DNA from: a virus | Lineage: Duplodnaviria; Caudoviricetes | IMG/VR virus record: IMGVR_UViG_3300030330_005258 | Coordinates: 64,001 to 128,000 of that record | Direction: 5' to 3' (one strand) | Length of the DNA stretch: 64,000 nt | In this document: piece after piece, positions 1-64,000 of the stretch | Layout of the letters: each line of letters opens with the position of its first letter | Numbering within the stretch: the stretch's first letter is position 1 | Notes under the pieces: generated by a model | What the model saw: only the letters and a program-made list of their open reading frames with translations | Told to the model about the DNA's origin: nothing | Databases searched by the model: none | Program-made: the position numbers and the translations under genes

Positions 1-1
1 A

Positions 2-76
2 TTTAAAAGAACCAACGAAGACCAAATAATAGATGATGTATTGACATACTTAACAAACTTGGAGAAAGAACAATGA
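2..76 (+). CDS. 3' end of an upstream gene (partial, ...FKRTNEDQIIDDVLTYLTNLEKEQ*)
   Basis: Open frame from the window edge ending in TGA 74-76, overlapping the ATG at 73 (ATGA coupling, as elsewhere in the cluster). Confidence 0.55.
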   Translation, partial: FKRTNEDQIIDDVLTYLTNLEKEQ

Positions 77-813
77 GTAAGATAAGAATCAGTGTGTTGT
101 GTCCAACTAGAAAGAGAATGGCACTCATGAGAAGAGTTGCTGAAAAATGCTTTGAAACATGCCATAATCCAGAGCAAATTGAGCTTATTTTTGGTATAGA
201 TGACGACGACACTGAATCAATAGAAATGGCTCAGGCATTACAAAAAGAGCTAGCTCCGAATAACATAGAATACATTGTATGGCCAAGAAACAAGTTTATA
301 TTTTCTGATTTAATTAATCAATGCTCCAAGCCAGGGAAAGGAGAAATTTTTAATATTATGTCTGATGATGCTATACACAACTCTAAAGATTGGGATAAAA
401 TAGCATTAGAGATATTCGATAACCACCCAGACAAAATAATTTTATTACAGACAAGCGGCGGCGCTAACCAAAGCACAGGATTTCCATTTATGCATAGAAA
501 CTGGAGAGATGCAGCAGGCTACTTGCTGTCTCCAATTTTTGAGGGCGACTGGGGAGATTATTGGCTGACGGATGTTATAAGGGGTCTGCCAGGAAATAGA
601 TTTGTTTTTTCAACAGATATCGAAATCAGACATCTCCATGCCGAGTGGGGTCACATGGAAAAAGACGAAACGTATTATGAACATCTGAAAGAAAGGCAAG
701 CGCAAGAAGCGTTGCCAAGAGAGCAACACCCATATCATGGCATCGAGGGGACAAGACTTAAGAACTTGGAAATTCAAAAGTTAAACAATTTTATTAAAAA
801 CTATAACAAATAG
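73..813 (+). CDS. Glycosyltransferase, GT-A fold (GT2-like)
   Basis: N-terminal ISVLCPTRKR, ELIFGIDDDD, xDD motif (IMSDD), WGDYW and HLH near the C-terminus; GGAG SD upstream. Confidence 0.8.
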   Translation: MSKIRISVLCPTRKRMALMRRVAEKCFETCHNPEQIELIFGIDDDDTESIEMAQALQKELAPNNIEYIVWPRNKFIFSDLINQCSKPGKGEIFNIMSDDAIHNSKDWDKIALEIFDNHPDKIILLQTSGGANQSTGFPFMHRNWRDAAGYLLSPIFEGDWGDYWLTDVIRGLPGNRFVFSTDIEIRHLHAEWGHMEKDETYYEHLKERQAQEALPREQHPYHGIEGTRLKNLEIQKLNNFIKNYNK

Positions 814-825
814 GAATATGTAATA

Positions 826-1245
826 ATGCATGAAAAGAGAAAATATTTGCCCACTCTATCTGAATTGATTGATAGGCTTTCGATTGTACAACTAAAAGAG
901 GTCTTTATAACTGACCACAAGGAAGAATATGCAAAAGAAATTTCTGATATTTTGCATGATATTGAGTTGACAATTAAAGAAAACAATGTTACTTTAGATA
1001 GTGAGACAATAAGAGCAATAGTAGTATTATCTCAAATGAATCTGCATATCTGGCATAATGAATCTAACTACCGAAAAGGAATTAGAGACGGCAACAATCT
1101 TGAACTTACTCATGGACTGAATGGCATTAGAAATACTGCAAAGAATATAATTCAAGAAATTGTCGGCGGCAGAAAAGACTACAAGATAGATTGTCTCGCA
1201 GCAGAATTTAAAGACTGGGAAATAAGTTGGAGTCAAGATGAATAA
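826..1245 (+). CDS. Small helical protein of unknown function (paralogue of 6114..6527; DUF6165-like)
   Basis: LSELIDRLSIVQLKE...LSQMNLHIW...NGIRN...KNII; aligns by eye along its whole length with 6114..6527. Confidence 0.6.
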   Translation: MHEKRKYLPTLSELIDRLSIVQLKEVFITDHKEEYAKEISDILHDIELTIKENNVTLDSETIRAIVVLSQMNLHIWHNESNYRKGIRDGNNLELTHGLNGIRNTAKNIIQEIVGGRKDYKIDCLAAEFKDWEISWSQDE

Positions 1246-2200
1246 TAAAAAACTTTTAGTTTGTGGTGGCACCGGCTTTATGGGCAGAAATATAGCGAAT
1301 TATTTCAATTCGCTTGCTGGCTATGAAGTTCATATTACAGGCTACAAGAGACAAATTGCAGATTGGCCAGAGAGTCAATATCACCAGATCGATCTAACAT
1401 CACGACAAGATGTCAATCAACTATTTGAAAAAAACAACTTTGATGTTGTAATACAAGCAGCCGCAAATACCTCCGGCTCAAAGGATATCCTAGAGCGTCC
1501 ATACCTGCATGTAACAGATAATGCGATAATGAATTCAATAATTTTGCAAGCTTGTTATGATCATTTTGTTGGTCATTTTTTGTTCTTAAGTTGTGGAGTT
1601 ATGTATAATCCTGACAGGAGCCCAGTAACTGAACAAGATTTTTTTCTAGACGAGGGCATATATTCTAAATATTTTGGCGTCGGATGGACAAAGGTTTACG
1701 TTGAAAAGATGTGTGAGTTCTTTGCCGGGCTTGGCAGGACTAAGCACACCGCAATCAGACATAGTAACACTTACGGACCTCATGATAAGTATGATCTTGA
1801 GAAGTCTCACATGTTTGGTGCCACAATCACAAAAGTAATGAAGGCACAAGACGGTGAAGAGATAGTTGTATGGGGTGATGGTTCCACCGAGAGAGATTTA
1901 CTTTACGTTGATGACGTTGTTGATTTCATTCACAAAGCAATCGACAATCAAAAAAATCACTATGAACTTTATAATGTTGGATATGGAAAATCTTTTTCAG
2001 TAAAACAAATAGTTGAAAAAATAGTATCGATTTCTGGCAAAAATCTTTCAATAACTCATGATTTGACAAAGCCGAGTATTAACACGAAGTTGGCTTTGCT
2101 ATCAGATAAGGCGTTTAAAGAATTGGGCTGGGAGCCGAAGGTTTCAATTGATGATGGCATAGCCAAAACCATCGCGTGGTATAAAAACAATATAGGATAA
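1238..2200 (+). CDS. NAD(P)-dependent sugar epimerase/reductase (extended SDR, GDP-fucose-synthase-like), catalytic Tyr absent
   Basis: GGTGFMG Rossmann motif, RHSNTYGP, VWGDGS-RDLLYV, YNVG; the YxxxK position reads VGWTK. Confidence 0.85.
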   Translation: MNNKKLLVCGGTGFMGRNIANYFNSLAGYEVHITGYKRQIADWPESQYHQIDLTSRQDVNQLFEKNNFDVVIQAAANTSGSKDILERPYLHVTDNAIMNSIILQACYDHFVGHFLFLSCGVMYNPDRSPVTEQDFFLDEGIYSKYFGVGWTKVYVEKMCEFFAGLGRTKHTAIRHSNTYGPHDKYDLEKSHMFGATITKVMKAQDGEEIVVWGDGSTERDLLYVDDVVDFIHKAIDNQKNHYELYNVGYGKSFSVKQIVEKIVSISGKNLSITHDLTKPSINTKLALLSDKAFKELGWEPKVSIDDGIAKTIAWYKNNIG

Positions 2201-2203
2201 CAA

Positions 2204-2845
2204 ATGAATTTATATGTTCCAGAAACTTTCAAAGATCAAGAGGTAAGGCAAGTTCACCTAACGGAACAAGATCTTATAGATTTTGAATTAAGAGTTAAAG
2301 ATGAATATGAGAAGGCTACAATCACTGGTCCGGTGCATATGTCAAAAGGCAACGAAAAACAGTTGATAGAAATTTTCAAGTACATTCATCCCGACGATTG
2401 GGTTTTTTCGTCTTGGCGTAACCATTATCACTCTCTCCTACATGGCGTACCGGAAGAGCACCTATGGGAACTGATAACCGCCGGCAAAAGTATGAGTGTG
2501 TATTGTGGTGAGCCAAAATTGTACACGTCTTCTATAGTTGGTGGTATCATACCAATAGCACTTGGCGCCGCAAAGGCACTTAAGATGAAAAAAACAGGCA
2601 GAAAGGTTTGGGCTTTTGTTGGTGATATGACTGCTGAAACCGGCGGCTTTCATGAAGCCTATAAATATTCTCGTCGCCACAACCTTCCACTAGAATTTGT
2701 AATTGAAGATAACGATATGAGCACAAATACACCAACTAGTGAAACTTGGAATGGAGTTAAGAGCCACTTTCCTAAAGATGTTTTTTATTATTCTTACGAG
2801 AGAGGCTATCCACACCACGGCACCGGTCAGTGGGTTTTATTTTAG
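2204..2845 (+). CDS. ThDP-dependent E1 alpha-like subunit (short)
   Basis: GPVHMSKGNE, WRNHYH, SSIVGG, ThDP motif GD...EDN (GDMTAETG...IEDND). Confidence 0.85.
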   Translation: MNLYVPETFKDQEVRQVHLTEQDLIDFELRVKDEYEKATITGPVHMSKGNEKQLIEIFKYIHPDDWVFSSWRNHYHSLLHGVPEEHLWELITAGKSMSVYCGEPKLYTSSIVGGIIPIALGAAKALKMKKTGRKVWAFVGDMTAETGGFHEAYKYSRRHNLPLEFVIEDNDMSTNTPTSETWNGVKSHFPKDVFYYSYERGYPHHGTGQWVLF

Positions 2846-2853
2846 GAGCAAAG

Positions 2854-3387
2854 ATGAAGTATGTAGAACATTTGGTTAAGTCCATGGAATTCTTGGCAGA
2901 AGACCCAAGAACAATCTTTATTGGTCAATCTGTTGCTTATAGTGGCAACTCTATTTACAACACTCTAAAGACTATTCCAAATGACAGAAAGATCGAAACG
3001 CCTGTCTTTGAAGAAACTCAAATGGGATTGTCAATTGGTCTTGCCATGGAGGGTTATGTACCAGTGACATGCTACCCCCGTTTTGACTTTTTGCTATTGG
3101 CAGTTAATCAGCTTGTTAATCATTTAGATAAAATGGAAGAAATGACACGAGGAACTTTTAAGCCCCGTGTTATAGTTAGAACATCAATCGGCGCCAAGGT
3201 TCCCCTTAATGGTGGCGTGCAGCACACAAAAGATCACACAGAGGCATTTAGGCATTTGCTAGAAAATGTTGAAGTTGTTTTGCTAGAAAATAAAGAAGAC
3301 ATTTTTCCTGCTTACAAAAAAGCCCTAGAAAGAGAAGATAGTAAGCCAACACTCTTAGTAGAATATGGCGAATATTACAATCAATGA
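2854..3387 (+). CDS. ThDP-dependent E1 beta-like subunit, pyrimidine-binding domain only
   Basis: IFIGQSV, ETPVFE..QMGLSIGLAMEG, GVQH; AGGAG SD before ATG 2854 (preferred over the track start at 2830). Confidence 0.8.
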   Translation: MKYVEHLVKSMEFLAEDPRTIFIGQSVAYSGNSIYNTLKTIPNDRKIETPVFEETQMGLSIGLAMEGYVPVTCYPRFDFLLLAVNQLVNHLDKMEEMTRGTFKPRVIVRTSIGAKVPLNGGVQHTKDHTEAFRHLLENVEVVLLENKEDIFPAYKKALEREDSKPTLLVEYGEYYNQ

Positions 3388-4190
3388 TGCTAACCACTCC
3401 CGAAATACAAGAAAAAGCCGACGAACATCGCAAAAAGATACTCAAAGTAATCAACCGTGTAGGCAAGGGGCATGTTGGGGGAGCTTTCTCCTGTATTGAT
3501 ATATTGAGTGTTCTTTATTACAGTGGGATACTAAACATCACCCCAGAGAATATAAATGACCCCAACCGCAATAGGTTTCTATTAAGCAAGGGTCACGCCT
3601 GTATAGCTCAATATGTTATTTTAAATGACTTAGGCTTTTTTGATGATCAAGAGTTATTTAAAATGAATCAAGGTGGTATTTTGGGGGAACATCCAGATAC
3701 AAATATACCCGGCATAGAATTCATATCAGGCTCTCTTGGACATGGCTTAAGTGTTGCGCTGGGCTTCGCCCTTGCCGCCAAAATGAACAAACAAGATTAT
3801 TTAACATACGTTGTATTAGGTGATGGAGAGTGTGGCGAAGGTTCGGTATGGGAGGCTATTAGCATAGCACCCCACCTTAAATTATCTAATTTGGTAGCAA
3901 TCATAGATCGAAACAGACTGTGCATTCATGGGGATACTGAACAAATTCACCCACTTGACCCCCTAGATAAGAGACTTGAATCTTTCGGTTGGAATGTCAT
4001 GGAAATAGACGGACACAACTTTGGGGACCTTTACGTCTCATTGAATAACCTACACCCTTCTAAGCCCACGGCTATTATTGCAAACACAATAAAGGGCAAA
4101 GGCGTTAGTTTTATGGAAAACAAAAACACTTGGCACCATGGCGGCATAAGTGATGAAATACTTGATAAGGCATTGAGAGAAATACAATGA
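3384..4190 (+). CDS. Transketolase, N-terminal (ThDP-binding) subunit
   Basis: GHVGGAFS, RFLLSKGH, GSLGHG, GDGECGEGSVWEA, DRN, TIKGKG, WHH. Confidence 0.93.
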   Translation: MMLTTPEIQEKADEHRKKILKVINRVGKGHVGGAFSCIDILSVLYYSGILNITPENINDPNRNRFLLSKGHACIAQYVILNDLGFFDDQELFKMNQGGILGEHPDTNIPGIEFISGSLGHGLSVALGFALAAKMNKQDYLTYVVLGDGECGEGSVWEAISIAPHLKLSNLVAIIDRNRLCIHGDTEQIHPLDPLDKRLESFGWNVMEIDGHNFGDLYVSLNNLHPSKPTAIIANTIKGKGVSFMENKNTWHHGGISDEILDKALREIQ

Positions 4191-5125
4191 AAGACGATGT
4201 TATAGTTGATATGAGAGATGCGTTTTTTGATCAGCTATATCGGTATATCTCTATTGATAAAAATGTTGTAATCTTGACGGCAGACCACGGCGCCTTTGGC
4301 TTAAAAAAGATTGAGAATGATTACCCTGAACAATATCTCAATATTGGCATTGCAGAACAGGCACTTGTAAGCATCGCTGCTGGATTAGCCAAGTGCGGAA
4401 AAAAAGTATATATATATGCCATAAATAATTTTGTTTCATTAAGAGTTTTGGAGCAAATAAATATTGATTTGTGTGCGATGAATTTAGATGTCAATATCAT
4501 CGGTGTCGGCGCTGGCTTTACTTATAGCACAGATGGTCCTACTCACCAAGGTGTTCAAGATTTATCTGCTATGATAAACTTGCCAAACTTACAGGTCTAC
4601 AATGTTACTGATGACATTAATACCAAAAAGCTTGTAGAGCTTTCATACAATAACTCTGGTCCCAAATATTTTAGAATTGAAAAAGGAAAGCTCCCTAGGA
4701 TATATTCACCGGCAGACGACGTATCTGGTGGTCAAAAAGTTATAACCCCACAGGATAGTGATTATGTGATAATATCTTCTGGTTATATGACACAAAAGGT
4801 TAATAATGTTGTAAAATCTTTAAGCGAACAAAATATTCTTTTGAGACACATGGATCTGTTTAGGATAAGTCCACTACCAATAAGTGATATTGTGTCTTTC
4901 ACAAAAAATAAAAATGTTATTATTGTGGAGGACAATATTAAAAACGGAGGCATTGCAGAAAAAGTCTTTTGCTTATTAAAAGAGCACCAACATACTGGAA
5001 GAGTTTTGAGCATTTCATTAAAAAACAAATTTTATTTTGATTTTGGTGATAGGGATATGCTTCATAAGATCGCTAAGATAGATGAAGATTCGATAACTGA
5101 AAAAATAAAAAGTTTTATACATTGA
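4187..5125 (+). CDS. Transketolase, C-terminal subunit
   Basis: MRDAF, LTADHG, NIGIAEQ, DGPTHQ, YFRI, VEDN..GG. Confidence 0.92.
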   Translation: MKDDVIVDMRDAFFDQLYRYISIDKNVVILTADHGAFGLKKIENDYPEQYLNIGIAEQALVSIAAGLAKCGKKVYIYAINNFVSLRVLEQINIDLCAMNLDVNIIGVGAGFTYSTDGPTHQGVQDLSAMINLPNLQVYNVTDDINTKKLVELSYNNSGPKYFRIEKGKLPRIYSPADDVSGGQKVITPQDSDYVIISSGYMTQKVNNVVKSLSEQNILLRHMDLFRISPLPISDIVSFTKNKNVIIVEDNIKNGGIAEKVFCLLKEHQHTGRVLSISLKNKFYFDFGDRDMLHKIAKIDEDSITEKIKSFIH

Positions 5126-5133
5126 GGTAAATT

Positions 5134-6117
5134 ATGTATTTAGGAAAAAAAGTTTTAGTAGCTGGCGGCACTGGAACAATTGGCATCCCATTGGTTGAGA
5201 TGCTAGTTGAGAGAGGCGCCGTAGTGACCGTAGTTTCTATGGACTCAGAAGAATACGCCACAATGGTATTGCCACCAGAGGTAAGTTTTAAAAAAATGGA
5301 CCTGACCTCCACTGACAATTGTTTGCGAGCGACCCATGGGCAAGATTACGTGTTCAATCTTGTCGGAATAAAAGGCTCAGTTGGCATTGGGGAAACAAAA
5401 GTTGCAAGCTATTTTGTGCCGATGCTTAGGTTTCAAACAAATTTGATGGATGCGGCATTCCATTCAGAAGTATCAAGATATATGTTTGTCAGTAGTGTGT
5501 GCATCTACCCACAAGCATCCGAACATTTTGAAGATAATGCCTGGAATGGTATGCCAAAACAGAACGACCGGATCCCAGGATTGGCAAAGAGAATCGGAGA
5601 AATACAAGGAGAGACTTATTTGAAAGAGCACGGCTGGGACGCTGTACGAGTTGTTAGACCCAGCAATGTTTATGGTCCTTTTGATGACTTTAACCCCGCC
5701 ACTGCTCAAGTTATTCCATCTTTGATCTCCAGAACACTTTCTGGAGAAAGTCCCTTAAACGTCTGGGGGGATGGTTCTGCGATTAGAGATTTTGTATATT
5801 CGAGAGAAGTTGCGCATTGGTTGCTGGAGGCTTTAGAGCACGCGCCACCATGTGTCCCAATCAATCTAGGCTCGGGCAATCCATGCTCAATTAAGCAGGT
5901 TGCTGAAGTTATTTGTAATGTACAGCAGCCCCCTACACAAATTATATGGGACACCTCCAAGCCAGCAGGCGACCCAATTAGACTAATGAATATGGAAAGA
6001 GCACAAAAATATTTAAACTTTAAACAAATCTATCCTTTAGAGAAAGGGATAGAGGAGACAATTAAATGGATTGTGGATAATCCATATTTAGCTAAATTAA
6101 AAGGATTCAAAATATGA
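5134..6117 (+). CDS. NAD(P)-dependent sugar epimerase/reductase (extended SDR), catalytic Tyr absent
   Basis: AGGTGTIG, SSVCIYP, RPSNVYGP, WGDGS-RDF; YxxxK position reads PGLAK; close paralogue of 9497..10480. Confidence 0.85.
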   Translation: MYLGKKVLVAGGTGTIGIPLVEMLVERGAVVTVVSMDSEEYATMVLPPEVSFKKMDLTSTDNCLRATHGQDYVFNLVGIKGSVGIGETKVASYFVPMLRFQTNLMDAAFHSEVSRYMFVSSVCIYPQASEHFEDNAWNGMPKQNDRIPGLAKRIGEIQGETYLKEHGWDAVRVVRPSNVYGPFDDFNPATAQVIPSLISRTLSGESPLNVWGDGSAIRDFVYSREVAHWLLEALEHAPPCVPINLGSGNPCSIKQVAEVICNVQQPPTQIIWDTSKPAGDPIRLMNMERAQKYLNFKQIYPLEKGIEETIKWIVDNPYLAKLKGFKI

Positions 6118-6527
6118 GTTACAATAGAAAGTTTGTTTTACCGGCTGCTGAGTTAGTTGATAGAATATCAGTAGACCAAATTAAAGAAATGTTGTTTGAC
6201 GATAACAGCAGTATTACTCGTGAAATACAAGATATTTCAGATGATTTAGATCACATTATAAAAGAAAAAAATGTTGTTTTTAATGCTAGACTATTGAGGG
6301 TAATAGTGGCTCTGTCTCAAATTAATGTGCATATTTGGTATTTGAAAGATATGATGCAGGACAAGCCAGAGAAGTATGATGAATTGCTTAAACTAGCTCA
6401 CCAAATAAACGGTGTTAGAAATAGATTGAAAAATCTATTACTTGAAGAATTTGGAGATAAAGAAAAGAGTCTCCTCCGTAGCAATTTTGACACCGATGGT
6501 CTAAAGGGCTGGGAAGTTAGCCTGTGA
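6114..6527 (+). CDS. Small helical protein of unknown function (paralogue of 826..1245)
   Basis: AAELVDRISVDQIKE...LSQINVHIW...NGVRNRLKNLL...GWEVSL. Confidence 0.6.
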   Translation: MSYNRKFVLPAAELVDRISVDQIKEMLFDDNSSITREIQDISDDLDHIIKEKNVVFNARLLRVIVALSQINVHIWYLKDMMQDKPEKYDELLKLAHQINGVRNRLKNLLLEEFGDKEKSLLRSNFDTDGLKGWEVSL

Positions 6528-6528
6528 C

Positions 6529-7632
6529 ATGAGATACATTGAGCTACCGGCTTTTGATAATCGTATTTCAAGAATAGCTCTCGGAGTCAACAAAACCGGA
6601 AATAAAAAATCAGCAACCCCGGAAAAAGAATCGCGCCGTGTTTCTTTTTATCATGAAGCGATAGATTTGGGGATCAATTTTTTTGATACTGCTGAACTTT
6701 ATGGCGGCGGCTATTCGGAAGAGGTTTTAGGTAAAGCCCTTCAAGGTAGCTACAGGCACGATAATATAATATGCACCAAGTTTAATGCAAAAAACTCGTC
6801 AAAAGAAAAAATTCAAACATCTCTGGAGGGCAGCTTAAGAAGGTTAAATACCGAATACGTTGACTTGTATTTAGCTCATTGGCCAAACCCAAATGTACCA
6901 TTTGATGATTTATTAGAATCTTTGCAAAAATTCAAAAAGCAAGGAAAAGTAAGATCATTTGGACTTAGTAACGCAACACTTTCAGAAATAGAGAGGTTTT
7001 ATCTGTTAAATGATAGCCAGCCCTGCGTTATAGAAAACGAATATAACATAATCGACAGAAGTGTAGAGGACGGTATTTTACCCTTTGTGCAGCGTAGTGG
7101 GTGCTTATTCTTGTCTTATAGCCCATTGGCTCAAGGCATACCAATAACAAAAAATAAGCAAATTGATATGTTGTGTAACAAATACAGATGTACGATACAA
7201 CAATTATTTTTAGCTTGGATACATGATAGAAATGTTGTATCAATTGTTAGAACAATGAACAGCAGCCATTTACAAGACAATGTTTCGTCTTTAATGATTA
7301 AATTGGAAACTCATGAAAAGCAACTTCTACAAGATACATTTTCATTAAAAAAAATCAAAGTTAATATTGAATCGATCAATTTAGACAAAAGCCCATATGT
7401 ATCAGTTCAAGATGCAATTCAAAATTTTGAAGATTTGATTCCAAGCCCCTCGATGCTGGCGAATAGAATAGATAGAGGTTATAATTTTTCTCCTCTGCGC
7501 CTTATAAAAAATGGCAATCGATACGATATTTTGAATGGATTTGGCATGTCTGAAATTAAAAAGATTTGGGCTTGGAAAATTTCAAGACCATATGATAACA
7601 AAATGGAGGCTTATATATACAATGATTTATAA
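6529..7632 (+). CDS. Aldo/keto reductase with degenerate C-terminal ParB/Srx-like domain
   Basis: FDTAELYGGG.SE, CTKF, DLYLAHWP, GKVRSFGLSN, YSPLAQG; about 95 extra C-terminal residues (PLRL...RYDILNG...WAW). Confidence 0.85.
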   Translation: MRYIELPAFDNRISRIALGVNKTGNKKSATPEKESRRVSFYHEAIDLGINFFDTAELYGGGYSEEVLGKALQGSYRHDNIICTKFNAKNSSKEKIQTSLEGSLRRLNTEYVDLYLAHWPNPNVPFDDLLESLQKFKKQGKVRSFGLSNATLSEIERFYLLNDSQPCVIENEYNIIDRSVEDGILPFVQRSGCLFLSYSPLAQGIPITKNKQIDMLCNKYRCTIQQLFLAWIHDRNVVSIVRTMNSSHLQDNVSSLMIKLETHEKQLLQDTFSLKKIKVNIESINLDKSPYVSVQDAIQNFEDLIPSPSMLANRIDRGYNFSPLRLIKNGNRYDILNGFGMSEIKKIWAWKISRPYDNKMEAYIYNDL

Positions 7633-8737
7633 AACAATAGGAACAGACAGGGTATCAGCGATTGGATTTGGAACCGGGTTCACTGCCCCTGAAAATAGAA
7701 ATTGTGACACCCTGCAACAAACAATACACAACTCTATTGATTTGGGTGTGAATTTCATAGATACAGCACCAGTATACGGTAATGGAGTTTCGGAAACGAT
7801 GCTTGGTCAAGTTTTAAAAAACATAGGCAGAGAAAAGGTGTTTCTTGCCTCCAAGGTGTCACCAGAAGATACGAGCTACAAAGGTGTGATAAGCTCAGCC
7901 GAACAAAGTTTGAAAAGATTACAAACAGAAACCATTGACCTTTTTCAAATACACTGGCCAAGCGTAAATATACCACTGTCAGAAACAGCAGAAGCAATGG
8001 AAAAACTGGTTTCAGATGGAAAGATTAGATACATTGGCGTTAGTAATTTTCAAATGCACGAGATAGTTGAGACAAAGAATAGTCTAAAGCAGAACTCTCT
8101 TGCCTCTATACAATCAGAATATAATTTTTTTGAGAGATCCATGGAAGACAAAGTTTTACCTTTTTGTAAAAAAAATGATATGATGCTAATAGCCTATAGC
8201 CCACTAGCACAAGGTAATTTGGCAAACGGTAAACAACAAAAGACAATATTAACCCAAATGGCACAAAAATATGGTGCAACAACCGGGCAACTTGTGTTAA
8301 GATGGCTTATAGAAAATGATAATGTTTTGGTTATACCAAATACCTCTAAACCCCATCGTGCGATAGAGAATGCAAAAGCCGCAAACTTTACAATTTCTAA
8401 GGAAGATTTCATGATACTATCTGAAAATCTTAAAACTTTACAGCAATTAATTGATGTGAAAGATGTTAGAGTCTCCAATGACTACAGCAGAAAAGTATAT
8501 CAAACAATTGAAGAGGCAAAAGAAAATAAAATGAATCTTTCTCCGTCTCCAATTGAATTATCTGAGGAAATGAAGAAGGGGAACTTTTTAAAACCGATAA
8601 GACTAAAAGAATTGGAGAAGCCTATAGATGGCAAGCGATATGATTTAGTTGAAGGAAGATTGCGTTACTGGGCTTGGACTATAGCCCATGGATATGATAA
8701 GCCAATCCCGGCTTTAGTTTGGAAAACAAGGAGTTAA
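7622..8737 (+). CDS. Aldo/keto reductase with C-terminal ParB/Srx-like domain
   Basis: IDTAPVYGNG.SE, ASKV, FQIHWP, GKIRYIGVSN, YSPLAQG; tail KPIRL...RYDLVEGRLRYWAW...IPALV; GGAGG SD supports the ATG at 7622. Confidence 0.88.
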   Translation: MIYKTIGTDRVSAIGFGTGFTAPENRNCDTLQQTIHNSIDLGVNFIDTAPVYGNGVSETMLGQVLKNIGREKVFLASKVSPEDTSYKGVISSAEQSLKRLQTETIDLFQIHWPSVNIPLSETAEAMEKLVSDGKIRYIGVSNFQMHEIVETKNSLKQNSLASIQSEYNFFERSMEDKVLPFCKKNDMMLIAYSPLAQGNLANGKQQKTILTQMAQKYGATTGQLVLRWLIENDNVLVIPNTSKPHRAIENAKAANFTISKEDFMILSENLKTLQQLIDVKDVRVSNDYSRKVYQTIEEAKENKMNLSPSPIELSEEMKKGNFLKPIRLKELEKPIDGKRYDLVEGRLRYWAWTIAHGYDKPIPALVWKTRS

Positions 8738-8738
8738 A

Positions 8739-9494
8739 ATGACAGACAAGAAAGCAATCATCACTTACGATGATCAAAAAGAAAGAGATGCTCGAAATGA
8801 ATTATATGAATTATTGAAGGAGTGTCCAATACCAGAGGACCAAGTTTTATCAAATTTGGGTCTTTTTTTGAATTCTAAAAACTTATCTAGAATTCTTTTT
8901 ATGAATTACATATATCAAAAAATTGTTGATGTCCAAGGGGTCGTTTTTGAATTTGGAACGCGCTGGGGACAAAATGTGGCGCTCTTTGCAGCGTTGCGCG
9001 GTATCTATGAGCCCTTTAACAGACACAGAAAGATAGTGGCTTTTGATACTTTTGAAGGGTTTCCTTCAATTCATGAGAAGGATGGAGACTCATCTATGAT
9101 GGTGGAGGGTATGCTTAGCTTGACTGAAAATTATGATCAATATTTGTCTAGCGTTGTTTCAACAATTGAAAAAGACAACCCATTGTCTCATATACAAAAA
9201 TTCGAACTTAGAAAGGGAGACGGAATAGTCGAGATTGATTCATATCTTGAACAGAATCCCGAAACAATTATCTCATTAGCTTACTTCGATTTTGATCTAT
9301 ATGCGCCCACCAAGAAGTGCCTAGAAGCCATAAAGCCTCGCTTGACTAAGGGCAGCGTCGTATGCTTTGATGAACTTAATGATCCTGATTCTCCCGGAGA
9401 GACCTTGGCACTGATGGAAGTTTTCGGTCTCGAAAATGTTACGCTCAAGAGATTTCCATATGTCTCTAGAATATCATATTTTATAGTGGAGTAG
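8739..9494 (+). CDS. TylF/MycF/NovP-family SAM-dependent sugar O-methyltransferase
   Basis: GVVFEFGTRWG, FDTFEGFP, YFDFDLY.PT, GSVVCFDE. Confidence 0.8.
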   Translation: MTDKKAIITYDDQKERDARNELYELLKECPIPEDQVLSNLGLFLNSKNLSRILFMNYIYQKIVDVQGVVFEFGTRWGQNVALFAALRGIYEPFNRHRKIVAFDTFEGFPSIHEKDGDSSMMVEGMLSLTENYDQYLSSVVSTIEKDNPLSHIQKFELRKGDGIVEIDSYLEQNPETIISLAYFDFDLYAPTKKCLEAIKPRLTKGSVVCFDELNDPDSPGETLALMEVFGLENVTLKRFPYVSRISYFIVE

Positions 9495-9496
9495 AA

Positions 9497-10480
9497 ATGA
9501 TTAATGATTTGAATAACGCAAAGGTGCTTGTTACCGGAGGCACCGGTATGATTGGTAGGTATTTGGTAGACAAACTTCTTGCAAGAGGCTGCGAAGTAAC
9601 TGTTGTATCCCTCGATGACCCCGAGGGCTTGCCAGAGCCTGTAAAGTTTATGAAACTGGACTTAACAATTCTGGATAACTGCCTTAAGGCGTGCGAGGGA
9701 CAAGACTACGTTTTTAATTTAATTGGCATCAAGGGATCTCCAAAAATGTCTAGAGAGCGACCTGCCAGTTTTATGGTCCCCATGCTAATGTTTAACACAG
9801 CCATGATGGAAGCTGCCATGCGCAGTAACGTGAAATGGTATCTATACACTAGCTCTGTTGGAGTCTATCATCCTGCTGAAGTGTTCAAAGAGGATGATGT
9901 GTGGAAGACTTTTCCGTCTGACAACGACAAGCACCCCGGCTGGGCAAAGAGAATTGGAGAACTTCAGGCTGATGCATATCGTATACAATACGGTAGAAAC
10001 AATATATCAATTGTTAGACCAGCTAACGTATATGGCAAGTGGGACAACTTTGATCCAGAGAATGCCATGGTTATACCATCACTTATAAACAGAATAGTGT
10101 CAGGAGAATCTCCTCTTGTATGTTGGGGCGATGGAAAGCCAATTAGAGATTTCATTTATGCTGGTGATTGCGCCGATGGTATGATTCACATGGTTGAAAA
10201 TGGAGTGACAGATCCTGTAAATTTGGGTAGTGGTGACGGAGTATCAATTAAAGAAGTTGCAGAAGCTATCAGAGATTGTTATAATAAAGATATAGAGATT
10301 GAATGGGATATTACCAAGCCCAAAGGGGACGCCCGCCGCCTAATGGATACTACAAGAGCAGAGTCAAATGGTTTTGTCTGTAGTACACACCTAGTTGACG
10401 GCATTAGAGAAACGCTCCAATGGTTCTTGGAAAATAGAGATCTCTACAAGAAAAGAAACAATTACTTTGTAAAGGACTGA
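9497..10480 (+). CDS. NAD(P)-dependent sugar epimerase/reductase (extended SDR), catalytic Tyr absent
   Basis: TGGTGMIG, RPANVYG, WGDG.PIRDFIY, NLGSG; YxxxK position reads PGWAK. Confidence 0.85.
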   Translation: MINDLNNAKVLVTGGTGMIGRYLVDKLLARGCEVTVVSLDDPEGLPEPVKFMKLDLTILDNCLKACEGQDYVFNLIGIKGSPKMSRERPASFMVPMLMFNTAMMEAAMRSNVKWYLYTSSVGVYHPAEVFKEDDVWKTFPSDNDKHPGWAKRIGELQADAYRIQYGRNNISIVRPANVYGKWDNFDPENAMVIPSLINRIVSGESPLVCWGDGKPIRDFIYAGDCADGMIHMVENGVTDPVNLGSGDGVSIKEVAEAIRDCYNKDIEIEWDITKPKGDARRLMDTTRAESNGFVCSTHLVDGIRETLQWFLENRDLYKKRNNYFVKD

Positions 10481-10481
10481 C

Positions 10482-10994
10482 ATGATAATAAAAGACACTA
10501 AGTTGCAGGGAGTAAAACTTATAATCCCTGATAGATTTGAAGACCATCGAGGATCTTACATGGAGCTTTATGATTCAAAAAATTTTGAATCAATTACGAG
10601 TGAGTGTTTTATTCAAGATGATATTTCAATTTCAAACAAGGGTGTCTTGAGGGGGCTTCATGGCGATTGGAGAACTACAAAAATAGTCACAGTTATAAAC
10701 GGCTCGGGCTATGCGCTGATAGCAGATAACCGCCCATCCTCGCCCACCTATAAACAATGGCAGTCCTTTACCCTCAGTAAGCAAAATAAGCAAATGCTTC
10801 TGCTTCCTGCCGGCATTGGCAATTCAATATTAGCTCTTGAAGATAATATGATTTATTATTACAAGCAAAATACACATTTTGTAGATGGGCAACAATTTAC
10901 AATAAAGTGGGACAGCCCCGAGTGGGACTTTTGGTGGCCAATCAAAGAGCCAATTTTGTCCATGAGAGACCAGAGAGGCGATTATGTCAAATAA
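10482..10994 (+). CDS. rmlC: dTDP-4-dehydrorhamnose 3,5-epimerase family (RmlC-like cupin)
   Basis: FEDHRG, QDDISIS..GVLRGLH, DNRPSSPTY.QW, W..PIKEPILS.RD. Confidence 0.85.
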   Translation: MIIKDTKLQGVKLIIPDRFEDHRGSYMELYDSKNFESITSECFIQDDISISNKGVLRGLHGDWRTTKIVTVINGSGYALIADNRPSSPTYKQWQSFTLSKQNKQMLLLPAGIGNSILALEDNMIYYYKQNTHFVDGQQFTIKWDSPEWDFWWPIKEPILSMRDQRGDYVK

Positions 10995-11997
10995 AAATTG
11001 TATTATTACGGGCATAACAGGCATGGTTGGCTCTCATTTGGCTGACTACTTGCTTGAAAATACAGATTGGGAAGTTCATGGCTTGACCCGATGGAATGAC
11101 AGGATGGACAATATTGAGCACCTGATGCAGCGGATAAACAAGAAGGATAGAATCCATCTACAGTATGGTGATATAAATGATTTAAGCTCAATGTTGGCTG
11201 TGTTTGATAGAGTCAAACCAGATTATGTTTTTCACTTAGCAGCACAGAGCTATCCAAAGACAAGCTTTGAGTCGCCTCTAGAAACTCTTGAGACAAATAT
11301 ACTTGGAACTGCTAAAGTTTTAGATGCCATAAAGACTCTTAGTTTGGAACCGGTAATTCATGTCTGTGCTTCATCTGAAGTATTTGGCAGAGTGCCAAAA
11401 GAGTTTCTACCAATACACGAAGATGTACAATTTCATCCAGCCTCACCCTATGCTATTTCAAAAGTTGGAACAGATCTTATTGGCAGGTTTTACGCCGAGG
11501 CGTATGGATTAAAAGTTATGACAACTCGCATGTTCACACACACTGGTCCACGCAGGGGCGACGTCTTTGCGGAGTCTACATTTGCTAAACAAATAGCTAT
11601 GATAGAAGCAGGACTACAGGAGCCAACCATAAAGGTTGGTAACCTTGACTCTTTGAGAACGTGGTCAGATGTTAGAGATGCCGTTCGCGCTTACCACATG
11701 TTGGTGACAAACAATCCAATCGCCGGAGAATATTATAACATTGGAGGCACGTTTAGTTGTACAGTTAGGGAAATGTTAGAATATTTGATTTCTCTTTCTA
11801 CTGTTAAAAATATATCAATTGAAACTGACCCCGATAGGTTACGACCAATTGATGCCGACTTGCAGGTACCAGATACTTCAAAGTTCAAAAATCATACAGG
11901 GTGGGAGCCGGAAATCTCATTTGAAAAAACAATGCAAGATTTACTTAACTACTGGCGTGATAATGTCAACAACGGCAGAAGGTTCTTAAGTAGATGA
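10984..11997 (+). CDS. gmd: GDP-mannose 4,6-dehydratase family
   Basis: ITGITGMVGSHL, HLAAQS, SSEVFG, intact PYAISK, GNLDSLR.WSDVRD, RLRPID. Confidence 0.85.
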   Translation: MSNKNCIITGITGMVGSHLADYLLENTDWEVHGLTRWNDRMDNIEHLMQRINKKDRIHLQYGDINDLSSMLAVFDRVKPDYVFHLAAQSYPKTSFESPLETLETNILGTAKVLDAIKTLSLEPVIHVCASSEVFGRVPKEFLPIHEDVQFHPASPYAISKVGTDLIGRFYAEAYGLKVMTTRMFTHTGPRRGDVFAESTFAKQIAMIEAGLQEPTIKVGNLDSLRTWSDVRDAVRAYHMLVTNNPIAGEYYNIGGTFSCTVREMLEYLISLSTVKNISIETDPDRLRPIDADLQVPDTSKFKNHTGWEPEISFEKTMQDLLNYWRDNVNNGRRFLSR

Positions 11998-12725
11998 GTA
12001 TTTTAGTAATAGGGGAAAGTTGTAACGATATTTTTCATTATGGTGTTTGTAATAGGCTTTGTCCAGAAGCCCCCGTACCAGTTTTCAATTCCTCCAAGGT
12101 AGTAAATAACGGTGGCATGGCAATGAATGTTTATAGTAATTTGTTATCTTTAGGATCTAATGTACAAATCCACACTAACTCAAATTGGAAAAACATAACA
12201 AAAACACGATTTGTTGATAGAAGAACAAATCACATGTTTATGAGACTAGACGAACGCGATGATGAATATGGAAAAATAAATTTAAAAGATCTTGAATTAA
12301 AAAATTATGATGCAGTGATAGTATCTGATTACAATAAAGGATTTATGTCCGAGAGTGATATAAGTTATATTTCTAAAAATTCAAAGTTAAGTTTTCTAGA
12401 TACTAAAAAGAAGCTTGGCTCTTGGTGTGATGATTTTTCATTTATAAAAATAAATCATCTAGAATATGAAAGAACAAAAAACACAATTACTGATAAGGTG
12501 TTAAAAAAGTTGATAGTAACGCGAGGACCTCGCGGCTGTGTCTACAAAGGCAAGACTTACGGTGTCGAGTTGGTAGAGGTTAAAGACACTTCTGGCGCTG
12601 GCGATACTTTTATAGCAGCACTTTGCTTTAAATATTGCCTTACAGGCGACATAGACAAATCAATACAGTTTGCCAATCAATGCTCAACCACAGTTGTGCA
12701 AAAGATGGGAGTTGTTACAATATGA
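11994..12725 (+). CDS. PfkB-family sugar-phosphate kinase (HldE/RfaE domain I-like)
   Basis: RLCPEAPVPV, GGMAMNV, KTRF, VSDYNKG, KIN..E, DTSGAGDTF. Confidence 0.88.
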   Translation: MSILVIGESCNDIFHYGVCNRLCPEAPVPVFNSSKVVNNGGMAMNVYSNLLSLGSNVQIHTNSNWKNITKTRFVDRRTNHMFMRLDERDDEYGKINLKDLELKNYDAVIVSDYNKGFMSESDISYISKNSKLSFLDTKKKLGSWCDDFSFIKINHLEYERTKNTITDKVLKKLIVTRGPRGCVYKGKTYGVELVEVKDTSGAGDTFIAALCFKYCLTGDIDKSIQFANQCSTTVVQKMGVVTI

Positions 12726-13114
12726 AAATAGTTTGGACAAACGGTTGTTTTGATGTCCTTCATCGCGGACACATAGAATTATTCAAATATGCCAAATCTC
12801 TTGGAGATTATTTGGTTGTTGGTATTGACACCGATGAAAGAGTTAAGGCTGCCAAAGGCGACACGCGCCCGTTTAACACTATAGAAGACAGGGTTGCGAT
12901 GCTTGAGTCAATTAAATACATTGATGAAATAAGAGTGTTTGACCACGATGATGAACTGGATACACAGGTTCTTTTAAGTCGCGCCGAAACAATGGTAGTG
13001 GGCTCTGACTATAAAGATAGGCAAGTAATTGGTTCCAGACATGTGCGAGAGGTAAAATTTTTTGATAGGATAGACGGGTACTCAACAACTAAAATTTTAG
13101 TGGGATTGCAATGA
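12722..13114 (+). CDS. Nucleotidyltransferase (HldE/RfaE domain II-like cytidylyltransferase fold)
   Basis: TNGCFDVLHRGH, VGIDTD..V...KG..RP, GSDY, GYSTT; ATGA overlap supports the start at 12722. Confidence 0.88.
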   Translation: MKIVWTNGCFDVLHRGHIELFKYAKSLGDYLVVGIDTDERVKAAKGDTRPFNTIEDRVAMLESIKYIDEIRVFDHDDELDTQVLLSRAETMVVGSDYKDRQVIGSRHVREVKFFDRIDGYSTTKILVGLQ

Positions 13115-13437
13115 CTTATGTTTTTGATATAGACGGAACCATATGTTCCAAAACAGACGGAGACTATACACAAGCAAAACCTTTTCATGATAGAATCAAG
13201 AAAGTGAATCGCCTTTATGATGAAGGGCACATGATTATCTTCTTAACCGCAAGAGGAATGGGAAGACATAATAATAATTTTCTTAATGCACAGAGGGACT
13301 TTTATGACTTCACTCTAGCGCAGTTAAAGCATTGGGGTGCGAAACACCACCAACTGTTTCTAGGTAAGCCATCCGGCGACTATTACATTGATGATAAGGG
13401 AATAAATGATGAAGACTTCTTCAACACAGGAAATTAA
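13111..13437 (+). CDS. HAD-superfamily phosphatase (capsule-biosynthesis type)
   Basis: FDIDGTIC, TARG, GKP..DYYIDDK. Confidence 0.85.
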   Translation: MTYVFDIDGTICSKTDGDYTQAKPFHDRIKKVNRLYDEGHMIIFLTARGMGRHNNNFLNAQRDFYDFTLAQLKHWGAKHHQLFLGKPSGDYYIDDKGINDEDFFNTGN

Positions 13438-13774
13438 ATTTGTACCCAAAGGCTGGGGCTTTGAAAAGTGGATTGTCAATAATGAAGAATATTGTGGCAA
13501 GCTGCTTTACTTTGTGAAAGGAAAAAGGTGTTCATGGCATTATCACAAATTAAAAGATGAAGTATTTTATGTCCAATCAGGAAAAATACAAGTTTTTTAT
13601 GGCGAAGGCGACAATATACTAGATAGTAATGTCGTGGTATTAGAAAAAGGCGATAACTTTCATGTATATCGCGGATTAAGACACCAAATGTTAGCGCTTG
13701 AAGACACAGAACTATTTGAGTTTTCAACTCAACATTTTGACAGTGACAGTTACAGAATTCAAAAAGGAGATTGA
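13406..13774 (+). CDS. Cupin, sugar isomerase-like (mannose-6-P / lyxose isomerase-like)
   Basis: VPKGWGFE.W, SWHYH..KDE.FYV..G, H.M.A.ED..LFEFST. Confidence 0.75.
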   Translation: MMKTSSTQEIKFVPKGWGFEKWIVNNEEYCGKLLYFVKGKRCSWHYHKLKDEVFYVQSGKIQVFYGEGDNILDSNVVVLEKGDNFHVYRGLRHQMLALEDTELFEFSTQHFDSDSYRIQKGD

Positions 13775-13775
13775 C

Positions 13776-13997
13776 ATGAGTAACGGAACGTTTAAATTAT
13801 CAAATCAGGCACTTGGGGCTGTAATGATGGCTCTACAGGAGTCACTACTAAATGAATTGGACATTGTTCCAATCTTAAAGGGCTTTGAGCTTGCACAGGG
13901 CGAAGATGGTTTGGTTGTGACAAACCCACCAACCGTCCGCGTCAGCAACAACAAGCCAATCACAGAACAAGACTTAAAGACGATGGCGGGCGAGTAG
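13776..13997 (+). CDS. Hypothetical phage protein
   Basis: AAGGAG SD before ATG 13776; abuts the next gene. Confidence 0.7.
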   Translation: MSNGTFKLSNQALGAVMMALQESLLNELDIVPILKGFELAQGEDGLVVTNPPTVRVSNNKPITEQDLKTMAGE

Positions 13998-14252
13998 TTG
14001 CCCCGCTATCGCTATATGTGTGAAGACTGCGAGCAAGAGTTCGTAGCCTTTCATTCGCTTTCAGATACACAGGACTCTTGCACCCTGTGTGGTCACGAGA
14101 GCATCACAAAAATGGTAGGCAAGCCCATAGTCCTTAACAAAAAATTGACAAATTCTGGGGACACTGGGAGCCTTACAAACGAATATATTGAAGCCAACCG
14201 CGAGCTTCTAAAAGATATGAAGGAGGAAGCTAGCAATGGATTTTATGAGTAG
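13998..14252 (+). CDS. FmdB-like zinc-ribbon protein
   Basis: TTG start, MPRYRY.CEDC...F...CTLCG. Confidence 0.75.
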   Translation: MPRYRYMCEDCEQEFVAFHSLSDTQDSCTLCGHESITKMVGKPIVLNKKLTNSGDTGSLTNEYIEANRELLKDMKEEASNGFYE

Positions 14253-14568
14253 GCTTGAGATGGTGCTATCACTTATACTGTTGGTATCACTTGGTATCAA
14301 TGTTTTGCTGTTTGTGTATTCTCGCAACGTAGCGCAAAAGCTTGTAATGATCTCTGCGGAGATTGATGATATGCGTGCTGCTGTAGCTAGCTTCGCCTCA
14401 CACGTAAAGACCGTCTATGAAATGGAAATGTTCTATGGCGACCAAACATTGCAAGCACTAATGGATCATGCTCGTTCATTTCGAGAATACATGGAAGAGT
14501 TTGATTTCATATACATACCAGAGGATGAAGAGGAAGATGCCGAGACGCAGCAGATCGAAGAAGTCTAA
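14236..14568 (+). CDS. Hypothetical membrane-anchored coiled-coil protein
   Basis: N-terminal hydrophobic helix (VLSLILLVSLGINVLLFVY) and acidic tail; GGAGG SD. Confidence 0.65.
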   Translation: MDFMSRLEMVLSLILLVSLGINVLLFVYSRNVAQKLVMISAEIDDMRAAVASFASHVKTVYEMEMFYGDQTLQALMDHARSFREYMEEFDFIYIPEDEEEDAETQQIEEV

Positions 14569-15229
14569 TCATTATTTTACGAAAGATCACGAGAACGCAA
14601 TAATAGAATATTGTTCAACTGACTGTAATAAGAAAAAGACAGAAATATATGTAAAGATGTTACAGCCAGCTTTCAGTGAGATGGTAGACAAAATAGTATT
14701 CACATACAAGTTTACAACACTACCAAATATAGACATATTGAGGGACGAGTGCAAGATATGGCTCATGACCATACTCGATAAGTTCCAGCCCGATAAGGGG
14801 CACAAAGCGTTTTCGTATTTTTCAGTGATTACAAAAAACTGGTTTATTCACAAGGTCAAGAAACAAAAACGCAAGAATTTGAGAGAGGTAGACTATGATG
14901 CCGCCCCAAAGAGATATGAACAAGAATACCTTGCGACAGAGCAGACCTGGGTTACTGACCAATTAGAGCGAGAGTTTTGGAAGTCTTTCTACGAGGACAT
15001 GAAGACTTGGGAGTCAAATGATATGCGCGATAATGACGAGCGCGTATACAAGGCAATCATCGTTCTATTTGAGAGCAAAGACGATATAGAAATTTTTAAC
15101 AAAAAAGCTATTTACCTATACCTGCGCGAGATCACTGGTCTTAATACAAAGCAGGTTGTAAATTCCCTAAACAAGTTTAGGGAGCACTACAGGGACTTTA
15201 GGTCCGATTGGGAAAACGGCAAGATATGA
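14537..15229 (+). CDS. Phage late-transcription sigma factor (T4 gp55-like)
   Basis: HYF..HE.AI..Y; region-2-like KFQPDKGHKAFSYFSVITKNWF; sits at the head of the structural genes. Confidence 0.72.
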   Translation: MPRRSRSKKSNHYFTKDHENAIIEYCSTDCNKKKTEIYVKMLQPAFSEMVDKIVFTYKFTTLPNIDILRDECKIWLMTILDKFQPDKGHKAFSYFSVITKNWFIHKVKKQKRKNLREVDYDAAPKRYEQEYLATEQTWVTDQLEREFWKSFYEDMKTWESNDMRDNDERVYKAIIVLFESKDDIEIFNKKAIYLYLREITGLNTKQVVNSLNKFREHYRDFRSDWENGKI

Positions 15230-15513
15230 ACAACGAATTTGACGATTTGATGGATGAGGCAATAGAAAACATACGGAACGATCGCGATACTGCGAAAGAG
15301 TTCCTTAATGAATTAGCCAACCAGATCGCTCAAAATGCAGAGAACAACCGAGCCCTGTCTCCTGTGGCTGCGAAGCACATTGAAACTATGCAGCGCTCCA
15401 ATGAGCAGTTAGTAAAAGTGCTGACTCTGAAACAAAAAGAGAGAACAAAAGAAATTGGTCTAACAGATGAAGACAAGGCTAGTCTTTTTGATATGATTCA
15501 GGGAGATGCCTAA
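15226..15513 (+). CDS. Helical phage protein, possibly terminase small subunit-like
   Basis: All-helical, SPVAAKHIETMQRSNEQLVKVL; ATGA-coupled to the sigma gene. Confidence 0.45.
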   Translation: MNNEFDDLMDEAIENIRNDRDTAKEFLNELANQIAQNAENNRALSPVAAKHIETMQRSNEQLVKVLTLKQKERTKEIGLTDEDKASLFDMIQGDA

Positions 15514-16838
15514 TGGCACGTCGCAAGAATTATTACGCCTTTACTGACTTCAATTATACGGACGGTGCAGCAGAGCTTTTCAACAATACGATTAGGAATG
15601 CTTTTGAATATGATGCGTTTAATAGTGACATATTCACGGCGAAAGTATTACACAAGGCACCGACATCAGATCCTGAGAAATTTCTATACAGAATTAGGAT
15701 TATGGGCAACTTGTCGCCACACAGATTTATAGAAGATCCGTGCAGTTTATCATCAGCTATTGTTGAAGACCAGAAACAAATAATAAATAATTTGTTAAGT
15801 CTCCACACAAAACTTATTAGCACAGAAGTGCTAGATAAATCTGACATACTTAAAGTAAGACTGAATAGAAGCGGTCAGTCTTTTGACTTAGTTGAAGCAG
15901 CACAATTGGTTAGTGTTGAGAGGCGAGCAGGCACCGACGCGCACCTCTTGGACGGCTCTGAACTCGCAGAATTTAAAAGTTGCAGTGAGTTGTTTGACAA
16001 GGCAGCAACTTTTGACGAAAGCGTTGCAGGCGAGGTACCACCCGCACCTATAGGCGAGCCTATGGACCAAGCCACACTAGACATAATGATGCAAGATTTT
16101 TATGATACTTTCAGAGGCTTTTTAATACGACAGGGCTATAAAGCAGCAGATATTGGAAACGGCTCTAGATCTAGAACAACGCTTGAGGGAAGACAAATGA
16201 TTATGAGGTTTGCTGAAGATTACGGCTTGCCCGAAGCAGCCGAGATTAAAAAAACCCATCCAGCCGCTACCAGCGGCAAAAGATTTTCTAATCTTGACGA
16301 AACTGTATTGACTAAAGAGTTAACAGAGACCATAAGAAAAAAATTAAAAGCCCAAGGTTTAAAGATCGCACAGCCAGAATTGAGCAGCCATAATCCAAAC
16401 AATGGATACGTTGCGATGGACTTTCAATTGTTAAATCAACCTAAGCCATCATTTGCTTTATTGGCAGATTTAGCGGAACAATTCAAGTCTGATGATACTT
16501 ATTCCACGATGCACTTGGAGATTTACCGCACTGTTTTGGAACCTACTAACGGTAACGCTAAGTGTGGCACTGGTAAATGCGGCGTCGTGCATTTTGATAT
16601 GCTGCCGACTGATGCGGTACGTGCAGAGTATATGAGAAATTATTCCACAGTCAACCCATATGTAGAGGTCGCCGAAGATGAATATGCAGATCCAGATCTT
16701 CAATCTGAGATTGATAAGTTATACAAGGATGAGGACCCGCCAACATCGGCAACAGATCCATCATCAACGGATCCTTTCGACCCAGCAAACACCCAAGAAA
16801 GCGCCCCCGCCGACCCCTATGCAACATCTCCATCATGA
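15513..16838 (+). CDS. Baseplate-region protein with putative M15/LAS-type Zn peptidase domain
   Basis: GSRSR...SSHNPNNGYVAMDF...VVHFD pattern; low-complexity D/P/T/S tail; lies before the hub/spike gene. Confidence 0.5.
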   Translation: MARRKNYYAFTDFNYTDGAAELFNNTIRNAFEYDAFNSDIFTAKVLHKAPTSDPEKFLYRIRIMGNLSPHRFIEDPCSLSSAIVEDQKQIINNLLSLHTKLISTEVLDKSDILKVRLNRSGQSFDLVEAAQLVSVERRAGTDAHLLDGSELAEFKSCSELFDKAATFDESVAGEVPPAPIGEPMDQATLDIMMQDFYDTFRGFLIRQGYKAADIGNGSRSRTTLEGRQMIMRFAEDYGLPEAAEIKKTHPAATSGKRFSNLDETVLTKELTETIRKKLKAQGLKIAQPELSSHNPNNGYVAMDFQLLNQPKPSFALLADLAEQFKSDDTYSTMHLEIYRTVLEPTNGNAKCGTGKCGVVHFDMLPTDAVRAEYMRNYSTVNPYVEVAEDEYADPDLQSEIDKLYKDEDPPTSATDPSSTDPFDPANTQESAPADPYATSPS

Positions 16839-16852
16839 TTTAAGGAACAACA

Positions 16853-17860
16853 ATGGCTAGATCAAAAAAAGTAAGTATTATTGACCCATCAAAATTTTCT
16901 GGTTTAAAAAAAGAACAAGCTAAGGAAATTCAACGCCAAGTAGATATGATGTCTGAAAAAGACGTTGTAAACCAAATACCACCAAACCTAAGTGGATTAT
17001 ACAATACCAAAAAATTAGATATTGAAATAAATTATAATTCAAGTCCTAATGAAAAGGTAATTAAACACAACGGCGCCTTCATTACATTTGGGGCAGATAA
17101 GCCAACTGGCACAGCTAGTGGCTATGGCGGCAAGGGCGCCATGGGTGCAAACAGAATTGACTTGGTTGTTGGAAGACAATCAATGGGTAATCCAAAAGAT
17201 GGTACAACGTCAGATAACAGCTTCCAAGCAGATGCTGCAAGAATATATATTTCTCAGCTAACTGACATTGATGCCAACTTTGGTATTGATCCTGGCAAAT
17301 CTGGTTTCTTAGAGGCTCGCTCTGGTATAGGGATAAAGGCTGATGGTGTTAGAATTATAGGCAGAGAGGGCGTCAAGATCGTCACGGGTCGTATGCAGGG
17401 TAGCAATGAAAAGAACTCGCTTGGAGGTAAGCTACTACCTGCCCCCACTATCGAACTGATAGCTGGCAATAACACAGAACCCCGCCCGGCTGCTGGCAGC
17501 ATTGGGGCATTCTTTGGAGAAGATGAAGTATTTGATCCGCTCCAGGGAGTTGCGATGGGCGAGAATGTTGTTAAAGCATTCCAAGATTTAATGTTCTTAT
17601 TGCAAGATGTGATAGGCGTTGTAAGAAAGACAAAATTGAACCAAAAAGTATTAAATTTTGCATTTTCAGCGGCTGCGTCTTTGCCCCCTCCCCTCGCGGG
17701 TCCATTTTTGGCTGCTGCTATTGCATTCTATAGCACCAAAGAGGCTACCACAACAATGGAACTGTGGAGGGCAAATATTGATGCCACACTGTTTGACATT
17801 AACTATTGTCAGCCATTTGGCTTCCGCTACATTGAAAGTAGAAATGTCAAATCAACCTAA
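16853..17860 (+). CDS. Baseplate hub/central spike-like protein
   Basis: Beta-rich IDLVVGR, DAARIYISQLTDID.NFGI, GIGIKADGVRIIGREGVKIVTG; context before gp25/gp6. Confidence 0.55.
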   Translation: MARSKKVSIIDPSKFSGLKKEQAKEIQRQVDMMSEKDVVNQIPPNLSGLYNTKKLDIEINYNSSPNEKVIKHNGAFITFGADKPTGTASGYGGKGAMGANRIDLVVGRQSMGNPKDGTTSDNSFQADAARIYISQLTDIDANFGIDPGKSGFLEARSGIGIKADGVRIIGREGVKIVTGRMQGSNEKNSLGGKLLPAPTIELIAGNNTEPRPAAGSIGAFFGEDEVFDPLQGVAMGENVVKAFQDLMFLLQDVIGVVRKTKLNQKVLNFAFSAAASLPPPLAGPFLAAAIAFYSTKEATTTMELWRANIDATLFDINYCQPFGFRYIESRNVKST

Positions 17861-17863
17861 TTA
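17857..17863 (+). promoter_or_regulatory. Putative late promoter CTAATTA
   Basis: 14 nt before the ATG of the 2143-aa gene; overlaps the upstream stop codon. Confidence 0.45.
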
Positions 17864-17877
17864 CTTGAGAGTTTAAA

Positions 17878-20800
17878 ATGGCAAATCCTTCCCCTTTCCT
17901 GCAATATCAGGACAAAAATGGCGATTTTCTTCTTGATGATTGCGAGATAAAACTACCGGGACCAATTGAGAAAGTATGTCTTGATTGTGTGCCAAACCCA
18001 AAGGCACTTGTCCAGAACTGGAAAACGAGCTTAAATACTCCCTTTCTTAATGAAAAGTTGTGTCTATACCAAGTTGGTGTCAAGACATCCCACACAGATA
18101 CGGGCGGCAACGATGGCATTATAGAAAGATTTGAAATCTATAAAGAAGAAGCCATAGAATTATTTTTGGATGAATATGAAAAAGAGGTTGGTGTAAAAAA
18201 TATAGAGGCTCTTCGGGCAGCCATAATATATGATCCAGAAAAAGACTTTCAACTTGAAGCTAGGTCAAATTCAGTCCTTTCTCTCTTATACTCCGTCCCA
18301 TTTGAAGTAATTGAGAATCTTGAAGATGCGTCAGATGACAACGACGACGACGAGAGAGAGCCAATTGAGGTCACCTACCTAGCTTCTGAACTACCTGTTT
18401 TGTTTACAAGAGTCAGGAAGGGTCTTGGGCTTTACTCCCGATACACCACCGCAGAAAATGTGCTTAATGGCTCTAGTCTTGTGTTTGACAAAAGCCGCTC
18501 CGTTTTCAATATCAATGACTATGGAGACCGTGGATTTGGCAGAAGCAGCCAAATGGCTAAAGTATTTGTTGAGCTTGATAGGTTTTTAAACCGCAGAGGA
18601 TTCAACATTGTGGGCGCCGGGTCATTTGGTTTTGGAAGAGATAGGGTTGTAAAATTAAAGATTGGGTTTGATAAAAATTTCAAAGTTAAAAAATTAGCAG
18701 TTTTTTCTCTTGGTTGTAGAGAAAAGCCAAAGGTGTTCAAGGGCAGAAAAATCTCTGCTTTGAATAGAATAGATGTATTTAAAGACCGTACCGCCATGGC
18801 TTATTTTGCTCAATTGGCAGATATGGAGAGAGATCTAACCGCTAGAAGTCCAAAAAAATTCACTGAGTTTATCATGGACTACACATTCCCAACTGTTGTA
18901 TTCTTAAATGCGGAAGAGATTCTGGAGGGAGAGACAAATTGTGTTGCTGACAAAATCAGAGACACTGTCCAGGGTCTTGGTCAAGACTTGCTTGACGATG
19001 TGCTTGGCATTGGAGATATTCTTGCATACCAATTTCATAAACACATATGCAGAACAGAAGAAGAAGAAAATAGCCTGAGAGAACAATTTGGAGAAGTCTA
19101 TCGACCTGTTGAAGAAATGTCGATATTTGGTAACAAGAACAAGGAAAAGGAATCAGTCTTCAGCAAAGGAAGCCTGGGTGCGATTGGCGGAATGGCTAAA
19201 CAACAAGCATATGAAAAACTACAAGCCAATCCCAATGTTTTTGTTCAGCTATGTGCTGATGTTCTTATCGCCGGAACTCCTGTCGGCGGCGCCGTCAGTG
19301 TTCGCGGAATTTGGGATGCATCTTTTAATAAATTAAAGCTTTGTGGTCTGCTTGATTTCCTTCTTGACGCTCTTGGGTGTTTGTGGGGAGGCTTGGAGCT
19401 TGAAGAAGCATTAAGAATAGCTCTAACCAGTGCCTTACAGGCGATGGGTATTAAGAATTTTGGTGTACTATTTGTCGGATTGCCACCAGAAGAGCAAGCA
19501 GAGCTTGACGCGCTTGTGAAAAGAAAGCTTGCTGAGTCAAGACAGTCTGCCGATACAAGACAGACGGCAGCCCAAGACCAACAAAGAGATTCTGTTGATA
19601 CCCCGGATCCGCGCCGAGATGAAAGTGGATTTTTTGGAGGTACATTTGGTGAAATAGATTTTGTCAAGCCATTCGAAGACCCTGCACTAATGGAACAAGA
19701 GGACGCCGCAAGAACAGCCGGACCTTATGAGGGTACCACTGTTTCTAGCGGTGTGTATGAAGCGCAAAGCAGCAACTTTGGAAGAAGACCAAGAATAGGA
19801 ACAACCTACAACAATCCAGAAGAAATATCTGGACGACAAACTGCTGCCGCCGATGCCATAAAGAGTTTAGACAAGAGGGCGGAACAAACCTTTTCACCTG
19901 ATGTCATAATGGAAGCCTATATACTTGCCCTTGTTGAATACTATTCAGGTAGGCTATTAGATCTCGTTGACAAACTAAATGAATTTCCAGGCGCTGAGAT
20001 TATTAGTAAAATTCTTGCAGTTGTGGATTGTCCACGCCCACCATTGTTCACACCAAGTGTGATGGATTTCTTAAAAGACATTGAGCTTCCATTTTGTAGA
20101 AACATCGGCGACGTCGCGCTACCAAAATTTTTTCTGCCTCCGATAAGCTTGAAAGATATTTTAAAAAGACTTGCAATTGCCATTGCGGAAGCGATTATTC
20201 AATATGTGCTGGATATTCTATTAAAACTGATGATCAAGATATGTGAAATTCTTGGGGAGGCAATCTGTAAAGCTCTTGAAACTGCCGGAAATATTATTGG
20301 CGGTCTCCCTGGGTTGATAACTGGCAATACCACTATTCGTGATATTGTCAGAGATTCAATATGTGGTCCTGGCGCTTCTGATGAAGATGTGGATGACTCT
20401 ATCGCAGCCATGTTTGAGACCCTCGGAGGCGCTGGCGCTAATTTGGCGAATAAGGACAAGGTTCTTGAATTCAACGAGGCGATTGCATCTTCATCGACCC
20501 GTCAAGAAATAATTGATGCTTCACTAGGCAATCCATCCCAAGAATTCTTGTCAATTGTAGACACCATAATCGATGTTCAATTCCCAGAATTCAGGGACGC
20601 CATGCCAAATACACAGGCTATTGGCTCGTTCTTCAGTAACTTTGGTAATCTATTGCCCGCAGAAGTTAAAGCCCAGTTGGACGACATAGCAAATCAAAAT
20701 TACGAAAACCTAGATTTGCCAGCAAACCCGACACTGTGTGCCACGCCGGATCAGATTGCTGAATTCTGTGCAGTCCGAGCGAGTATTTTAGAGGGAAGAG

Positions 20801-23800
20801 CATCAGATGAACAAATAGCAACCCTGTGTACACGACCAACACAAGATTTTGCCGATTTGAATAATGTTCTTCAAGATGGTATTCCTGGCACAATTATGAA
20901 TAACATGCCCCCAATACTGTCAGACCCAGGCTGTAGCAACGGCTTATTCCCATATGAGCCTGAAGAATTGCAATCAGCAGCTTCTGCTGGGTTAACAGCC
21001 GATCTAGAGAACTTAAAGGTTGCCTATTCTTTTGATATGCTTGGCAATGGTATTGGCAAGAAGAACTGGGGATATATGAACATGGTTCTCAGTGACACTA
21101 TGGGCAGACCTTTCACAAACCATATGAGAAATGTGAATAGATTCGCGCTATTTGGTAGTAAAAAATATGTTGATTTCTATGTTGATCAGGAGGCAAACGA
21201 TGAAGATGATGGAGGCGATGACGTTGGGCTTTTTGGATATGGTCCCGAGCGCAAGCAAAGAGGTGCATTCCCGGTATATGTTGGTGAATGGGCAGCAACC
21301 TATTGGAATGGAAGCTCTGACAAAATAAAAGTCAATACACCAAATAATTCTTTAACCGATCCAAAAACATTTACAATTGAAACAAACGATGACATAACTG
21401 CTTTGTACAATTATGGCTACAACATGAAGTATAAGCCGACCGAAGATGGATATAAAATTACAAGAAGACGAAGAAAATCACAAGCAGATATAGTCTTAAA
21501 ATTTAGAGATAACAGAGACGGCAATGGTGACGGCTTGTTTAATGACGAAAATATGTCCCTTGGTTATAATCTTAAGTTTTTCTTCTCTGCCATACGCGAT
21601 GGTGGAAACACCAGAGACAACAATGTTAGAGTGCTTATCAACCGAACAGAGAATAATGACAACTATAAAATTGATCAAGAAGAAGCCTACGGCGCTGAAT
21701 ATGATACTACAATTCCAGAAGAGAGCGAAGAGAGAAAAAAGAGCAAAAAAGTGATCTCAAATAGGAGATATGAATTTGTTGGTTCTGATGGCAGCGTTGA
21801 CGATTTATTGGATGAAATCGGTAGCCAATTTATTAGCGAATATCCCAAATTTGAAACAAGTTTGGATGAGGGCGGAAAGGAATCGCCACTAATAGTTCTA
21901 ATGTCCGAGATGCTTGGAATATCAATTTCGCAAGCTAAATCTTACTGGACTACATCAACAGAGAAGATAATCGAATCCTTTGGGAATAAAATATTTAATT
22001 TGGATACTAACAAATCTTTTATGTATGGGGCAAAGCCAAACACCCTCACAAGTGAAGATGCACAATACGGCGTAGTGCGTAACGGCAATTTTGTCCCTTA
22101 CGCAGATGTTGAGGTTGATGGCGAAACCTTATCAAACGACGATTCCGTATTAGGCATCAGTAGGGACCAGCACAAAAACGGTGATAAAGCAAGAGTTTAT
22201 TATTTAGACCCAAATAAGTTTGGTGGTTCTTACATCAACCCCAAGGTATACATCAAGCCAGTCGATACCGAAGGTCTGTTGGGTCTTGTAAATGTGATGT
22301 TCCCGGAGCTTAGCCCCTGCAAGCCACAGAATACTGATTTAGTTGACTTTGGGGATATTGCCTCAACAATCTCTAACAGCTATGCGAACTATCCCGACGA
22401 TCCGCGTTTGGCTAGCGATCCAGATTGTGTGGTTGAAAAGCCATTTGATAGAATTTTAAGTAGAGCAGCAAAGTCAGGCATAGAAGGAACTATTGCTGCC
22501 GCTTGTCGAATTTATGCATCGATTCACTTTTTAAAAACAATAAATACTTTTGCTGTGTTAAAGCCTGATTTTAAAAATAATATGAGCACCATGTACGCAT
22601 CGTTTATCTTGGAACACATGGAAAGAGAAATGAGAGATTCACAAGGTGCTTTTGGCGAATTGTTCAATCCTTTTAAAGATGACGAATTCTACTATGCTTT
22701 CTTGGAACAAGCAGTGCAAACTTATTTCCAAATGGTTCAGTCTGGAAAAATCACAGAGGTGCCTACAGACATTGAATCTGCTTTGGAGAGGATAGGCGAT
22801 GCGCAAAACAAATATAAGTATCCCGATAGAGATAGAATGCAAAAGGCGAAAGCAAATGGAAACGCCCCTGTGTTTCAAACACTGCCGCAGTTTAGAGAGG
22901 ATAGAAACCTCGCAGCAGTAAAATCTGTAGAAGAGGATTGTAAACTTATTCTTAAGGAATTTATGGTCAAAGAAGTCAACTACCTATCTAATGTATTTTA
23001 CGAAAATATGATATCTGAAGGCTTTATTGACAAAGACACATACATCTACAATGTTATGTATTATATTCTATCTGCTGAATCTGGTCTTACCGCCGGCTCA
23101 GAACTTGATATGGCAGGAGAAATAAAAGAAGAAGTAGTTGATATACCCACTGGCGATAACCAATACACGGATGGCAATATGCTGGCCTTAGAGGATGGTA
23201 CCCCTTATGTTGGATATTACCATAATCATGTGGATGAAGCAGGCGATACGATCTTTATGGTAGGAGGGGAACATAGTATAGAGGCTCACGCTGTTCTCCG
23301 CCCCTTTGCTAATAAAGTACAAGTAAACATAGGCAACATCAAGGGCGCCACCAGCGCAGGGGATAAGCCTTTTTACATTAGAAAGTATATTAAGGTAGAA
23401 GGTAGCAAAACTTATGATGACGCAATATCTGGTGTTGTAGACACTCTAAGGGGCGGCGGCGACACACTGGTATCAGAGGCTTATCCCGGCTCGCTTGAGC
23501 ATGTCTACGACGCTGGAACGCCAGAAGCTATACAAAATAGAGTTGCGAGAGTGCGCGAGAAGGCTGAGTCTGAAGGTAGGGACCCTACACCTGACGAACT
23601 AAGCGCGGCAAGAGAAGGCGACGGGCGCCCCGTCGTTGGTCTCAAGGGTGAGCTTGGTGTAAGATATGGGCTAGAGTTCAGAGCCTCCACGGGAGATCTT
23701 ATCGCCAGTTCCGAAATTGATGTGCTCGATCTGCCCCTAAGTATGCTACAGCCACTTGAGGGCGGAAGCAAAGAATTGCTGTGCCTCATTAATAAATTAA

Positions 23801-24309
23801 TAGATGATCCAAAATTTAAATTATTTATGGATTATGCGTTGCCTGTGAGAAAAATGGTATCTGCATTAGCCATCTATAATGACTTAACTTATCTCCAATC
23901 AATTGGGCAGATATCCAGTGGAGGTAAAAAGGTAAATAAATCTAATATAGGTGAAAAACCCGGCATTAAAGTTGACTCTAACGGGAACTTTATAAGGCAA
24001 GTGCCCGGCTGGATCCCTAGAAAAGAGCGCCCTGGGGGGCTGTTTGTACTCACTTGGGACGAGTGGAACCGGCAGACTCTTGGTAAATCAACCGCAGTGT
24101 TGAAAAAGATGTTTAAATCTTATTATTATTCTCGTGATTTTGGCAAGCAAGATAGACCTACGCCCACCGGCGCGCAAATTGCTATTCAAAATCTGAAAGA
24201 GAAATTTAAGTTTGCACCCGGCGATCGATCGGTGCCTCGTTGGAACCGTAGAGCAAGTAATCCGTTCGATGCCCGAGGTCGTATGTGCGAGAGATCAGAT
24301 GACAACTAA
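17878..24309 (+). CDS. Very large virion structural protein (2143 aa)
   Basis: Long uninterrupted ORF in the baseplate module; DKNGD Ca-binding-like start, many Cys, hydrophobic helical segments. Confidence 0.7.
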   Translation: MANPSPFLQYQDKNGDFLLDDCEIKLPGPIEKVCLDCVPNPKALVQNWKTSLNTPFLNEKLCLYQVGVKTSHTDTGGNDGIIERFEIYKEEAIELFLDEYEKEVGVKNIEALRAAIIYDPEKDFQLEARSNSVLSLLYSVPFEVIENLEDASDDNDDDEREPIEVTYLASELPVLFTRVRKGLGLYSRYTTAENVLNGSSLVFDKSRSVFNINDYGDRGFGRSSQMAKVFVELDRFLNRRGFNIVGAGSFGFGRDRVVKLKIGFDKNFKVKKLAVFSLGCREKPKVFKGRKISALNRIDVFKDRTAMAYFAQLADMERDLTARSPKKFTEFIMDYTFPTVVFLNAEEILEGETNCVADKIRDTVQGLGQDLLDDVLGIGDILAYQFHKHICRTEEEENSLREQFGEVYRPVEEMSIFGNKNKEKESVFSKGSLGAIGGMAKQQAYEKLQANPNVFVQLCADVLIAGTPVGGAVSVRGIWDASFNKLKLCGLLDFLLDALGCLWGGLELEEALRIALTSALQAMGIKNFGVLFVGLPPEEQAELDALVKRKLAESRQSADTRQTAAQDQQRDSVDTPDPRRDESGFFGGTFGEIDFVKPFEDPALMEQEDAARTAGPYEGTTVSSGVYEAQSSNFGRRPRIGTTYNNPEEISGRQTAAADAIKSLDKRAEQTFSPDVIMEAYILALVEYYSGRLLDLVDKLNEFPGAEIISKILAVVDCPRPPLFTPSVMDFLKDIELPFCRNIGDVALPKFFLPPISLKDILKRLAIAIAEAIIQYVLDILLKLMIKICEILGEAICKALETAGNIIGGLPGLITGNTTIRDIVRDSICGPGASDEDVDDSIAAMFETLGGAGANLANKDKVLEFNEAIASSSTRQEIIDASLGNPSQEFLSIVDTIIDVQFPEFRDAMPNTQAIGSFFSNFGNLLPAEVKAQLDDIANQNYENLDLPANPTLCATPDQIAEFCAVRASILEGRASDEQIATLCTRPTQDFADLNNVLQDGIPGTIMNNMPPILSDPGCSNGLFPYEPEELQSAASAGLTADLENLKVAYSFDMLGNGIGKKNWGYMNMVLSDTMGRPFTNHMRNVNRFALFGSKKYVDFYVDQEANDEDDGGDDVGLFGYGPERKQRGAFPVYVGEWAATYWNGSSDKIKVNTPNNSLTDPKTFTIETNDDITALYNYGYNMKYKPTEDGYKITRRRRKSQADIVLKFRDNRDGNGDGLFNDENMSLGYNLKFFFSAIRDGGNTRDNNVRVLINRTENNDNYKIDQEEAYGAEYDTTIPEESEERKKSKKVISNRRYEFVGSDGSVDDLLDEIGSQFISEYPKFETSLDEGGKESPLIVLMSEMLGISISQAKSYWTTSTEKIIESFGNKIFNLDTNKSFMYGAKPNTLTSEDAQYGVVRNGNFVPYADVEVDGETLSNDDSVLGISRDQHKNGDKARVYYLDPNKFGGSYINPKVYIKPVDTEGLLGLVNVMFPELSPCKPQNTDLVDFGDIASTISNSYANYPDDPRLASDPDCVVEKPFDRILSRAAKSGIEGTIAAACRIYASIHFLKTINTFAVLKPDFKNNMSTMYASFILEHMEREMRDSQGAFGELFNPFKDDEFYYAFLEQAVQTYFQMVQSGKITEVPTDIESALERIGDAQNKYKYPDRDRMQKAKANGNAPVFQTLPQFREDRNLAAVKSVEEDCKLILKEFMVKEVNYLSNVFYENMISEGFIDKDTYIYNVMYYILSAESGLTAGSELDMAGEIKEEVVDIPTGDNQYTDGNMLALEDGTPYVGYYHNHVDEAGDTIFMVGGEHSIEAHAVLRPFANKVQVNIGNIKGATSAGDKPFYIRKYIKVEGSKTYDDAISGVVDTLRGGGDTLVSEAYPGSLEHVYDAGTPEAIQNRVARVREKAESEGRDPTPDELSAAREGDGRPVVGLKGELGVRYGLEFRASTGDLIASSEIDVLDLPLSMLQPLEGGSKELLCLINKLIDDPKFKLFMDYALPVRKMVSALAIYNDLTYLQSIGQISSGGKKVNKSNIGEKPGIKVDSNGNFIRQVPGWIPRKERPGGLFVLTWDEWNRQTLGKSTAVLKKMFKSYYYSRDFGKQDRPTPTGAQIAIQNLKEKFKFAPGDRSVPRWNRRASNPFDARGRMCERSDDN

Positions 24310-24313
24310 TTAT
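24305..24313 (+). promoter_or_regulatory. Putative late promoter ACTAATTAT
   Basis: Just upstream of the SD and ATG of the gp25-like gene. Confidence 0.5.
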
Positions 24314-24331
24314 AAACGTGAGGTAAAATGA

Positions 24332-24700
24332 ATGGCTTCTTTGGCACCCAAACTACCGCTTACTTTAGATTCTGGCGATGGCTATACATCAATTAAAAGA
24401 CTAAAAGATTTAATAAAACAAAATTTCAAAATGTTAATCTTAACAAATCCGGGAGAAAGGGTTATGAACCCTGATTTTGGCGTTGGAATTAGGCAATTTT
24501 TATTTGAGAACTTTGAAAGCGATGTTTATGCAAGAATAGATACCAAAATCAGAGAACAGGCTGCTTTTTACTTGCCAGTTATTACAATACAAAGTATACA
24601 ATTTGGAACTGGCACAATAGAGGATAACTCCCTTGGTCTTCGCATAGAATACAGGATACCAGATATAGCCGCTAGAGATTTGCTTGAGTTTACTATTTAA
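24332..24700 (+). CDS. Baseplate wedge/sheath initiator, T4 gp25-like
   Basis: IKQNFKMLILTNPGERVMNPDFGVGIRQFLFE (GPW/gp25 signature). Confidence 0.92.
   Translation: MASLAPKLPLTLDSGDGYTSIKRLKDLIKQNFKMLILTNPGERVMNPDFGVGIRQFLFENFESDVYARIDTKIREQAAFYLPVITIQSIQFGTGTIEDNSLGLRIEYRIPDIAARDLLEFTI
24692..24700 (+). promoter_or_regulatory. Putative late promoter ACTATTTAA
   Basis: Upstream of the gp6-like gene. Confidence 0.5.
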
Positions 24701-24716
24701 GGTGAGGTACGCTTAG

Positions 24717-26513
24717 ATGGGAAATAAAAAAATAAATACGCCTGCAATCAATTACACCAATAGAGAATATGAAGGCATAAGGGAAGACCTTACGCAAATA
24801 GCAGAGCGCTTCTATCCTGATACATTTCAAGACTTTAGTGAAGCTTCGTTTGGTGCCATGATGCTAGACGCAGTGGCATACGTTGGCGACCAGCTTTCTT
24901 TTTATCTTGATTACAATGTAAACGAGGCGTTTTTAGATACATCATACCAGCTAAATAATATTATTAGGCACGGGCGCGTGCTTGGCTACAAAATTCCTGG
25001 CCGCCCTTCAACTTTTGGAACAGTTGCTTTGTATGTGCTGGTCCCCGCTAGTTTGACTGCCCTTGGACCCGACAGAAGATACATACCAATAATAAAAAGA
25101 GGAACGAGATTTAATAGCACAAATGGATCTAATTTTGTTCTAACCGAAGATGTCAACATGGCAGAATCATCCAACCCGGTAGTGGTGGCCAGAACTGATG
25201 CCACGACCGGAGCCCCAACATTTTTTGCTGTCAAGTCATACGGCAAAGTTGTTTCGGGTTTCTTTAACACAGAAACAATTGATGTCGGTGCATTTGAAAG
25301 ATTTAGAAGAGTTCAACTTACTGAGCCTAATGTTTCAGAAATTATTAGTGTTTTTGACTCCGAAGGCAATGAATATTTTGAAGTTGAGAATCTTTCGCAA
25401 GACACTGTATTCAAAACTTTAACAAACAAAAATTATAAAAACGATAATGTTCCTTCAGTTATGAAACCCCTTTTGGTAAATAGAAAATTCATGACCGTGT
25501 TTGATAGAGACGGCGTTGCACTACAATTTGGAAGCGGTGACGAACTGAAAGGCGATGTAGTTGCAGAACCACAAAGTTTAGCTATTGATGTTTTTGGAAA
25601 ATCTTATGTGACTGATACATCATTTGATCCAAGCAGATTGGTTTCAAACAAATACTACGGAATTGTTCCACAAAATACAGCGTTGACAATATTATATCGA
25701 CAAACAAATCCAACGAATTCGAATGTAGCAGCAGGTTCTATCAGCAATGTCGCAAGTTCAATTTTAGAATTTGAAGATTCATCTGTACTAGCTGCTGGGA
25801 GCATTAGGGCTGTTAGGGCTTCTCTTGAGGTTTCAAATGAAACCCCGATTGTCGGAAACGTATCAAACCCAACATCTGCTGAAGTTAAACAAAGAATCTA
25901 CGACACCTTTCCAACACAAAATAGGGCGGTAACACAAAGGGATTATGAAAATCTGGTTTATAGAATGCCCGCCAGCTTTGGGTCAATTAAGAGATGTTCA
26001 GTACAAAAAGACCCAGATTCACAAAAACGAAATCTCAATGTCTATGTTGTTTCAGAAGATCCCCAGGGAAAATTAATTAACTCAAACACTACCATAAAGG
26101 AAAATATCAAGACTTGGCTAAATCATTATCGTATGATTAACGATACAATTGATATTCTTGATCCATTTATAATAAATATTGGAATTAATTTTGTTGTCAA
26201 ACCAGAAGTTAATTCTGATAAATTTAAAGTTTTAAACGATTGCGTAAACGCCATAGCTGCGGAGTATAACAATCCACTTTTCATTGGAGAATCCCTATCT
26301 CTCTCTAGAATTTTCAATATTTTGAATAATGTAAATGGTGTTAATGATGCAGTGAAGGTGCAGATTGTTAATAAAAATTCATCAAACTACTCAAATGTAT
26401 TTTTCCAAATTGGTGAAAATATGTCCCCCGACGGAGATATGCTAATATGCCCAAAGAACGCCATATTTGAACTAAAATTTCCAGAAGTAGATGTAAAAGG
26501 TAAGCTAAGGTAA
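24717..26513 (+). CDS. Baseplate wedge subunit, T4 gp6-like
   Basis: NYTNREYEGIREDL, DFSEASFGAMMLD.VAYVGDQLSFY, LQFGSG, QNRAVT.RDY. Confidence 0.9.
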   Translation: MGNKKINTPAINYTNREYEGIREDLTQIAERFYPDTFQDFSEASFGAMMLDAVAYVGDQLSFYLDYNVNEAFLDTSYQLNNIIRHGRVLGYKIPGRPSTFGTVALYVLVPASLTALGPDRRYIPIIKRGTRFNSTNGSNFVLTEDVNMAESSNPVVVARTDATTGAPTFFAVKSYGKVVSGFFNTETIDVGAFERFRRVQLTEPNVSEIISVFDSEGNEYFEVENLSQDTVFKTLTNKNYKNDNVPSVMKPLLVNRKFMTVFDRDGVALQFGSGDELKGDVVAEPQSLAIDVFGKSYVTDTSFDPSRLVSNKYYGIVPQNTALTILYRQTNPTNSNVAAGSISNVASSILEFEDSSVLAAGSIRAVRASLEVSNETPIVGNVSNPTSAEVKQRIYDTFPTQNRAVTQRDYENLVYRMPASFGSIKRCSVQKDPDSQKRNLNVYVVSEDPQGKLINSNTTIKENIKTWLNHYRMINDTIDILDPFIINIGINFVVKPEVNSDKFKVLNDCVNAIAAEYNNPLFIGESLSLSRIFNILNNVNGVNDAVKVQIVNKNSSNYSNVFFQIGENMSPDGDMLICPKNAIFELKFPEVDVKGKLR

Positions 26514-27931
26514 TGGCAATTAGAAGATATAAGGCAACAGCCGACAACACAATAGCGAATGGCTATCAAGAAAATTTAGCTACTCGTGCCACAGGCTCCA
26601 ATATGGGACTGGCAGATGTTAGTGAGGTTTATTCTATTTATGGCAGACAATCAGCAGCTTCATCAGAATTATCAAGAATAATTACACAATTTGATGTAGC
26701 TTCGATTACTGCTGATAGGAATGCGGGCGATATACCTGCATCTGGGCAAGTAAAATTTTATTTGAAACTTTATAACGCTGAAACTTCTAAAACTGTTCCA
26801 AAAGATTTTAAACTAGTTGTAGAGGCGATTTCTCGTGCTTGGACTGAAGGTGACGGCTTGGATCTTGAAAACTACAAAGATCTTGGTGTTTCAAATTGGA
26901 TTAGCGCCTCCAGTGGTGTAGCCTGGACAACTGCGGGTGGCGACTATCACGCAACTCCAACATATGAGCAGACATTCGAGACTGGTCTTGAAGATTTAGA
27001 AATTGATATTTCGACACTCGTAGAACAATGGATAGCAGAATCTAAAGCAAATTATGGTGTTGGTGTGAGATTAACATCTTCATTGGAGTCGGCTACAGAC
27101 TCTTACTATACTAAAAGATTTTTTGCAAGAGGCACACAATACTTTTTTAAAAAACCTGTAATTGAAGCTAGATGGGATTCGTCAATCCAAGACGACAGAG
27201 GAGACTTTTATATGTCTTCTTCGTTAGCCCCGGCATCTGATAATTTAAATACTCTATATCTTTACAACTACATTCGCGGACAATTGACAAATATTCCTGC
27301 GGTTGGCACCGGAGAAATATATGTTGACCTTTACGAAACACTAGGCGAAACAGCATTGACCCAGGTAATTGCGACTCCCGCAACAGGCGGATATGTCTCA
27401 ACTGGAATATATTCTTGCTCTGTTTGCTTAACAGGGACTTACTCAACCTTGCGCGACGTTTGGCACACAGGCGGCGTTGAATACTTTACAGGAAGTATTT
27501 CTCCTGAATCGTTTGCGGCGACTTCATTTTCGAACGGCAACTACCGATATGTGACAAAAATAAAGAATTTAAGAAATAAATATTTCTCGGAGGAAGAGGC
27601 TCGCTTCAATGTCTACGTCAGAAACAAAAACTGGTCCCCAACTATTTATACAGTAGCGTCAGCGGAAATAGAAAATACCATTATTGCAAGCGCATCATAC
27701 AGAGTTTATAGAGTTTTGGATGGACTGAATGTTATACCACACGGCACCGGATCAGACTTACATACAATTCTTTCCTACGATGTTTCAGGAAACTATTTCA
27801 ATCTCGATATGTCGCTTCTTGAACCGGGATACGAATATGGCATCAAACTCGCATTCTATGATTCACAGAGGCAATCTTGGATCGAGCAAGACCAAAAATT
27901 CTTATTCCGAGTAGAAGATCATGAGTACTAG
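26513..27931 (+). CDS. Virion structural protein (baseplate/tail, beta-rich)
   Basis: ATADNTI, SRIITQFD, YLKLYNA, W.EG.G, W.TAGGDY, KPVIEARWD, NYFNLDMS.LEPG..Y. Confidence 0.7.
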   Translation: MAIRRYKATADNTIANGYQENLATRATGSNMGLADVSEVYSIYGRQSAASSELSRIITQFDVASITADRNAGDIPASGQVKFYLKLYNAETSKTVPKDFKLVVEAISRAWTEGDGLDLENYKDLGVSNWISASSGVAWTTAGGDYHATPTYEQTFETGLEDLEIDISTLVEQWIAESKANYGVGVRLTSSLESATDSYYTKRFFARGTQYFFKKPVIEARWDSSIQDDRGDFYMSSSLAPASDNLNTLYLYNYIRGQLTNIPAVGTGEIYVDLYETLGETALTQVIATPATGGYVSTGIYSCSVCLTGTYSTLRDVWHTGGVEYFTGSISPESFAATSFSNGNYRYVTKIKNLRNKYFSEEEARFNVYVRNKNWSPTIYTVASAEIENTIIASASYRVYRVLDGLNVIPHGTGSDLHTILSYDVSGNYFNLDMSLLEPGYEYGIKLAFYDSQRQSWIEQDQKFLFRVEDHEY

Positions 27932-30900
27932 AGATTTATTTGAACGTTCAAAAAATTATATTTCAGATACCGACCAGAGGGACGCGTTTTCTGATGCAGA
28001 ATCATCAAGAAACGTAGATGCAATTTCTGAAAAGCATAAGTCTTTTGAACCACAGGTAGATTATAGCGAGCCGCTATCTTTTGCCCGCTTTGGTTCTGCT
28101 GAGCTATACTATCAGGGCGCGTTTGATAGGATCAAAGATTTCTATCCGTATGATGGCTCAGATGCTGAATACAACGAGTTTTATAACAAATCGCTAGATA
28201 TTGAAAAATACATTTTCAATAACTTATATCCTCGGACCAATGGTTATGTTAACTTTTCAAGTTCGTCAATCTCGCTGAAAGGCGGACCGCACACAATCAG
28301 TTCTAATAAAACAAAGGGTCTTTTTAAGGATCCAGAATCTTCTCAGAGAGAGACAGCAAATGTTTATGATGAAGATATCTACACCACCGCCGGACTCCCA
28401 ACAGATTACGGAGAGGGAACAAGGGAATCAAACTTAAAGTGTGATTTTCAGACTGGTGTAACGATTGAGTTTTGGCTCAAAAATGATACACTAGATACAA
28501 ACACAAAACAAGCACTTTTTCACTTAACAAATTCCTCTGGCGGCGATGAGTTTACGTTATATTTATCAGGCACTTCGGGCTCTCCATTTTTTACGACGCT
28601 TAGCTCTTCGCACGTAGCAAGGTTTGGAGATGCTAGAATTGGCTCTACCCCCGACACAAGTTCTATTCAGCAATGGAACCATTATGCAATCTCTTTTAAA
28701 AACACAGGCAGCGGCACATCAACCAAATTTTATATTAATGGCGTCTTGGATCAGACCATTGTTCTTGGCAGCAGTGGCTTTAACCCGCTAACCCAAAAAG
28801 AGACTGTTGCCCACATCGCATCTGGTTCTCATGATGAAGGTCATCTCTTTTTCTCCGGCTCTATGGATGAGTTTCGTTTTTGGAAGACCGAGAGAACAGC
28901 ACAAGATATTGGTAGAAATTGGTTTGGGCAAGTGCGGGGCGGCTCAAATACAGACATTTCTAATACCACCCTTGGTGTCTATTATAAATTTAACGAGGGT
29001 ATAACAGGTGTCACAGCAACAGATAGCGTTGTTCTTGACTATTCTGGTCGTATTTCTAACGGAACTTTTAACGGATACACAGCTACATCTAGAAATACTG
29101 GGTCGGCTATTGTATCTGCTAGTGCTGCCACCACAGAGTACCTTGATCCAATTATCTATGGCACTCACCCATCGGTATCTAGTTTAAGAACTACTCTGAT
29201 CAACAGAGGTATCGATCACGACTCTCGAAACAATGCTGCTTTTGTTACCATGATGCCAAGTTGGATTCTTGAAGAACATGAGGAAATAGGCAATACTAAC
29301 TTTAAATATTTAAGCCACATAATAGGCTCTTATTTTGATAAGCTGTATCTTCAGATTGAAGCTGTATCGACCCTGAAGTCGCCAATCTATACCAGTTCGT
29401 CGTACAAGCCACTCCCATTTGCTAGTCATATGCCTGCTTCACTTGGGCTTGAAACGCCTGAAATCTTTGTTGATGCAAATGTTCTTGAAAAATTTATAAA
29501 CAAAAGTGAAACACAAGCATATGAAAATGATTTAAATGACGTAAAGAACTTGATCTATTTAAATCTTTACAACAACTTGACTTATCTTTTTAAGTCTAAG
29601 GGAACAGAAAAAGCAATAAGAAATGTTTTACGTGCTTTTAATATAGATGACAAACTTGTTAGATTTAACACTTATGCAAACAACTACACTTTTGAGCTTG
29701 AGAATAATCTAAAAAATACAATTGTAAGAAAATCATCTGCAAATTTCAACAAAGCTTCGCACCTTGGTGCCGTTGTTTACTCCTCCGGCTCGGCTACTAG
29801 CAGGCAGCTTGGGTACATCTCAGGCTCAGACGTTGACTCACACGAGTTAAGATATGGTTTAACTCACGAAGTTGATGTTATATTCCCCAAATTTATTAAA
29901 ATTATAGATACTTTTAGCAGAGATTTTACAAGAGTATCGCTGTTCGGTTTACATTCTGCTAGCGCAAACAGTCCGTCTACCACTGTATATGATCCAAGCT
30001 TTTATGTATACGCGCAGCGCGATGAAGCATACTCTAAAAATGTCAAGTTTGTATTAAGTTCCTCTTTGCTTTCCAGTGAAATATCAAGTAGCCTATATCA
30101 CGGCGTCTACGATGATGAAAACTGGAATCTCTCAGTCAGGATTAAGCCGGATGCCCTAGATCTTACTGGATCTGTTGACGGGGTGGCGGCTTCAAATTAT
30201 ACAATTGAGTTTGCTGGATATAATCAAAGGCTGGGTGAGATTAGAAACTTCTTTAAGGTTTCTGCTTCGGCAAATCAAGCTAACACGCAAAACTTATTAA
30301 AATCTCCAAAAAGGTCTTTCGTTGGCGCACACAGAACCAATGTCACCGGCGCTCTGGAATACAAGTCAGACACTTTAATAACAGCGACGAGATTTTGGAC
30401 ACAGTATCTTGACGACACTTCGCTACAGCAACACGCCTTTGATTTTGATAATTATGGTGTTGCTGACGCAAATCAACACTTGTCGCCTTTGGATCCTGAT
30501 AATAGCAAGACTCTGAACAGACACACGTTAGCATTGAACTATGAATTTAGAAACGTAACAGCTTCGGACGGCACTGGTGCCTTTACAGTAACTGACATTA
30601 GTTCTGGCTCTCTGGACGGTCTTGCAGGGCATTACGGCAAACTGGGCGAGATATCATCCTATCTATATCCCGGCGTAGGTTTTGGCTTCTCAGCAAATTC
30701 CTCAGATGTTGTGTTAAAGCAAGAAGTAAATTCGCACCAGTTCATAAATCCCGAACTAGCTATCGGCAGCAACCTCGTTCAAATAAGAACTGATGATGAT
30801 AAGTTATTTGATTCTGTTGATACAATTCCAAATTATCACTATATTCTTGAAAAGAGCATGTATAACGCAATTTCCGAAGAGATGCTTAATTTCTTTGCCG

Positions 30901-33900
30901 GCGTAAACGACTTTCATAATCTTATAGGACATCCAGTCCATCAATATAGAATGGAATATAAGGGCTTAAACAAGCTCAGAGAATCTTTTTTCCGCCGTGT
31001 AACGAGTGTTACAGAAGTCGAGAGATTCGTAGATTACTATAAGTGGTTTGACGACACCATGTCCCAAATAATAGGACAGCTTATACCTGCGTCGGCTGAT
31101 TACACGCCAGATATCTTAAACACTATCGAGTCCCATGCTCTGGAGCGCAACAAATACCAACATAAAATTCCCATGATGGCTTTCACCTCCTCCACGGAGG
31201 GGGTGGCTTTTGGTGCGGAAGAGCTTCGTTATGATTGGCAAAGAAACCATGCTCCTGTCGGCGGACTAGAAAAGCAAAATTCAAATTGGTGGAAAGAGCG
31301 CGCTGAACGACAAGGGACCATTAGTTCAGGTGATGCTAACGTAGACACCGCAAGAAGTCAAATTAGAAGAGTAGCAACAAATCAAACTAACGGTAGTGTT
31401 GGAAGAAGTTTCACAGATGACGGCACAAGATATACTCGTTCTAATTTCAAATATCGTACTCTATCGAAGGGCTTTGTTTTCGAGAAGAAAATATCAAGAG
31501 AAATCAAAGGTGGAACGAATTTTGAACATAACAAAGATATACACTTTGCTTATACCGCACTACATCCCGCTGGTCCAGTAACAACTGAAGATAATGTCTT
31601 TGTTCCACAAAACGTGCTGCTAGGATTTGTAGACGACTTGGTCGCCCTTCAAGATACAAGCGACCCACCAAAAATACCAAATGAAAAGATTAAAAGAAAT
31701 ATTTTGGTTTTGCATGGTCGTGATTACGAAGCTGGTGTCGGCTACAAGAATAGAAAATCTTCCTTCTCCTTCCCATTCAATATAATATCCTCTTCTGTTA
31801 CTACTGGGTACAACAAGTCAGTAGTAGAGCTTGTTACCGCTAGCATCGAAGTTACTAACCTACATAACGATGTATATGGTCCAGACATGGAGCGCCCCAT
31901 GCAAGGCATCTTTACAGAGCACGCTGTGGGCGGTCACCAATCGAGACACGTAAAGCTAAACACAGGTGGCGACAATTACCTCAACAGACCTGAAGCATGG
32001 AAGATTCTGCTCGGCGCCAACTGCAATAGTTTAACTGGAGCGATTGGTATGGTCGGCGCCGATTATCCATGGCCAGAGGCTAATGATGTTGGCGAAACCC
32101 CCTATCCGCTCACAGGCGCACAAAGAGCCACCTTCTTCCGTGATGAGCTAGCGAAGCGACCAGTCAACGTTCGCAACATTAGACATACAACTGGCTCTAC
32201 AATTCTTGGCAACTATAATGAAAATTACGATATAGTTCATTCTGTTGGTGGCTTTTCAAACCCAAGGGCGTTTATCGATGAACAGCCAACAATTCCTACA
32301 AAAGCAGTTGGTGCTGACGTGGTTCGAACCATGCTCGATTTTAATAGCAGAGAGCCGACCCGCTTCAAGTTTATTGACGACTATAGTGTAGGGTATCTAA
32401 CAGGCTCTGGCGGATATAGAAACAAAACAATTATTAAAAGCAGGTTCTCCGCTCCTGGCTCACGAGAGTCGCTCTCACTAGCATTCAGAGATATACGTTC
32501 TGCTGATTTTTCAGTCTACAATGAAACAAATAATAGAAACCTTTCAGTTCGCCGCCCGTTTCAGGGAGTCACTTCCTCGATTGTTTCTGAGACGACCGGA
32601 ATAAGGAATTTTGATCATACTGGTAGAGATTTCGGATTTACAAACTTGGCTGCCCGGCACGCAGGAAAGTTCTTCAGGGACAGCGTGTTTCAAAGTAATC
32701 CTGGCGCAGATGATGACGCATTTGATGAATTGCCCTCATTCCACAAGACACATAGAAATAATAAAATTACACCCATTGATAGAGATACTCCCTCAACTAT
32801 ACAGAAATTTGATAACCTAAACGTCCAGCACCAAATACCAAGGTCAGATAGACAATATTCTTGGTTCTCCTCTTCGATTGTCCACACTGATAATACAGAC
32901 CCAAGATACGCTGGTTTTATGCAAACAGATTCTGCAATCGCTCCGTACTATGAAGCTACTGGAACTCTGGTTCCTTTTTTCGACTATGTCTCGGGCTCTG
33001 CGACTGGGTTTAAAGGTTTTGGAATGAGTAAGAGGCAGGTTAATGTGTTCCAAAACACTACTAGATTGAATCTTTTGACTTTAGATAGAACTGGTTCAGA
33101 AATAAATACCCTTGGCGATGGAGATATCAGCGCCGACCTCTTCTTGCCGGGCTACCTTGATGAAGAGGCAGCCAGATTTAACGCGCTGCTGATTCGCCGT
33201 GGCGATTTGTACGGGTGGAACTGGCGCGCATTTAGACAGCAAGACCACCCAATCTTACGCCGAGAGCACCAAGAAAATCTATTAACAGCAGTCAAGAGTA
33301 GTGAAATAAAAGAATTCAGACTACCTCCTGTTTCTATGAGAGGGCGACCTGTTGTTGCTAATATGAATGTTAACGGCGAAAACATGTCCCTTAGAACAAC
33401 TCATAATAATGAGAAAATTTATTTTAATCAACGAGAATTGAATGATCTTACGTTCCCAAGTGACGATATAACTGTAACACCACTTGACGAACTATTTGAT
33501 GTTTCCCTCCAACGCGGAGCAACATTAAACTGGGTTCATTATTCTGAAGCTCTCTTCCCATCATCAAGAAACGAATTCTCAAGCGGATCACGGGCGAAGC
33601 TTGGTTACGATAACCAATTCTGGAGAGATTCAAATTCTGATAGAATTGTCACTGGGTTGAATTCATTTGGGGTTCAAAACGTAGTGCAAAGCAAATGGGT
33701 CATAGATGCTCAGGAAGATTTTCTTACCAGAACAGGCATCGTTACAGCAGATGCGTCTAGTCCTTTTGACAACCTAATTGTTGGAGGCAAGGCAGGCGAG
33801 CTACAAAATAATTATGTGTCAGTGGCGTCCGGCTCTTCCCATTTGTCAACTTTGAAAAAAAGCTTAAGAGCCGGTGCCCTTATGTCTCGCAAGCAAGAAC

Positions 33901-36788
33901 TTACCTCACCTAACTCCGTGGTTGCAAGATCCGGCTTTGCTAAGACTGGCAGCCTCGACAACACATTTGCAGATCAAGTACCCATCTTTGGTGGCGAGGC
34001 GCTTTGGGAAGCAGGCACCCACGCATCCATTAATGTTAGATCTGAAGATACATTTGTAACATCTAATCATCCTTCAGAACCTTGGTTTGACAAGTATGAC
34101 GACTTTATCGAAGAGTTACAGCTTGTGGCGAGAGATCACGCAATTGTTCCAGAATTTAGAATATCTGAGCACATTGATAGTTATGTTAAAGGGGGTCTAT
34201 TTAACAAAACTGCATTTGACACATTTGAAATACACCACACGGATATAAGCAGTTCACAACAAAATTTCTACAAAGATTACTCTAACTCTGATTTCTTACG
34301 AGAGTTTGCAAGCATTAAAGACAAGTCTGGACTAAACGCAAAAGAAATAATGCTTACCTGTAAAGCAGCCGTCCGTTTTAATCCGTATAAAGGCTTTTAT
34401 CCAGCACAAAGAACAATCGATTTGGTTTCTCAATTTAATTCTTCATTTTCCGAGGGATTTGCGTCCCTGATTAACGGGGAGCCAGTAACCGATGGTAATC
34501 TTATAGCATCAAACGACAAATCAAGAACGTTGCGACCTATGATACAGCCATTGTTCGCCCCCGGTATTTTGTATAATTCGATTAAATCAGGCATTGCCGT
34601 TGATTATCCAGTAATAACCACGCCGTTCAAAGTAAATTCTATAAATTATACTGGCTCTGCTTTTGGTGGACTCAAAGCAGAAAATTACATGCTATCTCCA
34701 ATAATTAGCACCAACGCGTTTGATCCACTAACGACTAGCCCCACTGCTTCAACAATTTGGGATTATAGAGTCCCATTTGAGACGATGATAGAGCCCGGCA
34801 AGTATATTGACAAAGTTCAATTTTTAGATTTTGAGCCACACGTATCTGCGTCACTAAACGCTACGGCTTCCATGGATGCGTCAGTGTCAGATGGCATCTA
34901 CGAACTTATGGCAAAAAACTTTTTTGGACAAACAGGCGATTTCTTCTTAAAAGATTCGTCCTACACAAAGCTTGAGTCTGATTTGATACAAGATGGGCTC
35001 AAATTTAAAAATGGTGATGTTTTTGCTGCAAGATTAAAAATTAGAAAATCTCACAATGGAAATAGATATTACAATCTTGAATCAGGATCAACGGGAGACA
35101 ATGAGAATTTTTCATTCCTTGGTGCCCAAGCCTTTTCTGGCTCCGGCGGTGACGCTGCATTTGAAAAAATAGATGGCTCTTTTCCAATTCCACAAGACCC
35201 CGCCCATAATCCAGATTTTAAAGAAACATTTACAATGTATTCTCGACCAACCGCTTTCGGGCCTTCAATCAGCGGGAGACAAACTGTTGCAAAAACAATA
35301 AAAGCAAACGAATTAGAAGCATTCAATAGTGGTACATTGGATTCTCTTGAAGGCTTCAACTGGGCTTATACGCCGCCATATTATCATGGTGAATCTTGGG
35401 TAGATTTTATTTTCCGCCCAGATTCTACGAAAACTTACACACTTGAAGACGTTCTTTCTGAAACAGAAGCTGTTTATTGGCGCGTAGATCCGGGACAAAA
35501 ATCGGGCTCGGTGGGACTGGCTCGCAATTTGAATCCAAAACTTATCCATTCTCAAATTGAGCTTGGTACCTCAATTAGTGTTGGACAAATAGCGCCGATT
35601 TATGGTGGCAATGCCATAAATAATAATGCGATGCAACTTAACTCTTGTTTAAACCTGTTTGGTGTTGAAAGAGTTCCCAAAAAGAGAAAAGACAAGTTTA
35701 ACAACACGATACTAAACGAAAACGACATAGCAGGTAAGCGTTGGGTTATACAACCCAAGTGGGAAACCCCAATGCTTAACTTTGCTAATGTCTCGGCAGA
35801 CAACAACAACATAACTTACCCCACCACATTCTCTGAATCAGTTCCAAGAGGAATTTGGCACCAGTTTGGAGAAATCCCAACCGACGCCAGCACGGGGGTG
35901 TTCTTAGAAATAGGAGACATTCCAAACGATTGGCTAAAATTTCACTATGATGTGATTAGTGAAGACTCCGTATACAACAATCATAATGCTTACGACAGCG
36001 GCTCTTCAGCCTACCTTGATTATCAGTCTCTAACAGACCTATTTGGTTTCCAGCGCTCGCAGAAAAAGGACAGTGCCAAAGTTCGTCTTGGTGAAATTGC
36101 CGATAAGAGAGAAGTATATGAAGCGGTTGTTGCAATACCTTATATTCTTGAGGCAAACGAAGATTTTGCAAATGTAAAATCTGATGATGATAAAATTCGT
36201 AAGAAGTTTATTAATATTCCTCGTCCACGATTTACTTCTGCATTAAAAAAACGTGAAGGCTCCCAAGACGGTGATTCTTTGATGGTTGCAGGCGAGAGTA
36301 TTAGAAAGATGGTTCAAAAGATGAAGCGTTATGTCTTGCCCCCACAATTTGACTTTATTAACTTTGAAGAAATCGATCCGATTGTTATGTATTTCTTTGA
36401 ATTCAAGTATGAGTTTGATAAAGACGACCTGTCTTATATCTGGCAGAATCTCGCCCCGAGAGACTACAAAAAAATTACACTTCAAGAAGCCAAAGTATCA
36501 CACAATCTAATGAATAATGAATTGCTCGATCAGCAGAATTTAATAGATAATCCTAATTTGCGATGGATGGTGTTCAAAGTTAAACAAAAGGCAAATAAAG
36601 ATTATTACGATCTTGTCTTACCACAGATCAAATCTGCTAGACCAATTACGACTCTTGACAAACTTGAAACTGATAAGGACGATGAGTACCTACGGTTCAA
36701 TTGGCCGTATGATTACCTTTCCTTTGTTGAACTAGTTAAGCTTGAAGCTGATGTTTTGTACAAGGCTGAAGATGAAGAATCGCAATGA
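27921..36788 (+). CDS. Giant baseplate/tail protein (2955 aa) with LamG/ConA-like domain and gp7-like wedge motif
   Basis: TIEFWLK...WNHYAISF...FYING...FSGSMDEFRFWK (LamG-like); LFKSKGTEKAIRNVLRAF. Confidence 0.75.
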   Translation: MSTRDLFERSKNYISDTDQRDAFSDAESSRNVDAISEKHKSFEPQVDYSEPLSFARFGSAELYYQGAFDRIKDFYPYDGSDAEYNEFYNKSLDIEKYIFNNLYPRTNGYVNFSSSSISLKGGPHTISSNKTKGLFKDPESSQRETANVYDEDIYTTAGLPTDYGEGTRESNLKCDFQTGVTIEFWLKNDTLDTNTKQALFHLTNSSGGDEFTLYLSGTSGSPFFTTLSSSHVARFGDARIGSTPDTSSIQQWNHYAISFKNTGSGTSTKFYINGVLDQTIVLGSSGFNPLTQKETVAHIASGSHDEGHLFFSGSMDEFRFWKTERTAQDIGRNWFGQVRGGSNTDISNTTLGVYYKFNEGITGVTATDSVVLDYSGRISNGTFNGYTATSRNTGSAIVSASAATTEYLDPIIYGTHPSVSSLRTTLINRGIDHDSRNNAAFVTMMPSWILEEHEEIGNTNFKYLSHIIGSYFDKLYLQIEAVSTLKSPIYTSSSYKPLPFASHMPASLGLETPEIFVDANVLEKFINKSETQAYENDLNDVKNLIYLNLYNNLTYLFKSKGTEKAIRNVLRAFNIDDKLVRFNTYANNYTFELENNLKNTIVRKSSANFNKASHLGAVVYSSGSATSRQLGYISGSDVDSHELRYGLTHEVDVIFPKFIKIIDTFSRDFTRVSLFGLHSASANSPSTTVYDPSFYVYAQRDEAYSKNVKFVLSSSLLSSEISSSLYHGVYDDENWNLSVRIKPDALDLTGSVDGVAASNYTIEFAGYNQRLGEIRNFFKVSASANQANTQNLLKSPKRSFVGAHRTNVTGALEYKSDTLITATRFWTQYLDDTSLQQHAFDFDNYGVADANQHLSPLDPDNSKTLNRHTLALNYEFRNVTASDGTGAFTVTDISSGSLDGLAGHYGKLGEISSYLYPGVGFGFSANSSDVVLKQEVNSHQFINPELAIGSNLVQIRTDDDKLFDSVDTIPNYHYILEKSMYNAISEEMLNFFAGVNDFHNLIGHPVHQYRMEYKGLNKLRESFFRRVTSVTEVERFVDYYKWFDDTMSQIIGQLIPASADYTPDILNTIESHALERNKYQHKIPMMAFTSSTEGVAFGAEELRYDWQRNHAPVGGLEKQNSNWWKERAERQGTISSGDANVDTARSQIRRVATNQTNGSVGRSFTDDGTRYTRSNFKYRTLSKGFVFEKKISREIKGGTNFEHNKDIHFAYTALHPAGPVTTEDNVFVPQNVLLGFVDDLVALQDTSDPPKIPNEKIKRNILVLHGRDYEAGVGYKNRKSSFSFPFNIISSSVTTGYNKSVVELVTASIEVTNLHNDVYGPDMERPMQGIFTEHAVGGHQSRHVKLNTGGDNYLNRPEAWKILLGANCNSLTGAIGMVGADYPWPEANDVGETPYPLTGAQRATFFRDELAKRPVNVRNIRHTTGSTILGNYNENYDIVHSVGGFSNPRAFIDEQPTIPTKAVGADVVRTMLDFNSREPTRFKFIDDYSVGYLTGSGGYRNKTIIKSRFSAPGSRESLSLAFRDIRSADFSVYNETNNRNLSVRRPFQGVTSSIVSETTGIRNFDHTGRDFGFTNLAARHAGKFFRDSVFQSNPGADDDAFDELPSFHKTHRNNKITPIDRDTPSTIQKFDNLNVQHQIPRSDRQYSWFSSSIVHTDNTDPRYAGFMQTDSAIAPYYEATGTLVPFFDYVSGSATGFKGFGMSKRQVNVFQNTTRLNLLTLDRTGSEINTLGDGDISADLFLPGYLDEEAARFNALLIRRGDLYGWNWRAFRQQDHPILRREHQENLLTAVKSSEIKEFRLPPVSMRGRPVVANMNVNGENMSLRTTHNNEKIYFNQRELNDLTFPSDDITVTPLDELFDVSLQRGATLNWVHYSEALFPSSRNEFSSGSRAKLGYDNQFWRDSNSDRIVTGLNSFGVQNVVQSKWVIDAQEDFLTRTGIVTADASSPFDNLIVGGKAGELQNNYVSVASGSSHLSTLKKSLRAGALMSRKQELTSPNSVVARSGFAKTGSLDNTFADQVPIFGGEALWEAGTHASINVRSEDTFVTSNHPSEPWFDKYDDFIEELQLVARDHAIVPEFRISEHIDSYVKGGLFNKTAFDTFEIHHTDISSSQQNFYKDYSNSDFLREFASIKDKSGLNAKEIMLTCKAAVRFNPYKGFYPAQRTIDLVSQFNSSFSEGFASLINGEPVTDGNLIASNDKSRTLRPMIQPLFAPGILYNSIKSGIAVDYPVITTPFKVNSINYTGSAFGGLKAENYMLSPIISTNAFDPLTTSPTASTIWDYRVPFETMIEPGKYIDKVQFLDFEPHVSASLNATASMDASVSDGIYELMAKNFFGQTGDFFLKDSSYTKLESDLIQDGLKFKNGDVFAARLKIRKSHNGNRYYNLESGSTGDNENFSFLGAQAFSGSGGDAAFEKIDGSFPIPQDPAHNPDFKETFTMYSRPTAFGPSISGRQTVAKTIKANELEAFNSGTLDSLEGFNWAYTPPYYHGESWVDFIFRPDSTKTYTLEDVLSETEAVYWRVDPGQKSGSVGLARNLNPKLIHSQIELGTSISVGQIAPIYGGNAINNNAMQLNSCLNLFGVERVPKKRKDKFNNTILNENDIAGKRWVIQPKWETPMLNFANVSADNNNITYPTTFSESVPRGIWHQFGEIPTDASTGVFLEIGDIPNDWLKFHYDVISEDSVYNNHNAYDSGSSAYLDYQSLTDLFGFQRSQKKDSAKVRLGEIADKREVYEAVVAIPYILEANEDFANVKSDDDKIRKKFINIPRPRFTSALKKREGSQDGDSLMVAGESIRKMVQKMKRYVLPPQFDFINFEEIDPIVMYFFEFKYEFDKDDLSYIWQNLAPRDYKKITLQEAKVSHNLMNNELLDQQNLIDNPNLRWMVFKVKQKANKDYYDLVLPQIKSARPITTLDKLETDKDDEYLRFNWPYDYLSFVELVKLEADVLYKAEDEESQ

Positions 36789-37747
36789 AGTTTTTAAATA
36801 AAAAAGAGCAGGTTTTTGATATACAACTAACCCCTTACGGGAAGCACAAATTATCTGCTGGCGATTTGAACCCAACATATTATGCATTTTTTGATGATAA
36901 TATCATATATGATATTGAATATGCAGAGGGTTCTGAGATTCAAAACGATACCCATAAGCGTATCAAGCAGGAGACTCAGTACCTTGAAAGCCAAACTCTC
37001 TTTCGTCAAGTTTTAAGTGGTGCCGTGGCTAAAGGCGGGCTGTTGCAAGAAACAATTTACGAGCAAGAACAAAACCTCCTTACGTCAGATGGATTTATAG
37101 GTGATGCTAGGCTTCTTGCCGAATCCTCCAATGTTGCCCCAGCCTGGAAGTTCATTACAATGCAGAATACAATTGGCTCTACAACACTTGAAGATGCAAA
37201 AAATAATTCAAAAGTGCCACAAATAAATTTGACAGCCTCGTATATCTTACGCTCTATAGAGCCTCAAGATTTAAATTTGAGAGAAGAAAATGTCAGACAA
37301 ATCAATTCACGTACTTCGACATTCTCGGACGGCAGATTAATCGAACTACAAATGGACGACCCGCTTTTTTACATTGAAGAACTTAACACTGAATTGTTGA
37401 TTGAAAATTTTGACATTGAAGTGTTCCAAATGATAAGAGGAGATGTTGAAGACGATTTTAGGCAATTGTTTTTTCAATCAAAATTTCCACAAGTTGTAAA
37501 TGGCATGTTAGTGTCAGAACAACCAATTGTGAGCAACGAAACTCTTACCACGGGGTCAGTTGAGTACTATTTCTCAATAGCAACAGATGCGGAGGTAGAT
37601 CCAAAAGTGGCGTGCAAATATGTTGATCAGTTTAATTCAGAAAACTATTTAATAGACCTAGATTTTGAATGTTCAGATGCAGACGGAGAGGATGTGTATT
37701 TCGATATTTATGGTAGAGTCACGGAGTCCGAGATATGTCCCGATTAA
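36785..37747 (+). CDS. Virion structural protein (N-terminus shared with 44729..45736)
   Basis: MKFLNKKEQVFDIQLTPYGK..L..G...YYAFFDD.I.YD. Confidence 0.65.
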   Translation: MKFLNKKEQVFDIQLTPYGKHKLSAGDLNPTYYAFFDDNIIYDIEYAEGSEIQNDTHKRIKQETQYLESQTLFRQVLSGAVAKGGLLQETIYEQEQNLLTSDGFIGDARLLAESSNVAPAWKFITMQNTIGSTTLEDAKNNSKVPQINLTASYILRSIEPQDLNLREENVRQINSRTSTFSDGRLIELQMDDPLFYIEELNTELLIENFDIEVFQMIRGDVEDDFRQLFFQSKFPQVVNGMLVSEQPIVSNETLTTGSVEYYFSIATDAEVDPKVACKYVDQFNSENYLIDLDFECSDADGEDVYFDIYGRVTESEICPD

Positions 37748-40626
37748 TTTTTGAAGGTGATACCACGGAAAGGTTTGGTGACATATTTCCAAAACCATTT
37801 ATTGAAGAGATAAGGGTATTTGATAATTTAATAGAAACAGATGTCGGCTTATACTTTGAGACAGAAGAAGGCAAGGACGCCGTAACATTCTTAGAAGAAA
37901 CAGGTCTTTCAAGCCTAAAAATCAATTTACAGTTTGAGCCCGAAGAGCGATTTAATCAATATCTTGATGGTAATCGTCCATTGAGTACGCTATTGGGCGA
38001 AGCCATATCCTCTAGGACTGGGACGCCCGCGCCAAGTTTTTTTGAACAACCGCCCACGCTAGGTGATGATGGTTTTGCTGACCATGCCTTTTTCTATAAC
38101 AGCGAAGGTAAAAAATTTATTAAATTTTACATGACAATCCAGAGTGACTCAGCTACAGAAGGTCAATTAGCTGCTGGACCTTTGTATTTAACTTGCATGA
38201 CATTTTTTGGTTCTGTATCACAAATTATAAATAATCCAGAACAGTATAAAGAACAATATTCGGACATAGCTTACGAAAAAGTATACAACGCCGATGGGAC
38301 ACTAAACGTAGAACGGCAAGAAGTATATCTTGAAGCCGATGGTAATTATTATAGCAAAATTCCGCTTATGTCCCTTGACAGAAATTATAGAAAAACAAAT
38401 ATTATTAATAGCCAGCAGGTCGCTTCTAGAATACAATCTGTTATCCAGCCGTTTGTTGGCAGTATAGAGGACGCTGATTTAATATCCTCAACAATACAAG
38501 AGCACCAAAATAAACCCAAGTTCTTAGTTGCCCTACAGAGAAGAGTCAATAGGTTTGAAAACAAGACAGCAACAACAGTTGGGGGCAGCCTGTATGGGCA
38601 GCTTGTAGACGAGATATCGGCCATAAATAATATACTTCTTGGTTCAGATATTTTACAAAAAAGATTACAATTTAATAAAATCAAAGACAGAAGAACCGAA
38701 AGAGCCCTTGTTGCAAATGAGTCGGATATAACAGCAGCTAACACTGAAGGATTGGCAATACTCTCCAGTATTGATCATCTTTTTTTCCCACTTATTCCTT
38801 TAATGTATCGAAATTTAGAAACAAATGTGCCAGCTAAAGATTTTGCTTTTCCCGAGGAAGCATATATAGCAAACAAGGCTTATCTGTTTTTTGATTATGA
38901 AAAAGCCCTAAATTATAAATCAAACATATCTGAAATTTTTAACCCGTACAATATTTTAGAACTTTACGGAAAAAATAGTTTAAATAAACTTTTTCCAGTC
39001 CACACAGCAAGATGTCTTTTGTCCAGCACAAGCGGTCAAACAGAGCTAAGATTTTACGACAATTATTATTACCGAACCAATCAGGAAGAATTTGGAAGTT
39101 ATGAATTTGATCATAGAAGTCTAGATGGCAACGCCGTATACTTGCCCTCCTATTCTTATCTTTTTAACGGAGCAGATAGGTATACGTTTCTTGAAAAATT
39201 TGTTGAGAGAGCTTTTGACACTGGAGATACATTAGGTGACTATCGTTTAAGATGCTATGAATTGGACTACCTCAAGCAGTATAGCTATGTAAATGATTTT
39301 GAAACGTTAGCTTTAAATATCGATATTAGTGACAAAACGATGTCTTTTTATGAAACAGAGATAAGAGCGCCGTTTCAAATATTAAATGAACAACTGAGCA
39401 GATATCTTAGCTTCGCTGAAGAGTTTTGTAGTTATAACAATCTTGATGGAAGATTTAATGATTTTTTCTTAAGTGCTCTTGAAAATGAATTTTCTGAACC
39501 ATATCCCTGGGATCGATCGCCGCTTGTGTATTATTCTGTCTTTGCTTTAATTTATGCTTCTTGGAATTTTGACGGCGACACACCGACTACAAGAAGAACT
39601 GATGGCACCCCTGTGGATCTAGAAGGTATAAAAGATGCCACTTTGGTAAAGATGAAAGAAATATCGCCCGATGCGGGAGACCTAGAGTCACTTAGAGGCT
39701 TTGTTAATAATTTTAACAACTTGTATGAAAACTTTTTAGGTTACAATGGCTTTCTCAACAACACTCTATCATTGTACGACCTGACGGGCGACCCGGCAGT
39801 TGTTCCAGAAATTGTAAAATCGAATGATTCAATAACAATAAGTTCTGCTCCGTTCGTTGTTAACACTGTATTAATCGATACAGATTTAAGTGTTGTTAAT
39901 CCGTCAACTGATGATCAAGACTTTTATGAATTGACGGCGTTTCGAGGTCCAAGATTGAACAGGAGCAGTGCGAAAGATTACGGCGAGATTGAACAAATGA
40001 TCAAAAATTTTCCTCTTTTATCTGACTATAAAGTTACATTTAAAGTAAATGAAATCTATAGAGGTGTGACTACAAACATCAGGGATGAACGTGAAAAAAG
40101 CTTTGTAGATTTTTATGTAGAAAACATCACAGGAGACCATGTAGGAGACATCGCCCCCGGTCCCGACCAAGTGCAATCAATGGCTGACCAACTAGAAGAA
40201 TTAATCTTTCCGCTGTTTATCGATTTTTATCAAACATTATATGATTTAATTCCTGCTGAACTTAGAGAGTATGATGACGGACGCACGCAATCTAACGATA
40301 ACACCGATACTGATGGAATTACGCCCGAAGAACAATGGGCTGCAATGTGGTCAACTATTGAAAATACGGGTGACACAATAGAGAGGGAAATGTGCAACAG
40401 AAGACAGTACGATAAAATGGGGCGTCGAACCGATCAAGATGCAGAAAACAACATGAGACCCGTAACAAATCGAATCTTCTTCAATGTTTTGCCCAAAACA
40501 CTAAAAGAATATTTTGGCGCATTGCTTTATAATTATTATATTTATTCGTATTACATAGATAGAAGAGGCATAAGCCTTAAAGATTTTATGAATCTTATTC
40601 TACCAAACGAGAACAAGGTTTCGTAA
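37735..40626 (+). CDS. Large hypothetical virion protein (963 aa)
   Basis: Long ORF in the structural module, overlaps the upstream gene. Confidence 0.65.
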   Translation: MSRLIFEGDTTERFGDIFPKPFIEEIRVFDNLIETDVGLYFETEEGKDAVTFLEETGLSSLKINLQFEPEERFNQYLDGNRPLSTLLGEAISSRTGTPAPSFFEQPPTLGDDGFADHAFFYNSEGKKFIKFYMTIQSDSATEGQLAAGPLYLTCMTFFGSVSQIINNPEQYKEQYSDIAYEKVYNADGTLNVERQEVYLEADGNYYSKIPLMSLDRNYRKTNIINSQQVASRIQSVIQPFVGSIEDADLISSTIQEHQNKPKFLVALQRRVNRFENKTATTVGGSLYGQLVDEISAINNILLGSDILQKRLQFNKIKDRRTERALVANESDITAANTEGLAILSSIDHLFFPLIPLMYRNLETNVPAKDFAFPEEAYIANKAYLFFDYEKALNYKSNISEIFNPYNILELYGKNSLNKLFPVHTARCLLSSTSGQTELRFYDNYYYRTNQEEFGSYEFDHRSLDGNAVYLPSYSYLFNGADRYTFLEKFVERAFDTGDTLGDYRLRCYELDYLKQYSYVNDFETLALNIDISDKTMSFYETEIRAPFQILNEQLSRYLSFAEEFCSYNNLDGRFNDFFLSALENEFSEPYPWDRSPLVYYSVFALIYASWNFDGDTPTTRRTDGTPVDLEGIKDATLVKMKEISPDAGDLESLRGFVNNFNNLYENFLGYNGFLNNTLSLYDLTGDPAVVPEIVKSNDSITISSAPFVVNTVLIDTDLSVVNPSTDDQDFYELTAFRGPRLNRSSAKDYGEIEQMIKNFPLLSDYKVTFKVNEIYRGVTTNIRDEREKSFVDFYVENITGDHVGDIAPGPDQVQSMADQLEELIFPLFIDFYQTLYDLIPAELREYDDGRTQSNDNTDTDGITPEEQWAAMWSTIENTGDTIEREMCNRRQYDKMGRRTDQDAENNMRPVTNRIFFNVLPKTLKEYFGALLYNYYIYSYYIDRRGISLKDFMNLILPNENKVS

Positions 40627-40634
40627 GGAGTACT

Positions 40635-41036
40635 ATGTCTGGCAAAAAAATAAAAAAAGAAAATTTTAAGGGAATATCACAAACAAAGATTCGAATGGAA
40701 CTTGATTTTTTGGAAAAACAAAATACACAAATATTGGGTGATCTTTCAATCGTAGAAATAGATGTAAGTCGGTCATTTTCTTTTCGACAAACAGCTTTTG
40801 ATCCTGACTCAATAGAAAATCCAAACATTGTCGAAACAGAATTTTCAGAATTGAAAAATAATTTGACAAAAGTATCAGACAAATTTGATGAAATAGAAGA
40901 TCCATTTTTTGACTTGGACGATGCCCGAGAATCTATTTCAAAAAGAAAAATTATGAAACAGAATAATTTAAAAAACCTTGCCCGGAGAATCAGCAGCACT
41001 GGCAATAAAGCAGGCAAGAGGGGTAACTACAAATGA
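40635..41036 (+). CDS. Hypothetical protein
   Basis: AAGGAG SD; ATGA-coupled to the next gene. Confidence 0.65.
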   Translation: MSGKKIKKENFKGISQTKIRMELDFLEKQNTQILGDLSIVEIDVSRSFSFRQTAFDPDSIENPNIVETEFSELKNNLTKVSDKFDEIEDPFFDLDDARESISKRKIMKQNNLKNLARRISSTGNKAGKRGNYK

Positions 41037-41653
41037 GTTTTAAATTTAGTATTGAAGCAGGTATCGCGCTTTTATCAACCTATAATAAAATTGATGGTCG
41101 CTTTGTTAAATTTTTGCGTTCAATACCAAAAAATGAAAATGAAAGATTTTTTGATACCTACCCCCTGTCTAATTTTTCTATTATATCTGACGAAGATATA
41201 GATAGATTGCTTTTTTCAATTACGAAGGTAGACAGTAGAAATCTTGATGGACAATTGATATCGGAATACTATACTTTTGAGGATGCCGACGTGGAAGGAA
41301 ATACGATTCAAAATTATAGTCCCAACGAAATTGAATTTTTCAGATCTCGATACGCCCCAGCACAGCCTGAAATTCAGGTTGACTTAACCCCTCCAGCCGG
41401 CAATTTTAATTCATCACAAGCTGTGATTGAAAATAACGGAATGCAATATAATTCTTTATCATCTCTTGGCGAGTTTGCCCAAGAAGATTTTATAGTTACT
41501 GCAACTACAGGTTCGGCGACAGAACTAATTACAACTGCTACAGAGCAAATTTCTGATGTGGGTGGAACAATTTCTAGAGATAGAACAATAGAAAGCCAGG
41601 ACGTGCGCGTCGGCGGCAGCACTACCCAAACTGTAACAACTAGCGGATATTAA
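41033..41653 (+). CDS. Hypothetical protein (Thr/Ser-rich C-terminus)
   Basis: ORF coupled on both sides within the structural module. Confidence 0.65.
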   Translation: MSFKFSIEAGIALLSTYNKIDGRFVKFLRSIPKNENERFFDTYPLSNFSIISDEDIDRLLFSITKVDSRNLDGQLISEYYTFEDADVEGNTIQNYSPNEIEFFRSRYAPAQPEIQVDLTPPAGNFNSSQAVIENNGMQYNSLSSLGEFAQEDFIVTATTGSATELITTATEQISDVGGTISRDRTIESQDVRVGGSTTQTVTTSGY

Positions 41654-41654
41654 A

Positions 41655-44600
41655 ATGTCATTAAAAGATACAAGAATAATAGACTTAAATCTTTTCTCAG
41701 GTTCGTCAGAACTAATGAGACAGGCTCTGGGCGGTTATTACTATGATTCTGGCGCGGGAAAGATAGAATTTAAACCAGTAGGCTTTGATTCTGTGGCACA
41801 AATAGAGGAATTCATCCCCTCCGAGCAAAGCATTGCCACTGATTCAATTTTACCAAAAATATCATACGTTTCGAGAATTGTATTTAATGAGGCGGATACT
41901 GATATAGTTTCCGATGAAAATTGGAAAATATTTATAATAGGCGGCGAGTTCGGAGATAAAACATACCCTGGGATCTATAATGAAAATATTTACCCTGACC
42001 ACTTTAATTCATCTTCGTTGCCCTTGCTACCTAGAGAATTGGTCAATACTAATCAACAACCTTCTCTTACATTAACAACAGAATATTTTAATTATTACCC
42101 AAGGTATCAAGCCGAAGTAGCTAACCAACAATCGGCACTAATGGCGCCAAACTATTACATGTTGCCCCATGATTTTCTTAGCAAATCAACCGATACTAAT
42201 TCGTGTATAGCAGAAACAACATTCCCTCAAATCAGTAATTTTTTGACAAATTCTTATGTTAATTCAACAAAGACTTACGATTCGGCGTTAGAAAATATTT
42301 TTATTCCTGAACCAACTGGTCTTAGTGACGAGCACAATCTTGACAAAGGGGATGATTTAAAGCCTGAACACATGGATTCTGATTTGCAAAAGAAATATTC
42401 TTTAATGCCATTCGGCAACAAATTAATAATAGATCCAGATCTCGCTACCACTCAAACAAGCTATAGAGATATAATAGAGTCAAATAACTATGAAATCAAA
42501 CTACTAAAGCTTTTAAAAGAAACTTTTCAAGGGGAGTCCTCTTTGCAGACAGCAAACGTCAACTTTGCTGTCAACACAAAGGCAGAGATCAGCACGGGCA
42601 CAGCGACCGGCTTGGTTGAATCCACAGCTACAGTGCCAGTAAAAATAGTCGATGCCCCAACAATGCTCCTATATGCAGCAAGAAATCCAATTTCTGAAAC
42701 AAACAACATAACAGTTTATGATTCTAGCTCATATTCATCTACCATGGATTATGTTTTTGATACTACTGGTATCTACAGATTTGAAAATACTGAAGCAAGC
42801 TATGCAGTGTTGAACGATTTTATAAAAGAAATAAAAACAAAATTCCCAGGAGAGCCTGCCACTTATCCAATGGGAAACTTTTTAAATCAAGCAAGGCTAG
42901 AAAAGTATCACGAAACCCTGGCGTTCAGAATTGAAAAAATAGGTGGTGGACCCACTGGAGATTCTAACACCGAGAACACCATACAAAATATTTGGTTTTA
43001 TAACGTCAACGGACTTATAACATACCTCGATACCCAAGTAAAATATGATACTGAATATACGTACAAAATTTACAAATACGACATTGTTCAGGGCTACAAG
43101 TATCAACTTTCAGATATTGTAACAACTAGACAAATAGCGACAACAACTTCTGGAGAGACCAATGTATATTGTTTAGAGTTTTACGATCCGTTCACAGGTC
43201 AGGCAAGCGAACAGTTGCTTGAAGATAATAGAACCACTGCCGAATTGATAGCGCTATCAAGCTCTTTGGAAAGTGAGCGGCTGACTATAGATGGGCAACT
43301 TGTTTCTATTTTAAACAATCTTCAGTCCGCTAAAAACTCAGCAATACAACTTTACTATGAGCCTACAACAGTCTCCCCATACGGCATTGGAACTGATTAT
43401 CTAAAGCCTGACGGATCTCCGGCAGAACCGCGTTTTTATACTAAATTCATAAATTTTTACGAGGGCATCTTTGGACCAAAAAGTGGCTTTCCCAAGCCGT
43501 TATTAGAGCCTGAATTGTCTTCATATTTTGAAAAAATTAAAAATTATGTTGATGATAGGCTAGCCGGCGAGGAGGGCACCAAACAGGATATCGAAACAGA
43601 AGCTCAATCTTTTGAAGACGTTCTTATTGAAGCCAATAATCAGGGAATTCTGACACAAGTTTTAGATACGATACAGCTTACTGTGTCTGCTCTCATTGAA
43701 ACAGTGCTAAGAGATTTTGAAAATTATAACATAAAATTACGAACAGAACTGGTGCCAATTCAAGAACAATTATCCGAAGTCCAAATTCAATTAGATGTTG
43801 GCGTTGGCTCTTTGCGAACCAATGCACAAATAAACTCATCTTACTCACGACTGGCTGATTTCAAAATCTCTATTGAGCCATCACTTAAAATAATAGAAAT
43901 TCCCCTTGAAGAGAAGCGTATGCGGATTGTTGATCACCCTCCAAATGATTTTGTTATAACACCACACCACCTTCTTGATCAATCAAACAGGCTGGCTTTT
44001 TATTGTAAATATGATACGTTTTCAATGTATAGCGCCACATACCCACCCGTAATTACGCCCCGTGACCAACAAAACAAATCTGCATACTTGGTTGGTAATG
44101 ATTTTATTCAAACATCAGAACAAACGCAGGAGTCCGTGTCCCGCCCCAGGTTTATTGAAGTGTATAGGACAATGACTAAGCCGACTAGCTATAGAAACTT
44201 CGCTGGCGCCCTTCGCAAAACAATTGATCTCAGGCAATCAAACGGGGATATACCTACCGATCATCTGTTTGTTGAGCGAGTCCGTGAGAACACAAAATAT
44301 TACTATACTTTCCGCGCCCTTAATGAAAACGGGGTTGCTGGTCAATTAAGCCCGGTATTTGAGGCAGAACTCATTAACGACGGTGGGTATGTATATGGGG
44401 CGTTTGAGCAATTCTCGGAAGAAGATTTAGCTGTGCCACCACCTAAAGAGCCCCTGTTGGGTTTGAAAAAGTTGTTAAACATTATACCAAATATTCAACA
44501 CTTGCAACTAGATACTAGCACAGCTACTTTTGCTAGCTCCTCAATAAGCCAAATACCACAAATATCTCTTGGCTCCAATGCCGAAGATACACTTTGGGAT

Positions 44601-44684
44601 GATGATAAGTATTATAAAATAAGATTAACATCAAAGAAGACAGGCAAGAAGATAGATTTGAACATCAGCTTCAAAAAGGAATAG
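41655..44684 (+). CDS. Large virion structural protein (1009 aa) with Ig/FnIII-like segments
   Basis: YLDTQVKYDTEYTYKIY, NTKYYYTFRALNENG, YKIRLTSKKTGKKIDLN. Confidence 0.65.
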   Translation: MSLKDTRIIDLNLFSGSSELMRQALGGYYYDSGAGKIEFKPVGFDSVAQIEEFIPSEQSIATDSILPKISYVSRIVFNEADTDIVSDENWKIFIIGGEFGDKTYPGIYNENIYPDHFNSSSLPLLPRELVNTNQQPSLTLTTEYFNYYPRYQAEVANQQSALMAPNYYMLPHDFLSKSTDTNSCIAETTFPQISNFLTNSYVNSTKTYDSALENIFIPEPTGLSDEHNLDKGDDLKPEHMDSDLQKKYSLMPFGNKLIIDPDLATTQTSYRDIIESNNYEIKLLKLLKETFQGESSLQTANVNFAVNTKAEISTGTATGLVESTATVPVKIVDAPTMLLYAARNPISETNNITVYDSSSYSSTMDYVFDTTGIYRFENTEASYAVLNDFIKEIKTKFPGEPATYPMGNFLNQARLEKYHETLAFRIEKIGGGPTGDSNTENTIQNIWFYNVNGLITYLDTQVKYDTEYTYKIYKYDIVQGYKYQLSDIVTTRQIATTTSGETNVYCLEFYDPFTGQASEQLLEDNRTTAELIALSSSLESERLTIDGQLVSILNNLQSAKNSAIQLYYEPTTVSPYGIGTDYLKPDGSPAEPRFYTKFINFYEGIFGPKSGFPKPLLEPELSSYFEKIKNYVDDRLAGEEGTKQDIETEAQSFEDVLIEANNQGILTQVLDTIQLTVSALIETVLRDFENYNIKLRTELVPIQEQLSEVQIQLDVGVGSLRTNAQINSSYSRLADFKISIEPSLKIIEIPLEEKRMRIVDHPPNDFVITPHHLLDQSNRLAFYCKYDTFSMYSATYPPVITPRDQQNKSAYLVGNDFIQTSEQTQESVSRPRFIEVYRTMTKPTSYRNFAGALRKTIDLRQSNGDIPTDHLFVERVRENTKYYYTFRALNENGVAGQLSPVFEAELINDGGYVYGAFEQFSEEDLAVPPPKEPLLGLKKLLNIIPNIQHLQLDTSTATFASSSISQIPQISLGSNAEDTLWDDDKYYKIRLTSKKTGKKIDLNISFKKE

Positions 44685-44702
44685 CGGAAATAAATTTAAC
44701 TC

Positions 44703-44711
44703 ACTATTTAT
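44703..44711 (+). promoter_or_regulatory. Putative late promoter ACTATTTAT
   Basis: Fully intergenic; identical copies at 50453 and 60001. Confidence 0.65.
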
Positions 44712-44728
44712 GTGAGAGAGGAAAATAA

Positions 44729-45736
44729 ATGGGATTTTTAGATAACTCTGGCGACATCATACTTGACGCCGTATTGACAGATTTGGGAAGAAAAAGAATG
44801 GCAGACGGTAATTTTCGGATTACCAAGTTCGCGTTAGGAGACGATGAGATTGATTACTCTCTATATAACGCCAATCATCCTTCTGGTTCTGCATATTACG
44901 ACCTTGAAATTTTGCAATCACCCATTATGGAAGCGCCTACTAGAATTCCGTCCGCAATAAAATATGGTCTCTTAAGTATTACAAGAACTGACTTGGTTTA
45001 CATGCCAGTTCTCAAAGTCAATGAGAAGACCGACTCGTCTCTTGTCAAGACTAATGGTGTATATTATCTAGCCGTTAATGCAGCTACTCACGAAAACCTC
45101 CTTGCCAACAACGCCAATAGTTCTCAAAAATTCTTGGAACCCAACACGCTAAGCCCCTCCAAGGTATTGTTAATAGAAACTGGTCTTGATACAGATGAAA
45201 GAACTGCAACACTAGAAAACAGAAACGCCGCTATCGTACAAACAGGCTTGCTTGATCTAAACTTCGAAGTTAAATTCGACAATAGGTTTGTTGCTGGGAT
45301 TATGTCTCTAGCCGGTGGTAAGTTCGCAAACACCTCTGACAATACCAGCGATTTAAAGTTGGATAATTTTGCTGCTCGTACCGCTGTATCATCTATAGAT
45401 TTTATTGAGAATTACTCTACTGCAATGGCTGTCGGGATTGCAAACGAAGTTGCAAAACGTGGCGATCGAGCCGATGGTAACAATATATCTGCTTTTACCG
45501 GTCCTCGTGGCTCTGTTACAGCCATGACATTCATGCCAAGCCTTGAGATTAATGCAGAGGGGGCGACCTCGCCGACTTATTATACATTATATGGCACAAC
45601 TGGCGCTTCTGCTTCTTCGTTAAGCCTTGCCGGTTCAGACAATTATGATTTTATTGACACAACAGTTTATGTCAAGGGCACGGCAAGCGGAACTCAATTA
45701 CAAATCCCACTAAGACTAATTAGACTACAAGGTTAA
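44729..45736 (+). CDS. Virion structural protein (tail-collar/fibre-attachment-like N-terminus)
   Basis: MGFLDNSGDIILDAVLTDLGRKRMADGNFRITKFALGDDEIDY. Confidence 0.7.
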   Translation: MGFLDNSGDIILDAVLTDLGRKRMADGNFRITKFALGDDEIDYSLYNANHPSGSAYYDLEILQSPIMEAPTRIPSAIKYGLLSITRTDLVYMPVLKVNEKTDSSLVKTNGVYYLAVNAATHENLLANNANSSQKFLEPNTLSPSKVLLIETGLDTDERTATLENRNAAIVQTGLLDLNFEVKFDNRFVAGIMSLAGGKFANTSDNTSDLKLDNFAARTAVSSIDFIENYSTAMAVGIANEVAKRGDRADGNNISAFTGPRGSVTAMTFMPSLEINAEGATSPTYYTLYGTTGASASSLSLAGSDNYDFIDTTVYVKGTASGTQLQIPLRLIRLQG

Positions 45737-45747
45737 CGGAGAAATTA

Positions 45748-46803
45748 ATGCCTATCTATTACGAACCAATTAATGGACAAACAGACGTAGCGACCACAAG
45801 AACGTTATTGCACGAGGTTATTCCGCTAACAGGAACAATAGTCAGCGGAACCTATGGCACGTTCCCCAATGAAGAAAACATTAAGAACTATTCACATGGA
45901 CAATTTCAGACAGTCTACGATTATCCATTTTTAAGTTCATCTGCCAATCACATCTTTGATTTGTCTGTGGGGTATGACGAAAGCTCGGGCTACTCTGGTT
46001 CTGCGAGTCGAGTACAACAAAGAAAAAAAATTAATATGTACAACCAAATGTCTCAAGTTCTCTTGGGATATACTGGGTCCGCTAACACCGTTAGAAAGTT
46101 CGAATCTGATTTAACTCTCGACGGCTCAAATGCAATGAACGAAGTCTTCTTCGTGAACTTTTCGCGACTAATATCCAAGGATCAAGTTAAAAAGGGCTCG
46201 GTATCAGTCACGCTTTTGACGGGCGCCTATTCCGCAGGCACAGCCTCTGGCGGGACAATAACTTATTCTGATTCCAATGCTTCTGACACTGGCGGCACAC
46301 TCAATACTGTCGGCGGTGATTATGGTGTTTTGCTAGACAAATCTGTTACACCCGCCTTAACTGGTGGCATCGTGTTTTACCAAGCAGGCATTATGGTCCT
46401 TACGGCATCTGCATTTAGTAGCTCGGTCGGTCTTGCTTCAAACTTTTTTGAGAATGAAAGCGTACCGGCGGTAATCACAGGCTCTGCTATTTCTGGCGCT
46501 TGTGATGCGCTAAGACAAAGAATACAAAATATCCAGTTCAATAACACAACTGAAATTAACTCAACAGTATATTTCTGTCGCGCACCGCATAACAAGTTTA
46601 ACTATTCTAGTAACCCAACTTATCTAAGCTCAAGCTCAATTAGAGTTAAGAATAATGTTCGTGCAAATCCGCCAATATCTTATATCACAACCATCGGGCT
46701 TTACAATTCACAAAATGAGCTTCTTGCGGTAGCTAAGCTTTCAGAGCCCCTACGCAAAGATCCAACAAACGAGCTAACTCTCCGCGTCCGGCTGGACTAC
46801 TAA
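45748..46803 (+). CDS. Virion structural protein (tail/baseplate)
   Basis: C-terminal FNYSSNPTY...YITTIGLYN...ELLAVAKLSEPLRKD...RVRLDY. Confidence 0.72.
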   Translation: MPIYYEPINGQTDVATTRTLLHEVIPLTGTIVSGTYGTFPNEENIKNYSHGQFQTVYDYPFLSSSANHIFDLSVGYDESSGYSGSASRVQQRKKINMYNQMSQVLLGYTGSANTVRKFESDLTLDGSNAMNEVFFVNFSRLISKDQVKKGSVSVTLLTGAYSAGTASGGTITYSDSNASDTGGTLNTVGGDYGVLLDKSVTPALTGGIVFYQAGIMVLTASAFSSSVGLASNFFENESVPAVITGSAISGACDALRQRIQNIQFNNTTEINSTVYFCRAPHNKFNYSSNPTYLSSSSIRVKNNVRANPPISYITTIGLYNSQNELLAVAKLSEPLRKDPTNELTLRVRLDY

Positions 46804-46813
46804 GGAGGGCAAG

Positions 46814-48127
46814 ATGTCCCTCAAGAAGTTTGGACAAAGTGATATAATAAGAAATGGGTTGAGGGCTTATCCTCACAACTCATTTTTTATATATTCCTCT
46901 TCAGTCTACTATGGTCACAGACCAATAGAAGCAGGGAAGTTCAATAATGACATATTGTCTGCCTCCGGTGGCATTAGCTTGTTTGAGTATAATGTTGATA
47001 GGGCTGGCAACACAACGATAGATAATGATAGCAATATTGGCACCGATGGAGCTAACACTCCCATAATCCCATATACCGCCGGTCGAGGCAATAGTTCTTT
47101 AAGTTACCTAAAAGCTACTCCACGAAGTAGAACATTGACCGAAGGTCCGCATCTTTCTTTTGAAATAACAGCATCGGGTCCAATGCAAGAGGTCGCAGAT
47201 GTAATAGTTGTGTCAGAAAACGTCGTATTTACCGGCTCGTCTTATCCTATGTCTGCCTCTATTATCAGAGAATTTATGACAACGGCAGGCTCTACTGGTT
47301 CATTAACTGATGTCGCAAGACCGGCTAATAGGCACTACTATGGTCTTCGCAATTCTTTAAACTTTTATGGCACGCGGTCGCCTCATTATTTTGTAGAATT
47401 CTCAGCATCTAACATAGGTGCCTGGAACAAAGATGAACAAGATATCAATCTTATATCAATACCAAAAATATTTTATGGTTCTCGCATAAAGCCGGGCTCT
47501 ATGTCTCTAAAGTTTTACATCACTGGTACTTTAGTCGGCGAACTTAAAGACGAAAAATACAATGGCGAATTGATACAAGTAGGACCGGTCGGCTCTACTG
47601 GATCCGGTTCTGTGGCTGGTGTTGCGATGTATGAAGAGGGCTTCGCTTTGCTAACAGCAAGCTGGAATCTAACATCAGAAGCATTTGATTTTGGCGAGTC
47701 TGTGAATAAAACTGGGTCGTGGACTTATTTTGCTGCTGGCGCCAAAGATGGCAGAGAGGTCTCAACATCTGCATCCTTTGATTTATCTTTCAAGGGTCAC
47801 ACCGAGACTCAAATCTTAACCATGTATGCCCACGCCCACAGAGGCGAAGTAAATTATTCTAACAATCCCACGTTTTTAGAATACGGACAAGATAAAATAT
47901 TTTTAACATCGTCTAACATTTACATCGAAAATGACAAGCAAACAATTAAAAATACAGTATCTTCAAGTTACGAAGGGCACAATTCTGCGTTCGAAAGGCA
48001 GGTCTATGTCTCGCGTGTTGCAATCTACGATGACAATAAAAAACTTATCGGTGTCGCCACACTCTCAAGCCCAGTGCTCAAGAAAGAAGCACAAGACTTA
48101 TCATTCAAACTAAAGTTGGATATATAG
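46814..48127 (+). CDS. Virion structural protein (C-terminus paralogous to 45748..46803)
   Basis: IPKIFYGSRIKPGS, NYSNNPTF, YVSRVAIYDDNKKLIGVATLS.PV.K...FKLKLDI; AAGGAGG SD. Confidence 0.72.
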   Translation: MSLKKFGQSDIIRNGLRAYPHNSFFIYSSSVYYGHRPIEAGKFNNDILSASGGISLFEYNVDRAGNTTIDNDSNIGTDGANTPIIPYTAGRGNSSLSYLKATPRSRTLTEGPHLSFEITASGPMQEVADVIVVSENVVFTGSSYPMSASIIREFMTTAGSTGSLTDVARPANRHYYGLRNSLNFYGTRSPHYFVEFSASNIGAWNKDEQDINLISIPKIFYGSRIKPGSMSLKFYITGTLVGELKDEKYNGELIQVGPVGSTGSGSVAGVAMYEEGFALLTASWNLTSEAFDFGESVNKTGSWTYFAAGAKDGREVSTSASFDLSFKGHTETQILTMYAHAHRGEVNYSNNPTFLEYGQDKIFLTSSNIYIENDKQTIKNTVSSSYEGHNSAFERQVYVSRVAIYDDNKKLIGVATLSSPVLKKEAQDLSFKLKLDI

Positions 48128-48468
48128 TGAAACCAATCCTGATTGTATCTCCTTGGTTTACCAAGCTTGTATCTGTTGTGATAGACGTGTACGCCATCAC
48201 TTTGTTTCCGTTTATTATTTCGAAAGAACCCATGGGTCCAGAGACCCTCAACCACGAAACCATACACATCAAGCAGCAGGCAGAATTGTTTGTAATTTTC
48301 TTCTATCTGTTGTATGTAGCGTATTACTTTATCGGCTTGGTCAAATATAAAGATAAACAAAAGGCATACTACATGATACCATTTGAGCAAGAAGCTTACG
48401 AGTACGACAATCAACTCGATTATCTACAAACACGTAAGCCTTACTCATGGACAAAGTATAAGGTATGA
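48127..48468 (+). CDS. Small membrane-associated protein with HExxH zinc motif
   Basis: AITLFPFI...LNHETIHIKQQAEL...PFEQEAY; GTG start. Confidence 0.6.
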   Translation: MKPILIVSPWFTKLVSVVIDVYAITLFPFIISKEPMGPETLNHETIHIKQQAELFVIFFYLLYVAYYFIGLVKYKDKQKAYYMIPFEQEAYEYDNQLDYLQTRKPYSWTKYKV

Positions 48469-49004
48469 TTTTAGGAATTGACGTATCAACTAGCATAACA
48501 GGTTTGGCAATAACTGACAAGGAGGGAAAAATAGTACTTTCTGAAGCCTGTGACCTTCGTAGAGACAAGAACTTTTTTTCTAAGTGTCTCACAATAAGGG
48601 CAAAAATTCTGGACATTCTGGAGGCGTATAGCGGCAAAATAGAGCATATTTATATCGAGCAGCCATTCACCTTCTTCAACTCTGGCGGGTCATCTGGCAA
48701 GACTATGGCAGCCCTACAGCGCTTTAACGGCGTGGTGTCGTGGATGGTGTATGAATGCTTTGAGATCCAGCCCGAGTATCTGGGTGCAACACAAGCACGA
48801 AAGCTTGTGGGCATCAAGGTCCCGCGAGGACAGAAAGCCAAGAAGGTTGTGATGGAGCACCTACTCGCGACTGAACCAGACTTTACGATTGAATATACCC
48901 ACCGGGGCAACCCGAAGCCGCAAGAGTATGACAGAGCCGACGCCCTCGTCATCGCGAGAGCAGGACTCCAAGATATCTGGAATAAAAAGCTTGCAGAAGA
49001 GTGA
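48465..49004 (+). CDS. RuvC-like Holliday junction resolvase
   Basis: MILGIDVSTSITG, IYIEQP, DRADALVIA (RNase H-fold acidic residues). Confidence 0.8.
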   Translation: MILGIDVSTSITGLAITDKEGKIVLSEACDLRRDKNFFSKCLTIRAKILDILEAYSGKIEHIYIEQPFTFFNSGGSSGKTMAALQRFNGVVSWMVYECFEIQPEYLGATQARKLVGIKVPRGQKAKKVVMEHLLATEPDFTIEYTHRGNPKPQEYDRADALVIARAGLQDIWNKKLAEE

Positions 49005-49019
49005 TCAGTATGTTACTTT
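48991..49019 (+). promoter_or_regulatory. Sigma70-like promoter TTGCAG-N17-TACTTT with extended -10 TG
   Basis: Same architecture as 51457..51485; the -10 ends 6 nt before the primase ATG. Confidence 0.6.
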
Positions 49020-49025
49020 ACAAGC

Positions 49026-49964
49026 ATGAACAAGACGATCGCCAAGAGCATTCTCCATGAAACGCTTGGAGGATACTGGGACAAAGGGTCCGAACTTCTT
49101 TTCTCGTGCCCTTCGTGTAATCACCACAAACGCAAGTTCTCTGTTAACTTGGACAAAAATGTGTTTAAGTGTTGGATTTGTGATTATCATGGCCGTAATA
49201 TTAGGCGCGTTATTAGACGTTATGGTTCGTTTACACAACTACAGAAATGGGACCAAATTACAGACCGATCAGATATATCGAAATTTGATGATCTTTTTAG
49301 TGACGAGATCGGTCGAGAGGTCGAAGAGAAACTTGAACTCCCGCAGGAATTTGTAAGCCTCGCAAACAAGGCACTACCGCTGTCAGCGAACCGTCCTCTG
49401 AGATATCTTGCTGAGAGAGGTATAACAAGAGAAGATATCCAGCGATGGAAGATTGGCTTCTGCTACGACGGCGATTACGGTGGCAGAATTATTATACCAT
49501 CTTTTGGCAAGAGCGGCTACCCCAACTACTTTATTGCGCGCTCTTACGTCGGGCACGGAATGAAATATAAGAATCCACGTTCATCAAAGAATGTAGTGTT
49601 CAATGATCTATTTACAAACTGGAACGACGACCTTGTAATTGTCGAAGGAGTATTTGATGCAATTAACGCAGGAAACGCTGTGCCTATCTTGGGGTCTACA
49701 CTACGAACGGACTCCGACTTACTACGAAAGATTGTTCGAAATGACACCCCCTGCTACATCGCCCTCGATCCTGACGCGGCTGAAAAAGAGCGCAAGATCA
49801 TTCAAACGCTTTTGCGTTACGATGTGGAACTCTATAAGATCGATGTAAGCGGATACGAAGATGTAGGCGAGATGCCAAAAGACACATTCCAGCAACGAAA
49901 ACAATCTGCAAAATTGATTGACAGGGACAACTATATTCTGTTAGACTTACTGTCGGCAGTATAG
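49026..49964 (+). CDS. DNA primase (Zn finger + TOPRIM), DnaG/gp61-like
   Basis: CPSC.H....CWIC, YLAERGI, RIIIP, VIVEGVFDA, ALDPDA, DVGEM. Confidence 0.9.
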   Translation: MNKTIAKSILHETLGGYWDKGSELLFSCPSCNHHKRKFSVNLDKNVFKCWICDYHGRNIRRVIRRYGSFTQLQKWDQITDRSDISKFDDLFSDEIGREVEEKLELPQEFVSLANKALPLSANRPLRYLAERGITREDIQRWKIGFCYDGDYGGRIIIPSFGKSGYPNYFIARSYVGHGMKYKNPRSSKNVVFNDLFTNWNDDLVIVEGVFDAINAGNAVPILGSTLRTDSDLLRKIVRNDTPCYIALDPDAAEKERKIIQTLLRYDVELYKIDVSGYEDVGEMPKDTFQQRKQSAKLIDRDNYILLDLLSAV

Positions 49965-49972
49965 GAGGTAGC

Positions 49973-50452
49973 ATGAGCGATGAAGCAAAAGATTATATTA
50001 ACAATGTTCTTGACGAAAGGCGATCAGAATTTGGCAACAAGGCTGTCTGCCCCTTCGCAGCACCAGAACTTAAAGCCAACAGGCTGATGATTGCGACCGT
50101 AGGTGAACAGGGGCTTACAGATCTTATAGACGAGTTTAAAAAGTCTGATTACGAAAGTGCCTTGTTCATAATCGAAGAAGACATACCCGCAAAGCAAACA
50201 AAAAAGTTTCAATACTTTGTAAACCTGTTGCTTAGTGAACGAGGTATGACCGATTACAAAAACATTTGCTTCAACCCAAACGACGATGTAGACATCGAAG
50301 GGTACAATCCAAGGTCCCTTGCTCCACACTTTATGGTCAATATAGCAAACAAGAAGGTGCTATCAAAAGCCCACCGCGCCCTTAAGAAAACAAATTATTA
50401 CGATAAGTTGCCAGATAAGTATCGAAAGTTTCTCAATCTTAAAGATAAGTAA
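49973..50452 (+). CDS. Hypothetical protein (CPFA motif, DUF1415-like)
   Basis: AVCPFA.PEL, FNP.D, APH; GGAGG SD. Confidence 0.55.
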   Translation: MSDEAKDYINNVLDERRSEFGNKAVCPFAAPELKANRLMIATVGEQGLTDLIDEFKKSDYESALFIIEEDIPAKQTKKFQYFVNLLLSERGMTDYKNICFNPNDDVDIEGYNPRSLAPHFMVNIANKKVLSKAHRALKKTNYYDKLPDKYRKFLNLKDK

Positions 50453-50461
50453 ACTATTTAT
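50453..50461 (+). promoter_or_regulatory. Putative late promoter ACTATTTAT
   Basis: Intergenic, before the tagged-protein gene at 50488. Confidence 0.65.
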
Positions 50462-50487
50462 TGCGAGATTGTAAGGATATAATACAT

Positions 50488-51447
50488 ATGAAGCACACCT
50501 TTACCCGAGAACAAGTAAAAAGAATAATTCTTGAGGAATTAGAAAAGTCAAAAGTTGACGATGCGGCAGAACAAATTGTCGATGAACTTGAAAGTATGCT
50601 TTCTGAAGCTGAAGGAGATTCAGCACTAAAAAGAATCTACGACAAGATCTTTAAAAAAGCTGAAGAAGAGAATATTGATGCCGATGAATTAGCAATCAGA
50701 GTATACAAACGGGGCAAGCAAAAGAGATTTTTTAGAAAAATTGTTGCAGGTATAACTTTGGCATCCTTTTTAGGTGGCGTTCAAGCACGAATAGATATGT
50801 ATTCCCAAATGGGCGCCCAAGCAGATGTAGCCGCACAAACCACCCAACAAGCACTTCAAAGCATAGAGTCCCAAAAATCTACTGATGCGATAGAGGAGTT
50901 GGGAGGTAAGTTAGAGAGAAGTGTATTATACGCTTGGACACTAGACCCCGGAAAGGGCGACGAAGCCTCTGGCAAGTTTATCACAGGAATGCAATCAAAC
51001 TTTCCCCTATTCCTAGATTATGATGCCGGAAGGGTTGAGATATTTTCCCCTGAATATGGTGTAGTTATGAAACTGAAAAATGACATACAAAAGCAAATAG
51101 ATCAAGGTGTTACAAACAAAAAAGATCTAAAACCTATGATCTCTGACGTAAGGGCGCCTGATATATCACAACAAGAATACGCTCAGATGTATAAGCAACT
51201 TTACGATATTCCCGATTTTGAACCTACTAAGGTTGATAAAGAAGACATCGGTGGCAATATTGACAAGGTGAGAAAGAAAAGTCAAGGCGGCATTAAATTC
51301 CTAAAAGCCCGCAAAGGACAAGCCTACGCATACGAAACTTATCAGTTGTCCGATTTCGTAAATGCGGAACTCCCAAACAACCCAGGGCTGTCACCGTCAC
51401 AATTTTATATGAAACTGTTTAATGAGGTCACAGGTCAAAATATCTAG
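50488..51447 (+). CDS. Hypothetical protein with N-terminal KxIIxEE-like tag (putative internal head protein)
   Basis: MKHTFTREQVKRIILEELE; preceded by ACTATTTAT and an AAGGA SD (start 50488 preferred to TTG 50461). Confidence 0.65.
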   Translation: MKHTFTREQVKRIILEELEKSKVDDAAEQIVDELESMLSEAEGDSALKRIYDKIFKKAEEENIDADELAIRVYKRGKQKRFFRKIVAGITLASFLGGVQARIDMYSQMGAQADVAAQTTQQALQSIESQKSTDAIEELGGKLERSVLYAWTLDPGKGDEASGKFITGMQSNFPLFLDYDAGRVEIFSPEYGVVMKLKNDIQKQIDQGVTNKKDLKPMISDVRAPDISQQEYAQMYKQLYDIPDFEPTKVDKEDIGGNIDKVRKKSQGGIKFLKARKGQAYAYETYQLSDFVNAELPNNPGLSPSQFYMKLFNEVTGQNI

Positions 51448-51456
51448 CCATAACGC

Positions 51457-51485
51457 TTGCACTACCATCAGAACTGTGTTATATT
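51457..51485 (+). promoter_or_regulatory. Sigma70-like promoter TTGCAC-N17-TATATT with extended -10 TG
   Basis: Intergenic, 17-nt spacer, followed by GGAGGT SD and ATG 51501. Confidence 0.7.
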
Positions 51486-51500
51486 ATAGTTGGAGGTAAC

Positions 51501-51611
51501 ATGAACAAGCTCATCAAGAAGGCAGCGTGGATTGCAGGATTCGTAGTGGTTTACCACATCTCCTACGCAGCATTCACCATTATGTTTGAAATGACCGGGG
51601 CAGCGCATTGA
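51501..51611 (+). CDS. 36-aa single-pass membrane peptide (not in the ORF track)
   Basis: MNKLIKKAAWIAGFVVVYHISYAAFTIMFEMTGAAH*; GGAGGT SD; stop overlaps the TTG start of the nuclease gene (TTGA). Confidence 0.65.
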   Translation: MNKLIKKAAWIAGFVVVYHISYAAFTIMFEMTGAAH

Positions 51612-54600
51612 AGATCGCCCATATTGCTGATACTCACATCAAAAACCTAAAGTATCACGAAGACTACCGTGTCTGCTTTGAACAAATGTATCAGACCTTG
51701 CGAGAGCAAGAAGTAGACTACATTGTTCATTGTGGCGACATCGCACATACAAAGACGCAAATCTCTCCAGAGTTTGTAGAGATGGCATCTAACTTTTTTT
51801 CTACGCTCTCGGACATTGCCCCGACATTTGTAATTCTTGGTAACCACGACGGCAACTTAAAGAACAGCAGCCGACAGGATGCTATCACACCAATCGTGCA
51901 AGCACTCGATTGTGATGATTTGGTGCTGTTGAAGGACGCGGGCGAGACAGAGATACGCTCTGGCGTAACACTAAATGTTCTGTCTGTTTTCGACCGAGAC
52001 AACTGGACAGATCCTAGTGACCCTGACAGTATCAACATCGCCCTCTATCACGGTGCTATCTCTAACTGCCAAACAGATGCAGGTTGGACGATGGAGCACG
52101 GCGAGGACAATCTTTCTATCTTTGAAGAGTTTGACTTTGCGATGCTTGGCGATATCCACAAGCGGCAGTTCCTTGACGATGAAGGTCGCGTGTACTATGC
52201 TGGCTCTACTATCCAGCAGAATCACGGAGAGGAAGACGATAAGGGTTTCTCTATCTGGACAATCAACTCCAAGGACGACTGGGATGTCGAGCACTTTACT
52301 CTACAGAACCCACGCCCGTTTGTCACCGTCGAACTTACACGCACGGGCAAGATCCCACGCAGGGCTTCTGTGCCAGCAAACGCGCGCCTACGCATTGTAA
52401 GCGACAACAACCTGTCTCTTGACGTGATGCGCAAGGCAGTAGATGTTGCGCGCCACAAGTTCAAGCCAGAGTCTATCTCGTTCCTAAACAGGTCTGCTGG
52501 TAAGCGCGGCAGCGTTGAGGAGATTGCTGATGGGCTTGGTATGCAGAACCTCCGAGACCCAGAAGTACAACAAGAGTTGATCTCAGAGTATCTTAAGGAC
52601 TATCAGGTCAAGCCCGATGTAATGTCTATAATCTACGAGTTGAACTCTAAGTACAACCAGCAGGTCGAGTCAAAAGAAGACATCAGCCGCAACGTGAATT
52701 GGGAACTTGTGACCTTTGACTGGTCAAACCTGTTCAACTATGGCGAAGGCAACTCTGTTGACTTTCGCAACATTAATGGCATTACAGGTATCTTTGGCAA
52801 GAACTTCTCAGGCAAGTCATCTATCATCGATGCTATCTTGTTCACGATCTTTAACACAACCAGCAAGAACGAACGCAAGAACGTTAACGTCGTAAATCAG
52901 AATTGCGATTGGGGCGAAGGCAAGGTTGTGATTAACATTGGTAAGAAGGTATACACGATCCACCGTAAGGTCGAGAAGTACGAGAAGAAGTCAAAGGGCG
53001 AGACTACAATCGAAGCCAAGACACATCTTGACTTTTCTGTCTTCGACCCTGTGACCGACGAGACAACATCACTGAACGGTATCACCCGTAACCAAACCGA
53101 TGCTAACATTCGTAAGCATTTTGGTACGATCGATGACTTTCTTATTTCCTCTATGTCCTCGCAGCATGGTGCCCTTGCTTTCATCAACGAGGGCTCAACC
53201 AAGCGCAAGGAGATCATAGCCAAGTTTCTCGACCTTCAGTTCTTCGACAAGAAGTTCAAGCTGGGCAAAGAGGGTGCTCTTGACTCCAAGGTTTTGATGA
53301 AAAAGTTAGAGGGGCGAGACTACGATAAAGAAATTCAAGACGCCCAAGAAGCTCTTGAGGGCTACAAAGCAGACGTATTGAAGGTTGAGACTGATAAGTT
53401 GAAGCTGGAATCAACCCTACAGTTTGCCAACAACAATGTGCTCGAACTATCTCAGAAGATTGCCAACATCCCGACAGAGGTTATTGACATCCATGAGGTT
53501 CAGTCCGAGATCAAAAAGACAAAAAATAAAATAATTTCTTTGTCTGATTCCATCGTTGACGACGGCAACGCACTACATAGAGAAAGAGAACGACTTACAA
53601 AGATCAACGATCTTCTACAAACGCTTGACTATCATAGTCTTGCGAGTTCTCTTGTAAGCATTGAAGAATCTGAAAACGAACTACAATCTTACACACAACG
53701 GCTAGAGGTTGCAACCGAGAAAAAGAAATTACTAGAAGACATACCTTGCGGCACTGCATATCCTGCTTGCAAGTTTATTCGCGATGCTCATGTGGCTACA
53801 GCAGTCATTCCAGAAACGGAAAGCAAAATCGAAGAACTAGAGAAGCTGCTCTCCGATCTTAATCCCAAGATTGTGAGAGACCATCTCGACAAGTATCGGA
53901 AGCTTGAAAAAAAGCAAATCGAAACTGAGAGTCTAATCAAGGACTTGCAGTTGGGAATAGAACGCAGGCGCTCGGCTCTTGATAGGCACAATGCCTTGAT
54001 AGAAGAACTTGCACAAAAGCAGTCTTCTTATAATGACAACAAGGAAGCAATCGAAAACTTAGAAAAATTACTAAAGGAGAAAAAGTTATATGCCCGCGAA
54101 TCGCAATCCATTGAGAAGCAAATTGAATCAAATAGCCAGAAGAAGATTGATCTTTATAAATCTCTCGGCTCAGAAGAACAACGAATCGAAGACCTCAAAC
54201 AAAGACAACTAGAGTTCCAGTCAATCCAGTCGGAGTATTCATCGTATGATTTGTTCTTGCGATGTATGCACCCGAACGGAATTGCTTACGACATCATCAA
54301 GCAGAAGCTACCAGTAATCAACGAAGAGATTGCAAAGATTCTATCAAACGTCGTAGACTTTGAGATTTTCTTTGAGACATCTGGCAACAAGTTTGATATT
54401 TTTATCAAGCACCCCAAGCACGAGGCTCGACCTATTGAGATGGCGTCGGGTGCCGAGAAGACGATGGCTGCTATGGCTATTCGTCTTGCTCTGCTGTCTG
54501 TGTCTTCTCTGCCCAAGAGCGACCTGTTCATCTTGGACGAGCCCGGAACTGCTTTGGACGAAGAGAATATGGCAGGATTTATTCGGATCTTGGAACTAAT

Positions 54601-54715
54601 TAAGGTGTATTTCAAGAACGTCTTGTTGATTTCTCACCTTGATTCTCTCAAAGATTGTGTGGATATGCAGATTGTAATTGAGAAAGAAGCAGGTTTCGCA
54701 AAGGTAAATCAGTAA
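51608..54715 (+). CDS. Fused SbcD/Mre11 (gp47) nuclease - SbcC/Rad50 (gp46) ATPase
   Basis: HIADTH, GDIAH, GNHD, GDIH; Walker A GKNFSGKSS, coiled coil, ASGAE signature, Walker B FILDEP, ISH. Confidence 0.92.
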   Translation: MKIAHIADTHIKNLKYHEDYRVCFEQMYQTLREQEVDYIVHCGDIAHTKTQISPEFVEMASNFFSTLSDIAPTFVILGNHDGNLKNSSRQDAITPIVQALDCDDLVLLKDAGETEIRSGVTLNVLSVFDRDNWTDPSDPDSINIALYHGAISNCQTDAGWTMEHGEDNLSIFEEFDFAMLGDIHKRQFLDDEGRVYYAGSTIQQNHGEEDDKGFSIWTINSKDDWDVEHFTLQNPRPFVTVELTRTGKIPRRASVPANARLRIVSDNNLSLDVMRKAVDVARHKFKPESISFLNRSAGKRGSVEEIADGLGMQNLRDPEVQQELISEYLKDYQVKPDVMSIIYELNSKYNQQVESKEDISRNVNWELVTFDWSNLFNYGEGNSVDFRNINGITGIFGKNFSGKSSIIDAILFTIFNTTSKNERKNVNVVNQNCDWGEGKVVINIGKKVYTIHRKVEKYEKKSKGETTIEAKTHLDFSVFDPVTDETTSLNGITRNQTDANIRKHFGTIDDFLISSMSSQHGALAFINEGSTKRKEIIAKFLDLQFFDKKFKLGKEGALDSKVLMKKLEGRDYDKEIQDAQEALEGYKADVLKVETDKLKLESTLQFANNNVLELSQKIANIPTEVIDIHEVQSEIKKTKNKIISLSDSIVDDGNALHRERERLTKINDLLQTLDYHSLASSLVSIEESENELQSYTQRLEVATEKKKLLEDIPCGTAYPACKFIRDAHVATAVIPETESKIEELEKLLSDLNPKIVRDHLDKYRKLEKKQIETESLIKDLQLGIERRRSALDRHNALIEELAQKQSSYNDNKEAIENLEKLLKEKKLYARESQSIEKQIESNSQKKIDLYKSLGSEEQRIEDLKQRQLEFQSIQSEYSSYDLFLRCMHPNGIAYDIIKQKLPVINEEIAKILSNVVDFEIFFETSGNKFDIFIKHPKHEARPIEMASGAEKTMAAMAIRLALLSVSSLPKSDLFILDEPGTALDEENMAGFIRILELIKVYFKNVLLISHLDSLKDCVDMQIVIEKEAGFAKVNQ

Positions 54716-55149
54716 TGAAAATTACAAAGACCAGACTAAAACAAATCATCAAAGAAGAACTTGAGACAACTATGAGCGAGGGATTCTTTGACGAATTTAT
54801 TAATAAGCTAAAGATTGACATAAATCCAGCCGAAGATCAAAAAGCAAAAAAGATGATGTTGAGGATGGCGATGCGTTCGAAGGAAAAGCAACTAGGATTA
54901 GAGTCTGGCTATCTTGTTGATACGCTCTATGATATGTCAAGCAAAGAACGAGATGTCTTGTCCTTGACAGAAGAGTTCAATAATCTACTAGAAGTTCTTT
55001 ACACTGCTGCCCACCGCACCGCACCAGAGGACCAGAAGTCTGACAAAGAATTGGGACAGATGATAAAGAGATTTTTAGACAATGATCCAGAAACTGTGCA
55101 ACTAATGTATCCACAGGTAAACAGATTAAGAAAAAAACTGAGACTTTAA
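54715..55149 (+). CDS. MKITK-tag protein (putative internal head protein)
   Basis: MKITKTRLKQIIKEELE N-terminus. Confidence 0.7.
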   Translation: MKITKTRLKQIIKEELETTMSEGFFDEFINKLKIDINPAEDQKAKKMMLRMAMRSKEKQLGLESGYLVDTLYDMSSKERDVLSLTEEFNNLLEVLYTAAHRTAPEDQKSDKELGQMIKRFLDNDPETVQLMYPQVNRLRKKLRL

Positions 55150-55164
55150 CAATAAGGATAACTA

Positions 55165-56295
55165 ATGAGTAACGAGTTTGACTTTCTGCCACCAGCAGAA
55201 GCACCCCCATCATTCAACCAAGAAAAGGACCACTTTCACGAAGAAGTAGAAGCGGAAGACTTTGGTATGGTTGAGGACTTCGGATTACAGATGGAATACT
55301 CTGACGAAGATATGTTACCCGAGAACACAGCACCATCATCCATAAACGTGGGCTTTGTTGGTGTTGGCGGTGGCGGCAACAAGATGGCGAACGCTATGAT
55401 TGAGTTGGGCTTCAACAAGACCCTGCTTGTCAATAGCACAGGCAAAGACATTCCAAAGAATGTAGAAGAGGAGCACGTCGTTCTTATTCCCGATTCTGAC
55501 GGCATCGGTAAGAACATCGCCTACGGCAAGGAAGTCCTAACACAGAACGGCGCTATTGTAGAAGACGCCCTACGCATCAAGTTTGGCAAGGTTGATTGGC
55601 TGTTCGTGATGGCAGGCGGCGGCGGTGGCACTGGTTCGTCCGTGGTTGCCCTACAGCCTGTGTTTGAACGCTACCTACAATCTGTTCAGGCAAGCGGTAA
55701 AGTTGTCTATATCGTCTCTTGGCCAACAGCACAAGAGAATCTAAACCCCACAATCGCCCGCAACGCCTTGTCTTTGATAAATGATGTCACGCCATACCCA
55801 CACATCGTTGTAGATAACGAGCGCTCTACGCGCCTCCTACGCGGTCGTATCGGTATGCTTGGAATGTATCCAGTAGCCAATACCCAGTTTTCAAAGATCT
55901 TCGCACAGATACTCAAACTATCCACCGAAGACTCACCTATACAATCTTTTGACTCCAGAGACTTGGAGACCTGCTTTGGTAAGGACGGTCGTGCCTTCAT
56001 CGGCTCTACTATGATCAAAGATCCGAACACTGGCAAGCTCGGAACAACAATTATGCACAACTGTATGAACCGCTCTGCTTGCCCTCCACCCAAGGGTAAG
56101 GCGGCAGCAGGGTCACTTATTCTCGTAGCAAGTGAAGAGATGGTTGCAGACCCTCGCGTGTCCAAGCACCTTGAGTCTGCGATTGCTTATGTCGGTGGTC
56201 GCTGCGAGACACTTTTCTCTGGTGTTTATGTCAGAAAGAATGTCCCCGGACTGATTGCGATACTAAGTATGAATGGTATCGAGAAAGGAAAATAA
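55165..56295 (+). CDS. FtsZ/tubulin-family GTPase with acidic N-terminal extension
   Basis: GVGGGGNK, GGGGGTGSS tubulin signature, VDNE, T7-loop-like SFDSRDL. Confidence 0.9.
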   Translation: MSNEFDFLPPAEAPPSFNQEKDHFHEEVEAEDFGMVEDFGLQMEYSDEDMLPENTAPSSINVGFVGVGGGGNKMANAMIELGFNKTLLVNSTGKDIPKNVEEEHVVLIPDSDGIGKNIAYGKEVLTQNGAIVEDALRIKFGKVDWLFVMAGGGGGTGSSVVALQPVFERYLQSVQASGKVVYIVSWPTAQENLNPTIARNALSLINDVTPYPHIVVDNERSTRLLRGRIGMLGMYPVANTQFSKIFAQILKLSTEDSPIQSFDSRDLETCFGKDGRAFIGSTMIKDPNTGKLGTTIMHNCMNRSACPPPKGKAAAGSLILVASEEMVADPRVSKHLESAIAYVGGRCETLFSGVYVRKNVPGLIAILSMNGIEKGK

Positions 56296-56296
56296 A

Positions 56297-56779
56297 ATGA
56301 ATTTTTTAAAGACACTATGGAGTTGGTTATTAAAACTAATGCGATGCTCCCCAAGAATGCCTGTTAGCATTTCAGACTTAGAAAAAGAACCACTTGAAGC
56401 GGACTGCTGTGAAGAGGTATGCGAGATCGAAGAAGAGTGTTGCGATCACGAAGATTGTGAACCCGCACCAGATCCCATCATAGAAGTTCACGTAAAGGAA
56501 GAGCCCACTCCAGTCGTAGTAGAGGAAGTGGAAGAGCCAGAACCCGTTGAGATTATTGAAGAGGTATCCGCTGCACCCGCTCCTGTGGGCGAGTTGCTTA
56601 GACAAATCTTACTAGCAGAAGGCATCAGCGAAGGTGTTATCGGGAAGTATCAGATCATTGAAACATTTGAGGACTGGTACGACGGACCTATAGACGACGC
56701 CTCTGTCCGCGCAAGTATTCAAGATTTCAAGTCTGCCCAAGGTGGGGTGATTAAAGCTAAATTGAGTAGAGTACAATGA
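56297..56779 (+). CDS. Hypothetical Cys/Glu/Pro-rich protein
   Basis: Amphipathic N-terminus (FLKTLWSWLLKLM), DCCEEVCEIEEECCDHEDC, EP-rich linker; AAGGA SD. Confidence 0.65.
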   Translation: MNFLKTLWSWLLKLMRCSPRMPVSISDLEKEPLEADCCEEVCEIEEECCDHEDCEPAPDPIIEVHVKEEPTPVVVEEVEEPEPVEIIEEVSAAPAPVGELLRQILLAEGISEGVIGKYQIIETFEDWYDGPIDDASVRASIQDFKSAQGGVIKAKLSRVQ

Positions 56780-57288
56780 AGATTACAAAAGCTAAATTAA
56801 AGCAAATTATTAAAGAAGAACTCGAAGTAGTCCTCACAAACGAAGAGGTCGAAGAGATGTTTGGTGAAGAAGTCCGCGCCCAAGTAGAAGCGTTAGAAAG
56901 CGAAAAGATTACCAAAGAAGCAATAATGGAAGAGATTCAATCTGATCCTGCTCTTCTAGATGCGATTGTCAAATTAACCGATTCGATTGATGGACTTGAT
57001 GTTAGCATAGACTTCCTATCCGCCGCCTTCACGGGTGAGTCGGGCGTGTCCATCGGTGCCGCCCAACGACAACTTGGTCGTGCTTACAGACCCAAGGTCC
57101 GAGCAGCCCCCGCACCTATGGACGAAGAGCTAGACGAAAGAAAATTGTCCAAAGGCGAAGAAAAGGAAAAAGAGAAGATAGTTAAGGGTATGAAGAAATC
57201 AAAGAGTGATTTCAAGAAGCGCTATGGCGGTGACGCCGAAAGCGTAATGTACGCAACGGCGACAAAGATCGCAAAGGATAAAAAATGA
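56776..57288 (+). CDS. MKITK-tag protein with basic C-terminal KKRYG..A..VMYATATK module
   Basis: MKITKAKLKQIIKEELE, second internal KITKEAIMEE, C-terminal MKKSKSDFKKRYGGDAESVMYATATK. Confidence 0.7.
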   Translation: MKITKAKLKQIIKEELEVVLTNEEVEEMFGEEVRAQVEALESEKITKEAIMEEIQSDPALLDAIVKLTDSIDGLDVSIDFLSAAFTGESGVSIGAAQRQLGRAYRPKVRAAPAPMDEELDERKLSKGEEKEKEKIVKGMKKSKSDFKKRYGGDAESVMYATATKIAKDKK

Positions 57289-57803
57289 AAATCAAAAAGT
57301 CAGAGCTACTCGCTCTAATCAAAGAAGAAATTATGAAAGAAGCGCCCTTCGGTCGTGGTATGACAATGATGGACGACCCGTATGACGAAATTGAACCAGA
57401 GCCAGCCTCCATGCAGAGCGGTGGGGCAATGGATCAGGCTTTCCAGTATATCTTGACCGATGTTGAAAAAAGCCTAGACTTCCCAGCCGGTGCTCTTGTT
57501 AACTACCTTGTCACACAAAACCCGGAGGCAAGCCCCGAAGCTGTCGGACAAATGGCAGTACAAACCTTAGAAGTTCTCGGAATGAATTTTCCAACTGAGC
57601 GCGCTGTTGAAGAACACATCAACAGAGAGATGGACGACAGAGAAGCCGACATGATGCAAGAAGGCATGGAAGGTATCAACCCCGAGAACATGCAACTTGT
57701 AGCGGACGCCCTACAGAAGATGGCACCGCTAATTGGTGTTATGTCGTTGCCAGTTCTTATTGGACTTATCTATGAGCAACTTCGCGGCATGGGCGCCAAA
57801 TGA
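57285..57803 (+). CDS. MKITK-like-tag protein
   Basis: MKIKKSELLALIKEEIMKE; hydrophobic C-terminal helix. Confidence 0.65.
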   Translation: MKIKKSELLALIKEEIMKEAPFGRGMTMMDDPYDEIEPEPASMQSGGAMDQAFQYILTDVEKSLDFPAGALVNYLVTQNPEASPEAVGQMAVQTLEVLGMNFPTERAVEEHINREMDDREADMMQEGMEGINPENMQLVADALQKMAPLIGVMSLPVLIGLIYEQLRGMGAK

Positions 57804-58003
57804 TGAGTAAAGAACAAAAGCAAGCACTACTCGACAGAGGCATACAAAAACTAACTTCCCGCAAACTACTTGTGTGGCTTACTGCCACAGGTCTTATGAT
57901 GTGGGGCGGACTAGAATCAGCAGACTGGGTTATCATATCTGGTCTTTATCTCGGTGGTCAATCCGTAATTGATGCTATTGTAAAATTAAAAGGACTAGAA
58001 TAA
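57800..58003 (+). CDS. Putative holin (67 aa, two TM helices)
   Basis: SRKLLVWLTATGLMMWG...WVIISGLYLGGQ; upstream of a spanin-like pair. Confidence 0.5.
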   Translation: MMSKEQKQALLDRGIQKLTSRKLLVWLTATGLMMWGGLESADWVIISGLYLGGQSVIDAIVKLKGLE

Positions 58004-58019
58004 GTTGAAAGACCAAACA

Positions 58020-58526
58020 ATGAAGATTACAAAGACTAGATTAAAAAAAATTATCAAAGAAGAACTTGATATAGTTTTAAAGGAATACCTAACTATGGAA
58101 GATGCCCCACGCTATTTTGCTGGGAAAGCCATAGGCGCCCTTAAAGCAGCACGAGAAATGTCCAATCGTTTCGCAACAGCAAAAGGTTATGCAGCAAAAG
58201 GTCAGTCAATCCGTAAATCAGAACTTGGAAAACTTGAAAAGGAAGTTGGCGGCACTGCCAGAGATTACTGCCGCGAGGTCGGCAAAGAATTCTATAGAAT
58301 AGCAGACCAGATGTCTTCAGCAATGGCTTACAAGTCAGGTGCTGACTTTGCTGATTTTGAACCTAGACTAAAAGAAATAGGAAAAAAATTAATTTCAGCC
58401 TCAAATGCAATGATAACCGCCCCCGAAGGTGGCGCCAAAGAATTTAAAAAAGCAGTAGATCAATTATCTCCCGAATTTGATGACCTTATTAAGATTGGTT
58501 ATGAAATTATTGAAGCCAACTCTTGA
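58020..58526 (+). CDS. MKITK-tag protein
   Basis: MKITKTRLKKIIKEELD. Confidence 0.7.
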   Translation: MKITKTRLKKIIKEELDIVLKEYLTMEDAPRYFAGKAIGALKAAREMSNRFATAKGYAAKGQSIRKSELGKLEKEVGGTARDYCREVGKEFYRIADQMSSAMAYKSGADFADFEPRLKEIGKKLISASNAMITAPEGGAKEFKKAVDQLSPEFDDLIKIGYEIIEANS

Positions 58527-58529
58527 AGT

Positions 58530-58916
58530 ATGAATCTGAAACAAAAAATACTATCTTTTTGTCTAAAACACTGGAAGGAGATCGGGCTTGTCCTGCTCCT
58601 TCTTGTTGTATTTGGCAAGTCGCAGTATGATGTACGCAACATTATCAAAGCACACGAGATTGCCGAGCAGTCCTTGAAGGATCAGATAAGCACCTTACAA
58701 TCCCTCCACACCGAAGAGTTGCGCTTACGCGATGAAGCCCTTGAACAATATCGCATAGAGATAGAAGAGTTAGAGTTGGAATACGAAGCACGACAAGCCG
58801 AGATAAAGGACTTAACGAGAGCAGAAAAAGAAGTTATAATAAAAGAGTTCAAACAAGACAAGGCTCTGATTATACAGCGCTTTGAAGAGACCTACGGATT
58901 AAGATATGTTGAATAG
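58530..58916 (+). CDS. Membrane-anchored coiled-coil protein (i-spanin-like)
   Basis: N-terminal TM (IGLVLLLLVVFG) followed by a long heptad helix. Confidence 0.5.
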   Translation: MNLKQKILSFCLKHWKEIGLVLLLLVVFGKSQYDVRNIIKAHEIAEQSLKDQISTLQSLHTEELRLRDEALEQYRIEIEELELEYEARQAEIKDLTRAEKEVIIKEFKQDKALIIQRFEETYGLRYVE

Positions 58917-59316
58917 CCTAATGTTGCTTGCTTTACTCTCGACCGCAAGCGCCGAGGACTTTACAGTCCTCGCAGAAGACCAGCCCGCCCCATTTGAGGG
59001 CGTTCTGCTTAGCGTGCCTGCTGCCGCAGAGATATTGACAAAGCACGAGGAAGCAAAGCTGAAGTGCGATCTTGAAGTAGAGTTTCAACTTGACAAGGCA
59101 GCCTCTCAATGCAAACTTGATAAGGAACTTCTTGAAGCACGCATAGTCACACTTGACCAACAACACGCCGAGATTGTGGCGTCAAAAGATCTTGTGATCG
59201 AAAAGCAGCAAGCGATTATTAAGAAGCAAGCACCACATCGTAAGTGGCTTTGGTTCGCAGGTGGCGTTGTGCTTGGCGGCGCTACTTACTACGGCATTCA
59301 GCAGGCGGCTAAATGA
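58906..59316 (+). CDS. Secreted coiled-coil protein with C-terminal TM (spanin-partner-like)
   Basis: Signal peptide ending ASA-ED, PAPFEGVLL, two Cys, C-terminal WLWFAGGVVLGGATYYG. Confidence 0.5.
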   Translation: MLNSLMLLALLSTASAEDFTVLAEDQPAPFEGVLLSVPAAAEILTKHEEAKLKCDLEVEFQLDKAASQCKLDKELLEARIVTLDQQHAEIVASKDLVIEKQQAIIKKQAPHRKWLWFAGGVVLGGATYYGIQQAAK

Positions 59317-59693
59317 GCAAAGACCCAGATTACATTGTTAGAGTAGAGCAAGCCATCGCCAAGAAGTATGGTGAAGAAGCAATCCAGAATCCCAAAGCAG
59401 AATGGGACGAGAATAAAGAGAAAGTTTATCTGGAACAGATGCGAGAACTCTACAAGAAGCAAAAGAAAAACGACGAAGCCAACGATAAAGTAGAAGTAAA
59501 TGGTATAAAGGTTTCAAGAAAACTACTTAATAGAGAATCCAAGACAGGGTGTCCTGTTTGTGGTGCCTTCTCACATTCCGCCCGTGATGACGTATCGCTC
59601 GTAAAGTTTGGCTGCTGCTACAAGTGTTATATCAAGTGGGTTGAAGGAAGGGAAGAAAGATGGCAAAAAGGATGGAGACCAAATGAAGGCTGA
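59313..59693 (+). CDS. Hypothetical Zn-binding protein
   Basis: CPVC...CCYKCY..WVEGREERW. Confidence 0.65.
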   Translation: MSKDPDYIVRVEQAIAKKYGEEAIQNPKAEWDENKEKVYLEQMRELYKKQKKNDEANDKVEVNGIKVSRKLLNRESKTGCPVCGAFSHSARDDVSLVKFGCCYKCYIKWVEGREERWQKGWRPNEG

Positions 59694-59994
59694 CGAATTA
59701 AGAGAACTAATCAGAGAAGTTTTGAAAGAACAAGAAAAAGAAGAAACTCCGACTGACGATAAGAAGGCAACCAAACTTAAGACTGGTTCGATGTCTGGCT
59801 CTCAACGACTAAAAAAGTCAAGAGAAAGAATCACCGACACATCAAACGAATTCACTCCACAAGAACAAAAGATTGTAGATCAGCTTGAAAAGTTTATTTC
59901 CGATCTCGCAGCCAAAGAAGGAATAGATCTCCTACAACATAGAGCTTTCTTAGAGAAAGCTATGAAATTAATTCAACAAAGAATTGTAAAATAA
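59683..59994 (+). CDS. Hypothetical protein with related LRELIRE tag
   Basis: MKADELRELIREVLKEQE; GGAG SD. Confidence 0.6.
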   Translation: MKADELRELIREVLKEQEKEETPTDDKKATKLKTGSMSGSQRLKKSRERITDTSNEFTPQEQKIVDQLEKFISDLAAKEGIDLLQHRAFLEKAMKLIQQRIVK

Positions 59995-60000
59995 AAACCA

Positions 60001-60009
60001 ACTATTTAT
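60001..60009 (+). promoter_or_regulatory. Putative late promoter ACTATTTAT
   Basis: Intergenic, heads the 60027-terL-portal run. Confidence 0.65.
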
Positions 60010-60026
60010 TTCAAAGGAATACCACA

Positions 60027-60575
60027 ATGGCAACAGTTTACGAAATCGTCCAGGCGCTATCACAAGCCGCAGCAAACGCCTATGACGGAGCACATGATGC
60101 GGACGGCAAGCCAATCCAAGCAGGTCTACAGCGGGAAGAAGGCGAGCCACTCATTGACAAGCGCGTCATGGACGGCTTCAATGTTAGATTCCACGGTAAC
60201 ATCATGCGTCTATCCTACATGTCCGAAGTTCACCTAAAAGAAGTATATGCTAACGGCTTTGAGTCTGATATAGAACAGCGCATGGCTGACATTGTAAAGT
60301 TTCTGAAGAAAGAAGCCCGAAAGGCTGGCGGCGGATCTATCTCACTCGCTAAAGAGGGAGAGATTGATATCCGTGTTGAAAATTCTTCAAGAGTCCGTTC
60401 TTGGGTAACAGCCGTTATGGATTACAAGATTGGCGGCATGGAAGCGGCATCTGTCGTTGGCGAAGCAACTGAAGATAAGCTCGCCGCAGGTTGGGAAAAG
60501 TTCATGTCACAGGGCGGACTTGGTACCCGTCCTCCAAATGACAAGAGACCAGCAAACTCTGGCAAGAAAGAATAA
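60027..60575 (+). CDS. Hypothetical phage protein upstream of the terminase
   Basis: Preceded by ACTATTTAT and an AAGGA SD. Confidence 0.7.
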   Translation: MATVYEIVQALSQAAANAYDGAHDADGKPIQAGLQREEGEPLIDKRVMDGFNVRFHGNIMRLSYMSEVHLKEVYANGFESDIEQRMADIVKFLKKEARKAGGGSISLAKEGEIDIRVENSSRVRSWVTAVMDYKIGGMEAASVVGEATEDKLAAGWEKFMSQGGLGTRPPNDKRPANSGKKE

Positions 60576-60585
60576 AGAAAGATGA

Positions 60586-62166
60586 ATGCCAAGATTAACG
60601 AAACAACAAATACTCAAAGAAGTTGTTAAGTGCGGTAAAGATCCTTCCTACTTCCTGAAAAACTATGCCCGCATCTCTCACCCGATGCACGGGCTTATGT
60701 TGTTTAAGACATACGATTATCAGGATAAGCTACTAGACGACTTTAACGACTATCGATTTAACATCATTAACAAGGGTCGCCAGCTAGGCATCTCAACAAT
60801 TACGGCTGGCTACATTGTTTGGATGATGCTGTTTCATCGCGACAAGGCTATTCTTGTTATGGCAACCAAGTTTGATACCGCAGGTAACTTGGTTCGTAAA
60901 GTCAAGAATATCATGAAGAACCTTCCTGACTGGATCAGGATCGCAAACATTACAACTGACAACCGCACGTCCTTTGAGTTGTCCAACGGCTCCACCATCA
61001 AGGCTGCTTCTACCTCTGGCGATGCTGGTCGTTCAGAGGCTCTATCGCTTCTTGTTCTTGACGAGGCTGCCCACATTGAAGGCTTGGACGAACTTTGGAC
61101 TGGTCTATACCCAACGCTATCAACTGGTGGTCGCTGTATTGCTATCTCAACTCCAAATGGTGTTGGTAACTGGTTTCACAAAACTTGTACAGGTGCCGAG
61201 AGTAATGAAAATAATTTTAACCTCACTACCCTTATGTGGGATGTACACCCAGATAGAGACGAAGAATGGTTCAAAAAAGAAACCAAGAATATGTCCAAAC
61301 GCCAGATTGCACAGGAGTTGGAGTGTAACTTCAACACGTCTGGTGAAACTGTCATAGATCCGTCAGGTATTGACTGGATGATGTCGTTGGTGCGAGAACC
61401 AAAGCACAGAACTGGATTCGACAGAAACTTTTGGATTTGGGAAGAGTACGATCCAACTTGCAACTATCTTCTTGCAGCCGATGTGGCAAGAGGCGACGGT
61501 GCAGATAGCTCTACGTTTCACATTCTAAAACTTGAAACGATGGAGATTATTGGAGAATACCAGGGTAAACCAACACCCGACCTGTATGCCAATATGCTAA
61601 ACCAAGTTGGTAGAGAGTTTGGCAATGCGATGATGGTTGTAGAAAACAATTCTATTGGTTATACAGTGATCGATAAACTTATAGAGTATGGCTATCCTAA
61701 TCTTTATTATTCAATCAAATCTACACACGAGTATATAGACCAGCACTTGGGCGAACACAGAAGCGGAGCGATTGCCGGATTCTCCACTACAACCAAGACT
61801 AGACCCCTGATTGTAGCCAAGTTGGAAGAGTTTATAAGAAACAAACTAATTAAGACGTATTCCTCACGTTTGGCAAATGAATTTAGAACATTTATTTGGA
61901 ACAACGGGAAACCACAAGCAATGCGAGGGTATAACGATGATTTGGTAATGGCTCTTGCGATTTGTTGTTGGGTCCGAGACACAGCAATACAATCAAACTC
62001 CCGAGACCTAAATTACCAAAAAGCTTTTGTTGATGCTATTATGACTTCTAGAACAACGTTGAACACCCAGATAAAGGGACAAATTGGCTACACAGGAGAA
62101 GACACAACTAGTAAAATGAACGAAGCAAAAAATCTATACTCCCAATATATGTGGATAATTAAGTGA
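60586..62166 (+). CDS. terL: Terminase large subunit (T4 gp17-like)
   Basis: KGRQLGIST (Walker A), LVLDEAAH (Walker B), ISTPNG, nuclease ADVARGDGADSS and DDLVMA. Confidence 0.95.
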   Translation: MPRLTKQQILKEVVKCGKDPSYFLKNYARISHPMHGLMLFKTYDYQDKLLDDFNDYRFNIINKGRQLGISTITAGYIVWMMLFHRDKAILVMATKFDTAGNLVRKVKNIMKNLPDWIRIANITTDNRTSFELSNGSTIKAASTSGDAGRSEALSLLVLDEAAHIEGLDELWTGLYPTLSTGGRCIAISTPNGVGNWFHKTCTGAESNENNFNLTTLMWDVHPDRDEEWFKKETKNMSKRQIAQELECNFNTSGETVIDPSGIDWMMSLVREPKHRTGFDRNFWIWEEYDPTCNYLLAADVARGDGADSSTFHILKLETMEIIGEYQGKPTPDLYANMLNQVGREFGNAMMVVENNSIGYTVIDKLIEYGYPNLYYSIKSTHEYIDQHLGEHRSGAIAGFSTTTKTRPLIVAKLEEFIRNKLIKTYSSRLANEFRTFIWNNGKPQAMRGYNDDLVMALAICCWVRDTAIQSNSRDLNYQKAFVDAIMTSRTTLNTQIKGQIGYTGEDTTSKMNEAKNLYSQYMWIIK

Positions 62167-62174
62167 GAAACTAA

Positions 62175-64000
62175 ATGGCACCTAAAAACCCAAAGCAAGG
62201 CAAGAACCCTGCAAACAGAGATTCGCAATTATTCAGATCTCTTACTCGACTGTTCTCTGGACCTATTATCAGCTATCGCTCCGAGTCTGGTCGAAAGATA
62301 CGCAGACAACATCTTGATAAATATTCTACAAGATTTAAATCTGCGTCAGGGCAGCAATTTAAAAAACAGTCCTATAACCCACTAGACACAATTGCGGCAA
62401 ATGCAATCGCAAACCAACGCAGGTCCGAGCGTTATATTGACTTTGACCAGATGGAGTATATGCCCGAGCTAGCTTCTGCCCTTGACATCTACGCAGACGA
62501 GATGACAACATTCTCTTCTCTTTCTCCGATGCTCAACATCAGATGCCGCAACGATGAAATCAAGGCTGTTCTAGATATTCTCTACCATAACGTGATGAAC
62601 ATTGAACACAACCTCTTTGGTTGGTGCCGCACAATGTGCAAGTACGGAGACTTCATTCTATATCTTGATATTGATGACGAGATAGGTGTTCAGTCTACAA
62701 TTGCCATACCACTGCAAGAGATTGAGAGATTAGAAGGTCTTGACGCCACAAATCCGAATTACATCCAGTATCAGTGGAATTCTGCTGGCATGACGTTTGA
62801 GAACTGGCAGATTGCTCACTTCCGCATTCTTGGTAACGACAAGTATTCTCCATACGGCACTTCTGTTCTTGAGCCTGCGCGTCGTATCTGGCGACAGCTT
62901 ACCCTAATGGAAGACGCAATGATGGCTTATCGTATTGTTCGTTCATCCGAGCGTAAAGTATTCAAGATTGATGTTGGCGCCATTCCACCACAAGAAGTCG
63001 AACAATACATGCAGAAGATTGTTACCCAGTTGAAGCGTCACACAATTGTAGACAAGGACACTGGGCGCATCGACCTGCGCTACAACCCGCTCTCTATTGA
63101 AGAGGACTACTATATTCCTGTTCGTGCTGGCTCTGTGACTGATATTCAGAACCTCGGAGCAGGACAGAACACAACCGCGATTGACGACATCAAGTATCTT
63201 CGCGACAAGTTGTTCTCAGCTATCAAGATTCCACAAACCTACTTGACCATGGGCGAAGGCGCACAGGAAGATAAAACTACCCTTGCTACTAAGGACATAC
63301 GATTCGCTCGCACAATTCAGCGCCTACAGCGTTCAGTCCTACACGAGCTAGAAAAGATTGGAATTATTCATCTTTATACTCTCGGCTACAGAGGCGAAGA
63401 TCTACTAAACTTCAAGCTGTCTCTCAACAACCCAAGTAAGATTGCTGAGTTGCAAGAGCTTGAACACTGGAAGACCAAGTTCGATATTGCTGCATCTGCA
63501 ACTGAAGGCTATTTCTCACGTCGCTGGGTTGCTGACAATATCTTTGGCATGTCCCACGAAGAGTTCCTACGCAACCAGCGTGAGATGTTCTACGACCGCA
63601 AGCACGACACCGCACTTGAGGGTGTTGCTGAAGCTGCTGCCGCAGGCGGCGGCGAAGCTGGTGGTGGTGGACTTGACCTCGGTGGCGACGAAGGTGGTGG
63701 CGGTCTTGATCTTGGTGGCGGTGACGAAGGTGGTGGAGAACTTGACCTCGGTGGAGACGAAGGCGGCGATGAAGGTGGTGGCGAAGACACCGCGCTTCTA
63801 GCAGCCCCTCCAGGCTCCCGTGACTCACCACGATTGGCACCATCACTCGGCAAGCGCGCGAGATCAGGTAAGAAATATGTGACTAAGGGCTCTAAAGGCA
63901 AAGTTTATCAAAAGGTCGCAACAGACAAGAGACCATCCGGGGCAAGAACTCGCAACTACGCAAGTATCCCAACCCCCGAAATGAACACCTATCGGTCAAA
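62175..64000 (+). CDS. Portal protein (T4 gp20-like), runs off the window end; absent from the ORF track
   Basis: Hand translation: MAPKNPKQG...ASALDIYADE...YGTSVLEPARRIWRQLTLMEDAMMAYRIVRSSERKVFKIDVG...EEDYYIPVR...DDIKYLRDKLF...DIRFARTIQRLQ. Confidence 0.93.
   Translation, partial: MAPKNPKQGKNPANRDSQLFRSLTRLFSGPIISYRSESGRKIRRQHLDKYSTRFKSASGQQFKKQSYNPLDTIAANAIANQRRSERYIDFDQMEYMPELASALDIYADEMTTFSSLSPMLNIRCRNDEIKAVLDILYHNVMNIEHNLFGWCRTMCKYGDFILYLDIDDEIGVQSTIAIPLQEIERLEGLDATNPNYIQYQWNSAGMTFENWQIAHFRILGNDKYSPYGTSVLEPARRIWRQLTLMEDAMMAYRIVRSSERKVFKIDVGAIPPQEVEQYMQKIVTQLKRHTIVDKDTGRIDLRYNPLSIEEDYYIPVRAGSVTDIQNLGAGQNTTAIDDIKYLRDKLFSAIKIPQTYLTMGEGAQEDKTTLATKDIRFARTIQRLQRSVLHELEKIGIIHLYTLGYRGEDLLNFKLSLNNPSKIAELQELEHWKTKFDIAASATEGYFSRRWVADNIFGMSHEEFLRNQREMFYDRKHDTALEGVAEAAAAGGGEAGGGGLDLGGDEGGGGLDLGGGDEGGGELDLGGDEGGDEGGGEDTALLAAPPGSRDSPRLAPSLGKRARSGKKYVTKGSKGKVYQKVATDKRPSGARTRNYASIPTPEMNTYRS
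63660..63786 (+). repeat. Imperfect tandem coding repeat (GGGLDLGGDEG x3) in the portal C-terminal tail
   Basis: cttgacctcggtggcgacgaaggtggtgg / cttgatcttggtggcggtgacgaaggtggtgg / cttgacctcggtggagacgaaggcggc. Confidence 0.85.

What the first reader, a model, noticed from the sequence alone, without database searches (positions are those of the whole stretch)
826..8737. Mirrored double module: DUF-SDR-(E1a/E1b) | (TK-N/TK-C)-SDR-DUF followed by two AKR-ParB enzymes
Seen: gene order is symmetric. Small protein 826, Tyr-less SDR 1238 and ThDP pair 2204/2854 are followed by ThDP pair 3384/4187, Tyr-less SDR 5134, paralogous small protein 6114, and then two paralogous AKRs. Each component occurs twice in this span. 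Inference: two parallel or sequential machines (ThDP C2-transferase + SDR substrate holder + helical adaptor + ketone reductase), one using pyruvate (acetyl) and one a ketose donor (glycolaldehyde). That could give two rounds of chain extension on one NDP-sugar. I know of no description of this stoichiometric unit.
Basis: partly seen in the sequence, partly recalled or inferred. Interest (0 to 1): 0.8.

Follow-up and report, generated by a model that had tools for sequence, protein, structure and literature searches.

The report
Phage copy of branched-sugar pathway
A marine T4-like phage carries a compact copy of a widespread but unstudied bacterial pathway that probably adds two-carbon units to an activated heptose; the mirror-image gene order is a local rearrangement, not a functional unit.

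Summary
The gene order is as described: small protein, Tyr-less SDR and E1-like pair, then split-transketolase pair, Tyr-less SDR and small protein, then two AKRs. Paralogy, loss of the catalytic Tyr and the ParB-like AKR tails were all confirmed.

The mirror is not a recurring unit. Among 160 viral and 38 bacterial or archaeal loci, only the window's two closest relatives share it. The 11 genes from E1a to RmlC are colinear with a cassette found in many phyla. The phage swapped SDR1 and the 4,6-dehydratase between the ends, lost the B12 radical-SAM genes and gained a virus-only small protein (sm1) in front.

The parts assort independently:
- 12 of 45 sm1 loci with full flanks have no ThDP gene.
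- 55 of 80 viral split-transketolase loci have no small protein.

One coupling is strict. Bacterial-type sm2 lies directly after SDR2 in 34 of 36 genomic loci and is fused to it in three.

Best reading: one pathway with two ThDP-dependent carbon-carbon steps on an NDP-heptose. Its chemistry resembles known acetyl- and hydroxyacetyl-branching enzymes. The scan has flagged this module before on other DNA (candidate-phyla bacteria, Elusimicrobia). No biochemical study of it was found.

The parts
73..813 (+). Glycosyltransferase-like protein, the last of a run of GT genes that continues upstream of the window
   Evidence: phrog_14945 glycosyltransferase, E 4.5e-20. Upstream in L003: GT4 x2, GT2, PseB-like, carbamoyltransferase and GT10-like genes.
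826..1245 (+). sm1: 139-aa four-helix protein of a virus-only clade
   Evidence: No Pfam family above threshold. AF2 model pLDDT 90, four helices, no convincing PDB match. 80-88% identical in 80 viral contigs whose neighbouring genes vary. Virus-only clade with aLRT 100.
1238..2200 (+). SDR1: GDP-fucose-synthase-like extended SDR lacking the catalytic Tyr (VGWTK)
   Evidence: Pfam Epimerase 1.6e-41. NCBIfam Fcl 140.6 bits against a cut-off of 500. Alignment to 7ll6 puts Val at the Tyr position.
2204..2845 (+). E1-alpha-like ThDP (PP-domain) subunit, truncated to 213 aa
   Evidence: Pfam E1_dh 4.6e-17. phrog_34187 N-terminal half, 1.9e-46. 38-43% identical to the fused form in cyanophages P-TIM68 and S-SM2.
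2854..3387 (+). E1-beta-like pyrimidine-binding subunit without the C-terminal domain
   Evidence: Pfam Transket_pyr only, 2.1e-12. phrog_34187 C-terminal half, 5.2e-34.
3384..4190 (+). Split transketolase, N-terminal (ThDP-binding) subunit
   Evidence: Pfam Transketolase_N 2.9e-40. GDG...DRN motif visible in the translation. 43-54% identical to genes at the same position in bacterial cassettes.
4187..5125 (+). Split transketolase, pyrimidine-binding plus C-terminal subunit
   Evidence: Pfam Transket_pyr 1.8e-25 and Transketolase_C 1.9e-12.
5134..6117 (+). SDR2: Tyr-less GMER-like SDR with the conserved motif NDRxPGxAKR; partner of sm2
   Evidence: Pfam Epimerase 5.4e-39. Pro at the Tyr position. 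The Tyr is absent in all 20 orthologues aligned. 51-69% identical to the bacterial and archaeal orthologues.
6114..6527 (+). sm2: 137-aa four-helix protein of the bacterial type, translationally coupled to SDR2
   Evidence: ATGA overlap with SDR2. Nests among bacterial sequences in the tree. Directly after SDR2 in 34 of 36 genomic loci and fused to it in three.
6529..7632 (+). AKR1: aldo-keto reductase with a degenerate ParB-like tail (no GxxR)
   Evidence: Pfam Aldo_ket_red 5e-56. Tail aligns to the AKR2 tail. The same degenerate type ('KKYWAW') recurs in bacterial cassettes.
7622..8737 (+). AKR2: aldo-keto reductase with an intact ParB/sulfiredoxin-like C-terminal domain (EGRLRYWAW)
   Evidence: Pfam Aldo_ket_red 3.3e-62. 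Family profile of the tail finds Noc/ParB/Spo0J first. Foldseek ParB/Noc/KorB, E 1.6e-4, probability 1.0.
8739..9494 (+). TylF-like methyltransferase, the most conserved gene of the cassette
   Evidence: Weak Pfam TylF and Methyltransf_24 hits. The copy next to the AKRs is 62-71% identical to the bacterial genes at the same position.
9497..10480 (+). SDR3: third Tyr-less GMER-like SDR (PGWAK)
   Evidence: Pfam Epimerase 5.3e-45. Alignment to 8du0 puts Pro at the Tyr position.
10482..10994 (+). RmlC-like 3,5-epimerase
   Evidence: Pfam dTDP_sugar_isom 3.1e-42. TIGR01221 at 130 bits, below its cut-off of 155.75.
10984..11997 (+). GMD-like NDP-sugar 4,6-dehydratase
   Evidence: Pfam GDP_Man_Dehyd 4.5e-80. 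TIGR01472 at 195.8 bits, below its cut-off. Mostly 50-69% identical to the bacterial cassette gene.
11994..13774 (+). NDP-heptose supply genes: HldE-domain-I-like kinase (11994-12725), HldE-domain-II-like nucleotidyltransferase (12635-13114), HAD phosphatase (13111-13437), cupin (13406-13774)
   Evidence: The cupin's homologues in P-TIM68 and S-SM2 are annotated as phosphoheptose isomerase.

Best explanation
Bases 826-8737 are the front part of one operon (73-13774) in the hypervariable glycan island of an uncultured marine T4-like phage. The operon is a compacted copy of a conserved nucleotide-sugar tailoring cassette found in many bacterial phyla and at least one archaeal genome bin.

Proposed route (only the gene families are shown; every chemical step is inferred):
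1. The cupin, HldE-like kinase, HAD phosphatase and nucleotidyltransferase make an NDP-heptose.
2. The GMD-like dehydratase and the RmlC-like epimerase give a 4-keto-6-deoxy intermediate.
3. The minimal E1-alpha/beta enzyme (donor probably pyruvate, acetyl unit) and the split transketolase (donor probably a ketose or hydroxypyruvate, hydroxyacetyl unit) each form one carbon-carbon bond on a keto carbon of the sugar.
4. The two AKRs reduce the new side-chain ketones, and their ParB-like tails grip the nucleotide handle.
5. The three Tyr-less GMER-like SDRs epimerise or reduce ring positions. SDR2 works as a complex with sm2.
6. The TylF-like enzyme O-methylates the product.
7. The upstream glycosyltransferases place it on a phage or host surface target.

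The mirror symmetry is incidental. The 11 genes E1a-E1b-TKN-TKC-SDR2-sm2-AKR-AKR-MT-SDR3-RmlC are colinear with the bacterial cassette. In this phage lineage SDR1 and the dehydratase have swapped ends, the B12 radical-SAM genes are gone, and a virus-specific paralogue (sm1) lies in front.
For: Phage context:
- Terminase, gp25 and baseplate wedge genes lie downstream, and the record is a 154.6-kb viral contig.
- Hypervariable glycan islands next to tail genes are described for marine T4-like phages (PMC7029224).

Conserved cassette:
- 38 genome loci were found through sm2. They come from Geobacter, Pirellulales, Dehalococcoidia, Acidobacteriota, Heliobacterium mobile, Verrucomicrobiota, Omnitrophota, Elusimicrobiota, Saccharibacteria and Woesearchaeota.
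- Their usual order is DH46-[E1a-E1b]-TKN-TKC-(MT/rSAM)-SDR2-sm2-AKR-AKR-MT-SDR3-RmlC-SDR1.
- Identity to the phage proteins is typically 62-71% for MT, 51-69% for SDR2 and 50-69% for DH46.

Two ThDP pairs are the rule there, either E1 plus TK or TK plus TK. The AKR pair with one intact and one degenerate ParB tail is also ancestral.

SDR2-sm2 coupling:
- 34 of 36 genomic loci have them adjacent, mostly with 8-11 nt overlaps, and three have them fused.
- In viral TK loci, sm2 appears only directly after an SDR2 orthologue.
- An sm-sm-methyltransferase fusion occupies the same slot in another contig.

Origin of the mirror:
- sm1 is a virus-only clade on a long stem, while sm2 nests among bacterial sequences.
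- L125 and L127 carry sm1-SDR1-E1a-E1b-TKN-TKC but no SDR2-sm2-AKR-AKR-MT.
- L129 and L161 carry the right half of the mirror (SDR2-sm2-AKR-MT) but no sm1.

Chemistry precedent: E1-type enzymes add acetyl branches to keto sugars, and split transketolases are proposed to add hydroxyacetyl branches in miharamycin and amipurimycin (PMC12247030).
Against: - No product, substrate or activity is known for any protein of the cassette. Donor and acceptor assignments rest on analogy.
- The nucleotide carrier is uncertain. The phage has an HldE-like (ADP-type) transferase, whereas the one bacterial locus examined for this (L091) carries glucose-1-phosphate nucleotidyltransferase-family genes, so the base sugar may differ between hosts.
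- All three SDRs lack the canonical Tyr, so their chemistry cannot be read from homology.
- The phage E1 pair is only 27-38% identical to the bacterial E1 pairs but 40-97% identical to other phage E1 pairs. Part of the operon may therefore have a separate, phage-internal origin.
- The loci were found through sm or TK and are related to one another, so the counts are not independent events.
Confidence: 0.6

Rival explanations
1. One reading: two parallel or sequential four-part machines (ThDP enzyme, SDR holder, helical adaptor, reductase), one per half of the mirror, each adding one C2 unit.
For: - Every component is present twice in 826-8737.
- The helical protein is physically tied to an SDR in the SDR2-sm2 case.
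- Bacterial cassettes usually have two ThDP pairs and often two AKRs.
- sm1 overlaps SDR1 by 8 nt.
Against: - Most bacterial cassettes have one small protein for two ThDP pairs, and SDR1 is not next to the E1 pair there.
- sm1 occurs without any ThDP gene in 12 of 45 loci with full flanks.
- In 80 loci, sm1 is next to an SDR1 orthologue only in the window's near relatives.
- Split TK occurs without any small protein in 55 of 80 viral loci.
- Cyanophage E1 fusions have no small protein nearby.
- Some loci have two ThDP pairs but only one AKR (L098, L108, L114, L115, L121).
Confidence: 0.1
2. sm1 is not a pathway enzyme or adaptor. It is a conserved phage gene, regulatory or structural, that marks the edge of the variable island and serves as a recombination anchor for cassette exchange. 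Only sm2 is a true pathway component.
For: - sm1 is 80-88% identical across contigs whose neighbours fall into more than 15 unrelated families on each side.
- It forms a virus-only clade on a long branch.
- It has no constant neighbour.
Against: - sm1 keeps the residues that are invariant or nearly invariant across the family (R5, D16, K24, D45, N72, W76, H96, N99, N107).
- 43 of 45 full-flank loci contain a ThDP gene or a GMER-like SDR within 10 kb.
- sm1 lies inside the operon with overlapping stop and start codons.
Confidence: 0.2
3. The two ThDP enzymes do not branch the sugar ring. They extend the chain at an aldehyde, for example at C6 or C7 after oxidation, to give an octose, nonose or higher sugar.
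For: - Transketolases normally add C2 units to aldehydes (established enzymology).
- A heptose supply module is present.
- Two AKRs could reduce the resulting 2-keto groups.
Against: - A 4,6-dehydratase and a 3,5-epimerase are conserved core genes. They generate a ring ketone, which is the acceptor used by all characterised sugar-modifying ThDP enzymes (PMC12247030).
- No dedicated C6 or C7 oxidase was identified, although the Tyr-less SDRs are of unknown function.
Confidence: 0.1

Closest known systems
E1-type (alpha-KADH2) sugar-branching ThDP enzymes of antibiotic pathways (aldgamycin enzyme, KbDH-alpha/beta of kibdelomycin)
   Same: A two-subunit E1-alpha/beta-like enzyme with no E2 or E3, encoded in a deoxysugar pathway. 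These enzymes use pyruvate to put an acetyl C2 branch on a keto sugar, and the branch ketone is often reduced afterwards (PMC12247030).
   Different: The phage subunits are much shorter (213 and 177 aa, no beta C-terminal domain). The context is a surface-glycan or phage island, not an actinomycete antibiotic cluster. Sequence relationship to those enzymes was not tested because no reference sequence was at hand.
Split-gene transketolases proposed for miharamycin and amipurimycin
   Same: N- and C-terminal transketolase halves encoded as two genes inside a sugar pathway, proposed to transfer a hydroxyacetyl unit to a keto sugar (PMC12247030).
   Different: Those act on nucleoside-antibiotic core sugars and have not been shown in vitro either. 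Here the pair lies in a widespread glycan cassette beside a second ThDP enzyme.
YerE/YerF of the yersiniose A pathway
   Same: The same logic: NDP-4-keto-deoxysugar, then a ThDP-dependent C2 branch, then reduction of the branch ketone (PMC12247030).
   Different: YerE is a single-chain decarboxylase-type (acetolactate-synthase-like) enzyme. The window's enzymes are of the E1 and transketolase types, and the reductases are AKR-ParB fusions rather than a YerF-type enzyme.
Host recognition cluster (hypervariable island) of pelagimyophages and cyanomyophages
   Same: A large non-syntenic island next to tail and baseplate genes of marine T4-like phages, rich in glycosyltransferases and LPS-type sugar genes including rfaE (PMC7029224).
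   Different: That paper mentions no transketolase (0 occurrences), and the passages read describe no ThDP, AKR-ParB or small-protein components. This phage's terminase is only 43-44% identical to the nearest cultured phages (Flavobacterium and Microcystis phages).
GDP-L-fucose synthase (GMER/Fcl)
   Same: Best structural and profile matches for SDR1-3. Rossmann motif and catalytic Lys are kept.
   Different: The catalytic Tyr is replaced (Val or Pro). His179 is lost in SDR2 and Cys109 in SDR1, read from the alignments. NCBIfam scores of 138-160 are far below the cut-off of 500.

Membership tests
E1-type (alpha-KADH2) ThDP carboligase | Separate PP-domain (alpha) and Pyr-domain (beta) subunits | tested here: met
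   Pfam E1_dh 62.4 bits (cut-off 22) and Transket_pyr 47.5 bits (cut-off 27).
E1-type (alpha-KADH2) ThDP carboligase | Uses pyruvate to acetylate a keto sugar | not testable with these tools
   Needs an enzyme assay. Only the operon context with a 4,6-dehydratase supports it.
Pyruvate dehydrogenase E1 (true PDH) | Full-length alpha and beta subunits reaching the equivalog scores, with E2 and E3 partners | tested here: not met
   TIGR03182 at 89 bits against a cut-off of 394. PRK09212 at 55 bits against 321. The beta C-terminal domain is absent. No E2, E3 or lipoyl gene was found among the ORFs annotated in the operon and its flanks.
Transketolase (split-gene form) | Transketolase_N, Transket_pyr and Transketolase_C domains on two polypeptides | tested here: met
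   138.7, 90 and 47.6 bits, all above the Pfam cut-offs.
Transketolase (central-metabolism enzyme) | Reaches the NCBIfam equivalog score; binds sugar phosphates | tested here: not met
   Best model PRK05899.2-5 gives 254.7 and 149.6 bits for the two halves, against a cut-off of 488. Phosphate-binding residues were not examined here.
GDP-L-fucose synthase / classical extended SDR | Catalytic Tyr of YxxxK | tested here: not met
   Val (SDR1), Pro (SDR2) and Pro (SDR3) at the Tyr position. Absent in all 20 SDR2 orthologues aligned.
GDP-L-fucose synthase / classical extended SDR | Rossmann GxxGxxG motif and catalytic Lys | tested here: met
   GGTGFMG, GGTGTIG and GGTGMIG, with the Lys aligned.
Aldo-keto reductase | Pfam Aldo_ket_red above the gathering score, and the D-Y-K-H tetrad | tested here: met
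   190.4 and 210.6 bits against a cut-off of 24. The tetrad motifs DTA..Y, K and HWP can be read in both translations.
ParB/sulfiredoxin N-terminal domain (AKR2 tail) | ParB fold with a GxxR nucleotide-binding motif | tested here: met
   Foldseek finds ParB/Noc/KorB, E 1.6e-4, probability 1.0, TM 0.57-0.64. The EGRLRYWA motif aligns to GerR of Noc. Pfam ParB_N itself gives only 15.3 bits against a cut-off of 26.3, so membership rests on fold and motif.
ParB/sulfiredoxin N-terminal domain (AKR1 tail) | GxxR motif | tested here: not met
   The AKR1 tail aligns to the AKR2 tail but reads NGFGMSEIKKIWAW, with no GxxR. No Pfam hit.
Any curated family for the small protein (DUF7164, DUF4254, DUF6165) | Score above the family threshold | tested here: not met
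   DUF7164 at 20.5 bits and DUF4254 at 17.3 bits, both against a cut-off of 27. No NCBIfam or PHROG hit. DUF6165 appears only on 20% of one Atlas cluster.

The most novel reading that the evidence does not exclude
SDR2-sm2 is an obligate two-part enzyme of a new kind. A four-helix protein with no known relatives completes, or gates, the active site of an SDR that has lost its catalytic tyrosine. The cassette around it makes a heptose carrying two different ThDP-installed C2 units. Abundant marine phages use this sugar to decorate their virions or remodel the host surface.
Probability: 0.25. Interest if true: 0.7.

Novelty: new variant of a known kind. Interest (0 to 1): 0.45.

Why it matters
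ThDP-dependent carbon branching of sugars is known from a few O-antigens and antibiotics. This cassette would be a widespread variant that combines two ThDP enzyme classes, three tyrosine-less SDRs, AKR-ParB fusions and an orphan helical partner.

It occurs in many bacterial phyla, including candidate-phyla bacteria, and in at least one archaeal genome bin. The small protein is very common in marine viral metagenomes: more than 8000 proteins matched in one search.

Working out the product would:
- define a new rare sugar and new carboligase biocatalysts;
- explain a large share of the 'LPS-like' genes in marine phage variable islands.

For this finding specifically, the main result is negative. 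The mirror order should not be treated as a functional unit. The SDR2-sm2 pair is the real unit to test.

Tried and rejected
- Complex prediction for SDR2 (A4) with sm2 (A5) was unavailable and nothing was folded.
- The 'atlas' fold library was not installed.

Searches that found nothing:
- Megablast of bases 1-20000 and tblastn of sm1 against GenBank phages gave no match.
- A single-protein scan of viral contigs with TK-N found nothing. An alignment was needed.
- Alignment A2 was too diverse for a genome scan. A narrower sm2-type alignment worked.

Fold of the small protein:
- Foldseek against the PDB gave nothing with E <= 0.001.
- The exhaustive VIA search gave a best Z of 7.9, within the range expected for generic helical bundles.
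- The family profile against PDB sequences gave only chance-level hits. A dimeric dUTPase at E 0.25 was considered as an all-alpha NTPase lead and dropped.

Literature:
- Searches for phage ThDP sugar branching, transketolase chain extension, AKR-ParB fusions and virion heptosylation returned nothing specific.

Ideas rejected:
- That the small protein tracks the ThDP enzymes.
- That the duplication of every component arose within the phage. SDR1-3, the AKR pair and the two ThDP pairs all have counterparts in the bacterial cassettes.

Full report
**What is there**

The window is bases 64001-128000 of a 154.6-kb viral contig. Terminase, gp25 and baseplate-wedge genes, together with giant ORFs of 2143 and 2955 aa, lie downstream on the same strand. 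The terminase is at most 43-44% identical to cultured phages, the nearest being Flavobacterium and Microcystis T4-like phages.

Bases 73-13774 form one tightly packed operon with 4-11 nt overlaps or 1-8 nt gaps. Upstream of the window the island continues with GT4, GT2 and GT10-like glycosyltransferases, a PseB-like dehydratase and a carbamoyltransferase. This position and content fit the hypervariable 'host recognition cluster' described for marine T4-like phages (PMC7029224).

**Check of the observation**

- sm1, SDR1, E1a/E1b
- TK-N/TK-C, SDR2, sm2
- AKR1, AKR2

All family assignments hold. The pairs are true paralogues.

Aligned to GDP-fucose synthase structures, the catalytic Tyr is Val in SDR1 and Pro in SDR2. 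The downstream SDR3 also has Pro. The Lys and the Rossmann motif are kept in all three.

The AKR2 tail is a ParB/sulfiredoxin-type domain by profile (Noc, ParB and Spo0J are the top hits) and by fold (Foldseek E 1.6e-4, probability 1.0). The AKR1 tail is a degenerate copy without GxxR.

The small proteins are confident four-helix bundles (pLDDT 90). They have no curated family and no convincing structural relative.

**Is the mirror a unit?**

(a) From sm1. 471 viral contigs carry it, and the best 80 are 80-88% identical. Their neighbours are highly variable.
- Only L004 and L020, the closest relatives, repeat the window's order.
- Of 45 loci with full 10-kb flanks, 33 have a ThDP gene, 12 have none, and 2 have neither a ThDP gene nor a GMER-like SDR.
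- Only 4 of the 45 have a transketolase pair, and 2 have AKRs or sm2.

(b) From sm2. A scan of one genome per species found 38 loci in many phyla. They share a conserved order: DH46-[E1a-E1b]-TKN-TKC-(methyltransferase and B12 radical SAM)-SDR2-sm2-AKR-AKR-MT-SDR3-RmlC-SDR1.
- Most have a single small protein. Four have a tandem pair.
- SDR1 lies at the far end, not beside the E1 pair.

(c) From the transketolase. Of 80 viral loci, 55 have no small protein. sm2 appears only directly after an SDR2 orthologue, in L124, L126, L129, L134 and L161.

Cyanophages P-TIM68 and S-SM2 carry a fused E1a/b next to heptose genes and a Zn-dependent alcohol dehydrogenase, with no small protein.

The components therefore assort combinatorially, and the mirror is confined to one small lineage.

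**How the mirror arose**

The 11 genes from E1a to the RmlC-like gene are colinear between phage and bacteria. Relative to the bacterial order, the phage has:
- SDR1 and the 4,6-dehydratase swapped between the two ends;
- no radical-SAM genes;
- sm1 placed in front.

In a tree of the family, sm1 is a virus-only clade (34 rows, aLRT 100, long stem). The window's sm2 nests among bacterial sequences (aLRT 93 and 97). The second copies of tandem pairs form a third clade (quick tree with few columns, so only these well-supported splits are used).

The left and right halves also occur separately. L125 and L127 have sm1-SDR1-E1a-E1b-TKN-TKC without SDR2-sm2-AKR-AKR-MT. L129 and L161 have the right half (SDR2-sm2-AKR-MT) without sm1. 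With three kinds of unit present twice, about 1 order in 15 is palindromic by chance.

**What is really coupled**

sm2 follows SDR2 directly in 34 of 36 genomic loci, usually with an 8-11 nt overlap. The two are one open reading frame in L088 (Pirellulales, 468 aa), L095 (Woesearchaeota, 483 aa) and L117 (Saccharibacteria, 394 aa).

Another contig has an sm-sm-methyltransferase fusion in the same slot, between an SDR and an AKR.

The SDR2 orthologues all lack the Tyr and share an invariant NDRxPGxAKR segment. The small-protein family has conserved polar residues: R5, D16, K24, D45, N72, W76, H96, N99 and N107.

The partner is SDR2 specifically, not the ThDP enzymes.

The AKR pair, with one intact and one degenerate ParB tail, is also ancestral to the cassette.

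**Most likely mechanism (inferred)**

1. An NDP-heptose is made by the HldE-like kinase and transferase, the HAD phosphatase and the cupin.
2. It is converted to a 4-keto-6-deoxy sugar by the GMD-like dehydratase and the RmlC-like epimerase.
3. Two ThDP enzymes of different classes each add a C2 unit to a keto carbon.
4. The AKRs reduce the new ketones, with the ParB tails holding the nucleotide.
5. The SDRs adjust ring stereochemistry or oxidation state.
6. The TylF-like enzyme methylates the product.

Precedents are the E1-type acetyl-branching enzymes of aldgamycin and kibdelomycin, the split transketolases proposed for miharamycin and amipurimycin, and YerE/YerF (PMC12247030). Chain extension at an aldehyde, rather than ring branching, cannot be excluded.

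**Comparison and novelty**

The chemistry is a variant of known ThDP-dependent sugar branching. The particular cassette, the AKR-ParB fusions, the Tyr-less SDR trio and the SDR2-sm2 pair appear uncharacterised in the literature I could search.

Earlier agents of this scan described the same module on other DNA: candidate-phyla bacteria, Elusimicrobia, and the small protein beside an Fcl-like SDR. The module is therefore not new to the scan. I used those notes as leads only.

**Verdict**

The 'mirrored double machine' interpretation is largely not supported. The underlying pathway is real, widespread and worth biochemical study, and SDR2-sm2 is the best-defined testable unit.

Noticed in passing
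window 826-1245 and loci L004-L083: sm1 stays 80-88% identical across viral contigs whose flanking genes belong to more than 15 unrelated families on each side. It looks like a conserved anchor at the edge of the variable sugar block, possibly a recombination site for cassette exchange.
   Followed up: partly
L091:5146-7065, L091:7001-8977, L111:9488-11368: Bacterial versions of the cassette carry a TK-C subunit fused to a methyltransferase domain, and one or two B12-binding radical-SAM enzymes of about 630-660 aa. The phage has lost both.
   Followed up: partly
L084 (P-TIM68) 7970-10194; L085 (S-SM2) 7987-10209: Cultured cyanophages encode the E1a/b enzyme as one fused protein of about 380-400 aa (phrog_34187, function unknown). 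It sits next to a Zn-dependent alcohol dehydrogenase and heptose-activation genes, and is annotated only as 'transketolase central region-containing protein'.
   Followed up: partly
window 13406-13774: A 122-aa cupin always travels with the HldE-like kinase, the transferase and the HAD phosphatase. Its homologues in cyanophage records are annotated as phosphoheptose isomerase, although the canonical GmhA is a SIS-fold protein. It may be a non-homologous isomerase.
   Followed up: no
window 11994-13114: The HldE-like kinase and nucleotidyltransferase are separate ORFs. As listed they overlap by about 90 nt, because the lister starts the transferase at a TTG at 12635. The true start of the transferase is probably later.
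   Followed up: no
window 17878-24309 and 27921-36788: Two giant ORFs of 2143 and 2955 aa lie around the gp25 and baseplate-wedge genes. The 2143-aa ORF has no Pfam match; the 2955-aa ORF was not searched. They are likely tail-fibre or VrlC-like structural proteins next to the glycan island.
   Followed up: no
L003:8255-9583 and L003:10266-10955 (upstream of the window): A PIN-PhoH fusion protein, and a 229-aa protein with a weak sub-threshold hit to the anthrax lethal factor N/C domain family (22 bits against a cut-off of 27.4). The second is probably a metalloprotease-like fold.
   Followed up: no
L134 (548-kb viral contig): One very large 'viral' contig carries all three clades of the small protein (sm1-type, sm2-type and a tandem second copy) together with both ThDP pairs. 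It is either a megaphage with the full bacterial-type cassette or a mis-binned cellular contig.
   Followed up: no

What the first reader, a model, noticed from the sequence alone, without database searches (positions are those of the whole stretch)
1238..10480. Three sugar SDRs all lack the catalytic Tyr of YxxxK
Seen: the YxxxK position reads VGWTK (~1679), PGLAK (~5575) and PGWAK (~9935), while the neighbouring GMD keeps YAISK. Rossmann motifs, the Lys and the WGDG/RD motifs are intact, so these do not look like decayed genes. Only 5134 keeps a GFS/GME-like SSxCIY Cys. Established: the Tyr is the general acid/base for C4 redox in extended SDRs. Inference: they are non-redox subunits that present the 4-keto sugar to the ThDP enzymes, or they use a different chemistry.
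Basis: partly seen in the sequence, partly recalled or inferred. Interest (0 to 1): 0.7.

Follow-up and report, generated by a model that had tools for sequence, protein, structure and literature searches.

The report
Three tyrosine-less fucose-synthase-like sugar enzymes
A marine phage carries three sugar-modifying enzymes that all lack the tyrosine normally essential to their enzyme class; the loss is ancient and conserved in an uncharacterised sugar-branching gene cassette shared by many bacteria, so these enzymes probably use a modified, still unknown chemistry.

Summary
Observation confirmed. ORFs 1238-2200 (SDR1), 5134-6117 (SDR2) and 9497-10480 (SDR3) are full-length extended SDRs closest to GDP-fucose synthase (Fcl) and GDP-mannose 3,5-epimerase. 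V148, P148 and P147 sit on Fcl Tyr136. Lys140, the glycine loop and the NDP-sugar motifs are kept. This is not decay. About 120 homologues of each protein, and 43 bacterial loci from many phyla, show the same three Tyr-less types inside one conserved cassette. The cassette holds a GMD-like dehydratase, E1-like and transketolase-like ThDP pairs, SDR2 plus a small DUF, aldo-keto reductases, a methyltransferase, SDR3, an RmlC-like epimerase and SDR1.

Type A (SDR1) has V at the Tyr site, a conserved Tyr one helical turn earlier (Y-x6-K), His179 and an NADP-type beta2 end. Types B and C (SDR2, SDR3) have P/A/G at the Tyr site, Asp one turn earlier, NAD-type signatures and Gln or Met at His179. B and C are sister clades next to canonical Fcl.

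Best reading: active cofactor-binding enzymes with a re-wired proton relay, adapted to C-branched sugars. The "non-redox presenter" idea is neither excluded nor favoured. Model coordinates could not be read, so no substitute acid was verified. The scan has noted the same Tyr-less SDR sets in other genomes. I found no paper describing them.

The parts
1238..2200 (+). SDR1 (P0001, 320 aa), type A Fcl-like extended SDR. Signature C119 / V121 / V148 / K152 / H191 at the Fcl S107 / C109 / Y136 / K140 / H179 columns. Y145 sits at K-7. YKR follows beta2 (NADP type).
   Evidence: Pfam Epimerase 1.6e-41. PDB alignments. Conservation. AF2 pLDDT 91.1; Foldseek hits 4zrn and 1gfs at TM 0.83-0.87.
1670..1693 (+). 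YFGVGWTK. V148 lies at the canonical Tyr site and Y145 one helical turn upstream, giving Y-x6-K spacing.
5134..6117 (+). SDR2 (P0002, 327 aa), type B. Signature S121 / C123 / P148 / K152 / Q192. D145 sits at K-7. Has a GIKGS loop and SMD after beta2 (NAD type).
   Evidence: Pfam 5.4e-39. Family and cellular homologues.
5563..5589 (+). NDRIPGLAK. P148 lies at the Tyr site. D145 is invariant (100% of type B).
9497..10480 (+). SDR3 (P0003, 327 aa), type C. Signature S120 / G122 / P147 / K151 / M191. D144 sits at K-7. Has a GIKGS loop and SLD after beta2 (NAD type).
   Evidence: Pfam 5.3e-45. PDB alignment. AF2 pLDDT 96.5; Foldseek hits 1gfs (TM 0.84) and 2c5a (TM 0.87). Conservation.
9923..9949 (+). 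NDKHPGWAK. P147 lies at the Tyr site. D144 is 93% conserved in type C.
826..1245 (+). DUFa, a small helical protein that overlaps the SDR1 start by 8 nt. It is a paralogue of DUFb.
   Evidence: 36% identity to DUFb. No Pfam family above cut-off.
6114..6527 (+). DUFb, the partner of SDR2 (4-nt overlap). Fused to the SDR2 orthologue in some bacteria.
   Evidence: P0300 (468 aa) residues 331-467 are 53% identical to DUFb. Found next to SDR2 in 43 of 43 cellular cassette loci. About 25 near-invariant polar residues.
2204..3387 (+). Minimal E1 alpha/beta-like ThDP pair (2204-2845 and 2830-3387).
   Evidence: Pfam E1_dh and Transket_pyr; NCBIfam PDH E1 far below cut-off.
3384..5125 (+). Split transketolase-like ThDP pair (3384-4190 and 4187-5125).
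   Evidence: Pfam Transketolase_N, Transket_pyr and Transketolase_C.
6529..8737 (+). Two aldo/keto reductases with C-terminal extensions.
   Evidence: Pfam Aldo_ket_red 5e-56 and 3e-62.
8739..9494 (+). TylF/Methyltransf_24-like methyltransferase.
   Evidence: Weak Pfam hits. 60-70% identity to the cassette gene in bacteria.
10482..10994 (+). RmlC-like 3,5-epimerase.
   Evidence: Pfam dTDP_sugar_isom 3e-42.
10984..11997 (+). GMD-like NDP-sugar 4,6-dehydratase (P0004) with intact YAISK.
   Evidence: Pfam GDP_Man_Dehyd 4.5e-80. TIGR01472 scores 196 bits against a cut-off of 415.
11994..13774 (+). Sugar-activation genes: PfkB-like kinase, cytidylyltransferase-like protein, HAD-like protein, cupin.
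   Evidence: Pfam. Conserved in related viral contigs.

Best explanation
The three proteins are functional, cofactor-binding, NDP-sugar-binding enzymes. They belong to three ancient orthologous groups of Fcl/GME-like extended SDRs in which the canonical proton relay (Tyr136, Cys109, His179 of Fcl) has been re-wired. They work inside a conserved, uncharacterised pathway. In that pathway a GMD-like dehydratase makes an NDP-4-keto-6-deoxy (probably heptose) sugar, and two ThDP enzymes add two-carbon units to keto carbons.

Shown:
- The Tyr loss is conserved in all three types.
- Lys140, Ser107, the glycine loop and the NDP-sugar motifs are retained.
- The three types have distinct signatures and co-occur with the ThDP enzymes.

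Inferred:
- The residue at the old Tyr site (P/A/G in B and C, V in A) makes room for a branched, tertiary C4.
- The acid/base has moved one helical turn up, to position K-7. It is Tyr145 in SDR1, giving the Y-x6-K spacing used by FabI-type reductases, which protonate an oxygen one bond further from the hydride acceptor. It is Asp145/Asp144 in SDR2/SDR3, possibly working with Ser as the Thr/Asp pair does in PglF.
- SDR1 (NADP-type, His179 kept, next to RmlC in bacteria) is most likely the NADPH-dependent ketoreductase of the pathway.
- SDR2 and SDR3 (NAD-type, GalE-like Lys) most likely use bound NAD(H) for oxidation, reduction or epimerisation next to the branch. SDR2 retains Cys123 for proton abstraction and acts with its DUF partner.
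For: Alignment of V/P/P on Tyr136.

Conservation: PGWAK/AGWAK in 117 of 121 SDR3 relatives. Y[FY]GVGWTK in 120 of 121 SDR1 relatives and PGxAK in most SDR2 relatives. The same signatures occur in 43 cellular loci of many phyla.

Column statistics: Lys140 is 100% in A, B and C. The K-7 column is Tyr 92% (A), Asp 100% (B), Asp 93% (C) and Asn 72% (canonical).

Cross-tabulation: Asp at K-7 is never paired with Tyr at K-4 (0 of 187). Tyr at K-7 is paired with V/I/L/F in 59 of 59.

Cofactor determinants.

Tree: B+C clade 99*, B 99*, C 84, sister to canonical Fcl-like sequences.

High-confidence Fcl/GME-like folds.

Precedents for active Tyr-less SDRs: PMC8987622 and PMC1991597. FabI Tyr156/Lys163 spacing: papers listed.

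The AKR Pau7 reduces the acetyl branch made by an E1-like pair (PMC4753412). This leaves ring-proximal chemistry for the SDRs.
Against: No side-chain geometry could be inspected, because model coordinates are not exposed. Whether Tyr145 or Asp144/145 reach the substrate is therefore untested.

Asp or Asn in the first turn of a helix can simply be capping residues.

Some A-lineage relatives carry both Tyr residues (YYGYGWxR). The K-7 Tyr therefore predates the loss and may only bind substrate.

No biochemical datum exists for any member, and the substrates are unknown. The assignment of individual steps is guesswork.
Confidence: 0.45

Rival explanations
1. This is the first reader's idea: non-redox presenter subunits. 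The SDR-fold proteins only bind the NDP-keto-sugar, with NAD as a structural ligand. They deliver or orient it for the E1-like and transketolase-like enzymes, which have no NDP-sugar-binding domain of their own.
For: There is tight, often overlapping gene adjacency of an SDR with a ThDP pair: TKN-TKC-SDR2 in the window and in cells, and E1a-E1b-SDR3 in L044, L053 and L057. Type C has lost all three Fcl acid/base residues (G, P, M). The ThDP subunits are minimal (213 + 185 aa).
Against: Lys140 and Ser107 are invariant, and type-specific NAD versus NADP determinants are maintained. C-type domains occur fused to 2OG oxygenase or UDP-glucose dehydrogenase domains, outside any ThDP context. SDR and ThDP active sites are both buried, so joint catalysis on one sugar is sterically hard (inference). 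To my knowledge YerE acts on a CDP-keto-sugar without an SDR partner.
Confidence: 0.2
2. Ordinary C4 ketoreductases or epimerases in which Lys or ordered water replaces Tyr as the proton donor. The substitution would then have no special mechanistic meaning.
For: Eugenol synthase and PIP reductases work with Lys only (PMC1991597). WbpM and PglF stay active with Met at the Tyr site (PMC8987622). The cassette contains no other Fcl-like 4-reductase with Tyr.
Against: Three different paralogues in one operon all lack Tyr, and each has its own conserved replacement pattern. That points to specialised, distinct roles. Fcl Tyr136 mutants were made as inactive forms for crystallography (1e7r, Y136E, listed). 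To my knowledge a carbonyl reduction without an acid is slow.
Confidence: 0.17
3. SDR-fold reductoisomerases or borrowed-hydride partners of the ThDP ligases. By analogy with AHAS/KARI and DXS/DXR, the tertiary alpha-ketol made by the ThDP enzyme is rearranged and reduced. Alternatively, bound NAD+ oxidises a ring OH to create the acceptor, and the same hydride is later returned to the new acyl branch.
For: An invariant Asp lies near the active-site helix in B and C. Those types also carry GalE-like tight-NAD signatures. There is constant pairing with ThDP carboligases.
Against: This rests purely on analogy. No metal-binding motif was identified, and only one conserved acidic residue was found.
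Confidence: 0.1
4. Non-catalytic NAD(P)-sensing or regulatory pseudoenzymes (NmrA/HSCARG-like), or decayed genes or an alignment artefact.
For: Loss of the catalytic Tyr is typical of NmrA-like atypical SDRs (my own knowledge).
Against: The ORFs are full-length and translationally coupled inside a biosynthetic operon. They are conserved across phyla and in phages with small genomes. The NDP-sugar-binding motifs are retained. The alignment is reproduced by four methods.
Confidence: 0.03

Closest known systems
GDP-L-fucose synthase (Fcl/GMER/WcaG; PDB 1gfs, 1e6u, 4bl5) and GDP-mannose 3,5-epimerase (2c5a)
   Same: These are the best sequence and fold matches (E 1e-24 to 1e-36 for single sequences, 4e-62 for the profile; TM 0.83-0.87). 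Shared features: extended SDR architecture, GxxGxxG, Ser107, Lys140, NxYGP, WGDG, RDF and the C-terminal NDP-sugar domain.
   Different: Tyr136 is replaced by V, P and P. The Cys109/His179 pair is incomplete: His only in SDR1, Cys only in SDR2, neither in SDR3. SDR2 and SDR3 carry NAD-type rather than NADPH-type determinants. The NCBIfam Fcl model scores 138-160 bits against a cut-off of 500.
PglF/WbpM UDP-GlcNAc 4,6-dehydratases (Mx3K, TDK)
   Same: These are extended nucleotide-sugar SDRs that lack the catalytic Tyr yet still carry out NAD+-dependent redox. Another residue pair (Thr/Asp) takes the proton (PMC8987622).
   Different: They belong to a different subfamily (Polysacc_synt_2). They have Met, not P/A/G/V, at the Tyr site. 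Their replacement residues sit in the Ser/Thr loop (TDK), which here reads SSVGVY, SSVCIY or LSCGVM.
FabI/InhA-type 'divergent' SDR enoyl reductases (Y-x6-K)
   Same: SDR1 and all of type A have Tyr seven residues before the Lys (Y145...K152). This is the spacing of FabI Tyr156/Lys163.
   Different: The only relationship is at superfamily level. SDR1 is an extended NDP-sugar SDR, and no enoyl substrate is known for it. The resemblance is positional and untested.
PIP-family reductases / eugenol synthase (atypical SDRs)
   Same: They lack the catalytic Tyr and keep the Lys, which is catalytic (PMC1991597).
   Different: Their substrates are phenylpropanoids and they have no NDP-sugar domain. They are not close in sequence.
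E1-like sugar-branching systems of actinomycete antibiotics (AviB1/AviB2, Pau11/Pau12 with the AKR Pau7)
   Same: A stand-alone E1 alpha/beta-like pair is proposed to add a C-4 acetyl branch to a keto-sugar, and an aldo-keto reductase reduces the branch carbonyl (PMC4753412). The window has an E1-like pair and two AKRs.
   Different: Those clusters have no reported trio of Tyr-less Fcl-like SDRs and no second (transketolase-type) ThDP enzyme. Here the substrate is probably a heptose nucleotide and the host of the genes is a phage.

Membership tests
GDP-L-fucose synthase (Fcl, NCBIfam NF047922) | Score at or above the curated equivalog cut-off (500 bits) | tested here: not met
   140.6, 138.3 and 159.5 bits.
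GDP-L-fucose synthase (Fcl) | Ser107-Tyr136-Lys140 catalytic triad | tested here: not met
   Ser(Cys)/Lys are present. Tyr is replaced by V148, P148 and P147.
GDP-L-fucose synthase (Fcl) | Cys109/His179 epimerisation acid/base pair | tested here: not met
   SDR1 has V/H, SDR2 has C/Q, SDR3 has G/M.
GDP-L-fucose synthase (Fcl) | Fcl-like two-domain fold | tested here: met
   Foldseek hit 1gfs: TM 0.84 (SDR3) and 0.83 (SDR1).
GDP-L-fucose synthase (Fcl) | GDP-4-keto-6-deoxymannose to GDP-fucose activity with NADPH | not testable with these tools
   Needs an enzyme assay.
Extended SDR (Pfam PF01370 Epimerase) | Pfam score above the gathering cut-off, with an N-terminal GxxGxxG Rossmann motif | tested here: met
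   142.7, 134.5 and 154.1 bits against a cut-off of 20.9. The motifs are GGTGFMG, GGTGTIG and GGTGMIG.
Extended SDR | YxxxK active-site motif | tested here: not met
   The motifs read VGWTK, PGLAK and PGWAK. This is conserved family-wide.
GDP-mannose 3,5-epimerase (GME) | Tyr174/Lys178, plus Cys145 and Lys217 as acid/base | tested here: not met
   This is read through the Fcl alignment. The Tyr column is not Tyr. The His179/Lys217-equivalent column is H, Q or M. Cys is present only in SDR2. The GME sequence itself was not aligned residue by residue here.
PglF/WbpM-type Tyr-less dehydratases | TDK loop plus Mx3K, in the Polysacc_synt_2 family | tested here: not met
   The loops read SSVGVY, SSVCIY and LSCGVM. 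There is no Met at the Tyr site. PF02719 was not hit.
FabI-type divergent SDR | Y-x6-K with Tyr as proton donor in enoyl reduction | tested here: inconclusive
   The spacing is met in SDR1 (Y145-K152; 92% of type A). The function and geometry were not testable.

The most novel reading that the evidence does not exclude
The Tyr-less Fcl-like SDRs are obligate partners of ThDP carboligases in a new kind of sugar C-branching machine. In one version, bound NAD+ borrows a hydride to create the keto acceptor and returns it to the newly added acyl branch, giving a redox-neutral oxidise-ligate-reduce cycle. In the other, the SDR fold acts as a reductoisomerase on the tertiary alpha-ketol, as KARI and DXR do after AHAS and DXS. 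An Asp one helical turn above the vacated Tyr site would serve as the catalytic residue.
Probability: 0.1. Interest if true: 0.85.

Novelty: new variant of a known kind. Interest (0 to 1): 0.6.

Why it matters
The Ser-Tyr-Lys triad is the textbook definition of SDR catalysis. Only a few Tyr-less exceptions have been worked out (PglF/WbpM, PIP reductases).

Here three distinct Tyr-less subfamilies, each with its own conserved replacement pattern, sit together in one gene cassette. The cassette is spread across Nitrospirota, Chloroflexota, Planctomycetota, Desulfobacterota, Firmicutes, CPR bacteria and marine phages. It contains two different ThDP C-C bond-forming enzymes.

Public annotation calls these proteins 'GDP-L-fucose synthase', which the membership tests contradict.

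Working out what they do would define the product of a widespread, unknown surface-sugar pathway. In this phage the pathway sits beside five glycosyltransferases. It would also add a new solution to proton transfer in the SDR fold.

Tried and rejected
1. Inspecting the AF2 models for a substitute acid. The models were built, but the coordinates are not readable by any tool or in /data. Only secondary structure and fold matches were available.

2. The look-up of encoding contigs for the context of cellular homologues. I used the search for related loci instead.

3. A single-sequence scan of genome contigs with P0002 found nothing. The alignment-based rescan found 45 loci.

4. GenBank phages hold no close relative of SDR3 (31% identity or less) or of the terminase (44% or less).

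5. Literature searches found no paper on this cassette or on Tyr-less Fcl-like SDRs. They gave only precedents from other families.

6. Pfam and the ESM Atlas gave no family for the DUF partner.

7. A fusion search for SDR-ThDP Rosetta stones found none among the long representatives. They are fused instead to 2OG oxygenase, UDP-glucose dehydrogenase or B12-binding domains.

8. Rejected: gene decay, misalignment, or a frame or start-codon artefact. The ORFs are full-length, the models are high-confidence, and the alignment is reproduced by four methods.

Full report
**Context.** The window is part of a 154,577-base IMG/VR virus record, of which it covers bases 64001-128000. All genes lie on the + strand. 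Baseplate, large terminase and portal genes lie downstream. Bases 73-13774 form one tightly packed, often overlapping operon. In order it encodes:
- a GT2-like ORF;
- DUFa and SDR1;
- an E1 alpha/beta-like ThDP pair;
- a split transketolase-like pair;
- SDR2 and DUFb;
- two aldo-keto reductases;
- a TylF-like methyltransferase;
- SDR3;
- an RmlC-like epimerase;
- a GMD-like 4,6-dehydratase;
- PfkB-like, cytidylyltransferase-like, HAD-like and cupin genes.

Just upstream of the window the same genome encodes two GT4, a GT2, a PseB-like SDR with intact YGASK, a carbamoyltransferase and a GT10-like protein.

**Observation.** The translations and motif coordinates match the finding exactly: VGWTK at 1679, PGLAK at 5575, PGWAK at 9935 and YAISK in the GMD-like protein.

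All methods put V148, P148 and P147 on Fcl Tyr136 and the following Lys on Lys140, with no gap in that segment. The methods were:
- phmmer against PDB chains, where the best hits are GDP-fucose synthases followed by GDP-mannose 3,5-epimerase;
- a family profile against PDB (E 4e-62 to E. coli Fcl);
- MAFFT alignments that include E. coli Fcl cut from K-12.

The glycine loop, WGDG and RD motifs are intact. Only SDR2 keeps the Cys109 equivalent. AF2 models are confident (pLDDT 96.5 and 91.1). They match 1gfs, 4bl5, 2c5a and 4zrn at TM 0.83-0.87.

**Not decay.** Each protein has thousands of homologues, mostly marine. Among the top 120 of each:
- SDR3 relatives read PGWAK (78), AGWAK (38) or PGWSK (1);
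- SDR1 relatives read Y[FY]GVGWTK in 120 of 121;
- SDR2 relatives read PG[ILV]AK, with a few A/V/S variants.

An exhaustive search of 50%-identity representatives found 432 clusters at E<=1e-30. The best-scoring full-length ones are dominated by Tyr-less signatures. Canonical SCYKH sequences appear only around E 1e-44.

**A conserved cassette.** An alignment-seeded scan of one genome per prokaryotic species returned 45 loci. They come from Heliobacterium, Nitrospirales, Dehalococcoidia, Planctomycetota, Geobacteraceae, Syntrophales, Acidobacteriota, Verrucomicrobiota, Levybacteria, Omnitrophota, a Woesearchaeota MAG and others.

In 43 of them tblastn with the window's operon proteins recovers the same cassette. 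Its usual order is GMD ... E1a-E1b ... TKN-TKC-SDR2-DUFb-AKR-(AKR)-MT-SDR3-RmlC-SDR1. Extracted SDRs from these loci carry the same three signatures.

Marine viral contigs carry either the full cassette in the window's order (L048, L050) or reduced versions. The smallest reduced versions keep a GMD-like gene, an E1-like pair, a C-type SDR directly after E1b, and an A-lineage SDR.

Earlier first-stage notes of this scan recorded Tyr-less Fcl-like pairs or trios in several other genomes. I confirmed the generality independently.

**Three types** (column statistics from 259 sequences; beta2 region):

| Feature (Fcl column) | Type A (SDR1) | Type B (SDR2) | Type C (SDR3) |
|---|---|---|---|
| S107 | S/C | S | S/T |
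| C109 | A/V/T | C 97% | G 91% |
| Y136 | V 94% | P 67% / A 27% | P 61% / A 22% / G 12% |
| K140 | K 100% | K 100% | K 100% |
| H179 | H 100% | Q 100% | M 93% |
| K-7 (Fcl N133 column) | Tyr 92% | Asp 100% | Asp 93% |
| After beta2 | basic residues, as in NADPH-using Fcl | Asp/Glu 95% | Asp/Glu 92% |

Types B and C also share a GIKGS loop whose Lys aligns with GalE Lys84.

Columns matching Fcl R187, W202, R209 and K283 (the NDP-sugar side) are retained in all three types. The one partial exception is the K283 column in type A (R 61%, L 34%; L285 in SDR1).

Across 291 sequences, Asp at K-7 never coincides with Tyr at K-4 (0 of 187). Asn at K-7 goes with Tyr (16 of 20). Tyr at K-7 goes with V/I/L/F (59 of 59). 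These counts are not phylogenetically independent.

A quick IQ-TREE tree (94 rows, outgroup GMDs) makes B+C a clade (SH-aLRT 99), B a clade (99) and C a clade (84). B+C is sister to a canonical Fcl-like group that includes E. coli Fcl. Type A branches separately. Tyr was therefore lost at least twice.

**Partners.** DUFa and DUFb are paralogues (36% identity). DUFb follows SDR2 in every cellular cassette. It is fused to SDR2 in 468-aa proteins such as P0300 (53% identity over 137 residues), so the two proteins very likely act together. The DUF has about 25 near-invariant polar residues and no informative family match.

Long relatives of the C type are fused to 2OG-Fe(II) oxygenase, UDP-glucose/GDP-mannose dehydrogenase or B12-binding domains. 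They still read SGDPK[TM]. The C type is therefore an autonomous enzyme module used in more than one context.

**Interpretation.** The evidence favours active enzymes over scaffolds: invariant Lys and Ser, maintained and type-specific cofactor determinants, retained NDP-sugar motifs, and deep purifying selection.

Loss of Tyr does not imply loss of redox chemistry. PglF and WbpM (Mx3K) oxidise C4 using a Thr/Asp pair (PMC8987622). Eugenol synthase uses only the Lys (PMC1991597).

My working model is inference only.
- The small or aliphatic residue at the Tyr site makes room for a tertiary, C-branched centre created by the ThDP enzymes.
- The proton-transfer group sits one helical turn earlier, on the same helix face. 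It is Tyr145 in SDR1, with the Y-x6-K spacing of FabI Tyr156/Lys163. It is Asp in SDR2 and SDR3.
- In the AF2 secondary structure the helix spans residues 143-164 (SDR1) and 142-165 (SDR3). K-7, K-4 and K therefore lie in consecutive turns.
- Pau7, an AKR, reduces the acetyl branch installed by an E1-like pair (PMC4753412). The two AKRs here are thus the natural branch-carbonyl reductases, which leaves ring-proximal steps for the SDRs.
- I assign SDR1 as the NADPH ketoreductase. I assign SDR2 and SDR3 as NAD-dependent oxidation, reduction or epimerisation enzymes. Confidence in these assignments is modest.

**Caveats.**
It is suggested, not shown.
- Asp or Asn at a helix N-terminus can be a capping residue.
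- Some A-lineage proteins have both tyrosines.
- The presenter hypothesis keeps real support from gene adjacency, and it fits type C best.

**Verdict.** The feature is a conserved, uncharacterised variant of the Fcl/GME-type extended SDR, embedded in a widespread two-ThDP sugar cassette. It is not a member of the GDP-fucose synthase family in the functional sense. The mechanism is unresolved but is directly testable.

Noticed in passing
L058 (G000:C1:50001-64100): 5749-7035, 7011-8276, 9104-9853, 9850-10707, 10707-12299, 12301-14076: Directly upstream of the window the phage encodes two GT4, a GT2, a PseB/CapD-like SDR with intact YGASK, a NodU/CmcH-type carbamoyltransferase and a 591-aa GT10-like protein. 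Together with the window's operon this makes a glycan-synthesis block of about 22 kb in a phage.
   Followed up: partly
window 826-1245 and 6114-6527: These are two paralogous ~138-aa helical proteins with no family assignment. Each is coupled to a Tyr-less SDR. DUFb is fused to the SDR2 orthologue in Planctomycetota and Woesearchaeota proteins (P0300, P0272). About 25 polar residues are near-invariant, including Y88, H96 and the N99-G-x-R-N103 block, so the protein looks like an enzyme or ligand binder.
   Followed up: partly
L052:14488-15435, L054:3761-4681, L055:10914-11840, L056:10920-11846: Reduced viral versions of the cassette carry an A-lineage SDR that reads YYGYGWxRRY. Both the K-7 and the K-4 tyrosines are present, but the catalytic Lys is replaced by Arg.
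   Followed up: no
proteins P0387, P0400, P0414, P0464, P0471, P0433: C-type Tyr-less SDR domains (SGDPK[TM]) are fused to 2OG-Fe(II) oxygenase, UDP-glucose/GDP-mannose dehydrogenase or B12-binding domains. P0390 and P0394 have an unassigned N-terminal region of about 400 aa.
   Followed up: partly
protein P0490 (676 aa): This canonical Fcl-like protein carries an insertion of about 350 aa placed immediately before the Cys109-equivalent residue. It looks like an intein and ends ...HN|C.
   Followed up: no
L028:1983-2891: An otherwise canonical Fcl-like gene (SC-KH) has Phe at the Tyr136 position (TNEAFAVAK). It lies in a bacterial locus that also holds the cassette.
   Followed up: no
window 6529-8737: Both aldo-keto reductases are about 90-100 residues longer than the Pfam AKR domain at the C-terminus. 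The listed ORFs overlap (7535 versus 7632), so the true start of the second is probably later.
   Followed up: no
window 17878-24309 and 27921-36788: Two very large ORFs (2143 and 2955 aa) flank a baseplate-wedge-like gene in the structural region.
   Followed up: no
L027, L029, L032, L043: Some bacterial cassettes carry two split-transketolase pairs and no E1-like pair within 20 kb. The two ThDP enzyme types therefore seem interchangeable slots.
   Followed up: no

What the first reader, a model, noticed from the sequence alone, without database searches (positions are those of the whole stretch)
26513..48127. Dense [ST]-[GAS]-S tripeptides in a subset of tail proteins: candidate O-glycosylation sequon
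Seen: TGS/SGS/SAS/TAS/SSS recur as isolated, spaced tripeptides, often after a hydrophobic residue (FTGSS, ITASG, LTASW, YTGSA, ISGSD, VSASA). Hand count of non-overlapping [ST][GAS][ST]: 14 in the 437-aa protein (46814), 10 in the 351-aa protein (45748), dozens in the 2955-aa protein and several in 26513. They are scarce in the 2143-aa and 963-aa proteins and in the enzymes. Codons vary, so it is not a DNA repeat. Inference: a surface-loop acceptor motif for the phage's own glycosyltransferase(s), linking the sugar cluster to the virion.
Basis: partly seen in the sequence, partly recalled or inferred. Interest (0 to 1): 0.8.

Follow-up and report, generated by a model that had tools for sequence, protein, structure and literature searches.

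The report
Serine tripeptide motif on phage fibres
A short serine-containing motif really is 4-5 times over-represented in the outer tail, baseplate and fibre proteins of an abundant, uncultured ocean T4-like phage. It is inherited together with a conserved pair of sugar-transferring enzymes, so it may mark where the virus attaches sugars to its own particle, but no tool here can show an attached sugar.

Summary
[ST]-[GAS]-S is 3-5 times over-represented in the 472-, 2955-, 351- and 437-aa proteins (z 4-10). It is also enriched in three fibre-like proteins outside the window. The motif depends on residue order, position 3 is Ser-specific, hydrophobic residues flank it, and its codons vary. Orthologues keep it, as does an 817-cluster family.

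It is not a general fibre feature: T4 and S-PM2 show none, P-SSM2 one Ser-rich ORF and HTVC008M two mild ones.

It is not tied to the sugar cluster in the window. Relatives lacking that cassette keep the motif, and P-SSM2 shares the heptose module without it. The motif is inherited with a core nuclease-GT4a-GT4b block found in more than 160 contigs.

Only one cultured phage, Microcystis phage Mel-JY01, has a GT4a relative, and it has nine motif-rich proteins. Next to its densest one it encodes a TibC-type protein-serine O-heptosyltransferase (E 1e-69).

In 33 of 80 other phage loci with such an enzyme, adjacent tail fibres carry the same motif grammar.

Against the reading:
- This clade has no TibC-like gene.
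- A known TibC-type substrate uses S-G-G instead.
- One jumbo phage has the enzyme but not the motif.
- Surface exposure could not be computed.

I put O-glycosylation acceptor at about 0.45 and purely structural at about 0.35.

The parts
26513..27931 (+). 472-aa protein immediately after the gp6-like baseplate wedge gene; motif-rich (7 sites against 2.1 expected)
   Evidence: No Pfam or PHROG match. Distant homologue in Mel-JY01 at the same position, also motif-rich.
27921..36788 (+). 2955-aa giant baseplate or fibre protein with a Laminin_G_3 (ConA-like) domain at residues 177-330; 40 sites against 9.9 expected (z 10). Sites occur in most 100-aa bins between about residues 100 and 2700, densest at 200-399 and 600-899.
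   Evidence: The orthologue in the complete relative G002 (3936 aa) has 51 against 16.0, z 10.3.
45748..46803 (+). 351-aa protein, a distant paralogue of the 437-aa protein; 8 sites against 2.0 expected
   Evidence: The orthologues keep 6-11 sites each, with changes that stay within the motif class (TAS, TSS, SSS, SGS) at the same column.
46814..48127 (+). 437-aa beta-sandwich protein, the motif-densest in the window; 13 sites against 2.5 expected (z 7.2). It belongs to an 817-cluster, uncharacterised phage family with about 11 conserved motif columns.
   Evidence: AF2 model with pLDDT 77. No PDB match. BFVD matches to uncultured-phage proteins, a few labelled ConA-like or LamG.
24332..26513 (+). 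gp25-like (24332-24700) and gp6-like (24717-26513) baseplate wedge genes. They anchor the module and are not motif-rich.
   Evidence: PHROG matches; counts 0 against 0.1 and 0 against 1.2.
73..13774 (+). Strain-variable nucleotide-sugar cassette: SDR epimerases and dehydratases, two split ThDP enzyme pairs, aldo-keto reductases, a methyltransferase, an RmlC-like epimerase, a GMD-like dehydratase, an HldE-like kinase and nucleotidyltransferase, and a cupin. It could supply a glycan, but it is not linked to the motif.
   Evidence: Absent from G002 and Mel-JY01, which keep the motif. Its heptose module is shared with P-SSM2, which lacks the motif. The kinase has 48%-identity homologues beside phage BAHT genes in 23 loci.
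44704..44710 (+). One copy of the clade's candidate late promoter core (A)CTATTTA, 18 nt upstream of the 335-aa gene that heads the 335/351/437 gene run
   Evidence: 42 copies on + against 5 on -, upstream of sheath, tape-measure, fibre and head-tagged genes.

Best explanation
Phi-[ST]-[GAS]-S-Phi (Phi = hydrophobic residue) is a short element at the end of a beta-strand, where a turn or loop begins. It occurs in baseplate, fibre and tail-module proteins of a wide group of aquatic T4-like phages. I think it most likely serves as the acceptor site for cytoplasmic O-glycosylation of these virion proteins by phage-encoded glycosyltransferases.

The logic would be that of the bacterial autotransporter heptosyltransferases (BAHT: TibC, Aah). 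[quoted passage not shown] In this marine clade the candidate enzymes are the core GT4a-GT4b pair (genome 55749-58276, just upstream of the window). The strain-variable sugar cassette in the window would supply and elaborate the glycan.

Shown here: the motif, its grammar, its distribution over proteins and phages, its co-inheritance with GT4a/GT4b, and the adjacency of BAHT genes to motif-rich fibres in relatives.

Inferred only: that any site carries a sugar, which residue is modified, which enzyme does it, and that the window's cassette feeds it.
For: 1. The motif is real, order-specific, Ser-specific at position 3 and written with varied codons.

2. It occurs in at least four protein groups unrelated by sequence in one virion: 351+437, 218+331+395, the 2955-aa giant and the 472-aa protein. 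Weaker enrichment is seen in the non-core part of the sheath and in a neck-like protein. It is not enriched in gp6, gp25, the major capsid protein, the 2143-aa protein or the enzymes.

3. It is not a general feature of T4-type fibres. T4 has 30 observed against 36 expected over 26 structural proteins, and S-PM2 has 0 enriched ORFs. P-SSM2 has 1, which is Ser-rich and low-complexity.

4. GT4a is a core gene of the clade: more than 160 contigs at 57-82% identity. All five related records tested carry GT4 (Glycos_transf_1) genes, two or three each.

5. A prospective test held. Of five cultured phages, only Mel-JY01 has a GT4a relative, and it has nine ORFs with z of at least 4.

6. Mel-JY01 encodes a GT4 domain fused to a TibC-like domain (E 1e-69 to PDB 4RAP). 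All four iron-finger cysteines named in PMC4358343 align with cysteines. The gene lies just downstream of a 508-aa structural protein with 24 sites, separated from it by one small ORF.

7. Of 80 further phage BAHT loci, 33 hold at least one strongly enriched ORF within 10 kb, and 38 of 42 such ORFs are on the same strand. The two giant ones tested by Pfam are Peptidase_S74-ended tail fibres. None of the 42 is a BLAST homologue of our motif-rich proteins except two distant group-B relatives. They share the same fine grammar, including features not used to select them: Ser over Thr at position 3, and hydrophobic residues on both flanks.

8. In the confident part of the 437-aa model, most sites abut a strand end with position 1 at the loop start. 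This matches the Aah rule quoted in PMC3835316.

9. No ThyA or dCMP-hydroxymethylase family member is present in this record or in two complete relatives. That weakens DNA as the target of the glycosyltransferases.
Against: - This clade has no BAHT or GT9 gene, and that includes two complete genomes.
- Its GT4s match only generic models, with no GtfA/GtfB match.
- An AIDA-type passenger domain encoded beside a BAHT gene is enriched for S-[GA]-[GA] (22 against 4.3) and not for [ST][GAS]S (8 against 6.7). Our proteins show the reverse.
- A complete 343-kb phage with a BAHT but no GT4a shows no enrichment at all (ratio 1.04).
- Co-occurrence with GT4a is not phylogenetically independent, because Mel-JY01 shares the capsid, gp6 and other genes with this phage.
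- Many sites are conserved in position, as structural residues would be.
- Non-virion proteins do not avoid the motif (ratio 0.85, not significant).
- A near-consensus sigma70 promoter precedes the nuclease-GT4 block, so the GTs may be early genes.
- Solvent exposure could not be computed, because no coordinates were available.
- HTVC008M has two mildly enriched proteins and no GT4a relative.
Confidence: 0.45

Rival explanations
1. The motif is purely structural. Phi-[ST]-[GAS]-S-Phi would be a strand-capping or tight-turn idiom: a small residue packed between two hydrophobic ones, with Ser/Thr hydroxyls capping the turn. It would belong to beta-sandwich and beta-solenoid modules that have been shuffled among the fibre and baseplate proteins of this phage group, and nothing would be attached to it. 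The glycosyltransferases would serve another target.
For: - About 11 motif columns are conserved across a family with 30% mean column identity. LTGSW, [LV]TSSN and VSSSY are kept in 11 of 11 orthologues.
- Sites sit at boundaries between strand and turn.
- Paired sites such as TGS-Phi-x-Phi-SGS look like a short strand capped at both ends.
- The 437-aa fold and the giant's LamG_3 domain may both be ConA-like sandwiches. Module sharing is visible between group B and the Mel-JY01 508-aa protein.
- The clade has no dedicated protein glycosyltransferase that can be identified.
- Non-virion proteins do not avoid the motif.
Against: - The motif spans at least four groups with no detectable sequence relationship, plus part of the sheath.
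- It is absent from the functionally equivalent beta-rich proteins of T4, S-PM2 and P-SSM2.
- Ala and Ser are common at position 2, which a strict Gly-dependent turn would not tolerate.
- The DSSP register of the sites differs from site to site.
- The motif repeatedly sits beside protein-serine glycosyltransferase genes in other phages.
Confidence: 0.35
2. The motif is a recognition element for something other than a glycosyltransferase. Candidates are another modification (for example phosphorylation by one of the phage's kinases), a fibre-assembly chaperone, or a paired-hydroxyl surface that binds host or environmental polysaccharide.
For: The distribution across families, restricted to virion proteins, argues for a common external agent. 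The alternation of hydrophobic and hydroxyl residues suggests that the position-1 and position-3 hydroxyls face the same side (inference).
Against: No candidate partner was found to be inherited or encoded together with the motif, whereas glycosyltransferases are. Nothing tested here bears directly on binding or phosphorylation.
Confidence: 0.1
3. The enrichment is an artefact of Ser/Thr/Gly-rich composition or low-complexity segments.
For: The enriched proteins are somewhat richer in Ser (0.10-0.12) than the others. Some BAHT-adjacent proteins are collagen-like SGS arrays, where periodicity alone inflates the counts.
Against: Global and local shuffles both give z 3-10. Permuted residue orders are only 1.3-1.6 times expectation, against 5 times for the motif. 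Sites are isolated, with irregular spacing. The 335-aa neighbour has similar composition and is not enriched.
Confidence: 0.02

Closest known systems
Bacterial autotransporter heptosyltransferases (BAHT: Aah/AIDA-I, TibC/TibA; PMC4358343, PMC3835316)
   Same: A cytoplasmic enzyme multiply O-glycosylates beta-rich surface adhesins. [quoted passage not shown] The sugar is a nucleotide-activated heptose, and this phage encodes an HldE-like kinase and nucleotidyltransferase. A true TibC homologue (E 1e-69) sits next to motif-dense fibre genes in Mel-JY01 and in many uncultured phages.
   Different: This marine clade has no BAHT or GT9 gene. An AIDA-type passenger next to a BAHT gene is enriched for S-G-G and not for [ST][GAS]S, and our proteins show the reverse. 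The substrates would be phage virion proteins, not secreted bacterial adhesins. One phage has a BAHT and no motif.
Mycobacteriophage virion glycosylation (Freeman et al. 2023, Cell Host Microbe; as described in PMC12619734; the paper itself is not held)
   Same: Phage-encoded glycosyltransferases decorate the phage's own virion proteins with O-linked glycans.
   Different: There the glycans sit on the C-termini of capsid and tail-tube subunits of siphoviruses. Here the candidate sites are internal and dispersed over baseplate, fibre and tail-module proteins of a T4-like myovirus, and the capsid protein is not enriched (3 against 1.7). The acceptor sequences of that system could not be checked.
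GtfA/GtfB (GT4 pair) glycosylation of serine-rich-repeat adhesins, and SdgA/SdgB of SD-repeat adhesins
   Same: An adjacent pair of GT4-fold proteins, and Ser acceptors in S-x-S type sequence on surface fibres.
   Different: There is no NCBIfam match to GtfA or GtfB, and only far-sub-threshold matches to SdgA/SdgB. The sites here are isolated and flanked by hydrophobic residues, not long low-complexity repeats.
Bacteroidota general O-glycosylation sequon D-[ST]-[ALIVMT] (from my own knowledge)
   Same: A three-residue O-glycosylation sequon defined by sequence.
   Different: The sequence is different, that system is periplasmic and lipid-linked, and no Asp preference is seen here.

Membership tests
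BAHT-type protein O-heptosylation system (TibC/Aah with substrate) | A TibC/Aah-family enzyme (N-terminal barrel, GT9-like core, four-Cys iron finger) encoded by the genome | tested here: not met
   PF01075 and PF21129 have no match in G000 or in the complete relatives G001 and G002. tblastn with the Mel-JY01 BAHT domain finds nothing in G000 or G002. The feature is met in the distant relative Mel-JY01 (E 1e-69 to 4RAP, all four Cys aligned).
BAHT-type protein O-heptosylation system (TibC/Aah with substrate) | A supply of nucleotide-activated heptose | tested here: inconclusive
   A pfkB kinase, a cytidylyltransferase-like nucleotidyltransferase, a weak (sub-threshold) LNS2/HAD-like match and a cupin are present at window 11994-13774. 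The kinase has 48%-identity homologues beside BAHT genes in 23 phage loci. The product sugar is not known.
BAHT-type protein O-heptosylation system (TibC/Aah with substrate) | [quoted passage not shown] | tested here: inconclusive
   In the 437-aa model, sites at 28, 197, 281, 300 and 319 abut strand ends. This rests on one model and DSSP only, with no coordinates. The second model failed (pLDDT 41).
BAHT-type protein O-heptosylation system (TibC/Aah with substrate) | Substrate rich in S-G-G type corners, as in AIDA-I and TibA repeats | tested here: not met
   S[GA][GA] is 15 against 13.1 in our seven motif-rich proteins, compared with 22 against 4.3 in an AIDA-type passenger.
Phage virion O-glycosylation (mycobacteriophage type) | Phage-encoded glycosyltransferases together with glycans on capsid and tail-tube C-termini | not testable with these tools
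   Glycosyltransferases are present. Glycan attachment needs mass spectrometry. The capsid protein is not motif-enriched.
GtfA/GtfB serine-rich-repeat glycosylation | GT4 pair belonging to the GtfA and GtfB families | tested here: not met
   The NCBIfam scan of both GT4s returns only generic GT4 models far below their cut-offs and no GtfA/GtfB model.
437-aa protein family (uncharacterised phage beta-sandwich) | Full-length homology to the 817-cluster family with conserved motif columns | tested here: met
   phmmer gives 817 clusters, 356 of them at E up to 1e-30. All 150 representatives are enriched, with a pooled ratio of 4.45.

The most novel reading that the evidence does not exclude
An abundant group of ocean and freshwater T4-like phages coats its tail fibres, baseplate periphery and sheath surface with glycans. 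These would be O-linked at a defined Phi-[ST]-[GAS]-S sequon by core phage enzymes: the GT4a-GT4b pair, supplemented in some lineages by phage TibC-type heptosyltransferases encoded beside the fibre genes. Swappable sugar cassettes would make the glycan strain-specific. That would be the first sequence-defined sequon for phage virion glycosylation, and a variable glycan coat on the host-recognition apparatus of environmentally dominant phages.
Probability: 0.35. Interest if true: 0.85.

Novelty: new variant of a known kind. Interest (0 to 1): 0.68.

Why it matters
Virion glycosylation in phages has so far been shown only for mycobacteriophage capsid and tail-tube C-termini. Large sugar clusters in marine phages are usually attributed to modification of DNA or of the host surface.

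If this motif marks glycan attachment sites, an abundant ocean phage group would decorate the proteins that contact the host with strain-variable sugars. That would bear on host range, on evasion of receptor-mimic or antibody-like defences, and on particle stability.

The motif would also give a sequence rule for predicting phage glycoproteins from metagenomes. Independently of that reading, the work shows that TibC-type protein O-heptosyltransferases are common in phages and sit next to tail-fibre genes. The literature I could search does not describe this.

The idea can be tested directly, because one member of the group, Microcystis phage Mel-JY01, is in culture.

Tried and rejected
- **Composition or low complexity as the cause:** rejected. 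Global and local shuffles and permuted residue orders all leave the enrichment standing.
- **DNA repeat:** rejected. The 68 sites use 61 distinct 9-mers.
- **Simple paralogy of all motif-rich proteins:** rejected. A profile of the 437-aa family finds only the 351-aa paralogue, and BLAST defines separate groups.
- **A general property of T4-type fibres:** rejected.
- **A link to the window's own sugar cassette:** rejected.
- **The motif as the enterobacterial BAHT sequon:** rejected. The AIDA-type control shows S-G-G instead.
- **The motif as a universal correlate of phage BAHT genes:** rejected by G009.
- **GtfA/GtfB identity of the GT4 pair:** no NCBIfam match.
- **DNA glycosylation through hydroxymethyl-pyrimidines:** no ThyA-family gene in three genomes. 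Other DNA chemistries were not excluded.
- **The T4 late promoter TATAAATA as a timing marker:** not used by this phage. The clade's own candidate late motif, CTATTTA, lies upstream of the glycan block, but a strong sigma70-like promoter also precedes the nuclease-GT4 genes, so timing is ambiguous.
- **Avoidance of the motif in non-virion proteins:** none.
- **Extra conservation of motif serines over other serines:** marginal or absent (p = 0.06 and 0.41).
- **Fold identification of the 437-aa protein:** no convincing PDB match by Foldseek or VIA-align; the best Z is 6.0, within the noise range.
- **AF2 model of the 351-aa protein:** failed, pLDDT 41.
- **GT4a status of contigs holding the ~2470-aa motif-rich fibres:** unresolved, because the records are 44-58% complete or not held.
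- **Sources:** Freeman et al. 2023 and any paper on Mel-JY01 are not in the library.

Full report
**Setting.** The window is bases 64001-128000 of a 154.6-kb IMG/VR virus record, estimated 64% complete. All genes lie on the + strand. PHROG matches identify gp25-like and gp6-like baseplate wedge genes at 24332 and 24717. Outside the window lie a T4-type sheath, a tape measure and a major head protein. So this is an uncultured T4-like myovirus, and complete relatives are 191-196 kb. The proteins in the finding follow gp6 directly, where T4 has gp7-gp12. They have no Pfam or PHROG match except a Laminin_G_3 domain in the 2955-aa protein.

- [ST][GAS]S is 3.3-5.2 times expectation in the four proteins (z 4.0-10). 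Shuffling within 20- or 40-residue blocks still gives z 3.1-9.0.
- The signal depends on residue order. [ST][GA]S is 51 observed against 10.3 expected, while the four permuted orders are 1.3-1.6 times expectation. Position 3 prefers Ser strongly over Thr.
- Position -1 is hydrophobic in 42 of 68 sites, position +1 avoids charge, and the sites use 61 different 9-mers. Over the seven motif-rich proteins of the genome, Phi-[ST][GAS]S is 7.2 times expectation and [ST][GAS]S-Phi is 4.5 times.
- The other structural proteins of the window pool to 0.97 times expectation, and 114 non-virion ORFs to 0.85 times.

**Extent within the virion.**
- A genome-wide scan adds three fibre-like paralogues outside the window (218, 331 and 395 aa). 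It also shows weaker enrichment in a neck-like 425-aa protein and in the sheath.
- In the sheath, all eight sites fall in residues 147-603, and none falls in the Pfam-matched sheath domains at 672-956. Reading 147-603 as outward-facing insertion domains is my inference.
- A profile of the 437-aa family detects only the 351-aa paralogue. BLAST separates at least four unrelated groups.
- So the motif spans several protein families but stays within baseplate, fibre and tail-module proteins.

**Conservation.**
- Orthologues at 41-80% identity in 18 IMG/VR loci keep the enrichment (z 3.3-7.5).
- Many sites are fixed in position. Where they vary, the changes stay within the motif class: TAS, TSS, SSS and SGS occur at a single column.
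- The 335-aa neighbour is not enriched in any orthologue.
- The 437-aa protein belongs to a family of 817 clusters at 50% identity. All 150 listed representatives are enriched (pooled 4.45 times), and about 11 columns read Phi-[ST]-[GAS]-S-Phi.
- Motif serines are not clearly more conserved than other serines.

**Structure.**
- An AF2 model of the 437-aa protein (pLDDT 77, with a confident core at residues 150-345) is a beta-sandwich.
- In confident regions the sites abut strand ends: 28 lies between two hairpin strands, 197 and 281 at strand ends, and 319 at a strand start.
- No solved structure matches convincingly. BFVD matches are uncharacterised phage proteins, a few labelled ConA-like or LamG.
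- Coordinates are not exposed, so burial could not be measured. A second model, of the 351-aa protein, failed.

**Glycan genes.**
- The window's first 13.8 kb encode nucleotide-sugar enzymes, including an HldE-like kinase and nucleotidyltransferase.
- Upstream of the window lie two GT4, a GT2, a GT10-like protein, a NodU-like carbamoyltransferase, a PseB-like dehydratase, a phosphomannomutase and an aldolase.
- Comparison with the complete relative G002 and with Mel-JY01 shows that only the PD-(D/E)XK nuclease-GT4a-GT4b block is core: 59-70% identity in G002 and 27-31% in Mel-JY01.
- The sugar cassette inside the window is absent from both, yet both keep the motif. P-SSM2 shares the heptose module (40-66%) without motif enrichment.
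- GT4a occurs in more than 160 viral contigs at 57-82% identity.

**Controls and a prospective test.**
- T4's 26 structural proteins are not enriched (30 against 36).
- I searched five cultured phages for GT4a before scanning them. Only Microcystis phage Mel-JY01 has it.
- Whole-genome scans then gave these counts of ORFs with z of at least 4 and at least 5 sites: nine in Mel-JY01, seven in G002, two mild ones in HTVC008M, one Ser-rich one in P-SSM2 and none in S-PM2.
- Mel-JY01 shares the capsid (37%), gp6 (31%) and other genes with this phage. It is therefore a deep relative, and the co-occurrence is co-inheritance, not independent evidence.

**The BAHT lead.**
- In Mel-JY01 a 1226-aa protein is encoded just downstream of the 508-aa "structural protein" that carries 24 sites, with one small ORF between them.
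- Its N-terminal GT4 domain is most similar to our GT4b. Its C-terminal 377 residues align end to end with TibC (E 1e-69), including the four iron-finger cysteines.
- TibC and Aah heptosylate serines of autotransporter beta-helices in the cytoplasm (PMC4358343). [quoted passage not shown]
- IMG/VR holds 347 relatives of this phage BAHT.
- In 33 of the 80 fetched loci at least one ORF within 10 kb is strongly enriched. That is 5.5% of ORFs, against 0-1.7% in the control genomes. These ORFs lie 32-7565 nt from the BAHT gene, and 38 of 42 are on the same strand.
- The two giants I tested end in a Peptidase_S74 chaperone domain, which marks tail fibres. One of them is collagen-like, with SGS arrays.
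- After removing the SGS arrays and near-duplicates, 16 such proteins show the same grammar as ours. This includes features not used to select them.
- 23 of the loci carry a 48%-identity homologue of our HldE-like kinase.

**Limits of the BAHT lead.**
- Our clade has no BAHT.
- An AIDA-type passenger encoded next to its BAHT is enriched for S-G-G and not for this motif.
- A complete 343-kb phage with a BAHT but no GT4a has no enrichment.
- So the motif is not the BAHT sequon as such. Among five large BAHT contigs, the two with a GT4a relative are the ones whose BAHT loci hold motif-rich ORFs.

**Other targets for the glycosyltransferases.**
- No ThyA-family hydroxymethylase occurs in three genomes, which weakens DNA glycosylation.
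- Timing is ambiguous. The clade's candidate late promoter CTATTTA has 42 copies on + against 5 on -, and it precedes the virion genes. Copies lie upstream of the gap-free glycan block. A near-consensus sigma70 promoter, however, precedes the nuclease-GT4 genes.

**Verdict.**
- The motif is real and specific. It is widespread in one large group of aquatic T4-like phages, and I found no description of it in the literature I could search.
- Its spread across families, restricted to virion proteins, and its repeated association with protein-type glycosyltransferases favour an O-glycosylation acceptor role. I put this at about 0.45.
- A purely structural strand-cap motif remains nearly as likely, at about 0.35.
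- The two are not exclusive. By my reading of the AIDA-type repeat, the S-G-G acceptor sites of BAHT substrates are themselves likely turn or corner residues.

Noticed in passing
Microcystis phage Mel-JY01 (PP395634) 4750-8430 = L111:4750-8430; IMG/VR loci L170-L249: TibC-type protein O-heptosyltransferases are common in phages: 347 relatives in IMG/VR. They are often fused to GT4 or other domains (ORFs of 370-1312 aa) and sit next to Peptidase_S74-ended or collagen-like tail-fibre genes. I found no description of this in the searchable literature.
   Followed up: partly
genome-wide; in the window e.g. 24693, 44704, 50454, 60002: The clade's candidate late promoter is (A)CTATTTA, not T4's TATAAATA. 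It has 42 copies on + against 5 on -, lying 7-70 nt upstream of sheath, tape-measure, fibre, head-region and head-tagged effector genes.
   Followed up: partly
genome 54952-58276 (9 kb to 5.7 kb upstream of the window start) = L020:10952-14276: A conserved core block, PD-(D/E)XK nuclease then GT4a then GT4b, is preceded by a near-consensus extended -10 sigma70 promoter (TTGACA-17-TG-TATATT). It is conserved from marine relatives to a freshwater Microcystis phage. The pairing of a nuclease with two GT4s is unexplained.
   Followed up: partly
window 11994-13774: The heptose-activation module (pfkB kinase, nucleotidyltransferase, a small ORF with a weak LNS2/HAD-like match, cupin) is shared at 40-66% identity with Prochlorococcus phage P-SSM2. 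The kinase alone is shared at 48% with many BAHT-carrying phage contigs. This looks like a mobile sugar module among aquatic phages.
   Followed up: partly
window 17878-24309: A 2143-aa protein just upstream of the gp25-like gene has no Pfam or PHROG match and is depleted in the motif (1 against 3.0). Its role is unknown; a hub or spike protein is one possibility.
   Followed up: no
genome 146104-149007 (outside the window; L022:104-3007): The tail sheath is 967 aa. The Pfam sheath domains cover only residues 672-956, so the N-terminal two thirds are extra sequence. All eight of its motif sites lie there, at residues 147-603.
   Followed up: partly
window 48127-48468: A 113-aa ORF directly after the 437-aa gene matches phrog_15610, annotated 'protease' (E 3.5e-30). 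It precedes RuvC-like and primase genes. Whether it relates to the fibre genes is unknown.
   Followed up: no
Pelagibacter phage HTVC008M (NC_020484) 33435-36485 and 37918-43923: Two large proteins show mild enrichment of the same tripeptide (12 against 4.5, and 21 against 9.2), although the phage has no GT4a relative and no GT4-family match.
   Followed up: no
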